Source: Amoebophrya sp. A120 | Lineage: Eukaryota > Protista > Dinoflagellata | Direction: 5' to 3' | Length of the DNA: 64,000 nt | NCBI GenBank assembly: GCA_905178155.1 | Contig: CAJINV010000004.1 | Span: 11,686,177 to 11,750,176, forward strand | Part shown: piece after piece, positions 1 through 64,000 of the stretch | How the letters are laid out: every line of letters starts with the position of its first letter | Numbering within the stretch: the stretch's first letter is position 1 | Position numbers and translations under genes: made by a program | The notes under the pieces: generated by a model | Seen by the model: the letters and a program-made list of their open reading frames with translations, nothing else | What the model was told of the DNA's origin: nothing | Databases searched by the model: none

Positions 1-172
1 CAACATGACAAATTTCTGAGCTTCTAGGTGTTGCCTATTCTGCATGACAAACTGCGTCTCCGCATGACAGAAAAATGCGGCTCTTGGGTAACGTGCATGA
101 CAGATTGGGGTCGTGCCAGACAAGCATGACAAACATGCACTCTTCCAGACCCAGACATTTTTACATTTGATA
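1..172. mobile_element. Introner family A, right part (truncated by window start)
   Basis: Ends in TIR ttccagacccagacatttttacatttgata; interior nearly identical to the copy at 38979-39230; interrupts the RING ORF. Confidence 0.9.
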
Positions 173-3079
173 GTTGAAGAGCATGAGAAAAATGTCCGCG
201 TGCTTATCCACGTCATCTGGATTAGTAAAATGCTGCGCTTCGATCACCGCGAGGGTCTCGCGGCTGACAGTCCCATCGTCCAGCTTCCAAGCGTGGGCGG
301 CGGCCCTCTGGATGAAGCGGAGTTGGCGGTGGAGCAGCCACCAATGAGCCATTCCCTCTGGGATGACGTCGGTTCCGGCGAAAAGCGCATAGGTGTCGTT
401 CGGCAAGAGACGGAGTATTTCGACTAATTTTCTGGTGAAGAAAATTACCAAATCTGGATCTGGCAGCCTTTCCGAAAAGAACGGACTTTCCCACTTGTGG
501 TCTTTGGAAACGGATTCCGCGCCGATAAACCAAATGTAGTGCGAAAGCAAACTCAAAATCCCGAGCCACCCGTAGCAGCCGCCGAGAAAGGTCGCTTGCC
601 GGATCAAGACAGTTCGCAGCGAATCCCCCCGCGAGAGCGCCTCCCAGAGGTTGCGGTGTCGGGGCGGCATGACCGCGAGACCCACCGTGTTTGCGAAGCT
701 TTCGAAGGCATTGGCGACAAACTCGCGAGTTTTTCTGGCGCAGTCGTTCTTGGGCTGGTTCAACTGTTGATTCGTGCGCGAATGAGGTTGCCGGTGTCCT
801 TCCATTTCGGTTCCGTCATCGTCCTTTCTGCACTTGCTTAGAAGGTTGAGCATCTGCCAATCTTTCGCGAAGAGTGCTTTGTTCTCTTGCGTGTTCAATA
901 GCTCAGACTGGGTTGTTTTGTATGCGATATGCAGTCTTTTTAGCAAATCCCGCTCGAACCTGGCAAGGAGCCACATCCTTTGTTTCTTTTCCTGATGCGT
1001 TGCATGCTGCTTGTTAGCTTCGAGCAAGTCGCGAATTTTCGATGGCAAGAGGTTCTGGTCTGCTGTATTTTCGCTACCTTGACTACGTTTGCCGTCACCC
1101 GTTTGCGTCTGCGCAGCAGCTCCTTTATCCTGGTGCAACAGCCGCTGCCCGAACTCTTTCACAAGGTCCTGGACGGATTTTGGCAGTGTTTTCAGTTCTC
1201 CCGTTTTGCATACCGGGGTAAGCAAGGCTGCAAGAACAAGATCGTCCACCGCTTCTGACTTCACACGGCGCAGCGTTTCGACGAGGAAAATGTCGAGCGT
1301 GAGCCACATGAGCGTTTTGAACAGCTTGCTGTGGCGAGTAAATACTGTGTCGAGCAATGTCCTTCTTGTGGCTTCGTCGTCCTCCTCCTCCTCGCCTGAG
1401 CCTTGGTGCTCATCATCTTCTCTCGCCTTCATGTTGCCTCCGTCGCTCGGCATCGGCACGCTACCGGCAACTCGCTCCACCAAACTGATATCATCGCGGT
1501 TGAACCAGCGCGAATTCTTCACCGCGGCTCGATAGGGCAAAAACCCCTCGAACAGAGATTTCAGCCAGACCGCGTCGAAGCTGACCTCAGAGAATGGCTG
1601 CGTGCAACGAACACACTGCTTCGCTTGCTCTGGGGTCACGGCCCCCTTCGTGATCCAGCTGTCCAGACACGCTGCGTGCAGCCGGTGTCCGCAATTCCAG
1701 AAGAACGCGCTGTCGGCTCTCGTCATGGAGTCGTGGCAAATGCAGCACGTATTTTCATCGGATGTTGATGAACTGGTCGCGTTTATCATCTTCCGCCCAT
1801 CGGAGGTACTATCCACATCGAGTCGCAAATTTTGCATCTTCTCACTGAGGAGTGCTTCGATCCCGAGGAACTTCCGCCTTCGCTCGCGGCGCCGGCGTTC
1901 GCGACAGGGCTCGAAGATCTGGCGCTCATCGGCGGGCCTGTGTCGGCGAGAGCTGCTTCTGGGGAAAAATCGACGTTTCACACCACTGAAAAAGGTCTTT
2001 CGCCTGTCTCCTCCGCCGAGATCCGTTTCATCTGTTTGCCGCGAATCGGTGCATTCCCCGTGGTTCGTCCTGCGCTGGGACGATACCTCGATCAGACTCT
2101 TTACCAAGCTGGTCGCAAGACTGTTAAGTAGTCCAAAAACCTCGTCGTTTTCACCGCAAATAATGCGAAGTCGGTCTTCCGTGGTGGCTGGCCGTGTCGG
2201 GGTTGTTTGTCTAGCATGCTTGTTTTTATTACAACCGGCAGGCAAGGCAGAGGCCGTCGCATTCGAGGAAAACGCTGATGATGACGAGGACGAACTGCCG
2301 CACTTTTTCCCAGGACTACTTCTTCCTGCCCCCCTCGACACAGGAGGTGACTCCTCTCTCGGTGGCGGTGGCCGCGCGGGCGATAAAATTCTTGTCGGGA
2401 GTTCCAGGGTGGCGCGGTCGTCTTCGGATGGGACGTCCAGCAGGCCGGCATCCAACTGGTCCAGAGCGGCCATTTGGCTAGCGCACTTTTGCCGCACCGA
2501 CTTCATCGCTGCCTGTTCGAGGGCGAATCTTTCGGGCAAGGGGACTGCCATGGCAAAAGGGGGCTCGGGACTGGCGAGGCTTGCTGCTGTATACGGCTGC
2601 TCGGGTGATGGAAATACAACAGCGCTCGAGGAGCTACCTCGAGCACCTCGTCCAGCTTGATGTTCCTGCGATCGGGTACTATTTTCTGAGGGGCTTTTCT
2701 CCTGCCGCGGGCCATCGCCATCTCGAAAGGATGAAAAAGAGCTCGCACCTTTGTCGAATTGTCCTGATGGTGCTGGCGCGTGTGGGTCGCCGGAAAATAA
2801 CGAAAGCTCGTGCTTATCTATTTCGGCTTCGTCTTGCTCTTTATACCGTTGCTTCTTCCTCCTGCATCTGCTGCCTCTTGTTCCTTCTTTTTCACTGGAT
2901 CCGGTGGAATCGCGTGATTGAGATTGTCGGCCACTGCAGTGACCGGAGACGTCTTCATCCCTAACGCCAGTTGAGGCAGAACTAACACTCGAAGATCTTC
3001 GCTGAAGTCGGACGCCACGAGTCTGCGTGATCACCTCATTACTGCTCCACAAAATACTGTGCAGCGTAAAAAGCCGCAA
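173..3079 (-). CDS. RING-H2 zinc finger protein (putative E3 ligase); 3' end continues beyond the window after an introner
   Basis: 972-aa ORF with CCICH...CGHRLHAACLDSW...CVRC (C3H2C3); start codon uncertain. Confidence 0.8.
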
Positions 3080-3641
3080 TTATACGGCGCAGGTTAAATG
3101 GGACATTGCTTCGCTCGATGTTGTTCTTGAATGTCTAGGAATGGATGTTGTGATGAACTATTATGATGGTCAGCCTTATATATTACCGTTAGCGCGGCTG
3201 TAGCTTGTTGATGATAAAAAAAAGACAAAGCAGCGAAATAAAATAGAACGATAAGGATAATGAAGTGAATTCTGTGAAGATGAAACGACTCAACAAGCAT
3301 TAGCAACCAGAAATCAAGCGGAGAAGTACACGCTCTGCTCAATCGTGGTCGATATTTTCTTGAGATGTAGCAACCACGATCCATACAGGCAACACAGAAC
3401 GATAGAATTTGTCCATTCTGCGAGAACCAGGAGGCGAACATCAGATCACCGCGGCAATAAAGAAAAATCAGGTTGTTCGGATCTCGATCTGCTTTTGAAG
3501 ACCAGAGCGTACTATTCTGAGCTTGGTGTGGAAAAGCTCGGAGTTCTGCAGCAGGCTTGTGATGCCGCACTGTAGATAATTGTTGTTGGCCATGTCATGA
3601 AGATTCATTTCGTATTCTTGTCGGTAATTGCGTTGTAAACT

Positions 3642-4379
3642 TCAAGCGACAAGAACTCGTGCCTGTAGCAAAAACGGGCGACCTGAGGTGTCGTGACTTT
3701 TTCCTCCAACGGGTTTCGCCGGACTGAGTACTTCGAACCCACACTCCGCCAGAAGCTGCTCGAGATCCTCCACACCCGTCAACGCCTTGCGGTAACCATG
3801 CTGTTTTTGAAAGGCATCGGCGTCGATGTTTTCGTGCGTTTTCACCACGAAAATAAGGGCTCCGGGGTTTTCTTCTTTCTTCAGCAAAACCCGACAGAGT
3901 TCGGGAAAAATCTGTTCCCGCAACACCGTAGCATCGAAGTAGTGCAGGGTGAGACGGGAGAAGATTAGCCGGAAAGAATTGTCACCGAAGGGAAGCTTTT
4001 CGGGTAGCGCGTGGTTGATGAAAGTGATGCTCTTGTTCCGGTTTTTTTCATTCTTACCGTTGTCCGCGTCAACATCTTCACGATTTCCCGGAGCGTTTGC
4101 ATTTGTAATGTCTCGATCTGAAGCCGTAAAACTGTAAAAATGTCTGGCATGCCGCCTCTGCAACTCCCGGACGTCAATCCCCCGTCCGCAGCCGAGCTCC
4201 AGGACTTGCAGATGAGGAGGCTTCGGATCGCGAGAGGTAGGTTCTTCTGGCGAGGAAGGTGCTGACGGTGGCAAAAACCGGCCCACAGCCTCCAGCAGCT
4301 CTTCATCTGGTACGTTGCGGTTGAAGTCGTCATAGCGTTGTGGAGGTGATGATGACTTTGGCTTTGCTTCTTCTGACAT
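3642..4379 (-). CDS. Class I SAM-dependent methyltransferase (Methyltransf_11/25-like)
   Basis: VLELGCGRG motif I, LPFGDNSFRLIFSRLTLHYF, ELCRVL...GALIF; first ATG at 4379. Confidence 0.85.
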   Translation of the reverse strand: MSEEAKPKSSSPPQRYDDFNRNVPDEELLEAVGRFLPPSAPSSPEEPTSRDPKPPHLQVLELGCGRGIDVRELQRRHARHFYSFTASDRDITNANAPGNREDVDADNGKNEKNRNKSITFINHALPEKLPFGDNSFRLIFSRLTLHYFDATVLREQIFPELCRVLLKKEENPGALIFVVKTHENIDADAFQKQHGYRKALTGVEDLEQLLAECGFEVLSPAKPVGGKSHDTSGRPFLLQARVLVA

Positions 4380-4788
4380 CTTCGACTTACGTCGAGCTTC
4401 TCTGGTGCCCTGTGTGGCTCTAGACGGTCTGCTCGTGCTGTTCACGCGTCGCTATGTTTTTCTATCTTCACTATCGCGCAGCTGAGATTGAGAAAGAGGT
4501 CATGCTACTACTTGTTTCCTCGGTACTTTGTTATCATACGACCTGCCGGCTCTCTCACATCCCATCGAGGTTCCTTCCACACAGACGCTTTGCAAAAAGA
4601 CTTACTTAATTACATTCCCGATCAACATCCCGTGGTCTCGCGATTTTTACAGCATTCATTTTAACGCGTGTAAGGAGAATAAGTAGGTGTCGTTGATCAT
4701 TTTTCAACCTGGTTCGAGTGCAGCAAGGGCATTTGGGAAAAATTATCGCGCACTTGCCCATGTACTATCTTCCTCATGCTTCTGCTTC

Positions 4789-7700
4789 TCACCCACCGCC
4801 AACCGGCACGCACGTGAAGAGTTTTTTCTTGCCAAGGTTTTCTCCGTCCACCGTCCACTTTCTGTTCGTCCCCGCTTCCAAAATTTTTCCCCACGTGGCC
4901 AACAGTGTGTCCGGAACCTGATTCCCCACCCATCTCTTCCGGTCCCAAATTTTCACACATTTGAACTTCTCCTTGTCTCCGCAGTCGCAGTACGCTTGGT
5001 GCGCATACGGAACAGACTTCATCTCCCAGGATAAGGTTCTGTTCCTCGCAATCTCCTCCGGGTAAAGCGAAACCGCCATGCCCAAAGCGCGGACCGCGTG
5101 GTCGCCCCAGCGGTGCTTGATCTGGCCCTGGAGAGAGTCGACGTAGTGGAAAAATTGCTCGTAGGTATTCATCCTTTTAGGGGCAGTTACTCTTGCATCT
5201 TCATCCCCTTCTATATGCATTGCAAATATGTCTGGGTCTGGAAGCTTGCGAGGTTTGTCATGCAGGTGTTGCATGAGCCATGATGTCTGTGATGTACGCC
5301 AGAGCATCACAGACTTTCTGAGAGCGTCTTGATGCCTATCCCGCATGACAAATGCCCTGTCCACGTAGCAAAAACTGGAATGCTCTTGCTGCTCGTGCAT
5401 TACAGATTTTTTTCGAGTTCCGTGGTAGCATCACAAGTTGCATTCTTCCAGACTCAGACATATTTGCAGTGGATACCCGCCTACCCCTCGTCGACCCGTG
5501 ATGTACTCCACATCCACTATCTCACAGTCGTATGCTTTGCAAAAGTATCGTGCTCGTAGTAATTGCAGTTAGGCATTACAAATTTTTTTCTTGAAGTAAA
5601 TCCGCATGACATATTTTATTTCTCATGCTGGGAAAATTTGTAATGCATTTATACGAGTACGATACTTTTGCAGTTCATAAGTCGGTCATCACGACGCCGA
5701 GCGACCAGGTAAAGCCCAGCGGGTACTCCGGCAAGGTGATCAAGAGCTTTTGGTACAGGGGCTCGGTTGTACTACTTCTATCTGGTTGTAGTTGATGTTC
5801 CTGGAACGAGGGGGTAGAAGTACTACCACGGAAATTATCTTCTGCCGGAGGTTGAGGTTCACGTTCATCATCATCTGCACTACCAGTAGTACCTGCTTGG
5901 AGGTTCGAAGTGGACACAACGTGCTCCAAGACCATCGCTAACGCTTGCTCAGTCGCTTTCAGACGGTTTTCCGGAAGAAACGCGATGCTGCCGTCGTTCC
6001 ACGCCGCTAAGGTTTCGTTCATGGCCAGAGCGATATCGGCGGAGAGGAGGGGCGAAGACATAAAGGATGGTGTCGAACTTCTACCAACATCTTCTGCGGT
6101 TGGTCTCGAATTCGACTCTCCTGTTGATCCTTTATTACCAGCAACCGCCATCCCCGACATCCGGCTCGGCCACAGCAAGAATTTGTTTTGCATCCAAACC
6201 GGCTGCGTTTGCAGGAACATCTGTAACCACGCGTACAGATTCTGGCTGTTGGCCGGGGTCGACCGCGTAATGTACTTGTAGCCAAGGTGGACTGGTGCGG
6301 GGGCGGCTCCTGCTTTGGGGGTTCTTTCTCGACTACTATCGGATGAACCTTGATCCGATTCTACTGGAGGAAACACATCCGCTTCCACTTCCCTTGGAAA
6401 GTAGCTGTCGGTATCTAACCCCCAGGCGAACTTTATGGCGTTCTCAAACGTTACAGTCTCAACTGTTACATGAAATTTGTCATGCAAGAATGGCAAAAGT
6501 GAAAGGGAAAAGATTGGCCCTTTTTCATTACAGGTTTGGAGCAGATTATAATGGTATCTAGCGCGTCGAGAATTGATCGTGTGCACGTGCAGAGCGATAG
6601 TGTTTTTGCAGCATGACAAATCATGTAACAGTTGAGAATGTAACGTTTGAGAACCCCATAAACTTGAATCTTTTCTCCACCGCCGGGTGCTTGAAGAGCG
6701 GAAAGGCCCGGAACCGTGCCTGTTCCGCGTACCCGGCCTTCGAGTGGTGGGCAGCGGTTTTGTGCCCCTTCGCCGTGCTGCTCTCCCAATTGTGGACGCC
6801 GATGTGGTTGGGTTTCTCCATCAGATACAACCAGACCCGGTTCTGCTGTCGTGGTAGAATTTCTACGGTCAGCGTGTCGAATTCTGCTTCAGAAAACGAG
6901 TCGTCGTGAAAGAGCAAGACCGGGTAGTCGTGTTGCTTATTGAAGAACTCCCACAGATTGTGCAAAGCAAACCGGAGCTCGTCCAGGTGCGCAGAGTCGA
7001 CCGTGTAATGGACGAAGTTGCGTCGTTCGGTCTCTTCATGTTGAGGACCTGCATCGCTGTAGTAGTTCTTTTCGACGTGTTGATTCATCCCTTTACTATT
7101 TTTCGCCGTGCTAGTCTTCCTCGGGAGATCCAAAAACTCACAGACCGGCCCTCTGTAGGGGGGAAAACACTCGCAAACCAGGTCGGACGCGAAGTCGCGG
7201 CGAACACAGTGGCCGCGGTTGGAATTGAAAATGTTTGCGGAAACGCCAGGTTTTGGATTCCGGTACTGGTACTTGATACTGGTGGATATCATAAGGGCTT
7301 CTACAACACTCACCTTCGACGAAAGTCTACTTCCTCGTCGCGCCTCCTCGTCATTCATCTTGTTCGCAGGCAGAATCAGCGCTCTGAGGCCTTTCTTTTC
7401 GAAGAAAACGGCTCGTCTTTCCGCCCCTGTCATTCCTCCAAAGACCGGCTTCAAGTCTACACCAAGATAGTCGTCGAGAAAGAAAATTTTCTCCAAATGC
7501 AAGAAGTACTTACTGGTGGTCGTGCACCAAAACCCATCCAGCCATTTCTGGAAAACAGCAGCACTTCTAGAACCGCTAGTCTTGTCGTTCGAAAGGGTCA
7601 TGTGACCCTCAGCGGTTCCGAACCGGTCCTTGACCGTATCATGTAGGAAGACCGCGAAGATTTTGTCAACCTGGAGTAAAGTGTAGCCGAGCTTCCGTAA

Positions 7701-10700
7701 CTTCTCCACGGTTTTGTCCAAGCTGCATTGCGTGAGCACGATCATGGCATCGTGGAATGTCTTGTCCTTCTGGATCATTTTGCGAAATTTCTCGTCGCGA
7801 AGCATGTGCAGCGGCATGGGTTGCGCGAAGTGGGGAAAACTGGCTGGTTGTTGCTGGTGCATCTGCTCTCCTGCTGTTCTAGTAGTTGTCCAGCTTTCAT
7901 TTTCTGTTTCTGTTTCTGACAGGAAATTTGGTGGAATCATGGGATTGAAGGGCATGTAGAGAACCTTCGCGGTGGTGATCACGTCAGCCGTCAAGTAGTC
8001 CTTATCCCACGAAAAAAGTGTTACAGTTACACATTTGTACAAGTCACTTCAGCAACACAAATTTCTCTGCATGAGAATGTAATGCAGAAATCCTACGGGA
8101 AAACACCTATGAAACGAGGCTCTATGCGTATCCGGCATGACAGAGCTTGTCTGTCTTGCTTGGCCTGCAACACAATGTGTAACTGTATGTAACACTTTTT
8201 TCTCACGATAGTCCTCGATCAGGTCGCAGTGCGTGACGTGCGGACTCGCCACCATCAAATCCACGTCTTCACCCGGTTATCCTGTGCAAAAGTATCATAC
8301 CCGTAGTAATTGCAGTCATGCATTGCAAATCTTTTTGTTATTTAACGTAAATCAGCATTGCAAATTTTCTTTCTCATGCTGAGGAAATTTGTAATGCATT
8401 TATACGAGTACGATACTTTTGCACAGGATACCGGTGCGAGCAGGGGGTCCGTCGTGGCGGGCCACAGCATCACCTCGTCGAGTGATCCTTTTCCCACCCC
8501 GCGCGGCACCCAGTGCACATGCAAGTCCATCGCGAGATCGCTCGCGGCTGGGAGAAGGGGAAGCTGCTGCTGCTGCTGCTGTTGTCCTCCTGATTCGACA
8601 CCGGGTGAAGGAGCCCCGTCGTGGCCTTTTTGATCGACTTCTTCCTGTGTTTGCGCAAACAAATCGGCCTTGGCGTAGTAGCTTGGTTTCAAGGGGTCCT
8701 TTTTTAGCGCTAGGTAGTACACCCGGCCCTGACGAATTGTAGAAGTCATATGCTAACTTGCGTCTGGTTTTGATGGAAAGTGGTAGACGCTCGTCTCGAA
8801 AGTAACATCATACATACGATGTATCTTTTTCACAGAGACAGACGTGAAAACACATTTTGACCCGTACCGCGCGCATTAAAACGCAGTCAAGTTAGCATGG
8901 ACTTCGGCACCATAACCAAGTGTGCGGGAGGCAAACGTCCCAATCTATTCCATGGCTCTTGAAGAAAATAGCAGGGTTGCGGGAGGAGAGGCTGTCATCT
9001 GTTCCAACATCACGCGCAGTGGTGTCCTCTCGCTCTTGGCTACACAAATCCTGTCCGTAGTGTACTTCGCCTTTCAGCTTCCAGAAATTGTAGCTCAGGT
9101 TTTCCCCGAGGAGGTTCTCGGATTTTGCTTGTCTGCCTCCGCCCGTCTCTGCCTGCTGCAAGATTTCCATGGGGCCTGGCTGCGCTTGCACAAGTTCCCC
9201 GGATGCGTCATGGTAAAAATCTCGACCTATCCTGCTCGTTGAGCCACCAGAAGAACCAGTTCTGAAGCCTTCGTTCTTTACGGCGAGCGCTTCATCATAT
9301 ACCGCTTTTTCCCTCGCCCGCACGGCGCAAGCGAGGCAATTCGGCCGGTGAATACGCAAGTTCCGTTGCGTCGTGTGAATCATACCGGTCAACTCCGCGG
9401 TGGTGAGAAAGGCATCTGCTTTTGTCGCAGTATTTGTTCCTTCACGTTGTATTTCCGAGCCCTGTTGTTCGTCCTCTGTAGCTGCACTGAAAGCGGAAGT
9501 AGGCCCTTCCCCTCTCTCCAACATTCGCAAGTTCTTCCTGACTTCCTGTCTGGTCTTCTCAAACACCGCTTCCGGCGGCGCCGCGTTCCCCAGCCTGGCA
9601 GCGAGCTGGTGCAAGGAGAGACCCGGCTCCTGGTCCGCCAGGCCATTCGCTCTAGCTAGCTCCGCTTGCTGTAGCTCTGTTTGCAAAGCGACTTGCTTTT
9701 CGTATAGCCACAGCTCGTCCACGGGGTTTTGTTGTTGAATCATGTCACCCGCCGTCCCAACTCGGTTCAGCTCCAGTTCCGCTCCCCTCATTTGCTCGAG
9801 CAGGAAGTTGTAGAACTGCACGTGCCCGGTTTGCGTCCAGGGGGTCAGTCCGGGCACCCGGGCGGCTTCCCGGGCAAAACAGGTGAGCACCATCGCTGTT
9901 CCGACGTAGACGGAATAGAGCCTGGAAAGCTGTTGGTGCTGCGAGATGAGTTCTCGACCTGTTGTGCCGACATGGGGAATCGGAATTGTAGACTCCGAGA
10001 TACTGGAAGTTGTACTCCTCAACAGCAAAGCCGACTTCGTTGTCTCCATGGCCCACTTGGAGAAGCCGGAGAAGAGCAAAAGCTTCGACACCGTGTTGCG
10101 CCACTGGGAACCGATTTGGTGGTACGCCCCATCAAAAAGCTTACCGAACTGCTCGATAAAGTCTAGCAGCGCGGCGTATTCTTGCTTTTGCTTCAGCCCT
10201 GATCCCGCGGCAGCTGTCTCCGATGATGATGAATTATATGACGAAACTCTATCCATGGCATCCACGATGAGCTGCGCAGCCTTGCTGCCGATGATCGCCA
10301 GCAGTCGCTCCGAGACCTGGACGGCAAAAGTGGGGTCAGAAAACCCCAGCTGGGAATGGAGATTCACCGATTTCAGGATGAACTTCTCCGTCAGGGCAGT
10401 AGTATCTCCCTGCTGGTGGTATTCCTGGTCGTCACTGGTCCCATCGTCTTGCACTGCGGTCCCCGCCGCATTTACTTTCATGTTAGAAACTGACACAGAA
10501 TCTTCATCTTCATGCCCTCTGCCCTGCTCCGTGATTTTTCTCAGCTCCGTCTTCAGATCGTCGAAGATGACATTCGTTCCACTTGGGTCAGACGCGTCGT
10601 TCACGGGCGCAAATTGACGGTTTAGTACGGAAGTTGGGTTTAGGAGCAGGTTCGCACCCTCGTCCGGATGCTTCTCCAGAAAATCCAGTAACGGCGTCGC

Positions 10701-10934
10701 ATTCGCGTGCTGAACAGGGTAGGACACAGACTGGACGAGTAGCAAGAGTCGGACAGCTAGAATTCCTATTCTTGTCGGATGCGACAAGACTGAAAAAAAG
10801 AGCCCTGGCCCCATCCTGCAGTCACGCGCCCGGGTGCTGGGCGGCTGAGAGCGGCTTCTGAAAAAGCTCGGCATGTTTTTGGTATGGTCTGGATCTGAGA
10901 AGGTTGGTTCGGAAAGGTAATAGCTTGACGACAA
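4789..10934 (-). CDS. Large multi-exon secretory protein: FkbM-like methyltransferase-type region + EGF-like motif + GT15 (KRE2/MNT1-type) alpha-1,2-mannosyltransferase domain
   Basis: ORFs join in frame on removing introners (LIED/YLTADV, KRFK/FAWGLDTDS, VMTD/CEIVDV). GT15-like motifs FFNKQHDYPVLLFHD, GYAEQARF, HRWGDHAVRALG; EGF-like GHC...CECFPPYRGPVCE; N-terminal hydrophobic segment. The junction near 8730-8912 is uncertain. Confidence 0.7.
5214..5475. mobile_element. Introner family A, diverged TSD
   Basis: TIRs tatgcattgcaaatatgtctgggtctggaa / ttccagactcagacatatttgcagtggata; flanks ttcta vs cccgc; removing element+5 nt restores frame. Confidence 0.85.
5531..5679. mobile_element. Introner family B
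   Basis: TIR core tgcaaaagtatcgt.ctcgta; TSD agtcg. Confidence 0.9.
6434..6660. mobile_element. Introner family C
   Basis: TIR tatgg.gttctcaaacgttaca.tctcaactgttacatga; TSD aactt. Confidence 0.9.
8003..8210. mobile_element. Introner family D
   Basis: TIR tatc....gaaaaaagtgttaca; TSD gtcct. Confidence 0.88.
8278..8430. mobile_element. Introner family B
   Basis: TIR tatcctgtgcaaaagtatc at both ends; TSD ccggt. Confidence 0.9.
8730..8912. other. Degenerate inverted-repeat intron (old introner?), boundaries approximate
   Basis: gaagtcatatgctaacttg at about 8742 is inverted relative to caagttagcatggacttc at about 8888; separates two coding ORFs; no clean TSD. Confidence 0.5.
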
Positions 10935-12406
10935 TGAAGAACCAAAAAGGCCTACAAAGACAAAGACAAAGACAGACCAGAATTGCCTCCGGCGCTAAAA
11001 CAGAATAGGCTCATGATCTGAATAAGCTTGCGGCCATTTGGAGTGGGTCTCACATAAGCGACGGATCCTTTTTGGATCACCATCATCATCACACCGATCT
11101 TTTTTCCGTACAGGAAAATCGAAATAAATCAATAGCTTGTCGCCTTCTTCTTCCCGGATGATCATGATTGATATTATAGGAATTTGCACCAGAAGCAGAA
11201 CTACTAGAAGACCGCTCTCCTTCACTTTAGGCGGAAAGATCATACCGAAGAAAAAAGTAAGGACCCTACTTGCCAAAATCAGAGTCAGACACACAAGAAC
11301 CACCTGGTTTGGTTGAAGGTAGAGGTTGAGGTGCGATGTTTCATGATGTTGAAGTTGACAAATCCCTCGGTCATGGCGTGTTTTTGTCAAGGCCTGACAG
11401 CCTACAATGCATAAAGTCGATCAATGTCTAGTGATATTTATACCCCAAGAAAGTTATTGTGCTGAATCAATTCCAAATGTTTTTCTTTCGTGTTCGTGAC
11501 GCGCAAAAGTAAAAGTATTCAAGATTGTGGTTTTTGGACTGTACAACGACGAGACTAACATTCCTTCTGGATACATACAACAAACTGCAAACAAGTTTTA
11601 GTTTAAGTCAAACACATCGCAAAGCCATAATAAAAAATGTGGCGTCTGGTGCGTAAGAAGCGGTTTCCGGTGCACCGACTCTGGATAGAAGGGTTTTTGC
11701 GAGCAGGCGAGCGGCAATGAAAAATACGCTTGCGGGGAATCAAAAACGATTCTCTCAAACTACAGCATCAAACGAGTAGTACCTTCATATCAGGCTGCGT
11801 GCTGCCTATGGGTGTATCCTCCGGGGCGAAGATCCTGCTTTATTGCTCCAGCGCAGCAGTAGATGGAGTTGGCAATCGCAGTATCAAGAGGAAGTAAAGG
11901 ATATTTCAAAAAAACTTGTTCTCCCGAGGCCTTGATGATAATACTACTGCGAGTCTTTCTGCAAGATGTTGTGGAAAAGGGCAAAAATAGAGGAAAAACA
12001 AAAAGAAAAATTTTCGAAAAGTAGGTGGGTGGGCGGTGCTGGAAGAAGTAGCGCTTCATCTGCTTTTTGAATACGTAATCAAAAGTCGACTTGTTTATAA
12101 ATTAAGTTTCGAGTGTAAGCAAGCCTGCGCGCTCTGTACACAATGGAATGACTAGTGGTAAAAAGTTGTGCAACAAGTAACTAAAATCACAGACACTTCT
12201 TGGATAATTTCTATAATGTCTTTCTGTTGTCATCTGCTGCGATATGTCTTTGTACAATGTCAATTCATGCAAGACTCGGTTTTTTTTTTCAAAACAGAAC
12301 TTCATAAATTCTCTTTGTACAAGCTAAAATTTATTCTTTTCCTGCATACAGATACAGAAAGAGCGTTTAATGCTTCTATTTTTCCAACCAACCAGATGCG
12401 CTATCT

Positions 12407-15400
12407 TCAAGACCCTTCTTCAGAAATCAAATTCAGTTTGGCGTTGATATTCTGTGCCAGATTGAAGGCCGGGGCGCAAGATTCCAGGCTGTTCTCCCGC
12501 GTAAAGCAGACGCGGCGGGCGGTGCTGGTGCCAGAATTGATGGCTAGGTGATCTAGAGAAGAGTTCACGGAAGACAATGGACTGACATTGGCTAACTGCA
12601 GTGACGTAGACTCCTCTTGTTCTTCATCCCTCGTTCTAGTACAACTTGTTCGTCCCAGCACACTGGTCGTGCTGTGGTCCTTACCAGAGGACGCGTGCAC
12701 GTCCACAGAGGGCGGGTCAACTACAACGCCCTCTGTAGTTCTTTCTGTATCGGAGGCGGAAGGAAACAATAGCTCGTCTCGATCCTGATCCACACTCGCC
12801 GACGGAGGACCCCCACCTGGGAGAAGAGTTGAACCGGAAATGCTCACGCTCGACGCTGTGTCGTCGTCGTTGGGGGTTTTACAGGGGCTATTCTTTGTTC
12901 TTCCGTAGAAAGCGTGGTCTTTGGGTTTCTTCTTTATTCCACGCGTGCTAGAGGTCCCCTCCGGATGAACCAACACTACGGACGACTCCACGTCGTTAAT
13001 ATTTTCTTGGTCGCTAGTACCGTCGACGCTGGCTTCCTCGAGCGCGCCCGGAAGTAGGGGCATGATCGTGTTGTTTGCGTTTTGATGTCGTCCGGATGAA
13101 GAATGACCCTGCTGTACTGTCTTGCAGCTGTCAACATCAACACCAGCGGAAATCGTCGTAGTTTGTCGTCCAGACGGGGAACCACTTTTCTTCACAGCAC
13201 CAGCGTTATTTCTACTGCGCACAAAAAAAGTTTCGTTTTCTCGTATAATTTCTCGCCCTCTTTCACCAGATGAAACAGCGTGCGTCTGGTTTGCTCGTTC
13301 TTGTGGAAAAGAAGGATACGCGTTTATTGCTGTGTTGAACTCATTCTCATTGCCATTTCGTTGTTCCTCCAAACGACCTGAACCGTTTCCATTTTGACAA
13401 TCGCTCGGACAACCTTCAGCGCTACTGACCGTAGAAGCTCCTTCGCCGCAACTCGCTCCTAGAGACTCGCTCGAGCAGGAGCCGCTGTGGTAGTTGCTGT
13501 TCGGCACGCTATCATTGTTTTCGCGCAAGGACGAGGAAGACCGGGACCAGTCGGCGCGAATGGTCGGCCGCGTGTCCGTTGACGCGTGACTGCTTTTCCG
13601 CGAGGCCTGGTGGGTCGTGAGGTTTTTTTCTGGTTTGCTGGGGGGTGGTAAAATGTCCACACCCGCCGCCTTGTTTGCGATGTCGTGCAGGTCGGTGCTA
13701 AAGAACTTGCGGGTGAGGATCTTCCCCGAGCCTCCGGCTTCAACATCGCGATTACGAACTGCACCGAGGGTCGTTTCGGTTTCCTCGTCTATCTGCATCC
13801 CAGTCGGATCCGTCTCGAGCACTTCGAACTCAGCGCCTTCGGGCACTTTCTTTGGGGGAGCAGGTGAGAAAAGAACATCGGTTGTTGTAAAAAGCGCATC
13901 ATGATTTCTTCTTTCGTTTGAGGGAACAGAGGATGTTGACGGCAAACTATTTCCACCCTCTCTCGTCGTTTGTTCCATTATTTCCTCTTGCACGGCCGGC
14001 ATCATGGGAAAGGGCTGCAGACTGCTACTTCTCCGGTAGGGAAAATGTTGATGCTGGACTGCGGCAGAAGCTGTAAAAGTAGCAGCTGCTTGGTCGACGT
14101 TCTTGTCGGACAGTTGGTGGTCTTCAAGCGGGAACAACTCGGCACGCTGATAATTCTGGTGATCATCCGCCAGAGACAACAATTCCCTATGTTCACTCCC
14201 GGAATTCTCCCGCGTCATCAGTCCATCCTCAGCCGACAACATAGCCTCTGCTTTCTGACTTTTGTTTATCCTCTCCAGCTTGGCCAGCTCCTCCATGATC
14301 TTCCTTGAGGCCGCAGCGGGCGCGAAAACACTCTCCGCTTCCGTGTCATCCCCAAACACGGAAAACGTCATCGCAGACTCGCTGTTGTGTCGGGGAGCAG
14401 CAATGTGGCCGGGAGTCGTGGTGCTGTGTTTTTTATGATTCATGCCCATAGTATGATCGCTAGAAGAAGACCTGTGGACGACGTCGAACGGATCCTCGGG
14501 ATAATGATCGCGTTGTTGGCTAGAATGTAGCCCGGCGCCTTGCTGGTGTCGATAGTAAAGGTCCGCGCTGTGTTCCTCTTCTTGATTTCGGTTCGTTTCT
14601 TGGTCGTGACTAACAAATCCATCTTGTTGTAGTTGTCGCCCCCTCAAGCCGGGGGCCTCTAATTGCTCATCATCCTCCAGTTGGTGGACTTTGGTGGAGG
14701 AAAATCTACTTCCCACCCTGCCGAACCGTTTCGCCACTTGGTACAGTATTCCGGGGATCAAAAAACTTGATTTTGATCCTGCAGCAGAAGCCGTTCCTGG
14801 TTCCGACAACCTACTTTTATCGCCCGGGTTCATTCTTGCCGCACACAGTTGCGAAGCATTTTCCTCCTCGCGGGAGCGGCCTTTTGTGCGTGTGAACAAG
14901 TAGCTGGCGCGTGATTCAGAACTGTCGATGTTATGTGGTGCGGCTTCCCCTTGCTTTCCGTTTGACAATGTTTCTCCCCATAGTGTTGCTTTTTCTTTTG
15001 CGGAATCACTCGCGCCAGTGCAGCTGGACGCGACTGGGACATTGAACGTGGAAAGCGGCACTTCGCCACGGCCTAGACCTAGCGCGTCGAAGGACGTGGA
15101 AGTTTTGAACTCCCGTTGTGACGCCGCAGCGCCCGCCGAAGGAGGTGGCTGGAAGTTGTCGTGATCGTTGTTTTGTAATGCACCATCGTCTTCATGAGAG
15201 CTTTTGCGTTTATTTTTGTCCTTCCCCGAAGATGCGGAACTACCTTTCTTCCTACCGCCCCGACTCCGTTTACTCCGATGCTGCTTTCGGTACACCAAAT
15301 TTGGGTGCCGGCCCGTCGCGGAGATGACCCCGCCCCACGAGGTTTTCTGGAAGCGGTGGGAAACCGACGGGTGGGTCGGATTTTTCAAGAAGAAGTCCCC

Positions 15401-18400
15401 TCCGAAGCCGTAGGGGTAGTCTTCGAGCACGTTGGTGAAAACGTGCTGGTTCTCCTTGTCGAAATACGGCGGCAGGGCCATGATCAGATACGCCTGTGGC
15501 ACGATTCTGGGCAGCACCCCGAACAGCAGCCCTAGGGTGCAGAAGAGCAGCCCGATGTACGTCGGCAGGTCCCCCTCCCCGTGCAGCAGTTGCATTTCGG
15601 CTTCTTTCGTCCAGAGCCGGCGGGAGCACAGGGACCGGGTGCAGGCGTAGCAGATGAAGAACGCCAGCGCCTGGATGACGCGGACAGCAACCACTTCGGT
15701 GCTGTACTGGCTGTGGATGTGCTTCACTTTGTACTGGAAGGAGGAACATACTTTCCGCACCCAACTGAAGCAGTAGCTGTTGCCGTAATTCTCATTACCA
15801 CCGGTGAGAAGCGCGTTTTGCGGAGCGGTGCTGGTAGTTGCGCTGGTCACCATGTACCGCAGCCACGGCCGCTTACTGCTGCCACTGCTCTTTGGGGACT
15901 TCGTTGTTGTAGAGGACAGTCGGGAGGACCGGTTGCCGTTAGCTTTTGAAGACGTCATGCTCGTAGCTCCGGCGGTGGACATGGTGCTGCTTTTCGTCGT
16001 GCTTTCTGTTTTTACTGTCGCGGCGGAGAACGGGAGTAAGCGCTTTCGGTCGTTGTCCGCCGCCGCTGCTGCACCTCGTCCATTTCTTGCGTTTTTTGCA
16101 AAGGATGAAGAATCCACCTCAAAGGAAGTACCGTTTTGTTCATCATCTCGTGGTCCCGAATGAATGCTCCTCAGCATGCGCACCGGTGCGGACACCGCAC
16201 GTGCTACAAAGCCGATTAGATACCGTGCACCACTGGGAGTACCACCTCCTCCCAGGCCGGTACTCGTTGTTCCACCGAGCAAACCTGCAAGTCCTGTGTT
16301 CGAATTGGTCATGAGTGTGTGCGACGTGCAGCTGCGCGTGCGCATTTTCCGCAAGTAGCGGCACTTGTCGTCCGCCTGCGTGCAGTCGAACTGCTCGATC
16401 CGCTTGCGGCCCGGTTTGGCGACCGCGTAGTGCAGGTAGGCTAGGAGAGTGATCAGGAGGAAGAACGCCGAGCTGATGAGGTACCAGCGGGAGACAAACT
16501 GGCACAGCACCAAAAAGATGACCGCGCCGTGCAGGACCAGCACCCAGCAGCGGAACCCGAACTCGACGAGTTGCGTGATCATCTCGTGGATCACCCGCTG
16601 AAAATACTTTTCGAGGTACACGTTTTCCGGGGTCAGAACCCGGATCCCGTAGATGGTTTCCGTGTAGTGCAGAATGTACCGCTTGCACTTCAGGTAAAAC
16701 GCCACCGTGGGATCGCCAACGAGGGCAGGACCTCCAGCTGTCTTCGACGTTGTTGTGCCACTAGTGTCGTGCAGCCACAGTGCGGAGTGCACGTTCTGGA
16801 TCTCCCAGGGCCGCTGCGACGGCCGGCGCTTGTTCAGGGAGGGGCGGCGAGAGGAGAGTGCGGATGCGCTCGTTGGGAGCATGTTGGAAACCCCATTCTG
16901 GTTGCTGCCAGCTAATACCGCACTGGTACTGCTCGTTGTCGTAAAGCCGCCTCCCACGACTATGCCGGAGGCTGCGGAAAAACTGGAGCTTTCGGCGTAA
17001 CAAAGATCCCCGGTGGTGGAGGCAAGCTGATCAAGAGAATCGGCGACGGTGCAATTTCTCGTTGCCGTGCTAGTGGTGCAATTCGACGACTCCCCGCTTC
17101 TTTCTCGGTACAGCGGCAGATGATCGCCACTGGCTTCCCGGCTGGATTTCTGACAACTCGACCCGCTGCTCTTTTGGGTTCGCTCCACAAAGCTTGAACT
17201 TTCGCCACCAACAGTACAACCAAAAGAGGGTAGCTGCTCCGGGATCATCGACGTCGTGGCTTTTTTCTGATCAGCTTCGTAAGTAGGTGAAGTGGTCCTC
17301 GTGTCGCCAGCTGGTTGACGTTGCTCTGTTTGGTTCTCGGAGGCTACTACAGGATCACCCATGCCCTGTTCGTAGTTTTTCCGCGTTGTTGTCATTTGTT
17401 CTTTCGGGCGCGCCGAACCGGGGTCTATGCCTTCTGCTTCGCACGTCACAATTTGCGCATGCGTTCTTGAGGTGTGGTGTTCCAAATCTTCCTCCTCCAC
17501 ACTGTTCGCGTTGTTGATCATGAGCATGTGGAGTTCCGCATTCTCGAAGGTCTGCAGGATGTCGATCAGGGTCCTTCGCACCAGGTAGAAAACCATCAGA
17601 AAGTAGAAAATCATGGCCAAAAACATCTGCATGTGAACGTCTTCGACCATGTGGAGCATGTCGGTGCCTGACGGTGTTGGCGCATTTTTACTCTCAGAAG
17701 GACTTTTGCTCTCTTTTCCTTGTAGAAGATCGGAGTCTCTCATGCCGTAGCTAGCGCAACAAGTAGCAAAGATTTAGTTGAAATCAGACGAGCATCATGA
17801 TATGCTTTATCCATGGTAAAACGTTTTACCGTTATCCGGGAAGAGATGGAACCAGCCGAGCGAATAGTCGTGCGGCGACTCGTACCCGAAGACCCCAATC
17901 TGCCGCAGACACCAGATCAGCATCGCGATGAATCCCAACACGGTGAGCTCCACCTTCATCCGGGTGAGAAGTTTGCTGTAGTACCAGTGCTTCCCGTGGT
18001 GATCGTCCTTTTGTACGACTCCGTACGAGGAGTGCGCCGGTCCGCTGTGCTGGTCCGGAAGTGGTAGGCTTGGAGAGGAATTTACCATGCTAGTGACTGT
18101 ACATGGTGCGCTGCCTTCCGTCATATTGTTGCTTTGCGCGACAGAACTGTGGTGCCGGGTCGGGTCGACAGAGTTTGAAGAAGACCCGCCCGTAGCTGCG
18201 CTCGAGCTCGTACCAGAGCAAACTTGTTGGTGTTGATGATCGAAGCGCTTTTCGATCAGCGCCTCGATCTTTTCAAACACAATGACGATCCAGATCAGGA
18301 AGATCAGAACGCAGAGCTCGACGAAGAGGTACTGTTTTTCGCTTTTGTACCAGGAAGGCCCACCTGCTGCGCCGAGATGACGGCCGCGGCTTTCTAGACG

Positions 18401-18814
18401 GTGACGTGCAGACGAGCGCTCTTCTGCATCTGGGTGGTCGTCAGGCCCCGCCTCTACCACGCTGGTAGTCAAGACTGACGACTCTTCGACTGGCACCTCG
18501 ACGTGCGGGACGAGGTTTGATAGGAGTGTTGTCTTCACGCCTGCTGTGGTTTCGAGTATTGGGTGCTCATGTCGTCCTGCTTTTGGACGCTGCACCGAAG
18601 CTGCAGCGTCACGCACTGATGAAGGTCCTCGTGGAGGGGACAATGAAGGGACCGGTTTGTTGTAGTTCTTGCGCTGTGACGAAAGGAAGCGCACGGAGGT
18701 AGTTTTGGTCGTAGGTGTACTGCTAGTAGGTGCTATCGTACCGTTGGAAGGTCGGCTCCACAAGAAAACTCCGCACAAAACGCGAAGATGACGGAGTAGC
18801 CGTGCCATCTTCAT
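12407..18814 (-). CDS. MLO-like multi-pass membrane protein with very long low-complexity loops and C-tail; short intron at about 17751-17810
   Basis: MLO-type motifs: IVFEKI, TRMKVELTVLGFIAMLIW (cf. KxELMLLGFISLLL), VHMQMFLAMIFY (cf. LHIFIFVLA), EKYFQRVIHEMITQLVEFGFRCW; about 7 hydrophobic segments. Confidence 0.72.
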
Positions 18815-19597
18815 GCGTGGATGCGGCAGCTGCTCGAGTCGTGTGTTAGCCGTGGAGGAAGTGGAATGTTTAGTATCAACGAGGAGGCATCTTCCCTCTG
18901 GCGAGAGAGGTTTCAAGTTACAGTGGCACACTAAGGCTGGAAACTTTTAGATGCATATAGAAGAGGGCAACAGGAATGGAAGAAACGACACCACAGGTAT
19001 CACAGTGGCTGCTGCAAGGTGTAAGTAGCAACATCGCTTGCACGCCTACTCGCTCCACTCATCGTGGCTGCCGACCGCAGCTTCTTGCTTGTACCCTCCG
19101 TTCATCCGCAGGTTGTATTGTACGCAAAAGCACCATTATACACACCCTCCTCCGCTACAGGGCGTGAAAGAGCCAGCCCCAGACACCGTGCTATCCACAT
19201 ACAGTCGGCCGCTCAGGGTCTACTCAAGAAAAGCATCCAGACCTGCGTAGAAAATCTTGAACACTTTCCGTTCTTTTTGTTTTTCTTGAAGTTGTGACCT
19301 TGGGTAGTACAGACTCGAACCCAGAAGTCACTTTTCGCTTGCAACTTCAATACCTGTAAAAAATGGAGCATCAGCACAAGCACTCCCTCCTCAGTCGCTG
19401 ACTTCACCTGGCGGAGATTTCAAAGCGGTAACTAAGTGTCTTTTTCTAGGACTTTCGAAACAAACATTGATGCGAGCACTAGCTTTCAGTAGTTCTTTTT
19501 CCGTTTCCTTTGCGCGAAACGAAGCTTAAGAAAAACCACCTTTCTCGCACACATCCTCATCATTATGGGAGGACACGAAGACATCGCGTCTCCTAAT

Positions 19598-22500
19598 CTA
19601 TCTGTCAAAATGCGTCAAATCACATGCACGCGCTTTCCAATTTTTGTTCGACCGGTAACCATCTAACTTGTCTTGCAACAGCTTCAACCGTGGCACTTCT
19701 GGACGCATGACCCTTCCCGACCCCTCGATATTCGTGTTGAAGAGCGCCTGTGCGATTTGCCAACTTGCGTCAGAACTGTGCGTTTGCCCATTCATGATGT
19801 TCTGCAGCTGCGCAATCATAAACGCGGAGTGGAAGTAGGAGGGTTCTAATTCCAGAAACAGGTTTCCGCTGTTCTCCGCCCACTGGCATAGCGTTTGCAG
19901 CGTCAGATCGGTGAGTCCGTTGCTGCTCCGGAGACGGAGCAGTTTGATGTTCGGCAACGTGTGCATCAGGAGCTCGATGCTCTCGTCAACCAGGTGCTCG
20001 CAGCTGTTCAGGCGGACTGGGAGTTTTGAGTGTTTTCGTGGTTTTTCATGGATCCATATTTCTTACCCTTCACGTCGTGAAACGTGCAAAAAGTGTTCGC
20101 CGTCACTCTTGGCAAGGACCTTTCAGCTACACTGCAAAAGAGTAGATTGAGACCGCATATCACACGTACAGGAGAAAAAAAGAAAAAAGCAAAAAACTAC
20201 ACTTTTGCTGTAAAAATACGGATTTCCAAGCTTTGCCCGCAGAAATTTCCGATCGCCCGCAGCGCGTTAGTGTTGAAATAAATCCAGTCAACTTCCAAAT
20301 GCTGCAGCTCTTGGCGGCCCCGCAGTTCGTCCGCCAAATTTGCGTAGGAATGACCTATATCAAATGTAAAAGTGTCTGGGTCTGGAAGAGTCATGCTGTT
20401 TTTGCATGACAAAGAAGGTCATCTGCCATGGAAGCTCTAGCATTACAGGTTTCGAGAAGCTTCCGCAATGCCGAATCGGCATGACAAATCCCCCACTTTG
20501 GTGACAGAAAGTGGGCAGCTTTTGCCACCCATGCATGAGAGATTTTTCTGTCTTCTGAAATGCGCATCACAAGCTTGTATTCTTCCAGACCCAGACATTT
20601 TTGCATTTGATAACCGAACACCATGCCCTTGTACATGTCGAGGTAGCACAGCTCCGCTTCGTATCAAATGTAAAAATGTCTGGGTCTGGAAGAATGCAAC
20701 TTGTCATGCTAAATCTGAAGCATGCAAAAATCAAAATCAGTGTTGCGTGATTACCAAAAGTCGTCCAGTTTTGACCAAGTCGGGAGGGAGTTTCTCATGC
20801 AGGATAGGCATGAGAGAGATTGCGCAGAATCTGTCATGCTAGGTCCTGCATTCCAGGCTTCGTGGGTCATGGAAAAGCTGCATGACAAATTGCGCATTCT
20901 TCCAGACCCAGACATTTTTACATTTGATACTTCGGGAAGAAATTTGAAAATCTTCAAGGTCTTCCCCAATTTCCGTAAAAGCAAGTTGAACAGCTGATCC
21001 TTGACGTGTTTCACGCGCATCAAATTTCCGCGGATGGTAAAACTGACAATGTTGGGAAGGAACTGCTGGTCGGCAAAATTCGTTGTCGCTTGTCGCTGGA
21101 ACGTTTCTTCTGTTGTCCCGCTAATACCTCCGGCCAGACCCCCGCCTCCGGGACTTGGCACTGCCACGGGGTTGCGCAGGCACCAAATCAGGTTTTCCGT
21201 GAGAAAATCCAGCTCCACGTGGGTTAAATTGGGAAAGAAGGTGTTGACTTTCCGGAGAATGGGGCTCACGTACGGGAGCCGGAGCAGTTCGTCCCAGTAC
21301 GCCGGGTTTTGCCCGAGTTCGCGGAGTTCTCTTCGTAGCCCTGTGTTGTGGAATTCCGGCGGGAGACAGAGAGAAAACTTCTTCAACGTCGTAAAGTACT
21401 TTGGCGGCTTTTTCCTTTTGCCTGACGTGCTCTTCATTTGGCTTGATGTGCTGTCTCGCCTCATCGGCACGCTAAACTCGTCTACGAAATACCGGTCGGC
21501 GTTGGCCATGGACAGACCCTGCATCACAATCTCTTTGTTCGGAATAACGCGATCTGGAGGCTCCTGCTTGGCTTTCTGCTCAACTACTTCCAGGGCGTCC
21601 GCGTCATCCAAATTGTCGGCTGCAACTAGTACATCGTCTTTGTTCCTAACATCTTCAGCCGCAGCACCCTCTCGTCCCTGCCGCTGCTCGAGAGTTGATA
21701 TTGGTATTGAAGTCGAACTGCTCGCAGGTATTTGCCTAAAGGTAGTTGCACCCTGCCCCTTTCCTCTGTTCTGGACTTCCATGCGCTTTTTGCGCCGCAA
21801 CGAGCCGTCGCTCGCGTTTCCTGGCGACTGTTCTTCGTCACTGCTCGATTGGGGCGGCGGCTCCTTGAAAAGCCATTCGATTAGAGGCTCTTGCGGGATT
21901 TCCAAACTCGCAAAATCCAGCTCGTCTAGCTCCACTGCGGGGCGGAATAGGAGGTGCAATTCCTGCAGGTTGAAGCCAGAAGTTCCTCCAACCAAATCCG
22001 AACCGAGAAAATTTGGATCATTTCCATGTGTCGGTCGTGCGCCACCAGGAAGTAGCTGCCCACCTTCGCCGCTAGAACCACCACCGCTGCTCATGAAGGA
22101 GTTCAGCAGCAACAGCGCGTGCAGATCTTTCAGTAATTTGGTCGAAAAGGGGACGTCGAGCGTCAAACACCGCAAGCTCGTCACATCCGCGACGGCCTCC
22201 AAAAATTGCGACAACAAATCAATCCCCTGGGTCGTTCTGGTCTGCAGGTAAACCGTTTGGAGACGGAGGAACTGGATGTGAAAGGGCAGCGGCTCGACCA
22301 GTTTCTCGTTTCCAACGAGGCAGCGGAAACGGAACTTCCGCAAATTCTGTCCGGTGTGGGACAGCAGCCGGTAAAAGCCGGACAGCTTGTGCTCGACTGG
22401 CGCGTGGGTGTGCGTGTAGGAAATGCCCTTTTCCTGCCACAACCCGGGACTGAAGCTGGCGAGCCAAAACGCCGTGCAGACGCGGGGCATGGATTTCGCG

Positions 22501-23168
22501 ACCAGGGAGGGTGGGAGGAACGTGAAGAGGTACGCCAGGAGCTGCGTATCCATGCCGTTGATCAAAACATGCGTCTCCGACAGATTCGCGTCGGACCCCC
22601 GCGCGCGCTGCAGCAACGCGTCCGGCTGGGTGCCGCCAAAGTCCGCGCAGGGAGGGAGGCAGCCGGACGGCGATTTGGTACTGGAATGCGTGGAGGAAAG
22701 GGTCTTGGTTGGGGCACCAGGAGGGCCCCTTAGTGTGCCGCTGATGTTGTGCCGCTGCGTTGGTTGAAGGTGTTCCTCATTGCTGCTCCTGCCCCCGGCT
22801 GGTAGTACAGCTGCAGTGCTCCTTCTTTTCGGAGACTGCAAATTCATTTGCGTGTGGGTGTTACCATTTGGAAGAAGTAGTTCGTGTGCTGAGACAACAA
22901 CATCCGCACCTCCTTGGTCCACCTGCAGCCGCAGCACGGACGGTGGGGGGCTATCCGGAAACATCTCGCCCTCCGCCTGCATTCCCGAGCGCTCCGTCAG
23001 CGGTGGCGAGATCTCGGGTGGCGTGTAGGCGTTCGAATTCGAAGTGCCATACGTGGTCGGCGGCGTCGCCGCCTGCTGCTCTAATCGCTGCTCCAGCAAG
23101 CTCAAGGGTGGGCGCCGCGGGACCCCGACTGTCGCGCTCATCCAGGACTGCAGTTGCACTTGGACCAT
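19598..23168 (-). CDS. F-box / leucine-rich-repeat protein (4 exons)
   Basis: F-box INGMDTQLLAYLFTFLP...MPRVCTAFW...PGLW; AMN1-type LRRs LEILRLNSCEHLVDESI and IKLLRLRSSNGLTDLTL; two introners plus GT-AG intron 20017-20219. Confidence 0.8.
20358..20612. mobile_element. Introner family A
   Basis: Family A TIRs; TSD accta/accga (1 mismatch, creating GT...TAG on the sense strand). Confidence 0.9.
20662..20929. mobile_element. Introner family A
   Basis: Perfect TIR tatcaaatgtaaaaatgtctgggtctggaagaatgc; TSD cttcg. Confidence 0.92.
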
Positions 23169-23399
23169 CCTGTGCAAAAGTCTCGAATAGTAGATACTCA
23201 CGCACAATTCATTTACATTTTTATTTCGAGCTCGCTTTGGCTTCGACTCATACAAACCGTATACGCAGTAAACACTCGAAGGAGTACTTAGTTCAATATG
23301 TATTTTGCGAATTTTTATCTTATGCAATAGAAATCCAAATGAAATTTGCAAAGCGCATCTCGCCTTCACAAATACGTGCTTTTTCTTTTTACCGATACT

Positions 23400-24263
23400 T
23401 TATTTGCAAAGGATATGGATCGGCGGCGCCACGAATTCCCGGACGACTTGCGTTTTCGGCATGGGGTCGCAGTCGAGGTGCAGCACTTGGTTGAGAAAAA
23501 TCTCCAGCTCGCGGCGCCTCTGCTCCAGGTCGAACTGGAACAACTTCGACGGAAAATGGTTCAGCGTGTACTTGAATCGGAGCTGCTCGTAGAGCTCGTA
23601 AAACTGCGAAAACCGTCTGGACACCACCCACTTGTGCTGGCCCTCGATCTGCTGAAACTGCTCGCGGTAAAGCGAAACATCGGATGTAAAGGGCGTAACG
23701 CAAGTGGTTTTGCTGACCGAACTAGAGGGCGACGCCGCGGGGCCTCCAGGTTCTCGTGAGGAAGATGCTCCTGTAGTGGCTCTATTTGATACCGTCCTCG
23801 AGGCTCCTGCGGCATTCGTCGACAACCCCGGTGAAGATATAGCCGTGTTGTGCGCTCCTGAAACAGCAGCTGCAGGGCTCCTTCTGTGCTGCGTCTGGCC
23901 GTTGTAACTGTCGCTGCAGGGCACTGAGAGCGCGGCGAAGCAGCCGTTAACGCCCGGGAGAACGCTTGCGCCAGAAGGAGGAGCACTACGGTGTCCTTGC
24001 CCTACTCCTGCGGACGAGGTTGAAAATGACCCACTACCAGAGGAAGCAGAACTACCTGCAGCTGCCCTGCCCCCGAACGTGGTAAAAACCCGTTGCTGCG
24101 AACCTCCATCGGGCACCACCAGATGGATGTTGTAGTAGACCGCCCCGTCCTCTTCCATGGACTTTGTATAGCTGTAAATGGACGCCCGAATGGCGGACGC
24201 GATAGGACGCTCCGGCAGAACATTGTCCGCGTCTTTCTCGAAGGCGGAAAGAGTGCCGCCCAT
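23400..24263 (-). CDS. PX (phox homology) domain protein, possibly N-myristoylated
   Basis: VYYNI...WVVSRRFSQFYELYEQL...FPSK...LEQRRRELEIFLNQVL; N-terminus MGGTLS; PX domain split by a Ser-rich insert. Confidence 0.85.
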   Translation of the reverse strand: MGGTLSAFEKDADNVLPERPIASAIRASIYSYTKSMEEDGAVYYNIHLVVPDGGSQQRVFTTFGGRAAAGSSASSGSGSFSTSSAGVGQGHRSAPPSGASVLPGVNGCFAALSVPCSDSYNGQTQHRRSPAAAVSGAHNTAISSPGLSTNAAGASRTVSNRATTGASSSREPGGPAASPSSSVSKTTCVTPFTSDVSLYREQFQQIEGQHKWVVSRRFSQFYELYEQLRFKYTLNHFPSKLFQFDLEQRRRELEIFLNQVLHLDCDPMPKTQVVREFVAPPIHILCK

Positions 24264-25610
24264 TCTTGTTGGGTATTTCTATTGCCAAAAGGTTGCTTTA
24301 TCCTTGAAAGCGTGCAGCAGTCTTGTCGACAAGGAATACCATTATCGTCCGACTTCAAGTTCAAAACTCGATGATGTTCTCCCTGTCAAGTAGTTTCTAG
24401 TGATCGTGGAGGTTTGGGGTAAGTAAAGAAAGAAAAGCAAAGAAATATGCGTAAAGGTGCGTGTAGGGCGCAGGCGTGAAGTGAGAAGTTCGAGGTTCGA
24501 GAAACAGTACTGATATCGTCAACTATAAACTCAACTTTGATTACACAGAAATAAATGGAAGTCATACTACAACAATAGGGAGGCAGTTGGCAGGAGGGAC
24601 CTGCTTGGGACGGACAGACGCAAAAACCCGATACAAACCGACTATTGAGATCATCCAAGCGATTTTTGCGATTAGTAGCATCAAGTATTTTGATGATTCT
24701 GCCGTAAACAAACGGAGGAACAATGAAAACAAAACCGATGTTGGTGCCGCTTTGATGATTTCCTCGACTTTGATATAATTGATTTTGTCGTTTTTTAGCT
24801 CGACTAGGACTACATGAACGATGTCTGCTCGACGAAAGTGATTTCTTAGACACCTCGTTATTAAACGGCTTCGCAGGCTACTAGACGAAGTTTTTCGTGC
24901 TGACAAGCAATGCAATGGCAACATCTTCAACACTGGTGCTGGTCAGGTAGTACTCCTGCAGAAGTAGAAGAACACCTTCATCACAGCGAGACCACCATGT
25001 GGTCCGCTTTGTCCTCGAGCACGAAGAAAGGATGTCGGATGTTGACCTGGTTGTCTCTAGAAAAACGGACCCAGGTGACGTGCCATTCTTTTTTCATTTG
25101 CCTGCGGCCAGCTATGCGAATGCGACGTCGCCAGATGAAAACAAAACAACTCTCTTTTGTCCCAGATGTGTTGTGATGAGGATTTTGAAAATCCGCCCTT
25201 CGACATGCAACATGACTACTAGCACCGCTCATGCACGTCCTAACGCTAGGTCGTGGAGCTGCGCTTGCACTTATTTTGTGAAAGTTATGTCGATATGTCG
25301 TTTTTCTTCTTGCCAAAAAAATGATGTGCCGTGGTACCTTCATCATGCGCTCAAACATTCTCTTGGACATCTGTTTTAAAAACGGGTACATTCAGTAGAA
25401 AACATCATGCGGGGAAGGCACTTTTATAGACGAGAACATTTTATTTTGACGGACATGCCGGACCTATTTGATATTGATATGATATTACAATCATTCTTTT
25501 CCACGAGAATCGACGGGCAGCGCCACGATATCTGGTGGCATGTTTTCCTCCAGTACTACTGGAGGCACAAATGCTCGTCACACAAACCCAACTACTACTA
25601 CTCTTTCTGC

Positions 25611-28600
25611 TTAGCGCTTTTTCTTCGACCCGGCTTGCGTCATTTGCACGGCCCCCGGGCTGGCTGGCTTCGTGGGGAGCTTTCGTGGCGTCAAAGCCGT
25701 CGGCTTCGACCTGCGGAAGCACAGGCCGCAGCAGCCGCAGCACATCAAAAGCTTGAGGAAAAAGATCACGGTGGAGAAGGCGAGGGAGAGAAGTTTCCAG
25801 CTGACGCCGATCACCAGAGAGACGACGACTTTGCGGAAGAGGAAGCACAACACGACTCTGTAGAGCAGGACCTTCAGGAGGAGCTTGTAGACGAGAAACT
25901 TCAGGACAAACTGGTACAACTGGGGTATTTTGGTTGGTGGAGTTCATCTGCTGCAGAAGTGTAAGAAAAGCTGCATTCTTGTACAAATGCATCAACACGC
26001 CGACGAGGAGGTCGTGCTAGACCATAACCATTGCTATGAACCGGTGCGCGCTCATCGGGGGGGGAACATAAACAAATGAAGTACAACAAAATGTCATCCA
26101 GTGAAAATTCTGCAAGTAGTACCACGAAGTAGCTCAAGAAAATTCCGCCGATGAGGAGGACGAGGAGGTCCCAGGCGCCGTTGGTAAATTTGACTTCTTC
26201 TCCGAAGACCTGCAGCGTTATATTGCAAGGAAAAATCCCCCCTCCCCATACTGAAAAGGTATATTTTTGGAAATTTGTGATGCTGATTTGTGGCAACAAA
26301 TCGTGTCTGTCTTGCAAGAAGGCAACTCCGCAGGCTCCGCCGCATTGTGCAGGCGGGTTGTCATGCTGTTCGGCCTACAGCGCGGATGTTTTTCATGCTA
26401 AGTGCCTAAGCCAAAACCTCGCTACTCACACTTGGTATGGGCCTTCAGTGTTCTCCAGCAAGACGCCTCGGATTTGTGTACGCAAATCCAGCATCACAAT
26501 TTTCCTTTTCGATATGGGGTGGGGGGTTTTTTCCTTTTGATACGTTAGTGGCTGGTAGATGAAAGTCTTCAAGTCTTCCACCGCGGTTTTGCTGCTCAGC
26601 AACTCAGTCGCCTGCGGGATGGCCTTCTCCACGGTGAAGGTGTACCTGCGGTAGTGAAGTTTGTTTTTGATGAACAATTTCATCCACCAAGCGGCCCTTT
26701 CAATGAGTGTATCGGAGCCGTCTGCTTGAACTTCATACAAGTGGATCGCGATTTGCCGACATACGTACACGAAAAAAAAAAATGGATTTTTTGTCGACGA
26801 CAGAGCAGTACATGTCTCCCGTGGCGTTTTGCGCAGCGGCGAGCGCCGTGTTGACGTGTTTGTCGACGTTCAGACTCTGGTAGGTTTTCGAGGCCGTGAG
26901 CACCAAGGGGTCTAAGTGCTTTGCAGCGTGCACCCGGTACAGCACGTGACCCTGCGCTATCAAATGCAAAAATGTCTGGGTCTGGAAGATTGCGAGATTT
27001 GTCATGCTGATCTGGCATGGCCCTTAAATCTGTGTTGCGTGGCCGGAAACAGCCTCTCTCGCGTGTCATGCAAAAACGCAATTTCTCATGCGGAATACGC
27101 AGCACAGAAGCACGAAGCAACTTGTCATGCTTGGCGGCGCATTACAGTGCATTTGTTATTGACTGACTTGCATCACAAGTTTGAGTTTCCAGACCCAGAC
27201 ATTCACATTTTTCCATTTCATATGCGCCAAGCCGGCCTCTATCTGCGGCTGCACGGAGTTTTCGTACAGATCTGTCGTTTATCAAATGTAAAAGTGTCTG
27301 GGTCTGGAAGAATGCAACTTGTGATGCTGAATTTGGATTCCAAAAAAATCTGTATTGCAGGAGCAGCAAAGGGAGTGTAATTCTTGCTAGGCGGAGAGGG
27401 CATTTGTCATGCGGAACAGGCATCGCGAGGCCCTCAAAAAATCTGTGACGCTAGGGCATGCATCACAGACATCATGGCCCAGGCAGAACATGCATGACAA
27501 GTCTCAGAATCTTCCAGACCCAGACATTTTTACAGTTGATATCGTTTTTGCGTAGGCCAGCGACGCGCCGTCCTTCAGATTTGCGCCGACCGTCTGGGAG
27601 AGCTGGCACATGTTGGTTTTCAGGCCGGCGCCTTGCTTATCCATCACCGCGCTCAGGTTCTGAAAGTGCGTCTGCAGCACGTTCTTGTAGAAAACGCCTT
27701 AAGTAGTGTTGCATAATTTTGAACCAGGATGTTGCACGGGAGTGTGCACAACGATCAAAGTGTCGTCGTGGTAAAGATAGTAGAGAGACCTATAGTACTG
27801 ACAGCGACTTGGCTCAAAGCTGTTGTAAAAGCTGGGCGAAAGCTATAGGGGCCGACTTTTTTCGTGAATCTCCACGCTGTTGCAGCCAGGACTTGGCTCA
27901 AAGTTGGGCAAAAGTTGGCTCAAAGCTCTAGACCTAAGCACTTTTTTGCTTCTATTTTCTTCTGAAGCGCGACACTATTGCAACAAACTTGTGTGATATG
28001 AGCTCTAGACGTTCAGAGACGGCGAATTGCAAATCAGCATGCTATGATTGGGAAAAGTTGGCTCAAATATGGGTCAAAGCTCTAGAGGTTTTTTTACAAA
28101 ACGGCCCGAAAAAAACGCCGGAAGAGCTAGACGAATCAACTTCCCAGGCTGCCTATGAGGAAGAGGGGCGCCGCGGGCCCAATAGCTTCATCCCAGTTGA
28201 GCTCTTCTGCAGTTCAATTACGACTGCGAAACTCCCCAGGGTAGCTACTCCTCGCCGAAAAACAGAAACTCGCGCGCCCCCAGTGCTTATATATTTCAAG
28301 TCCAGACGCAGACGCGCCGCCGCTCCGGGCCAACGATCTGGACGCAAGAAAACGTCGCCCCGGTCCCGCAAGCGAGCCGGCGCCGCCCTGCCCGGCCGCC
28401 TTCTCTCTGGCTGGGGCCGGGGGCCCGGCTGCAACCGGAAACAGAAAAGACAACCTCCGGGGCGCACCGCCCCCAATGGTACGCGCATCACCCCGGACCG
28501 TTTCCACTAATTGGCCAAGCATCTCGGCCAGAAGGCGGCGGACAAAAGCCGCCGGCGCCTCTTTTCCCTTGTGCTTAGTGATAAAAACCTCAACGCATAC

Positions 28601-31199
28601 CCTCCGGCCAGCCTGCCCACTTTTTACTCGGCTATGGCAATGGGCGGGAAAACTAAAAAACCCCGGATACCTGCTGCCCGCTGGCCACGCGCGACACGCA
28701 GGAGAGACTTCGCCGCGCCTTTCCCAGCTGCGTGGCGGGGCAAGCCGAAAGGCGCCGACGCGTCCGCGCCTTGGGTAGCCAGCCAGCCAGAGGCAATGGC
28801 GGCCCGGGCGCCCGCGCCCATGCTACCGCCCAAGCGAATGCGCCAAAGCGGCGCGCAACCGGAAGGGCTGCGGCTCTTTTTTGGTTCAGAGCTCTTCTCA
28901 TCCGACCGCGGCCACCTGGACACGCAGCCAAAGAGCTAGCCCCGCCCTTTCGTCCGCCTCCTATTAGACAGAACCTGTTGCGGCGCTGGGCCGCTGCGGA
29001 GTTTCGTGCGAGTTGCTGCGGGCTCCTTCAGCTGCCCAGCCGACAGAGGGAGAACCCAAGCCCCTGCGTCTTCTGCCTTATCCGACTGGCCGCCGGCCGA
29101 AAGAAAACAGCCAAAATCGGCAAGGAAGCAGGCTAGAACGAGACGGCGACCAGGCAGTACGTAGGCAGACCTGCACCGAGCGGGGGCCGCAGTGCTTCTC
29201 GACGGGCCCTTGCGATATACTAGCAAACGCGCCCCGACTTTTGGCCCGAGCATGGATGGCCGTAGGTTTTCTTTCTTCCTTGTAGTGCTGTCGCTCTCTT
29301 ATTTCTTGAAGCTTGCCTAGCTAATATCATCTTCGTTTTCATGCATTGCTGACGCCTAGCTATTTACACCGCCTTGAGCCCTATTGTTCTATTTGTTTGC
29401 GTAAATTCCCGCGCCGTTGTGCCTCCACGGCGGCGCGAGTGAGGTATACTGATACTCATGACCATGATTTAGATTTTCAACCAGTGTGAAAAAATCACAT
29501 CCAATAAAAACCAATCAAACTAAAGTCCTCACCCGACAACTTCCCGACTAGTGCGAAGTCCACGTATCCACCCCATGGTGACGCGCCTCCTTCCGCCATT
29601 TTTTTGGACTTCTTTTCTGCCGCTTCGGACTTTTTCTCTGCGTCGGCGACGGCTTTTTTGGCCATTTTCACTTCTTCCTTCGCGGCCTTTATTTGGGTGG
29701 CCAGCTCGTCGTTGGCTCGCTGCGTCGCGTCGGCGTCGTCGTCCGCCGTTTTCTTCAGATCGGCATACTTCTTCTTCAGCTCCTCATACTTCTCTGCCAG
29801 CTGTGCTTGTTCGGGTGATGGTGAAGCTGTTGGGGAAGATGTTTAAGGGGGATGTGAACACGAGAATCACATAAAAACAGGTAAGTCTGGTGGTCTTTAT
29901 TTGTGCATCTTTTGCCTATGCGTATGCTATGTACCCAACTGAATAGTTTGCGAATAAAAATTGAAATGTGATACTCTATGCGTTTTCCAAAAGAGACCCT
30001 TTTCCAAAACTTTCATACCTGCTTCTCCCGCCTTCTTAGCTTTCTTCTCCGCATCTTTGACCTTTTTGTCTGCCTTCTGCTAGTATGCATTGCAACTATG
30101 TCTGAGTCTGGCAAGTCGTCATTCATGCCATTATGTGGATGGCCGGCATACGATACTGACACTCTCATCCACAGAAGTTCTTTATTTTGTACCGATGTGT
30201 TGCTGTTGTTTATGCTGACCATCCCTTGCAAGTTGCCTTTTTGCACAACAAGCAAGGAGTCGTGGTCTCGTTGGTACGCACCATGTATGGTTGTAGACGC
30301 TAGCTGCGCTGCGAAGCTCCAGACCAAGACATTTTTGCTATATGCATAGCTGTATCTCCTCCACGATTCCATTTTGCTGGGCCGATATCCACGAAGAAAA
30401 TTGCTTCACTGTGAATGTAAAGTGCGGAGGATAAAAGGCAGATTCGTCTCTTTTCTTTTGAATTGCAAGGAAATGCATCTCCTTCTCTTAGCGGGACAGA
30501 AGGTGCCCACGATGACAGATTTCCTTTCTTTGCCATGCGTTTTGCAGCCGTTCTACGGATCGTGCAAGGTCATTACAGTGAAATAATTTCTTCGTACGAT
30601 ATCCAAAACCTTCTCTATTTTTGCCTCGGCGTCAGCTGTATTGTCAAATTTTCAAGGGAGTTCTGGTTTTCCTCTTCCTCTCTAAAATAGCGCAGTTTTT
30701 TTTCTACAGTCACGCCTCTGCCGCTTTTCTGTTTTTTCATCGACATCGCTTACACTTTCATACTAAGTCAAAGAAATAAACGCACACGAATCTATTAAGC
30801 CATTAATCATACCTTTCTCTGCCTCCAATTTTCCCTCCAACTCCTTGATTTGCGTTTCAGCCTCTGTAAGCTTTTGTTGCGCCAGTTGCTGCAGCTGTCC
30901 CAGGTTAAATTCTGCGGAGCCCTTAGCCTCCTCACACGTTGCTGCTTCCTGTTTTAGTTGTGTATTTTTTGTCGTCATGCACATTTTCCAAACGGAGGGT
31001 CTTTTTTTACGTTTCTCATGCCGCATGATGCGCACGGCAAGCCAGTTGTCAGGCAAAAAGTCCTTACCTCAGTTTTCTTCGCCAGCTGGTCTTTCAAATC
31101 TGCGACTTCGCTGGCAACCGCATTCTTACCTCCCGCGGCCGCGTGTGCAACCGACGCGTAGTACGCGGTGAAGCAAGCGAACGTACGCTTGAGGACCAT
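25611..31199 (-). CDS. Multi-exon signal-peptide, coiled-coil, C-terminal transmembrane protein (unknown function)
   Basis: Starts MVLKRTFACFTAYYASVAHA; E/K/A-rich exons; in-frame GT-AG introns 29827-30018 and 27698-29532; four introners; hydrophobic C-terminal exons with CCGCC. Some junctions unresolved. Confidence 0.6.
26958..27222. mobile_element. Introner family A
   Basis: Family A TIRs (small duplication in right arm); TSD tgcgc. Confidence 0.9.
27280..27541. mobile_element. Introner family A
   Basis: Family A TIRs; TSD tcgtt; close relative of 44713-44974. Confidence 0.92.
27800..29260. repeat. GC-rich non-coding repeat inside a 1.8-kb intron, preceded by repeated TTGGCTCAA motifs
   Basis: GC-rich blocks with A-runs at 28150-29250, patchily similar to 62200-64000; TTGGCTCAA at 27809, 27893, 27915 and 28058. 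Confidence 0.5.
30084..30348. mobile_element. Introner family A, degenerate
   Basis: tatgcattgcaactatgtctgagtctgg ... ccagaccaagacatttttgctatatgcata; TSD gctag/gctgt; restores EEIQ/QKAD. Confidence 0.8.
30386..30601. mobile_element. Introner family E, degenerate
   Basis: tatccacgaagaaaattgcttcactg inverted relative to cagtgaaataatttcttcgtacgata; TSD gccga/tccaa; restores KVL/AQQNG. Confidence 0.7.
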
Positions 31200-33145
31200 G
31201 CTGCTTGTATGTGCTTCTACAATGGGGGTAGAACAAGAAGTCTTTCAAGATGAAAAGTCCGCCCAAGATGACAGCAGCAAACCGGAGTTGCTCGCTGGGT
31301 CTTGACCTTATTGTGCGGACGTTGTCGTGGATCTACTTGGTCTGATGGATGCTGCTTTTCATAGCTGTGAGAGAGCGCAATACAGCGTTGAGATACTAAC
31401 GAAGGCTACAAAATCGAACTACGAAAGTTTCTTTTGAAAAGAAAATTGAGTACATACGTGCGATAGTTCTTTTTTACTAGGAGATTTCTTGTTGGGAAAG
31501 TCGGAAAGAGAAAGATGTTCTCGGTCTTCGGGTCGCTGAAGAGGATGATCCGGCTTTCGGGTCGCTTAGGTCATCACAATAGCAATCGGCAAAGATTCGG
31601 ATTCGGATTCTGACGAGTTTTTCAAATACCTCGTGGAATTTTCGAAAATGCTCGACATGATACGGATCTTTGTCCGAAATCTTTTTTCTTGGTGCCGTGT
31701 GAAGAGTCAAGCTCAACAACAAAATAAAGTAGTGATCGGAAGACATGGTTATGGATCATCCGGCGAGCAGCTGCATACTCGTTCGTTTGTTTTATCCGTT
31801 TCAACAAATGGGAATCATGCAACCAGAACACGACACCGACAGGAGACGCTGCATCTGATTCAGCGCGCAGTTTTAGCATTTGCTCTTCTACTGGGGAGAG
31901 CAGAGCCGTCGAGAAAGATGCCTTGAACTTGATCATGTTGCTACAATTTCATTCTTGACGTTCTTTGTTTTTACATAAAAAAATACTCTTGCTGACTTTC
32001 ACGAACGCAAGAACTATGCTTGACATTCGCAACTATAAAATCAGTAGTGGTGTAGAAGATGCTTTCGCTGGCGACAGGTTGATGTGATGATGATGAATGG
32101 TCTAAATTATAATTATACATTAAATCTGTCTGTCAAACTTCCCAAATTTTCATTTTCAGGCACTAACACTAAGCGTTTCTTCTTACAGTCATACGTCTGC
32201 CAAATTACGAAGTGCCACTGACACTGGTGATAGACGCACGCGAGACGCAATGTAATTCATTGGCATAGAGAAAGAGCAGAAGTAGTTACTTACTTAATTC
32301 GCTCAGAGGAATGCTGATTGAGTTCAGTGCACAGATTTTCAAACTTCGCCGCGCCCATGCGCCTCCGTGTCGTGTCCTTCGTTTTTGGCGGTGCCGGCCG
32401 CATGCAGCGAATCCTGCGCAAAGCCCGTCTCTCCGTTGTCGCGGACGACAAAGCTCGAAGACAGCCCGTCCGAACCCCGAACAGCCGACCATGGAGGGCC
32501 CCCATAGCAGCAAGAGAACGGAAGCCACGAAGAGGACGTAGACGGAGCAATGGATTCATCATCGGATTCCACCAATTCCTGAAAAAGAAATCAGCCTTTT
32601 TCTTTCTTCATCGTTTTTCATCGTGTTTGCGTTGACGTTGCTCTCATCAAATATTTTCGTTTTGTAAATACAACGGCACTTCTTCTAGTACGATGAATTG
32701 CATCTGTGAGGGTTCTGCGTTATTAGTTGGCACGATGCCGATGCAATTGGGTTGGTTCCACATTCAAACAGAAACCAGAGGAACGCCAATACGTGTTCCT
32801 TCCTCCAGTCGGGCACGTCCTCCTCGTCTAAGGCTTTGGAGTCAAGACGTGATAAAGAGCCTCGTGATTCAGATTCTCGTTGCCGCCTCTCTTGTGCTTC
32901 TTCTCTTTCGCCGAATTTTTTCTGTGCTTCGCGCCTCATGCTTCGCGGGAATGCGGAATCTTACCCCTCGGTTCCCTGGCAATACGATGCCATTGCCATT
33001 GGATGTATCAATCACCTTGAAAGAATATCAATAGGTAGTTTTTTTTTCAGTCCCGATCAGCTGTTGCATGGCTTATGGTTATGCATTCAAACCTTACTAC
33101 ATAAAACATACTGGTACTAACTCTACTAACTGCCCAGCCATATAT

Positions 33146-34126
33146 TCAATTCAAACATACTTCGACATGATCGTATGCAGGTTCGATTTCGTCCGGAGCA
33201 TCGGGTAACTCCGGAGCATCGGGTAACAACTCGGGTTTCGCCCGCGGACGAGGATTCGGATTTTCGGCCCACGGACGAGGCCACGACGACCTCACTCCCT
33301 CCCACCACGACTGGTAACTCTTCTCCAGTAGCGAGTTATCACCGTCCACTGTGTCGGCAGCGGGCGCCAGGGTCGAACCCGACGACGTCACGCTGACCTC
33401 GAGAAACCCGCTCGCCCCGCTCTCGGCGCACACGCTCGCGAGGTCCATGAGGTCCAGGTTCGGTCCCGCCGTCCCGGTCGTGGCCGATTCCGGCAGCGCG
33501 TGTCCCAAGACCGGGCACTCCTTGGCATCGACCTTGCGGTCGTTGTTTTTGTCGAGTTGGAGAAAGGCGTGCACCGCCCCGGAGTTGTAGGCCTGGACCG
33601 CCGGCCACAACTGGCCTCCGTTGCGGTTTACGATGCCCTGCATCACGTCGACCTCTGCCATGCTGAAACCGCCTCCTTGCAGATCTGGAAAATGAGCTTA
33701 TAAACTATTGTTTGACAGACCCTGCTACTGCTGAAGCAACATAAATAAAGGTTTTTCATTGGACTTTCCATTTTTTCTACTTCATCACGTCAAGATATGC
33801 CGCATGCACCAGCACGAGAAACAGAAACTTAGACTGTGGGAATAAGTGTTTTTGTGACTGCACCATGGCCAGCAAAACCGAAAGCCAGATGAAGATGGAG
33901 ATGGTATACCCACTCTCAGCTCATAAATCGTCTTGAGCCCCGCCAAGTCCTTCTCGGTAATCTCCTTTCCGGCCACAACGCTGGGGGTACGCGCAGCTGC
34001 ACCGCTCGTGCCCCGCAGATTCTGCTCTTGGACAAGGGCGAAGACGATGTAGGGGGCTGCAAGCCACCCAGCCATGAGGGAGAGCCCCGACGCGAGCATT
34101 GCGCCCGCCTTCACGTTGGGTCGCAT
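33146..34126 (-). CDS. Secreted EF-hand-like protein (2 exons)
   Basis: Hydrophobic leader followed by NLRG; GT-AG intron at about 33685-33909 joins to DLQGGGFSMAEV; AFLQLDKNNDRKVDAKEC EF-hand loop. Confidence 0.6.
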
Positions 34127-34967
34127 GTTGAGTTGCCTTTCTTTACTCTTACGTCTAGTGGTAGTGCTTGGCTTCGGTTTGCTATTTGTACTCAGCTTTA
34201 TTATCTTTGAGCACGATGGTGCAGCACCGGCCGAGACTGGCACCCGCAGAGGTCAATTACTTATAGATGATGAAAGGCTACTTGTTACTAGAAACTCAGG
34301 AACAACATGAACGACGATCAATCATCAAATCCAAGAAAGACATCTTTACTTCTTCTGATCCTCCCTCACGATGACCTCCTGCTGTAGCACGGATTCGCAT
34401 TGCCATTGGCCCACACGCGTTGCGCTCCGACCCTCCTGTCAGTCAAACATTCATGCGTTATGGACCCTCACGCACACGCTCGTGCTCGTCACGTGACCTC
34501 GCGCAAGAGATGGGCTCACAGTAAGACAAATAGAAATATGTCTACGCAGCTGCTGCTGTGTCACAACAACGAAAGGGCCAAGAAAAGCGGAGAATGAATC
34601 GGCAATCGGATGAAACACGAGCAGTAGAAAAACAAAGAGCGCGAACCGATTGTCGTAATCAGCCTGCTCTTGCGGAGGTCTTCTTCGCTGTCGAATCTAC
34701 AAGGAAGTGTCTGTCTCGTGCTCGATCGAGCATTTGATTGGTCATTGCTTCACACCCACAGTCTTCTTCGAAAACGACGAAATTCAAAGCAGATAAATCT
34801 GACGTGGAGTAAGAGTATTCTTCATTTTAGTCTGGGGGTCATTTTTGCATTATCAACACTTCCACTCTGAAGGATCTTACAGTACTTAAAAATCAAAAAG
34901 AAACAAGATCAAGAGTTAAGTCATTATTTTGGTGTGTCATCTGATGTGTCATTTTCTTTTAACTTCA

Positions 34968-37900
34968 TTATGCAAAGATGAAACTCCAAAGATTGTCCTC
35001 CCACGAAGGTTCCAAAACCTCCTCGGCCACCTGCTCCACAACTGTGCTTTTCCTCGCTTTATCCACCTCGGCTTTGCGTTCGTTTTCTTGTATCAAATAC
35101 GGATAGTACTGCGCTTCCAACGGCTGCATCCCCGTACTCCCGTCTACAATTCTTGCGGCGTTATAGTTGTTTTGCATTACTTGATGTCCTGACTGTGTTC
35201 TACTCCTTGCGGTTGAGGTAGCCTGCTGCGCCAGGTAGAAAAGGTGGTCGTCGGGGAGATCTGCAGCATCCGCTTCACCATCATCAACCTTATTTCTCCG
35301 TTCCGCCGATGGCCCAGTAGTTGTTCTTGCGAACACAAGCTCCTCAAATTCCCCTGCAGCCCCCGGGTTGCCAAGAATTAAAGCGGACTCTTTACTGGCC
35401 CCTCCTTCCGACGACGATGGTGGTTCCGGGTAGTACAAAGCTGCCCGATCTACTCCTCCTGCGGGTTTCTCGTGCACGTTTCCTCCCATCTGCGAGCTGT
35501 GCCGCAGGTGCGGGTGAATGGAGTTGTAGTTCAGTTTTCCGTGTGCGTTCGGCGGTCCGCGCAGGTAGTGGTGGTCGCCGATGAAGTTGGGGATTTCGGC
35601 GCCCTCGAGTTTGGACGGGCGGTACGGGTTGTTGCCCATCGCGTAATCCTTCAGCGTCCCCGTGCGGCCACACGCGCTGCATTGGTGATCGATGCTCGGA
35701 GGACCGCGAATGGTGTTGTGGAGAGCCGCATTGTAGCCGAGATTTTGCGCGTTGGGCGGAAGAGGGGCCCCGCCGACGGAAGGAGCCGCTTTTTGCTGCT
35801 GCGCTTGGGTCTGGAATTTGTTTGATGCACTTGCTTTGGGAGGTACGATTTTTGTGTAAGTGAGCTGCAGCGGACGAATCAATAAATTATCCGCAGCTGG
35901 AAGTAGAACAAGAAGAAACAAACTGAAAGAAAAAACTCCAAGCACAAACATCTATCGTCATCGTTGAAAAGGATATCTGTAGTACTTACCCCCTTGTGAA
36001 AGCCGAGCACATTCTCCGCATATCCCGCGGGCAGCGGTAATTGCGGATACCCCGGAAGGCCCTTGACGATCCGCTTCCTTCCGTCGGGGAAAACCAAACG
36101 ATAGGTTGGCACGGGGACTCTGCTATGGATTGCAAACATGTCTGGGTCTGGAAACTTGTAATGCTAAAAGTGAATGATAGACGCGCGGCAATACGCAGCT
36201 ATGCATGACAAATTTTGTGATTGTGGCTGCCATATCTTATGTATTCCGCATGGCAAACTGCCTTTTCGCATGACAGTTAAGAGGGCCCTTGCGTGCCTAT
36301 GCAACGCAGATTCTCGAGTCATGCCAGACAAGCATGACAAACTTGCATTCTTCCAGACCCAGACATTTTTGCATTTGATATCTGCGGACTACGGGCATGT
36401 CGACGAAATCGACGCTCTATCCTGTGCAAAAGTATCGTATTCGTATTGCAATCATGCATTTTTTTGAAGGTAAATCCGCATTACAAATTTTTTTCTCATG
36501 CTGAGGAAATAATTTGTAATGCATTTATACGAGTACGATACTTTTGCAGTTCATACGCTCGGCGCCTCGACGATGTTGCTCACCTCTTGCGTTTCCGTAG
36601 TCTTCAGCACCGCGTTGCCCTGATAGGTTTTTTGTTTGTCCTTCTTTCACGTACTGTATTTCCCGGAAATAATGGCAGAAGGATGAACTAAGTATGCAGA
36701 TGCACCCCCACAACTGTGGATGTTTTTCTTTTGTAACAGGTTGAATAAAAACCAGCAAATAAATCAAAATCCGCCACCGTCTACAACTGTACGTATGCGT
36801 CCACGCTTCCCGCGGCCTTCAGCGCCGCTGCCCCGGTTCTGCTCGCGGCCAAGCCCTGCAATTCTGCAAGTTCCTTCTGCTCGGCAGCGTCCGCTTCCGT
36901 GATGGTTTTCAGATCGGACAGGTCCGCCTTGCGCCCGGTCGCGGCGTCCATGATGTACACCGGGACCCGTTGCTCCACTTTTTTCTTCACTCCCCGGTTC
37001 TTCACGACCGTTTCCTCGACGATTTTGTCCACGATCACCTCCCTATGCAGTCCAAAAGCATCGCATTTGACGCACGGTACTAAACTTGCGTGTACAGTAT
37101 TAAAATGACACATCTGCCTTGTTACCTGAATCTGCATGACACGTTTCCTTTTTCTTCCTGAGAAAATTTGGCATGCGAATTATGCTAGTCCGACTACGAT
37201 CAAACTTTTGCAATGCATACTCCCGGTACTCCGTTCGGTCCTCGTAAAAGACCTTCTCGTCGTAGATCACTTTCGGGATCTCAATGTACCGATCCTCGTA
37301 GATGATCTTCGGCACCTCCACCCGTTTTTCCTCCACCATCACGGTCGTGGGCCCCTCCACTTCCTTCGTCACGTACTTCACGTATCCAGAAAAAAAAGTA
37401 AGTGTAACTTTCTTTGAGAAACAGCATCACAAATTTGCTTTACATGACAGAGAAAACCTGTCATGCGTGGCTTGTAAGGGAAAACACACACGAAAAGAGG
37501 ACTTCATGGCTGTCTGGCATGACAGGTGTAACTCTGTTGCATGTTCTGCATCACAAATTTACACTTACACAGTTTTTTTCTTGCATATCACGACGGGAAC
37601 CTCCACAAACTTCTCCACCACCTCAATCACCGGCTTCTCCACCACCCGCTCCTCGAGCACCGGCACCCGTTTGACCTTGGTGCGCTCCTTGACCACCACC
37701 TGCGGCACCTCCATCACCTTCTCGACCACCCGGTAGTACTATGCATTGCAAATATGCCTGGGTCTGGAAAAGTGCCAAGTTTGTCATGCTAAACAGAAGT
37801 GCCAAGCTTGTCATGCATATTTCCATGCCCATGAAGTCTGTGATGCATGCCCTAGCATCACAGATGCTGCGAGAGCTTTCTCATGCTTAAACCGCATGAG

Positions 37901-39502
37901 AAATGCCCTCTTTGCGTGGCAAAAACTGGACCTCTTTTGCCGTTCATGCAATACAGGTTTTTTGCAGAGTCCAAAGGTAGGTAGCATCACAAGTTATAAC
38001 TCTTCCCGGCGACCCAGCCATATTTGCAGTTGATAAGGGCTTGATCCCGACGATGAGCTTTTTTTGCTTCTCCGTGATCGTTATCAACTGTAAAAATGTC
38101 TGGGTCAGGAAGATTTCTACATTTGTCATGCATACTATCCATGACCCAGGATGTCTGTGATGCATGCCGTAGCATCACAGATTTTTAGAGCGCTTTTTCA
38201 TGCCTATGTATTCCGCATGACAGATGCCATCTCCGCGGAGCACAAAATCTACTCCTCTTGCTGGTCATGCAATACCAATCTTTTTCGAATCCAGAGACAG
38301 CATCACAAGTTTAGACTCTTCCAGACCCAGACATTTTTGCATTTGATAATCGTCTGCAGCTTCACGTTCGTCGTCTCCACCTCGCGCTCTTCCTTCCGCA
38401 GCGTCTCCTCGACCAGCCGCTCCTCCACGAACCGGCCCTCCAGCACGTAGTTTTGCACCACCCGCTCGCCCTGCGCGAGTTTGATGCCGTCCTCGGCATC
38501 GTGGTGCGGGCCCAGGTTGTTTGCCGCGTTCAATAGCGCTTCCCGGCCGTGGTGGTCCAGGTGCTCCTCCTCGCTGTCCTCGTTGTATTTGCGCTCCGGC
38601 ACGTTGTGCGCCCGCAGAAAGTGGTCGTCCCGGGCGAGGTCGTACGCGTGGGCGTCGTATGTACTGCAAAAATGTCTGGGTCTGGAAGGTGGTAACTTGT
38701 CATGGTAAATCTGAAGCATGCAAAACTCTGTGTTGCATGAGTGCCAAAAACTGTCCACTTTCGCTAGGTTGGGAGGGAGTTTCTCCTGCAGGATAGGCAT
38801 GGCAGAGACCTCGCAGAGTCCGTCATGCTACGTCCCGCATTCCAGACCTCGCGGGTCATGGAAAATCTGCATGACAAGTTTACACTCTTCCAGACCCAGA
38901 CATTTTTGCATTTGATACGTCGAGCACCCGCTCGATGTCCCGCGGGTCATCGTCGTCAATTTGCACGCCGGCTTGGTTTATCAAATGTAAAAGTGTCTGG
39001 GTCTGGAAACTTGTGATACTGGGTGGCGTCTCATGATGAGGCTACAAATGCTGGCTCAGCATGACAAGTTTCTGAGCTCCTAGGTGTTGCCTATTCTGCA
39101 TGATAAACTGCGCTTCTGCATCACAGAAAAACGGAGCTCTTGGGTAACGTGCGTGACAGATTTAAGAGTCATGCCAGACAAGCATGACAAACATGAATTC
39201 TTCCAGACCCAGACATTTTTACAGTTGATATGGCTGAGCACGCCGGACAGCAGCGGCGCGGGTCCGTCGGTCTCCGCGGGCAGGAAGAGAAAAGAACTAT
39301 TGTTCGCGGGTTGTTGATGACTTCTCGTCGGGGACCGCGAGGAGCTTGAAGATGTTGCACCAGGCTCGTCGTTGTCCTGGTGACGGTTGGTCGTGTTGTA
39401 CTCCGCATCAATGATCTGCTCGACAGTTTCCTGCGGCGGCTGCTCTTTTTTCTTCCGGTCGTGCAGCGTCTGCAGCGTCGGCTCGCCCTTCGTGTTGATC
39501 AT
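34968..39502 (-). CDS. Alveolin / inner membrane complex (IMCp-repeat) protein with 8 introners and at least 2 GT-AG introns
   Basis: Spliced product has V/E/K/P repeats: VVEKVMEVPQVVVKE, VVEKPVIEVVEKFVEVPVVKYVTKEVE, VEVPKIIYEDRYIEIPKVIY. Confidence 0.8.
36124..36380. mobile_element. Introner family A
   Basis: Family A TIRs; TSD tctgc. Confidence 0.9.
36418..36555. mobile_element. Introner family B
   Basis: Family B TIRs; TSD cgctc. Confidence 0.9.
37044..37219. mobile_element. Introner, degenerate family B-like
   Basis: tatgcagtccaaaagcatcg ... cgatcaaacttttgcaatgcata; TSD ctccc; restores EYRE/VIVDK. Confidence 0.8.
37383..37587. mobile_element. Introner family D-like
   Basis: tatccagaaaaaaaagtaagtgtaa inverted relative to ttacacttacacagtttttttcttgcata; TSD tcacg. 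Confidence 0.85.
37740..38035. mobile_element. Introner family A, diverged
   Basis: Family A TIRs with mismatches; TSD agtac/agggc; restores IKP/YRVVEK. Confidence 0.85.
38082..38348. mobile_element. Introner family A
   Basis: Family A TIRs; TSD atcgt. Confidence 0.92.
38658..38917. mobile_element. Introner family A
   Basis: Family A TIRs; TSD cgtcg. Confidence 0.92.
38979..39230. mobile_element. Introner family A
   Basis: Family A TIRs; TSD tggtt/tggct. Confidence 0.92.
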
Positions 39503-40275
39503 CCTTTGTAGTTTCGTCGGGGGAGATTTGTTTAGATATAGTAACTTCAACTTCTAGTAAGTATAATGCCTTCCCTTCGGGGAGCGGGCTCGTTTTGTGT
39601 CGTGTCTACAATTGGTATTTGTCGACCGATCTTCATTCATTTTTCTGTCGCTGGCGCTCTTAGGCGGCAAAAGAATACTCAACAGTTTCTTTCTTGATGA
39701 CGCTCTCGACGCCACACAAGACCCCCAAGTATTTGCTCATGCTTCGTCTTTTTTCGCTCTGCTCTCAGGTTCGCAGCACCATGCACATGTCCACGAGGCC
39801 GCTGAGGCGCTGCAAACAATCAAGATGAACGGTAACCAAGAGGACGTGGAGTGACTTCTCAAACAGATGCGTGGGGAGAGAGAGAGCGACGATTGCGAGA
39901 TCGACTATGGTTCTCCATAAACAGAATGTTTGGCTTGCATGCGACTGCGAGTCAACAAGTACTGCGACGACAAGAAGAATCATCTTCGATAGGCACCTCT
40001 GTACAACTCTCATCAGCCTGTTTTACTTGAGAGTGAAGACAAAGTAGCATGAGAATTTGTAACTTCTGCGAACTCCTCGAGAGATAGCAGGAGTCGTGCG
40101 TTAGCGTTCATTCAAAGGAGATTTGAGTTTCGCTAACTGGCCTGTATAAGTAGATACTGCAGATGCATTTGGTGTTGTGAGCCGTGTGTTCATTAGACGG
40201 TGACGGAGGTGTGCAAAATTTCAACAAAATTATGCTGCGATTGCGAATCGAATTTCATTCCGCTTCACCCCGCCA

Positions 40276-43018
40276 TCAGAGCCATGAGGAGTTCGCGACC
40301 CGTTTCGACTTTCCGGCGTTATCAACATCCGCCTGCTGCTCGGCCATCCTTTTCAGACCCGCGCGACAGAGCGCTTTCACATCCATACTGGGATCAACCC
40401 GCAGCTGGCTCACCAAGGCTTTTTTCCCTTCCTCACACGGTACGCGGGTCAGCGCCTCCGCCATCAGCAGCCTCGTGTACTCCGCTTTCTCTTTCCGCAT
40501 CGCCTGCCCGAGTCGCGAAGCGAGGGCGTTCGCTTCGCTCAGCGTCGTCGTTGAGGTGGCAGTGGCACGAGTTGTTCCGCTTGCCGCTGCTGCCACTGCT
40601 GGTGGGCAAGCACTGGAGCTGCCGCCGACTTCGCTCCCGGCGCCAGCGCCTGTAGACGTCGCATGATGAGTCATCTGGTCCTCCTTGTCTCCCTCCTGCA
40701 GCAATTGTGTCGTCAGCATGGCGTTGCGCAGACGTCGCTCCTCCTCCAAACTCTTGCAGGCGTGCAGGTCGTGAATCAGTTGGGATATCGCCAGCGTTCG
40801 GATCCACTCGTCGTGATCCTCCAGTAGCTCCCGCACTCGCGCTTTCGCCTCCGAGTCGAAGTTCGAGATGTCCCCGAGGCCGCAGCAGGCGAAGGCCCGT
40901 AAGTGGGGAAATTGCTCGTTGTAACTCCATATGAAATGCAAAAATGTCTGGGTGTCGGTGTGGAAAAGTGTAAACTTGTCATGCAGATTTTCCATGACCC
41001 GTGGGCATGGCCATGAGGTCTGGTTCTGGAATGCGGGACTTAGCATGACAGACTCTCCGAGGTCTTTGCCATGCCTATGCTGCATGAGAAACTCCCTTCC
41101 AACTTGGTCAAAAGTGGACCGCTTTTTCGCTCTCATGCAAGACATATTTTTGCATGCTTCAGATTTACCATGACAAGTTGCCGCCTTCCAGACCGAGACA
41201 CTTTTGCATTTGATACTCCATTCTTGCAGTTTCCACGACAGCTTCTTCCGGAAGTGGCTCGACCCCTGGTGCCACAGTTGCTCGACCGACTTCAGGACCG
41301 GAGGCGGTCGTTTTGCCACTGCGGTGGAAGAACCAGAGCTTCTTCGGTTTCTTGCTGGCGCAGGGGGTGAAGCGGATGACGCAACAAGGTCAAGTTGGTT
41401 CCCCGTAGAAGCAGGCGGGTTCGGTGCGCTTACCGAAGTTGCTTCTGGAGCTGCTAGGATGGTTCTCGCACCCCCTTGTTGATGTCCCGCGGTCGCGCTT
41501 GGTGTTGTTGTTCCCCATGTCCTCGCGCCAACATTTGTCCTCTCGCCCGGGAGGCCCTCGGGATGAAGCACGTCCAGGCTCCGGTAGAACTGGTTCTCCT
41601 GCTCCTCATCTTCTGATTGGTCTTGCTCACCCCCATGCCATAGTGAAGACGCGTCGACAAACAGAGCCTTGGCGAGATCTTTTGCGTAGCGAGCGTTTGG
41701 ATTTTGTTCACAATAAGTAGTACTTCCTGATGACGATGTTGCTCTACTTTGCCCTCCCCCACCTCGCGGAGCCAAAGTCGTCGCATCCTTGAACAAATCG
41801 GTGTCCAGATTTCTCTCCGACCGGTTGGCTTGGCTGCAGATGCTTACCAGGCGGAGGTGCCGCCACTGCTGGAACAGCAGTTCCTCGTATTCGCGGCGAA
41901 TATCATCTGCAAAAGTATCGCACTCGTAGTAATTGCAATCACGCATTACAAATCTTTTGCTTAAGGTAAATCCGCGTCACAAATTTGATTTCTCATTCTG
42001 AGGAAATTTGTAATGCATTTATCCGAGTACGATACTTTTGCAATGCATAGCGAAATGGCCGGAACAGCTCAGCATCTCCCTTGCACACCAGTTCCCACTG
42101 CTTCAGCTCCTTCCCGAAACCTCTTTCTAGCAAGATGTCCAGCGCCGCACTGCGGATGGCTTGGTGGAGGTCAGAGTGAGAAAGTTGAGGGTTCTGCTGT
42201 TTTTCAACATTGATTGCGTCTTCGTCATCATTCGGTGGTCGCTCAACATGCCCTTCCTGACGTTGAGCAGCACTGCTGACTGCGTCGTTTATTTGTTCAT
42301 CCTCTACTTGCACTTGGTCGTGCAAAAAGGGCACTTTCCCTCTGTCAGCAGCGAGACCAGGCGGTGCATCGCCCGGTGTTCTTGGAAGTTCTTTTTCCAG
42401 TACAGTGTCAGGAGTGCCGCTAGGACCGAGAAAACCCTCTCGGCGTGGCCGAGCAATTGGTGTAGCAATGCCCATGTCAGCGTCGTGCGGAAGATGATCG
42501 ACGTTGTGTATCTGTATGTGCTGTCCTCCAGCGCTTGTTTGGGGTTCATCTTCCGTAACTACGCTGCAATACGGAGGCGTGGCCTGCTGGTCGGAGGTTC
42601 CAATTCTAGCTGGCGATCTACTTCTCTTTTTCCGACTACGGCCCGAATAAACCGGCGTGAACAAGGGGCGCCAACACGAGGGTGTTGATCTATGTTGCAT
42701 CGACGACGAGCAGCCAGGCGTTTCATGCTGTCCTCTACTTCGTAGTTTGACGGGTTCCGTGGAAACAGAGACTGCGCTCCTTGTCGAGGCGGAGCAGTCG
42801 TGTTGGTATGTTTGATCTTGCGGATGTTCATCCCCTTCTGGTGAAGCGGTTTCTGAGCTCGAGGTAGTTGTAGACCAATCTGACCCAGCGTGCAGCTTCC
42901 GCGTCAGCCCGGTAGACGCAAAGCGCAGGCGAGCACCTGACACATCGAAGTAGAAAAAGGAAGATATTAGGGCACATACGGAAACGAGACCACGACGTGT
43001 GGGATAATTGTTGGCCAT
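40276..43018 (-). CDS. Hypothetical protein with N-terminal signal peptide (two introners); 3' end may extend to an exon near 39765
   Basis: GLVSVCALISSFFYFDVSGARL leader; ORFs join as ELFRPF/RREYEELL and KLQEWS/YNEQF. Confidence 0.6.
40930..41215. mobile_element. Introner family A, in frame and stop-free on the coding strand
   Basis: Family A TIRs; TSD ctcca; ORF 40276-41946 reads through it. Confidence 0.9.
41901..42049. mobile_element. Introner family B
   Basis: Family B TIRs; TSD gcgaa. Confidence 0.9.
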
Positions 43019-43388
43019 TTTCTTCGATATTTGCATTTGCTTTGTCAAGTTCAGCCGCGGCTTTGGTTGCAGCCTGGTACCACTTTTGGATACGCACAGT
43101 TCACGCACTGAAACTTGAACTTCCCACCTTCTTTGCCAAAGGTCGAAGATCGAGAAAAACCACAACCACGAAGCAGGATCTGGGGAAAAATTAAACCTTA
43201 GACACACAGAAGAGAAGAAAACATTGATCATTGGACTGTCATTCAGATTCAGGGGAACACCGACAATTATCAAAATTGATTTTCTTCACAAGATGGAACT
43301 CCACGTAGAAGTAGATACAACTGAGGAAGTCGTTTGTTGAGCTGACTTATTGCTTTGGTTGTTTATCTCAAGGCTTGGCATTGAAAAA

Positions 43389-46300
43389 TTATTCTTTGTG
43401 CTGTGTAAGTAGAGCTGTTCCACCACTCGAACGCTGTGCTAGTGACGGCGCGAGAAACGAAGTTGCCCCGGCACCAAATGCTACGCCTGGTGTAGTTTGC
43501 GGCACCGGCGCACCAAAGCCAAGTGGCGTAGTAGAAGCGAATTGTGGAAAGGACGACGACGCAGAACTCGCTGTCCGCAGTGGCTGATGGAACTGCGAAA
43601 TAGCGGGGACGTCGCCGGACGAACAAGAAGCGAAACCCGGCCTAGCACGACCGCTGGGAATTATCATGGTCGTCCTTGAACTTGAAGAAGATGAGGCACC
43701 ACTCCCTCCTCCAAAATGGCCCCACGACGTTGGCGGCGCAAACTGTGACGTCGTGGAGGGCTTTCCCGCGGTCGTGCCGGCTGTTTTCACAGAAGTTCCT
43801 GTCGTAATCCTGGTCGTACTAGTACTTCCACCAAAAGCTGCTGCAGAAGAACCACTTGATGAAGTTGCTGATGCTCCTGTCTTCCTTGCTTTTTGCGCCT
43901 GTAGTTTCTCCTTCTTCTCCTCCGCTAGAACCTCATCGTCCCATTTGAAAAATTCGCAGCTGGTGTACGTATATCAAATGCCAATATTTCTGGGGCTGGA
44001 TGATCACGATTCCGAGATTTGTCATGCAGTTTTTCCAAGCTCCGCCAAGTCTGTAATGCCGGGCCTAGCATCACAGGTTCTGCAGCCCCTTGGTGATGGT
44101 GATGCCTATTCTGCATGAGAAATGACTCCCCGGTATGGCTAGAAATGGGCACCTTTTGCAAGTCATGGAACACAGATTTTCGTATGATCCGCAACACGCA
44201 TCACAAGTTCGTATCCTTCCAGACCCAGACATTTTTGCAGTTGATAACGTAGCACTGCTCGTCGTGGAGGTCTGCAGCTTCGTCTTAGACGGGTCGAAGT
44301 TGTTAGTTCCCGGTTCCTTTTTGCCTTTGCCCTTCCCCTATCAAGTGTAAAAGTGTCTGGGTCTGGAAGAATGCAACTTGTCATGCTAAATCTGAACAAG
44401 GCAAAAATCTGTGTTGCATGATTACCAAAAGTCGTCCAGTTTTGACCAAGTCGGGAGGGAGTTTCTCATGCAGGATAGGCATGAGAGAGACAGAGATCGC
44501 GCAGAATCTGTCATGCTAGGTCCTGCATTCCAGACCTCATGGGTCATGGAAAAGCTGCATGACAAGTCGCGCATTCTTCCAGACCCAGACATTTTTACTG
44601 TTGATATCCCCCCGCCCGCCCGACCGCTCCCAGTCCTCGGATTGGTGCAGCTCCAGAAGTACCGCCCGAGATTCTGGTTCGCTTTGAAAACCGGCTTCAG
44701 CATCGCCCGCTTTATCAAATGTAAAAATGTCTGGGTCTGGAAGAATGCAACTTGTGGTGCTGAATTTGGATTCCAAAAAAATCTGTATTGCATGAGCAGC
44801 AAAGGGAATGTAATTTTTGGTGCGCGGAGAGGGCATTTGTCATGCGGAATAGGCATCGCGAAGCCCTCAAAAAATCTGTGATGCTAGGGCGTGCATCACA
44901 GACATTGCGGCCCATGCAAAACATGCATGACAAGTCTCAGAATCTTCCAGACCCAGACATTTTTACATTTGATACGCTTCCCGCAGTGGCAATTCGGCGC
45001 GCGGTTGCTCACGTCGTAATTGCGCTCGCGGAACGTGAAGGAAAGCCGGCCCTCCCCGCTGATCGGGTGCTCGTGCAGTTTGTTGTCGACCGGAACTTCG
45101 TGGCGCCAGAACTCCTGGAAACCCTCCCACATGACGAGCAGAGAATTGTGGGGAAGGCGGATCGCATAGGACGTCACGCGGCCCTTCTGTGTGCTTGAGG
45201 GTGTCTCTTTGTTCGCTGTTGGTGTCGCTATGTTGCTCTTTGATGTGTTTTTCGGCAGCTTTCGCTGATCCTTGTTCTTATCGTCGACAGGTGTGGTCTC
45301 AATCTCAACGTAATTCACAGGCTTCATTTTGAATTGCCGACTTGCGCCCAGCGTGAAGGCCGCCACCAGAGCCCAGGGCCCGATGCTCTGCACGGGGTCG
45401 GAGTGCGCGCCCAGGAAATCGGACTTCGCCGTGTAGTAGTTGCAAACGCAAAAATCCGGTTTCCACATCGGCGCACCGGGACCGGGAATGTACTGTCCAA
45501 AGTGTTTGATGGTGGAGAGATTCGCACCGGCAGCCGCACGCTGGAGACGGAGGAGGCGGAGACAGGTCGTGCTGGTGGACGATGAAGCTTGGTGCTCTTC
45601 TCGTCTATTGCCATTGGTCGTTGGTTCATTTGGATTTTTCCCCGGCTTCTCGACAGAAGTATTAATCGTTTTTGGTACAACTACTGCTGTCCTCTCCCCA
45701 AGACTCTTCCAAGCCTCGTCTCGCGGTCTTTTCTCGTTCCCGACAAGAAATTTCTCACACCCGATCGCCACGGCGCCCGAGCGCAACTGTTGCACGCGAT
45801 TCGTGATCACGTTCCGCACGTGCGCCACACGGTCGCCAAAATCGGTGTTTTTCCAATTTTTCGGTAGGTGGTCGAAGGAAAATCCGGTTTGCAGCCGGTG
45901 AGACACGATCTCCTTGTCGTACAGCCACCGCTTGGATTGGCGCCAGGTCACTTCCAGGAAGCGTGTAAGGAGGTCGTCGGCAAAGTCCTTCGCGAAAATG
46001 TTCTCCATCAGGTTCTATCAAATGCAAATATGTCTGGGTCTGGAAGAATGCAAGTTTGTCATGCTGCTTTTCCATGACCCATGAGGTCTGGAATGCCGGA
46101 GCTAGCATGACAGATTCTGCGAGAACTTTCTAATGCCTATCCTGCATGAGAAACTCCCTCCAAACTTGGTCGAAAGTGGACTGCTTTTGGCACTCATGCA
46201 ACACAGATTTCTGCATGATTCAGATTTAGCATGACAAGTTGCATTCTTCCAGACCCAGACATTTTTACAGTTGATAGGTTCACCGGGCAGTGCTTCTCCA

Positions 46301-48665
46301 GTTCGGCCACGGTGATTTTCTCCGTGATGGTTTTGTTCGAGTCGAAAAGCTATCCTGTGCAAAAGTATCGTATTCGTATAAATGCAAGGCTTGCAATCTC
46401 TCACTCTCTTAAGGCAAATCAGCATTACACATTTTATTTGTCATGCTTAACAGACTGCGCAGCTAAAGCCCGGGGGGGTGCGGGGTCCGAGGGGTGCACT
46501 AGGCACTGCCCGGAACACCCGAACATGCCCCGCGACCGGCACAGGACCAGCAACACAACTAGTAATCGTCGATCACAGTTTGTCGATCACGACGTAGCTG
46601 AGAAGCCGTCCATACGCCTGGCGCCCCAAGCCCAACCCAACCCCCGAGGAAACGCCTCGACCACAGGAGGACCAAAACAAGTGAGCTTACGGCACAATGA
46701 ACTGGGAGCGCCTGTCTATGGACCGGATGAGGAAGGCCCCGGAAGACCCATTTTATTTGTCATGCTGAGAAAATTTGTAATGCATTTATACGAGTACGAT
46801 ACTTTTGCAGTTCATAAAAGCACAACCGTCCGAAAAATGTCGGGCTCGTCTGCGACTGTTCTTCTTGGGGGCTCGGAGCAGGACGGAATTGCTTTTCTTG
46901 CGCTGGGACGAGCTTCGATGTGCGGTGTGAACTGGTTTAATATTGCAGGTCGTGTACTAGTAGTACTCGCAGACTTATTGTTCTCATCAGTTGCAGCTGC
47001 GCCTGTGCCTGTACGACACGCGCTCGTGCTTACAGCAGGCTCGTTGTTTTCTTCCTTCCGGAAGAAGCCTTCTGACGCCTTCTTCGTCTGAATAGGCGCA
47101 GCAGCAGCTCCGAGCACAGTTGCTACATCCCCTTGATGGTTTTCTCCAGTTCGGCCACGGCAGTGCTTCTCCAGTTCGGCCACGGTGATTTTCTCCGTGA
47201 TGGTTTTGTTAGAATCGATATCAAATGCAAAAATGTCTGGGTCTGGAAGAATGCAACTTGTGATGCTGCGTTTCGATGACTAAAAAATTTGTGTTGCATG
47301 AGCAGCAAACAGAGTCTAATTTTTGCTACGCGGAGGGGGCATTTGTCATGCGGAATGGGCATCAAGAATCCCTCAAAAAACCTGTGATGCTAGGGCATGC
47401 ATTACAGGCATCATTGGTCATGAGAAATATGCATGACAAATCTTGCATTCTTCCAGACCCAGACATTTTTACAATCCATAATCGAAAAGCACAACTGTCC
47501 GAAAAATGTCGGGCTCGTCTGCGACTGTTCTTCTTGGGGGCTCGGAGGACGGAACTGCTTTCGCGCTGGGGCGAGTTTCGATGTGTTGCGGTGTAAATTG
47601 GTTTGTTGCAGCAGGTCGTGTACTAGCACTAGCAGATTTATTGTTTTCATCAGTTGCAGCTGCGCCTGTACGACATTCGCTCGTGCCTACAGCAGGTCGT
47701 TGTTTCACTGCAGGCCACTCGTTGTTTGCTTCCTTCCGGATGAAGCCTTCTGGCGCTTTCTTCGTCTGAACAGGGGCAGCAGCAGCTCCGAGCGCAGTTG
47801 CTACATCCCCCTGAAGCACTTTCGTCTTCACAGCGTCGTGCTTCTTTTCATTTTTCCAGGTTTCCGCGCGCGCCTGCAGTAGCCCGAGAACAGTTTTTTC
47901 TGGTTTTCTTGGGGCGACATTGGTGGTCCGTCCATTGGGATTCGTGGCCCTTGCCGCTGCCTGCATGAGCCTCTCCGCGGTTGCCAACGCATTTTTGCTG
48001 CTTGTTGGATTGGATGAAGTTGCGGCTGCATCAGCATTGGTGGTCGCTGCAAATTCAAATTGATTATGGGCTTCCTCTGGGAGAAGGAGAACTCTACTAC
48101 TTCGAGCCGGAAGACCCGGGGTCTTGGAAGTGCGGTCTTCTTGCAAAATTGCAACTGGCTGTGGATGCGCATGCGCGTCATGATCGAGGGAATAACAATC
48201 CAGCGGCGCGATATCGCTCTTCCGAAGGAGCGAAGGGGGCGGAGAGGACGATGACGAGAGCTCGATAAGACTGATATCGTGTTCGTTTTTCTTCCTATTT
48301 TTGTTTTTGCTGCCAACATCCTCCTGCGACCACTGAGCTCCTGCTTCAGAAGATTGCGTTCGAAACTGCTGGCGTCCCCTGTTTTCAGGCGGTTCCGGAG
48401 CCGCGGGTGGACGAGCTGGCGGGTCATAATTGGGCTGTGAGGACGAGGAGACAAAGATAACGCTCTCGTCGAGGCTACTGTCGAGGTGCACAACTTCTAC
48501 AGCGGGCTTTTCTGCTTTTTCATGTTCGTTCGCGGCGTCCGCGACCGGGTCTCCGTCCTCCTTAATGTTACTCTGTGCAGGTGTACAAGCTCGGTCTGCT
48601 TCTGAGTCAGAAAATTCCTGAGTCGAGATGCGTCGCCGCTTCAGGTCCGGTGTTGAGGAAGGCAT
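43389..48665 (-). CDS. AlkB-family (ALKBH2/3-like) 2OG-Fe(II) dioxygenase with C-terminal GRF zinc finger; six introners
   Basis: CVCNYY...LGAHSD (HxD), LPHNSLLVM...WRHEV, RLSFTFR; GRF finger PNCHCGK/RAML...NLGRYFWSC...CEFFKW appears only after introner removal. Confidence 0.88.
43972..44246. mobile_element. Introner family A
   Basis: Family A TIRs; TSD acgta. Confidence 0.9.
44339..44606. mobile_element. Introner family A
   Basis: Family A TIRs; TSD tcccc; interior nearly identical to 20662-20929. Confidence 0.92.
44713..44974. mobile_element. Introner family A
   Basis: Family A TIRs; TSD cgctt; splits the GRF finger. Confidence 0.92.
46016..46276. mobile_element. Introner family A (opposite orientation to 20662/44339)
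   Basis: Family A TIRs; TSD ggttc. Confidence 0.92.
46351..46816. mobile_element. Introner family B enlarged by a nested insertion
   Basis: Family B TIRs; TSD aaagc; 466 bp versus 138-153 bp for intact siblings. Confidence 0.9.
46448..46748. mobile_element. 301-bp insertion with 18-bp TSD (probable SINE or truncated non-LTR retroelement)
   Basis: cattttatttgtcatgct repeated at 46430-46447 and 46749-46766; GC-richer than the host element. Confidence 0.7.
47219..47480. mobile_element. Introner family A
   Basis: Family A TIRs; TSD atcga. Confidence 0.92.
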
Positions 48666-49171
48666 TTTTTCTATCAAAACTCGCACGCGAGGTCGAGGAC
48701 ACAGGCAATAAGGCAGAAGAAGAAGTCCACCGAGAGCGCATACTTAGAAATAGAAAACCTTCACGAAGAACGTACGCAGCTATTGAAGTCACTTTTTCGA
48801 CATTTTTGTTTCAATACTTAAATAATATGCGCTGTCGTACTCATCAGATTGATACGATCAAGAAACGAAATAGTTGCGACTACAAGCACGAGGCAGGACG
48901 GGACGAACAAAAAACGATGATATCTTGTCAACGATCGAGCGCAGTTTGTTACTGTCGACCGTCAATCGGACCTCGTGCTAAGGTATCGCACTCGCAAAGT
49001 CCCATGTTTCGTTGCGGTAGTTTCCGTTTCGTCCCCCCGAGCGAACACATGCTCATGCAGTCGTAGTTTTGAAGCACGCAGGACGGGCTTCACTGTGTGA
49101 AAGAGATTTTAAGTATATTGATTCGTGTTTGTCGCTTACATTCGGTCAAAAAACTACTTCTTCAAACTGTG

Positions 49172-50632
49172 TCAGTCGCTATCCGACAGCCGTGTTCTTT
49201 TGTTTGTGGCTCGTCCCTTCTTTATGATTCCCGCACCCGTAGAAGTAGTACCCTCGGTTGTAGCACCGCCGACTTTGTTTCTCCTGCTGCTGAAGGAGAA
49301 GCCGCCGCCCGTCAGGCTCGCCGCCGTTGCGCCACCGACCATTTTCAGGTCTTCGCGGTTGAAAATACCTTGGTTCTTTGCCTCGTCCTTCATGGCAGCC
49401 ACCTTGTCCAGTGCGGATGTCACGCCCTTCAAACCAAGGTCCTGAATCCCCGCAAGCTCGTCGGTGCCGAGTTTAACTGTTGTTTTGTCGTTATCAGTAT
49501 ACTTACATTGGAAGGATGTTTCTATATTTGCATGAAGATGAAGTTGAAGACTCGATGGTGCCGTTTTTCATTTTCTGAAGGGCCGCTAGACAAGCTCAAC
49601 TCATTCAGCTTCGCCGGGGTAATGCCCAGCACTATCCAAGCTTGCATCTGGTGGACGATTTCTTCAGAAATGGCTTTGCATTCGAAAAAACAAAGAAAAA
49701 ATCGTAGCGAACCAGCAAAACAACAGAGTAAACTTTATACTCTTCGCCACTTTTTCCATTTCCCTCGCTTCTTGTATTTCTTTCAACTTTTTTTCCCTAA
49801 TCTCGTCTTCCTCTATCTGCTTTCTGGACTTTTTTTTCGCGAACTTGCTGTCCTTTTCCTCGACGAATTCCCAGCCATCCGGCACCCCGGGGAGCTTCGC
49901 CGTGACCACCTCCGGCTTTTCCCAGGACGTGTCGCCCGTTTGCGTGTTGTAGTAGTAGCCGCCTGCTTCCGTTTTGGTGTCCAAGATCTGCACCCACAAC
50001 AGCGGCTTCGCGACGTCCAAATCGCTCTCCATCAGCCCTTTCGGCAAGTCCCACTGGCGGTCCTGCGTCTTGCGGTTGAAGTAGTAGATCCGTTCCTCTT
50101 CCGGGTCCACGCACACCGCCCACTCGGCGAGCAGCTTCTGCCTCAGCTCCGCGTGCTTTCTCCGGATCGAGTCGTGCAGCAACTGGTTCTCCGCGGCGAC
50201 GTTTTGCTTCTGCAGCTGCTGGATCTTGTTCGCCGAAGTAGAGGAGCTGCTGGAGGAACCGCCTTTGCCGCTGCCCTTATTGTTGAAATGATTTTGCGGT
50301 CTGCTCCGGTTGCCGACCAACGTGGTTTCGAACTCCTTCTCGAGTTCCTCGCGGCCCCACTTGGGCACCATGGGCTTGTCGTCGTCCGCGGGTTCGCAGA
50401 TGCCCATCGCCCGATTGGCGTCGCGCTCCATCTGCGCGAGGATCTTCTTGGCTTCCTTCTCTTCCTTCTCCTTCTCCCGCTGCTCCTCCTGCTTCTCTTT
50501 CAGCATCTTCCGCTCGTTTTCCAGGTGCCATTTTGACTTGTTGTGCGTGTTGATGTTCCGCTGGTGCCCGCTGATCCAGATCTTGCAGATCTTGCAGTAG
50601 TGCTTCGCCGTCGACACCCAGTACTCCGTCAT
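49172..50632 (-). CDS. WBP4: WW domain-binding protein 4 / FBP21-like spliceosomal protein
   Basis: MTEYWVSTAKHYCKICKIWI...H...WH matrin/U1C zinc finger; two WW domains (IYYFNRKTQDRQWDLP, YYYNTQTGDTSWEKP); 3' exons approximate. Confidence 0.8.
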
Positions 50633-51427
50633 TTTGTTTTTGGTGGCCTAGCAAAGTCGCTGCGAGGTTGCTGAGCTAAGTGATATGTAACTTTGGGTCG
50701 AGAGACTGCTGCAGGTGGTCTAGATCTGTTTGACTTTATTTTTGTGCCGAACTAAAATAAAGAGCAGCGGTAGTTAATATCAAAGAAGCAAACTTTATTT
50801 CTCTATTGACGATTTGCTTACCGCGGGCGCGGAGCGATAACCATAACGGGGGTGAGCTGATGAACTAAATCGAAATATGTCGCTGGAAATGAGGGCTTAA
50901 TTCAGTAAAGCAAATCAGAAAATAATGGTCAATACACAAAGAAAGCCAACGCTGCAGCGGGGCACACTCAGATCCCTATTCAGCGATTTGCATTTGAACG
51001 ACAACGATCCACAATGCACCGGCTACTTTTTACATTTGCAGCGCTGTGGCATTTTGTGCCAGGCATTTCGATCTTTTCACTCAGTATGGAAACACTTGAC
51101 TTCATCTCATTCCGATCTCCCTTGTTGTGAGGTCGTGTCTGTGTGTATCTACTTATATTCACACTTTTTCTTTACCTTTATGCGTAGGAGAATACGCAAA
51201 TAAACAGGCACAGCACCGAGCTCGAAAAAAGAGAGTATACTCTTCGAGTCGGCGCCCAACACAATGCTGATCTTCACAATCGTCTCCATCGGCATTTCAT
51301 CATCAATCCCAAAGAAACGCGGACTCACTACCTAATCGTCTTTCTGGGTGTGCTTTGGCTTTACTCGAAACAATATCAGTGTTAAATTATCTGTGTAGAA
51401 AACCGGTAGCGCAAAATAGCACCATGA

Positions 51428-54400
51428 TCAGTTTCCTTTCTTTCCCCCGCCTTTCTTTCCCGCCACAGTGCTACCATCTGCATTGCCACCACCGACCTGA
51501 TTTGCTGTGTCACTCCCTCCCCCCGCGGCGGCAGTACTGCTAGTTCCAGCCTGGTCAGCACTCCCGTGATTTCCACCCTGTTCTTGCCGCTCTTCCTCAT
51601 CCCCGGCACCAGCCCTTTCTCCTCTTTGCACCGCCACCGCCGCGGGCGGCGCTGGGCCCCTCGGCGCCGGAGCGTAGGGCCGCCTCTCGTCCCGCGCGTT
51701 TCTGGCATCGAAGTAGTGGCGGCCGTGCTCCAGCAGCAACAGGTCGTCCTCGTCCAGGTCGTCGGGGTCGTCAGCTTCCGAAGACTCGGACTCCGTGGAG
51801 TATTCCCGCAGTGCGCCGTGCACCCCGAAGGTCCGCACCGGCGGCCCGATCTCCGGCCCGCCGATCACGATGCTGCCGTACCGGTCCCGACGCGCGCATA
51901 TCCGGTTTTGCTGCAGCAACTCTTGCTCCAGCTGGTTTCCTCGGCCGCGGTGAAGCTCCATAGTACGACCCCCGCCCGGACCTCCGGCGCGTGCGGGTCC
52001 GAAAACCGCGAGGTTGCCTCCACGGTTGGCGGGGGACGGCGAGTCGTTGTCGAAATAGTCGTCGTCCGCCCGTTCCCGATCCCGGACGTTTCCAAAACCG
52101 GGCGCCGGTGCTGAGGTTCTTCCAGCTGTAGAAGTACCTGTGCCGGGTCTGCTGTTGTTCCGACCGCTCTCATCTTGCGCGTTGTTTTGCGCTGGACGAG
52201 GTCCACCTCCAGAAGAAGACGAGGAGGAGGAAGACGAGGATCCGCTCAAACCACGACTGCCTGTTGCCGTAGTTCCCCCGCCTGGGTTGAGCCACAGCGG
52301 CCCGACAAAGTCGTAATTCTCGTCATTTTCAATATCGCGAAAAGAAGAACTGGCCCCTACGAGGACGTCTCCTCGGTGGTTGTAGTCCTCTCTACTTCTG
52401 TTCTCGCGAGACACCTCCGCCTTCTGGCGCTTCAGATTCCTCGCGATAATGTCGTATTGCCGGTCCGCGTCGAGACAGCGCGACGGGTCGCGGTGCAGCG
52501 GGTAGGCCCAGTCCCACCGGCACATGTTCAGAATGTAGAACACCACGTCGATCGGAAGGTCGCGGAACTGCAACTTGTAGGGCTTGCTGGACGCCGCCGG
52601 CGTTCTTGCCGTCTCGGCAGGGGTCCTGGGTGATGTAGGTACAATTGCGGTCGTCGGCACAGCGGCAGTTGATGTCGCTGTGGAACTACTTTCGGCTAAG
52701 GTCGTTACTTTCGCGGGAGAGTCAATGCTCATCTCTTCTGACTTTTCATTTTTGTCGCCTTTAATATTCGAAGGCTCCTTCACGTTCACCACAGCAGGTG
52801 ATGTCATAATTTGATGATCAACATGATTCCCGTTCACCATGTCCACATCTCGTTCCAAATTGAAAGCGTCCGCCGAGGGCGACCGCTTCTGCTTCTTCAT
52901 CGAGGGACCGGTACCTTCATTTTCTCCTGTAGGAGCAGAAGGATGACCATCCGCACTGCCAACATTTTCCTCATTTTCATCTGCACACATAATATTATTT
53001 GAGGATGTCGCCTTTCGTCTACTACCACTCCCTGGTGATAGAGAACTGCCTCCACGAGCGGTAGACGTGACTACCACCGCGTTGCCGATGTCTTTGTCTG
53101 GGTCAGAACGGTGAATACAGAGGAGATTGAGGACCAGTCTTCGAAAAGCCCGCGGGAATTTTTTATGTGTCGCCGCGATCGGGTTCCACAGCAGGTACCG
53201 GATCCCATACTGGATTTTCCCCACGAATTCCCGATGCGGCCGCCACGCGTTGCCGTAGCCCCAAAAACCGTTCTGACTGAAGGGGGTCACGGACGTGTGC
53301 GCCATGCCGGGAAGAACGCGGATATGCATGTTCTCCATCGTTACCTGGAAGAGAGAAGGGCAGGGTGGAGACTGTCTTGGAGTTGGACTACAACAACTTT
53401 TCGTGCATGTGCATAACGTTAACCTCAGCACAAGAAGGAGGTGCATGACTTCTGAATTATGCGATGATCATGAAGTAGAATTCACATGAAAACACCGTAC
53501 CTGATGCCGTTGGTTGTTGTACACAATCGAGTCTGGCGTTCCACCGCCCCTCCCGTTCCACACCCACAAGGGCCTGTTCCTGCCCAGTAGCTCCTCCGCC
53601 TCCCGCCCCGACGCGCGCGGGTCTGGGCCGGAGCTGTGTACGTAGAGACCCACCGTCTCGCCGACAGGGAGCCGGTAAGCCTGCTTCTTTGGTTTCGGAA
53701 CCACTTCCTCGATGTCGTCAAACAGGTTTGAGGATGTGGTGGGATTCGCACCCGAGGTCGTGCTGGTTGACGCTGCAGCAGCACCCCCTCCAGTCGTGCC
53801 TGAGGCTCCGCCTGAAGCGTTACCGGTATTGTTGTTTCCACCTCCTCGCGTGTTGCCGATTTCCATGTCATCGTCTTCGTCGTCAAACTGCTCGAAAAAA
53901 TGTGCTCTCGCCGCCCTCGCGTTCCCCTGCGAGTTGTTGTTCGACTTCCGCTCTTTTTCCGACAAGCAAAAGGATTCCGACATTTCTTTCGTGATCGAGT
54001 TCGGATCTTGTAACTCCAAGTAATGAAACTTCGTCGGACTGGGTCCGTGCGTGCCGACGTGCACCAGAGTCCATAAAGGGTGTTGCACCGCGGGCGGATT
54101 GCCGTTTCGGGTTGTGCGCCGGATGCCCCCGCTGAAAAAGTTGCCGAACTCGTTCCGATTTTGATCTTGCAGCTCCGGGTCATGCTCCGCCTCGCCGCCA
54201 TCTCGAGGATGTTCCTGCCCGCTGTGAAGCAGAGGCAACTCGTGTTTTCCCTGGTGGGTGTCTTTGGTCAGGAAGATTTTCATCTTCCCCAAGGTGCCGC
54301 GGACCGCGATGGACTCGATCTCGATGTACTCCACCGGGATGTGGGTGTGGCGGCTGTGGAGATCGAACATGATGCCGCAAAACGTGTGGTCCTCGTTGTC

Positions 54401-54547
54401 GGGCGTGACACAGTCGTAGGTTTCGGTGGTCGTGTAGGTAGCGACCTTTTTGCGCTGGAGGGACTGGGGGAGAAAGGGATCCTCGTCGCTGTTGAATTCC
54501 TCATCCGAGGCGGGGAACGGGTTGAAATCCGAAAGAGAAGACATCAT
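51428..54547 (-). CDS. Hypothetical protein (2 exons; GT-AG intron 53345-53500)
   Basis: 361-aa and 672-aa ORFs join as NQRHQ/VTMENM; globular-looking blocks DHTFCGIMF, REFVGKIQYG and LPIDVVFYILNMCRWDW separated by low-complexity linkers. Confidence 0.75.
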
Positions 54548-55153
54548 GGTCAATTATAGGTTAATTATGCGTAGTTTATTTGGGTCCTCAACTATCTCCA
54601 ACAAAGAGATGAAAGAATGCTAGGTTACAAGGTCGTGGCCATTTATTTTAAGTAGGTCCAAGCTTTTGTACTTGTTCCATTGCGATGGAAAAATACCACT
54701 CTAGTCTGATTAGTCTGTCGTTGCTTGTTCGCGTTTTCGGACTGATTTGTCAGGTGCTGGCGCAGCTGCATTTCTATCTTGTTCTTGAGGAGGCTGTTTT
54801 TGAAAAATGGGAATACGAACAAGGAGGCTTAGTATAGATCATGTGTAGGATAGAGCTTCGTCGAACATCCAAAAGTTTCAATCATTCAAAAACAAAGCAA
54901 CCGAAAAACAACACCGATTGCGCTGTGACTTTTGACATAGTGTGCCTTTTGCTCTCACCTTCTTTTATTCTGTGCTTTAAACCGGAACAGGAGATCGAGA
55001 TGCTCGGGGCTGTCGTAGCAATGAGCATGAAGTCGCTCATGTTCATCTGCTATCGGAGCGGAAATCTTTTAGAATTAGAGCAGATGATAAGTTAAAACAC
55101 CCCGCGCATGTGGAAAAATGAGAAATATTAAATATTCATGGCTCCAACTGTTT

Positions 55154-56148
55154 TCAGTTCGCCTTGTCTCTTCTAATCTTGTTGATCTGGTCTCGGAAGT
55201 CTTCCGCCGCTGCTTTCTGGTCACTCGCTTTGGAGATGCCGCGAGAAATTGGAATGATCATTCCCGTCCCGTTTCGATTCAGACCAGCTTCCAACGCCTC
55301 TTTTAGCGGCCCGCCCTGCGCACCGATGCCCGGACTCAGGAACCAAAGACTTGGGTAGTTTTTTCGGATCTTCGCGAGCGCGTCAACCTGATGCAGAATC
55401 ATGGAGCAAAAACTACGATTTTTTTCGCACATTTCTCTAGTACATTCAGCTTGCTTCGTCCACAGACATCAATATTTTCCACATTGATCCGTGCTGAATC
55501 TAAAAACTCGCAAATTCAGTATACGTCCGTCGCCCCCACTACGACGCCGATGTTCCCGAATTCCTTTCCCCACTTTTCGGCACACAACCTGGCCACCTGC
55601 ATGTACAAGGGAATGCTGCCGGACTGCGGACCCTCCGGCCCCGCGCCGATCGTGATTTCCACTTCCAGCGTCTGCAAATCGTCGCTTCCCGGATTGCTGG
55701 TCTTGCACAGCACAAACGCGGACTTCTCCCTCGAATCCGTGAACGGCGCGACCCCGTCCCCGCCCAGATAGGGGGATATCGTCAGTGCTTCGCCGACCAG
55801 AAAGTTCCCCTTGGCGTACGCCGCACTGGTGCTGCCGATGTCCCCGCGCTTGCAGTCGAAAATGATCGGGATTTGCAGCTGGTTAATTTTCTCCGCGACT
55901 TTTTCCAACTGCTCCCAGCCCTTGCTGCCAAACTGCTCGAAAAAGGCCGCGTTGGGCTTGTAGCAGCAGGCGACGTGAGACGTGTTGTCGATCAGGTTCA
56001 CACAGAACTCGTACGCTTTTTCGGCGGAGGGATCGTCCCCGAGCTCTCCCACGTGGGGATCGAGGCCGACGCAGAGGAGAGAGTCGACGGCCGCGATTCT
56101 CGCTTCCAACTTTTGGAAAAACGTGGAGGAAGCAGACGCGGAGGCCAT
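55154..56148 (-). CDS. pyrF: Orotidine 5'-phosphate decarboxylase (type 2 / PyrF subfamily); GT-AG intron 55388-55524
   Basis: LCVGLDP, YKPNAAFF, catalytic DCKRGDIGST, LCKTSNP, GVVVGAT, LSPGIGAQGG, ISRGI. Confidence 0.95.
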
Positions 56149-56792
56149 GATGTTTGTTTTCTGAGACTGCGATGTCGCTTCTCTTGGTTTTTACACTCGT
56201 GTGTCGGTTTTTGCGTTCTTTACTTACATCATGCCTAACAGGAGTGATTTCCGTGCAAAGTTTGAGTGAGAATCAAGGTGTACTCGAAGAGTTTCTGATT
56301 TGAACTGTGCATGAGCGGATACATACGCCCCTACTAATTGTAAAACACTACTCTACAACCGATCATCTACTCAATCCGAACACACCATGCCAGCAGATGA
56401 CGAGCTGCAGATAAGCGACCCAAGAACGAGACCGCGTGTGTTCATGTTTATGTTTTTTCTTTTCGACGTTACAACATGTGTACTCTTGGGATGAAGAGAA
56501 TCATGTGTCGCTGTGAAGAAGAACAAGAAATGATCTGGTTTCATGTGATTGGGGTCGCTTCAAGAAAAAAAACTCGTCGCCGTCGTTGTCGCTTTCGAGC
56601 TCGCTAGATTGCATGCTTGACATGCCACTCCACCTTCCTGCTTCGTTCACATGCGCGGAGGCGGAGAGAATCGGCCAAGCTCCATGCTCGAAGGCCGGGA
56701 CCCGCCCTGTAGTTGATATAACAGATTTCAGATTTGCATTTGTCATGCAGATATCTTCTCAAAATGAGAATTACAGTTGTACGCAGCCTCGA

Positions 56793-57643
56793 TCATGCTT
56801 CTGATTTGACTGTTGCGAAAGAGCTACAAGCACAAAAAGGTACATCAACAGAAATCAACAGAAGTACCACGCTCCCAATTCCTCCAGCTACATTAAAATC
56901 GACGCCGCTGCCTCCCAGCAATTCTTCTTCTTCTTCCTGTTTCTTCAAGTTTTTTCTCCTGGAATACAAGCAGCCCAGCAGGATCAGTGCCGCTCCGATC
57001 GGATACACATTGGTCCATTTCGCAGAGCTATGGTCGTCGAGCGTCGGCCCGGCCATGGGATTGGCCCAGGCGATGGGGTTGCCGACCCGCTTATCCGCGG
57101 ATTGAGTGTCCTGGCCCTCGTAGTCATCTTCTTCGTGCTCATACTTGCGGCTCTTACTGTCGCTGGACTCGGATTTGTTTTCACCTGGAGAATTGTGGCG
57201 ACGACGGCGTCGTGATTGGCACGTTGCATGACAAACCTCTCGCATTCTAAGTCGAGGGGAATGTATGTTGCGCATGGGAAGCTGCATGACTTCTTCAATC
57301 CTACGACCCTATCCGCGTCGTGACAGCATCACAAATTTCAAATCAGTATGATACCTGCTCCATCGTGCGAACTGCCCGCTGAGGTCGCGCTAAATGCTCT
57401 TCTTCCGAAGTTATTTGGTTTCATTTGAACTAGGGATCCCGCACTGCTTATGCTTTTTCCACCGTGCTGGAGCAACTTTTGCCCCGAAGCTGTCAGTATT
57501 GATGTTGAGGAACCACAGTTTGTGCCGGCGGTTGCGTTCGCAATTGTTCGTGTGTGTGGACATGGTCGCGTGGTCGCTGTTGAGGCTGAGGACAGCATTC
57601 GCCCCAACACCCTGCCACCTGTGCCGCGGACCAAGGCTGCCAT
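56793..57643 (-). CDS. Small putative mitochondrial single-pass membrane protein (GT-AG intron 57186-57353); 3' end uncertain
   Basis: Arg/Ser-rich transit-like leader ending RRAFS; exon 2 has WANP and TM VYPIGAALILLGCLY. Confidence 0.55.
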
Positions 57644-60306
57644 GCTTCTTGTTATTTCTACAGGAATTTCTAGGTGGAGTTAAAGAAAGCTCCTCAAACA
57701 AAGCCGAAAGCGAATTCAGGGAAGGAGAGAAAGCACTTGTGGTGTTACCCCTTCAATACGATCACTAGATTGCGATGCGGCACTGAAACTGATGCGAAGA
57801 GGAGGCCACAGTTAAAGTTGTTTTTTCAAACGAACTTCATCTTCAATCATCATGCCACGACTGTATCTGTAACCGACGTGGTGCAATAAAGAAGATTTAC
57901 TTTTTCTGGGTCAGTTCCAGTAGATACCGCCGCGAAGTGTATGTTCAAATCGTATTTCACATTTCATGAGCACTGTGTGGTGATTTTCGCGAAAAAAAAA
58001 AACGTATGTGATAGTGGTAAACGCAGCACAGAGAGATAGATCCTAGCTTCGTGCTTTATGATCTCTTCCTCATGGATCCTCACCTTTCTTTTGACGCAAA
58101 AGTACAACGGTAGCTCGGACCGATCTTTGTGTAGTTTGTACATCCGCTGCTCCGCATTACAGAAATAGAAAACTGTGTGGAGAACACCACCAGGGCGAGC
58201 GAGCGCTACTGGGAAAAGGAACGGATTCACCTGAATCGTCAAAAAATACGCAAATGCTTAGAGTCTACTCTTTCTCTTCTTGTCGAATTCGTTCGTCTGC
58301 ACAGGAACTTCCGTTTTGGAAAGGTTTCTTCATGTCAGAAATTTGTGTACATCTAATGCGCTTCGCCTTCGAAGCAGTGGACATCTGCAACAGGCAAAAC
58401 CTTCACGAAATCAGGTCCAAAGAAGCATAAGTGCTATTGCCTTGGATCGTCACATCTTCCAGAAAAAAAACATCCGTTGCGCCAAGAACCGTGGTTTTTG
58501 CAGTAGCGATCTATCGTCGGCTATTGCCCCGCTGGGGATCATCGAGGCTAGTAGACCTCCTTTTAATATTTCTGCACACAACTGCAAGGAAGCCACCCGA
58601 CAAAAAAAAACCGCAAAGACAAGAAAACTACTCTTTCGCCCGACACCCGTCATCAAAGTCCGGCCCGTCGGATCTGTAGTTCGCCCGACTGCCCCGTTTT
58701 TTCGCCGGTCGCATCTCTCCATGCTCGTTGGGTACCACATCAAGACCCTTCTGTGAAGTACTAGATTGGTAGTTCTTCTTCACAGCCAAGTCCTGTCCCA
58801 GCGCTGCGTGGTCAGCAAGAGCGGCTCTGTTCATCACGTGCGCAGAACCAGATCCCCCGAGTCAGCTACCAGTGCCCCGGCGTTGCGGGACCGGCTGTTC
58901 TGGGTCGGCAAGAGCGCCACATATCGTGTCGAAAAGGGCGCGGCCGACCGAAAAAAGAACTCAGACCATCTTATGGGACTACTTGTTTCGTGCGTACTGA
59001 GAGCAACGTCTTGATTTTTTTTGTTTCACGTGGTCGTCGGTCTGTGTTGCAAAATGAATTCTTTAACGCCACTAAAAAACGGTGGCGAACACAAAGAGCG
59101 ATGCTTATTGTTTCAAAAATTTTATCTGCAAATCCAGAATAAGTAGGGAATTGGGGTTTTCGCTATGCGAGAAAATCCTTAACCTGAAAGAAGTTAGCTG
59201 ATGTTCATTTCAGCAGCGGATGGCGTTGTTTAAGGTGAAAACCTTGGCTAACAAACGGAAAACCGATGCTTTGATAGAATTTCACTCTAGGTACTCAACT
59301 GTGCTCAGCTTCTGCTGTGTGTCTTGATCTTAGGTCGCCAAAGTTTTTCCGAGAAAATTTCACTTACGTTCCAAGTGTCACTTGCGTGCGATGATTCTCT
59401 CGGGTTCTGCATGGCTTTTTCCAAAATTGAACAGTCATGCCCATTCCTGACTTGCTGCAACTCTCGCTGTGCAGAGTCCTATCTACTGCGATCGTTTCTG
59501 CCATTCATTTGCGCTGACCAAATAAACCCCCGCCAGAGGCAGGTTGGAAAGTCCTGATCTACGCCGGTGTATGCTTTGTGCTTTTGCAGACATTTGGTTT
59601 ATACAATGCTGGAATCCTCACGTCGAGCAGTGTGCAAAATAAACGAACACTTGCGGTCCGTGTTAGTGAAAGTGAAACAAGAACTTACCTAAGACTAACA
59701 GCAGTACGCATAGTGCACTACTAGAACGAAGTGTTCTCAAAATTTAATTTTTCATCTTGCGAATAAAGAACGTGTACTAGGAAACACACCCAAAATTTAA
59801 AAGCAGACTTAGTGTCTCAAGAAGAACATCTCTCACCCCCAGAAACGACGGCCACTCTGCGCCGCTTCGGAGTCGTAGGCCCAGTGCGCCAAAGCCATCC
59901 AGTTCAAGTATTTGATTACCTCGTGCTTCGCATCTTCCATGCGCGCCGTGCGCTGCGCTTCAATCCTCGCCGCGGCCTCTTCCTGATGACGGTTGCTTGT
60001 ACTACTAGATACTGCACTCGATCCGGTCCCTCTGTTTTCCTTGTTACCGCGGAGATTGAAAAACGGCATTCGGGTCGTCGAAGCACCAGGAGAAGAGGTA
60101 TCCGTGCGAGCTGCGTTGTATACACTGCAAAAGAAGTTTCGCACTCGTCGTACACATACACTACAGCATGTGAAAGTGAAGCATGAAGAGTTTTTTTTTT
60201 CTTGCCGTATCTGGCAACACAGATTCTTTCAGACTTTTGCTGTGAATGTTCATACACCGACCAGATTTTATTATTGATGGTATGCAGAAAATGCAATCAA
60301 TCTACA

Positions 60307-61686
60307 CTAGTGCGATACTTTTTCTTTTGCAATGCGTAGTTGCGAAGATGACGAAGATGTCCTGCTGACAGGTGACGCGGGCAACGGTGCACCGAACGAC
60401 GACTGCAATACCGCAATGGATAAGTACTTGTGCGTCCGGGTGCTGATTATGCAACTGAAATTTGATGCCGTGCACGTACGGATGCATGATGACAAAATGC
60501 TGTATTGCATGAAACGAGAGACGAAGAGCCTTTGCATACGATACATGGTTGCCGTTCCGACGCGTAACACAGCAAATTTTCTACCACGGATACGGATTTT
60601 CCGCAACACGTTCCGGTTTTGCAAAATGTGTAGCATCGCCAGAAACGCGTTCGGGTTGCCGCCTCGGCAGGACAATTTGGCCAGCAAGTCCAGCGCTTGC
60701 ATGCTCATTTCCACGTCGCCGGGTGAGATGTGCCGGATGTCATCCAGCGATCGGGGCGCCGCGGCGATCTGGCGGATCTGGGAAAGATAGGGAAAATAAC
60801 CCCCGATCGTGTTTGCGTGGTTGCCCAAACACTTCAAAGCGCGATCGCGCACGTTGTGATGTACTAAAACGTTGTCCTGGTCCGAAAACTCGGGGTACTG
60901 CAGGCGAATCGCCGCGGCCGCTAACTCGTCGTCGTAAACCTGTCTTGATGCGGCCGAAGAGGTATTTCTTGCGGTCGGCACCACTCGTCCTGGCGTGGAA
61001 GAAAGTCGCGCGCTAGTAATATGTTGGCCTACTATGCGCTGCGGCGTAGTTGTTGTGGTTTCTGGCAGTTCTCGCAAATGCCCTTGCTCGACCTGCTGCT
61101 GAGCGGTTGCACCACTACTCGTCCTACCACTACTCCTTGCAGAAGACGGCGGCCGTGTCCACCTCAAGAAGGTCCTGGGCGACCGGCCGGCACCGTAAAC
61201 CGTTATCTGTTCGCCATAGTAATTCCCCCGTCCATCTCCATTTCCCCCAACATCCGGTCGTAGCAGTTCGTCGAGCTCGGACGCGGAAGCGACTGCCACC
61301 AGCACGCGCAGCGACTCCTTTACCCGGTCCTGGCACGCGGCGTCGAGCTCGTCAAACAGAGCGTCGATTTCTTCGTGCGGATTCCGGCAAACCGGGCTGA
61401 CGGCGAGGGAAAGCACTTCGCTCAACATAAAGTCCGCGCGTTTTTGAACCAGGGCGTTGCTCGCATGGTTGGGCCGGCAGGCCGCGACCGCGGTTTCGAA
61501 GTTGGCGAGGGTGGAGAGGTCGAGATGGGCCGCCAGCCCGTTGGCGTGCTGGTTGGTGAGCAGGTCGAGGGCTGCTGCTTGGTAGCTCGGAGTGATCGCC
61601 GCGTTGGAGGAAGAAGAAGCAGTGGTGGGGGCAAAGATGACGGAGAAGATAAATAAAGGGAAAAACGCGCTAGAGGAGACACACAT
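60307..61686 (-). CDS. Hypothetical secreted protein; probably spliced to further exon(s) toward 59833
   Basis: 459-aa ORF with signal-like FFPLFIFSVIFAPTTA; C-terminal part of the ORF looks intronic. Confidence 0.55.
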   Translation of the reverse strand: MCVSSSAFFPLFIFSVIFAPTTASSSSNAAITPSYQAAALDLLTNQHANGLAAHLDLSTLANFETAVAACRPNHASNALVQKRADFMLSEVLSLAVSPVCRNPHEEIDALFDELDAACQDRVKESLRVLVAVASASELDELLRPDVGGNGDGRGNYYGEQITVYGAGRSPRTFLRWTRPPSSARSSGRTSSGATAQQQVEQGHLRELPETTTTTPQRIVGQHITSARLSSTPGRVVPTARNTSSAASRQVYDDELAAAAIRLQYPEFSDQDNVLVHHNVRDRALKCLGNHANTIGGYFPYLSQIRQIAAAPRSLDDIRHISPGDVEMSMQALDLLAKLSCRGGNPNAFLAMLHILQNRNVLRKIRIRGRKFAVLRVGTATMYRMQRLFVSRFMQYSILSSCIRTCTASNFSCIISTRTHKYLSIAVLQSSFGAPLPASPVSRTSSSSSQLRIAKEKVSH

Positions 61687-61702
61687 AGCGACCGTGGCGG
61701 AG

Positions 61703-64000
61703 TCGAAAAGTCTTTCTTATCTGCTTGGATGTTGCACAAATGACCATAAAAGGTAAAAGCTTCAACGAAATGGAAGAAAAAAAACCTGTGATAATTTGCC
61801 ACAACAAGTCCTAATCAATGCTGTGCTGCAGTTCAACCGTGGAGATAGTGATAGATGTTGAGCATCAACCATCTCACGACGGACACATCAGAGCTACCAC
61901 GACAGTAAAGCATTGATTCTTGTTGAGCAAGAAAAAGAAGTACTGAGTAGTACACAACTTTCAGCATCAAATGCCGACATAATATTCAGCCCACTGTGCG
62001 TGCTATTCATACTTAGTTCCAAATACTCGCTGGCCTACACTCAACATCCTGGCTGCTAACGCTTGCCACTTCATGAACTGACTCTACACTGGCTTTGTAA
62101 TTCTGCTGTTGTCTCTGTCCCGCGGTCGCTCTCTCAGGTGCCAAACACACACTTAACACTCTATCCCTGTTGCAGCTGGTTGAGATTAGATAGATGAAGA
62201 CCGGGCTCCGCCGGCAACACAATGCTACACGACACACACATCCACAAAGCGCAAGCGGTGCGGCGCAACACTGAGTGACACTCGGCCGGCGGCGCCCATG
62301 CGTTCTTGAGCCGCGGCGGCAAGCCCACCACCGAGTCCGAGGGACGCGCCGGCGCCGTGCGATGGATTCCCCCACCAGCTTGCAAAATTCACGCGCACTG
62401 CGCCCCAAGAACCGACGCGGGGTCGGGAGCTGCGGGGGAAAACAGAAAACACGCCTCGACCTCTCGTCCAGGCGAAAAGCGGCGCCCTGCCACCTATCCG
62501 GAATGGCGGACGTAAGCCGGGGCACGCCGCAGCGCCCTGCCCCGGCGGGCTGGCCGAGGGGGCGGGGGCGCCACCTTCGCGGCCGCCCAAAAACAGCCCG
62601 CAAACCGGGGGGCGGTGAGGCCCCGGGCACTGCTGCGACCGGGGGGCAGATCTTTCACGCCTACTGCTGGAGCGACTGCTGGGACGACTGTCGGGGAGTC
62701 GTTTGCCCCCGGTCGCGGCATCGGCCTGCTCTTTGGACGGCCGGTGTTGACGTTCCGGAAAATGTCCGCCACTTTTTCAGCCCAGACACCCGTGCCGTCC
62801 GACGGTGAAGGGTCTGGCGTCGGCACGAGGGGGCGGTCGACCACAAAGCGCGGGTTGGTTTCGCCGTCCCGACCTCGCCATTTCCGGGTCGAACAGGCCG
62901 CCAACCACCCCGCGCGGTGTGGTTGCGCCGTCACGAATCGAACACTTTTTCTTCTCTGCTTTGCTGTTGCACAAATGACCGTAAAAGGTAAAGGCTTCAG
63001 CAAAATGATAGAAAAAAAAACTGCGATATGTTGCCACAACAACACAAGCCCTAATCAACGCTGTGCTGCAGTTCCATCGTGGAGATAGCGATAGAACATC
63101 AACCATGTCAATACGGACACATCAGAGCTACCACGACAGTAAAACATTGACTCTTGTTGAGTAAGAAAAAGAAGTACTAAGTCGTATACAACTCACAATC
63201 ACATCAAATGCTGACATAAGTCTCAGCTCTCTGTGCGTGCTATGTATTCATACTTAGTTCCAAATACTCGCCGGCCTACACTCAACATCCTGGCTGCTAA
63301 CGCTCGCCACTCCATGAATTGACTCTACACTGGCTTTGTAATTCTCCTGTTGTTTCTGTCCCACGGTCGCTCTCTCAGGTGCCAAACACACCCAACACTT
63401 TTATCCCTGTTGCAGCTGGTTGAAGCAGATTAGAAGACCGGGCTCCGCCGGCAACACAATTATGCTACATCACGACACACCCATCCACAAAGCGCAAGCG
63501 GCGCGGCGCAACACTGACACCCGCCGAGCGGCGCCCGCGCGTTCTTGGGCCGCAGCGGCAAACGCACTTCCGAGTCCCTCCGAGGACCGCGCCGGCGCCG
63601 CGCGCTGGATTTCCCCACGACGAGCGAATCTGCCTGGGCTCCCCCGCGTGCGATGAATTCCCCAGCACGCCTGCAAAATTCATGCGCAAGCCGCCCCAAG
63701 GACCGGAGCGCGGTCGGGGGCTGCGGGGGAAAACATACAGAAAACGCACCGCGGCCTCGCGTCAGTCTAGCCGAAAAGCGGCGCCCTGCCCGCCCCCTAT
63801 CCGGATTGGCTGACGCAAGCCGAAGGAAGCACGCCGCAGCGCCCTTGCCCGGCGGGCGGGCCGGGGCCCCGGGCAATGCTGCGACCGGGGGGCAAGTCTT
63901 TCGCCCCTGCGGGTTGCTCGACAAACAAAAAGGCGGCCCGCTTCGTCCTGCCCCCGTTGTCCCGCAACACTTGTGACCGCAGGGCCCGCGGAGCTGCGGG
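61703..64000. repeat. Diverged tandem duplication, period about 1235-1241 bp (unit 1 61703-62937; unit 2 62938 to window end)
   Basis: tgttgcacaaatgacc.taaaaggtaaa at about 61730 and 62965; cttagttccaaatactcgc at 62012 and 63253; each unit has an AT-rich half and a GC-rich half. Confidence 0.9.

What the first reader, a model, noticed from the sequence alone, without database searches (positions are those of the whole stretch)
1..47480. Transposon-like introns that must be removed without fixed splice dinucleotides: TAT...ATA introners with random 5-bp TSDs
Seen: 27 complete elements plus 1 partial (138-296 bp; one 466 bp with a nested insert), all inside CDS and none found intergenic. Each has TIRs, and 21 of 27 have a perfect 5-bp TSD with no consensus (agtcg, aactt, gtcct, ccggt, cttcg, tgcgc, tcgtt, tctgc, cgctc, ctccc, tcacg, atcgt, cgtcg, ctcca, gcgaa, acgta, tcccc, cgctt, ggttc, aaagc, atcga). 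At the junctions translated, deleting the element plus one TSD rebuilds conserved domains (GT15, GRF finger, IMC repeats), yet most junctions cannot be GT/GC-AG or AT-AC in any register. Established: non-canonical inverted/direct-repeat introners are reported in Amoebophrya and, to my knowledge, their excision mechanism is unresolved. Inference: a TIR-hairpin-defined splicing system, or alternatively precise DNA-level excision analogous to ciliate IES removal.
Basis: partly seen in the sequence, partly recalled or inferred. Interest (0 to 1): 0.9.

Follow-up and report, generated by a model that had tools for sequence, protein, structure and literature searches.

The report
Hairpin transposon introns cut by ruler
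These are the already published hairpin-shaped jumping elements that interrupt genes of the marine parasite Amoebophrya; transcript assemblies lack each element plus one copy of its 5-base target repeat, and the junctions that can be resolved put the cuts 1 base before and 4 bases after the hairpin, likely a fixed rule that replaces the usual GT-AG splice signals.

Summary
In detail: 28 complete TAT...ATA elements in 1-47480 (22 with a perfect 5-bp target duplication; 0 such in 20 shuffles), one partial, and two more near 60 kb. Two proteins encoded here are 100% identical to NCBI Amoebophrya sp. A120 proteins, and these are the introners described by Farhat et al. 2021, so the elements are already known. 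Removal is at the RNA level: 8 of 8 elements in 4601-24600 are skipped as element + 5 nt in RNA-type contigs that also lack GT-AG introns, while a DNA-type run keeps the elements it spans. DNA excision is disfavoured. What this follow-up adds: where the two repeat copies differ, all 8 junctions fit one register, and the two that bound it on both sides give exactly that one: the intron begins 1 nt before TAT and ends 4 nt after ATA (N-TAT...ATA-NNNN). Its +2 base is then the element's first T, which deviates once at transcript 5' ends against 8 times at 3' ends (p=0.04). Likely an altered spliceosome using the hairpin as a ruler; the catalyst is untested. The scan noted a similar element in Prorocentrum earlier.

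The parts
1..172 (-). partial element (only its TAT terminus at 172 and inner part lie in the window)
   Evidence: 28/28 match to a family terminus
5214..5475 (-). element, 262 bp, flanks GCGGG/TAGAA (1 of 5 alike); intron shown to be 5210-5476, GT...GA
   Evidence: joint 5209>5477, no ambiguity, runs X3, X4, X6
5531..5679 (-). element, 149 bp, perfect TSD
   Evidence: skip 154
6434..6660 (-). element, 227 bp, perfect TSD
   Evidence: skip 232
8003..8210 (-). element, 208 bp, perfect TSD
   Evidence: skip 213
8278..8430 (-). element, 153 bp, perfect TSD
   Evidence: skip 158
20358..20612 (-). element, 255 bp, TSD 4/5; registers 2-5 allowed (GT-AG possible at 3)
   Evidence: (skip 260 in 4 of 4 runs)
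20662..20929 (-). element, 268 bp, perfect TSD
   Evidence: skip 273 in 4 of 4 runs
23166..23415 (-). degenerate element, 250 bp, TSD 4/5, terminal base changed at the transcript 3' end
   Evidence: skip 255 in 3 of 4 runs
   Evidence: removal not tested
26958..27222 (-). element, 265 bp, perfect TSD
   Evidence: removal not tested
27280..27541 (-). element, 262 bp, perfect TSD
   Evidence: removal not tested
30084..30348 (-). element, 265 bp, TSD 3/5; registers 0-1 would put a stop in frame
   Evidence: unbroken in DNA-type contig
36124..36380 (-). element, 257 bp, perfect TSD
   Evidence: absent from P0001
36418..36555 (-). element, 138 bp, perfect TSD
37044..37219 (-). element, 176 bp, perfect TSD
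   Evidence: unbroken in DNA-type contig
37383..37587 (-). element, 205 bp, perfect TSD
37740..38035 (-). element, 296 bp, TSD 3/5; registers 3-5 fit P0001 and the A25 orthologue
38082..38348 (-). element, 267 bp, perfect TSD
38658..38917 (-). element, 260 bp, perfect TSD
38979..39230 (-). element, 252 bp, TSD 4/5; registers 2-5 fit P0001
40930..41215 (-). element, 286 bp, perfect TSD
   Evidence: X3 contig skips 291
41901..42049 (-). element, 149 bp, perfect TSD
   Evidence: X3 contig skips 154
43972..44246 (-). element, 275 bp, perfect TSD
   Evidence: contig length arithmetic, checked
44339..44606 (-). element, 268 bp, perfect TSD
44713..44974 (-). element, 262 bp, perfect TSD
46016..46276 (-). 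element, 261 bp, perfect TSD
   Evidence: frame open after removal
46351..46816 (-). element, 466 bp with a nested insert of about 300 bp, perfect TSD; the paralogous site at 47481 is empty
47219..47480 (-). element, 262 bp, perfect TSD; the paralogous site at 46341 is empty
60119..60338 (-). degenerate element, 220 bp, flanks GCAAC/CAACG; only register 4 fits the deposited protein (intron 60115-60339)
60448..60592 (-). degenerate element, 145 bp, TSD 4/5; registers 4-5 fit P0003

Best explanation
Short hairpin-forming elements sit in exons of Amoebophrya A120 genes with a 5-bp target duplication and are missing, together with one repeat copy, from transcript assemblies; they are likely non-autonomous DNA transposons that are spliced out of pre-mRNA at a likely fixed distance from the hairpin (1 nt before TAT, 4 nt after ATA), probably by an altered spliceosome. 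Steps: (1) Insertion makes a 5-bp duplication of a sequence-unspecific site, in either orientation (shown by empty paralogous sites and by orientation counts; the transposase is not identified). (2) The inverted ends pair in the RNA (predicted). (3) The RNA is cut so that the upstream exon keeps TSD bases 1-4 and the downstream exon keeps base 5, which restores the pre-insertion message exactly (net loss of element + 5 shown; the register fixed at two junctions and compatible at six more). (4) The intron therefore reads N-TAT(C/G)...ATA-NNNN: the element supplies +2 to +5 of a donor-like site (compare the host's own GTATTT, GTAAAA, GTACAG, GTAAGT donors), +1 and the last four bases come from the host. 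I infer that a U1-less U2-type spliceosome reads the +2 U and lets the hairpin set the 3' cut in place of AG. Because both ends are alike, either orientation gives a spliceable intron, which would explain how such elements spread through coding DNA at little cost.
For: RNA level: 8 of 8 elements in 4601-24600 skipped as element + 5 nt, one joint each, in contigs that also skip GT-AG introns (the four runs are one sample); 5 more; DNA-type run X1 reads through junctions at even depth. Register: 5214 joint has no ambiguity and gives register 4 in 3 runs; 60119 fits deposited protein P0003 only at register 4, predicted before the look-up; 60448 needs 4-5, 37740 needs 3-5, 20358, 38979 and 30084 need 2-5, 23166 needs 1-5. 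+2 T: first base of the element deviates from T once at transcript 5' ends and 8 times at 3' ends (n=353 and n=409 by two strand-calling methods, p=0.039); all 9 predominant A120 splice motifs in Farhat's Table S4 have T at +2. TSD by insertion: reciprocal empty sites in a tandem duplication; 345 of 461 elements in fetched loci and window have a perfect 5-bp TSD. Both orientations: 34/29 and 30/28 for two families. Hairpin: all 29 introns folded pair their ends, z from -1.2 to -19.4, against +1.6 and +0.9 for two GT-AG introns (12 shuffles each); z -5.4 with 200 shuffles for 5214. Spliceosome present with U1 undetected (PMC7789003).
Against: Only two junctions bound the register on both sides, one from contigs of a single sample and one from a deposited gene model that may rest on the same RNA. 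Farhat et al. describe splice sites as variable relative to the hairpin. 20358 can also be read as a plain GT-AG intron at register 3. The +2 T asymmetry is modest (one test of several, p rises to 0.06-0.25 under stricter strand calls; one 5' exception in each method). No enrichment of AG at the 3' end or of G at +1 was seen, and no branch signal was identified, so nothing here shows a lariat or a spliceosome. In Euglena a similar hairpin code is thought to use non-spliceosomal factors. Strand calls in the fetched loci come from my own codon model (26 of 27 window elements called correctly). One family is skewed in orientation (17 to 4).
Confidence: 0.6

Rival explanations
1. Same RNA-level removal and same ruler, but by a non-spliceosomal nuclease and ligase that recognise the hairpin base (as proposed for Euglena nonconventional introns), releasing a circle or linear RNA.
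For: No AG and no G at +1 needed; geometry resembles the Euglena code N3-CDG...CHG-N5-6; U1 not detected in A120.
Against: The 5'-biased conservation of T at +2 and the donor-like N-TAT(C/G) start fit a spliceosomal 5' site; both intron kinds share transcripts and nearly all spliceosome proteins are present.
Confidence: 0.28
2. RNA-level removal with a loose cut anywhere within the direct repeat; the apparent fixed register is chance.
For: Published text calls the borders variable; 22 of 28 junctions are uninformative; only two two-sided cases.
Against: Both two-sided cases give register 4, six one-sided cases include it, and one search lists no second joint at any element.
Confidence: 0.07
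3. Precise DNA-level excision in some life stage, like ciliate IES removal.
For: TIR + TSD anatomy; only one DNA-type run was laid and contigs drop rare variants.
Against: Contigs lacking the elements also lack GT-AG introns; X1 contigs run unbroken across 30084-30348 and 37044-37219 and across single junctions of other elements at depth 41-46; the constraint on the first T follows the transcript's direction.
Confidence: 0.03
4. Reverse-transcriptase template switching across hairpins flanked by direct repeats ('falsitrons'); the elements are really retained.
For: Known artefact (PMC8240250, abstract); all RNA evidence here is cDNA-derived contigs.
Against: 5214 has no repeat at its joint yet is removed exactly and in frame in 3 runs; frames are only open after removal; the protein across junctions is conserved in strain A25.
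Confidence: 0.02

Closest known systems
Introner elements / non-canonical introns of Amoebophrya sp. A120 (Farhat et al. 2021, PMC7789003; Gozashti et al. 2025, PMC12130899)
   Same: Same organism by protein identity; inverted repeats starting TAT + 7 nt + AAA, direct repeats of 3-5 nt at the borders, RNA-seq support, mean length near 240 nt.
   Different: Nothing in the elements. The paper leaves the border position unknown or variable; here it is resolved to -1/+4 at the informative junctions, and the TSD is shown by empty paralogous sites.
Euglena nonconventional introns (Nomura et al. 2025, PMC12501133)
   Same: MITE-like origin, terminal pairing, fixed spacers between hairpin and cuts, longer 3' than 5' overhang, no GT-AG.
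   Different: Spacers 3 and 5-6 nt with CDG/CHG core and a purine after the intron, against 1 and 4 nt with TAT/ATA here; unrelated lineage; genetically tested there, untested here.
Introners of Aureococcus, Micromonas, Symbiodinium, Polarella; Fritillaria non-canonical introns (PMC9860276, PMC11282704, passages)
   Same: Non-autonomous TIR transposons whose TSD supplies part of the splice sites.
   Different: Those keep GY-AG or a lineage-specific dinucleotide pair and so need particular target sequences; these accept any target.
IS3EU/GingerRoot DNA transposons (PMC10045372, passages)
   Same: TA..TA termini.
   Different: 6-bp TSD there, 5-bp here; no transposase found for these elements.

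Membership tests
Amoebophrya A120 introner elements | Host is strain A120 | tested here: met
   two window exons 100% identical to NCBI proteins named Amoebophrya sp. A120
Amoebophrya A120 introner elements | Terminal inverted repeat beginning TAT, about 7 variable nt, then AAA | tested here: met
Amoebophrya A120 introner elements | Direct repeat of 3-5 nt over the exon-intron borders | tested here: met
   22 of 28 perfect 5-bp
Amoebophrya A120 introner elements | Repeated in the genome | tested here: met
   families within the window; 26 of 30 queried window elements have full-length relatives in the fetched loci
Amoebophrya A120 introner elements | Removed from transcripts with non-GT-AG borders | tested here: met
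MITE (non-autonomous TIR DNA transposon) | TIR, TSD made on insertion, no coding capacity, many copies | tested here: met
MITE (non-autonomous TIR DNA transposon) | Cognate autonomous element with transposase | tested here: inconclusive
   no long element with matching ends and TSD holding more than other elements among 140 loci; whole genome not held
IS3EU/GingerRoot | TA..TA termini | tested here: met
IS3EU/GingerRoot | 6-bp TSD | tested here: not met
   345 of 461 have a 5-bp abutting repeat, 0 have 6 (the seed library was built from 5-bp cases)
U2-type spliceosomal intron | GT/GC-AG ends | tested here: not met
   0 of 29 window introns at register 4 (listing); 11 of 303 canonical of any kind at register 4 in loci and window
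U2-type spliceosomal intron | U at intron +2 | tested here: met
   all 29 window introns at register 4; 5'/3' asymmetry 1 vs 8
U2-type spliceosomal intron | Lariat with branch adenosine; dependence on snRNPs | not testable with these tools
   no raw reads of this strain were served
Euglena-type nonconventional intron | N3-CDG...CHG-N5-6 signature with purine after | tested here: not met
   signature here is N1-TAT...ATA-N4
Ciliate IES | Removed from DNA in a somatic genome | tested here: not met
   retained in DNA-type run X1 where contigs span them; other life stages not seen
Self-splicing group I/II intron or other Rfam RNA | Match to a covariance model | tested here: not met
   0 matches at gathering score in the window

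The most novel reading that the evidence does not exclude
Amoebophrya A120 has a second splicing code, 5'-N|TAT...hairpin...ATA-NNNN-3', in which a spliceosome has dropped G+1 and the terminal AG, keeps only U+2 and measures both cuts from a transposon's terminal hairpin, so that any insertion of the element, in either orientation and at any sequence, is born as a perfect intron.
Probability: 0.5. Interest if true: 0.8.

Novelty: already known. Interest (0 to 1): 0.5.

Why it matters
The elements are published, but how about 65% of this parasite's introns are spliced without GT-AG is an open question. A fixed -1/+4 register with an invariant +2 U turns 'no splicing signature' into a rule that can be tested on existing RNA-seq (thousands of mismatched TSDs), gives exact ends to look for lariats or circles, and points at which spliceosome contacts (G+1 and AG pairing, U1) should have changed. 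If true it is a second, independent case, beside Euglena, of hairpin-ruler splicing that makes transposon insertions harmless, and it would correct intron borders in the A120 annotation.

Tried and rejected
1) My first idea, that TSD mismatches cluster at positions 1-3 (seen in 5 of 6 window cases), failed on the larger set: single mismatches 17/11/8/11/12 over positions 1-5. 2) Inferring the exonic TSD copy from mutation polarity or stop codons in the fetched loci was uninformative. 3) A branch-adenosine in the terminal ATA: no 3'-specific conservation (position 3 deviates 7-8 times at 5' ends, 2-4 times at 3' ends, not significant). 4) A protein search from locus L029, meant to give two more register tests, found nothing at E<=0.001 among 2502 candidates. 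The run search listed no holder on record as RNA; X3-X6 are taken as RNA because they skip GT-AG introns. 6) In one search the DNA-type run swamped the joint table, so 12 of the 17 elements in that stretch had no RNA joint displayed. 7) No match in viral contigs; none in Rfam. 8) Local hopping as the cause of clustering: close neighbours are of one family in 9 of 105 pairs against 12 of 165 distant pairs. 9) 27844-28069 has weak inverted ends but no TSD and was left out. 10) Roy et al. 2023 (Curr Biol) is not held and was not seen; no whole genome is held for this window.

Full report
Observation. A scan for TA(T/C)...(A/G)TA pairs with inverted ends and flanking repeats, refined with a library of termini, gives 28 complete elements between 1 and 47480, a partial one ending at 172, and one more at 60119-60338; a looser scan added 60448-60592. 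22 of the 28 have a perfect 5-bp target duplication; 20 shuffled windows gave none. Host genes lie on the minus strand; positions below are in transcript sense. 'Register r' means that the upstream exon keeps the first r bases of the repeat.

Identity. Two exons are 100% identical to NCBI proteins named Amoebophrya sp. A120 (P0001; P0003). Farhat et al. 2021 (PMC7789003; I read the abstract, sections 10, 11, 12, 16 and 25, passages, and supplement legends and Table S4; figures were not visible) describe A120 introners with inverted repeats starting TAT, direct repeats of 3-5 nt (5 bp in Fig. S19), 29,850 copies, RNA-seq support and no U1 snRNA detected, and leave the border position unknown. 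The elements are therefore already known.

They are insertions with a true TSD. A tandem duplication at 46290-47830 carries one element in each copy, five bases apart, and each copy is the empty site for the other, with the repeat present once. With the window they gave 461 candidate elements, 345 with a perfect 5-bp repeat and none with 6 (the seed library came from 5-bp cases, and a few long candidates are false pairs). TSD base composition is close to that of the flanks. Two large families lie in both orientations relative to the inferred transcript (34/29 and 30/28), one is skewed 17/4. No autonomous partner was found. TA..TA ends recall IS3EU/GingerRoot, but those make 6-bp TSDs (PMC10045372, passages); Gozashti et al. 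2025 report an A120 TIR family with integrase-like frames (PMC12130899, passages and a supplement search).

Removal is at the RNA level. In contigs of runs X3-X6 (one sample; RNA is the tool's guess, borne out by two skipped GT-AG introns), 8 of 8 elements in 4601-24600 are skipped as element + 5 nt, one joint each. X3 contigs skip 40930 (291) and 41901 (154), and their length accounts exactly for 43972, 44339 and 44713. Protein P0001 lacks 8 more. That is 21 of 28; 7 are untested. Run X1 (kind not on record; even depth 41-46, runs through introns and spacers) holds 30084 and 37044 within unbroken contigs; contigs drop rare variants, and only this one DNA-type run was laid. Template switching cannot explain 5214, whose joint has no repeated bases.

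The cut register. At 5214 the flanks are GCGGG and TAGAA; the joint 5209>5477 in three runs is unambiguous and gives register 4: the intron starts one base before TAT and ends four bases after ATA. I then predicted the junction peptide for 60119 (flanks GCAAC/CAACG): of the registers tried for removal of element + 2, + 5 or + 8, only + 5 at register 4 matches P0003; the gene models were built from transcripts aligned without a splice-site model, and may rest on the same RNA as X3-X6. Six one-sided cases agree: 60448 (4-5), 37740 (3-5, also KPY in the A25 orthologue), 20358, 38979 (2-5), 23166 (1-5) and 30084 (2-5, read from the sequence: lower registers put TAG in frame).

What the register implies. 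The intron reads N-TAT(C/G)...ATA-NNNN, so +2 is the element's first T. If that T matters for splicing and not only for transposition, it should be better kept at the transcript's 5' end than at the equivalent 3' end. With termini found without using their first three bases, it deviates once at 5' ends and 8 times at 3' ends (n=353; n=409 with neighbour-weighted strands; p=0.039 each; 0 vs 5, p=0.06, and 0 vs 3, p=0.25, under stricter calls); position 2 deviates 1 vs 5 (not significant). Farhat's Table S4 lists nine predominant A120 motifs, all with T at +2, and nine for A25, all TT. There is no excess of AG at the 3' end or G at +1; 32 of 303 elements could be canonical in any register. All 29 window introns folded pair their two ends. 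Shown: net removal, register at two junctions. Inferred: general rule, role of +2 U, hairpin as ruler, spliceosome as catalyst.

Comparison. The nearest working analogue is the Euglena code N3-CDG...CHG-N5-6, whose spacer lengths were tested genetically and whose factors are unknown (PMC12501133, abstract and discussion). Other introners keep GY-AG (PMC9860276 and PMC11282704, passages). Tunicates show that a spliceosome can be retuned to non-GT/AG introns (PMC13326754, search listing and four passages). PMC12005148 (passages) added nothing on mechanism. [quoted passage not shown] 2023 was not held.

Verdict. Real, RNA-spliced, already published as a class. The added rule is supported by few two-sided junctions but is cheap to test and makes the open mechanism question concrete. 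Interest 0.5.

Noticed in passing
window and loci L001-L140: Elements cluster: 89 of 314 neighbouring pairs leave an exon under 75 nt, against a mean of 44 (maximum 60 in 500 runs) for uniform placement; 101 of 328 exons are 25-74 nt and only 4 are under 25 nt; neighbours are mostly of different families. May reflect insertion beside an existing element (linker DNA) and a minimum exon size near 30 nt.
   Followed up: partly
window and loci L001-L140: At register 4 the introns are phase 0 in 103 of 240 cases (p=0.005; 65 of 156, p=0.08 under stricter calls). Unexplained for exact-removal insertions.
   Followed up: partly
window and loci L001-L140: Family lengths fall near 151, 210, 252-263, 280 and 308-322 bp.
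   Followed up: no
window 1-64000: No element was found between genes although long minus-strand frames cover only about 63% of the window; only 17 of 409 elements have AT-rich flanks. Suggests targeting of coding or GC-rich DNA.
   Followed up: partly
window 46430-46760: The insert of about 300 bp nested in the 466-bp element is flanked by an 18-bp direct repeat, so it is a different mobile element; no copy in the window or fetched loci.
   Followed up: partly
window 46290-47830: Intragenic tandem duplication whose two copies each took an independent insertion five bases apart at paralogous sites: a possible hot spot.
   Followed up: yes
window 46192-46276: RNA run X10, which has next to no reads on the window's exons, has about 200 reads matching this element end at 90-95% with a different flank: the family occurs, and is present in RNA, in another strain or species.
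   Followed up: no
window 17668-17829, 20017-20219, 35811-35989, 36620-36792: The GT-AG introns end in A/C-rich tracts with no pyrimidine run before AG, so the ordinary 3' site also looks unusual.
   Followed up: no
window 28100-29400 and 62200-64000: GC-rich stretches with related wording, the second with an internal duplication; raised depth in X1 at 29001-30268. Probably another repeat.
   Followed up: no
window 56690-56820 and 57207-57351: Stretches rich in the elements' GCATGACA-type words but without clean TAT/ATA ends; possibly old elements.
   Followed up: no
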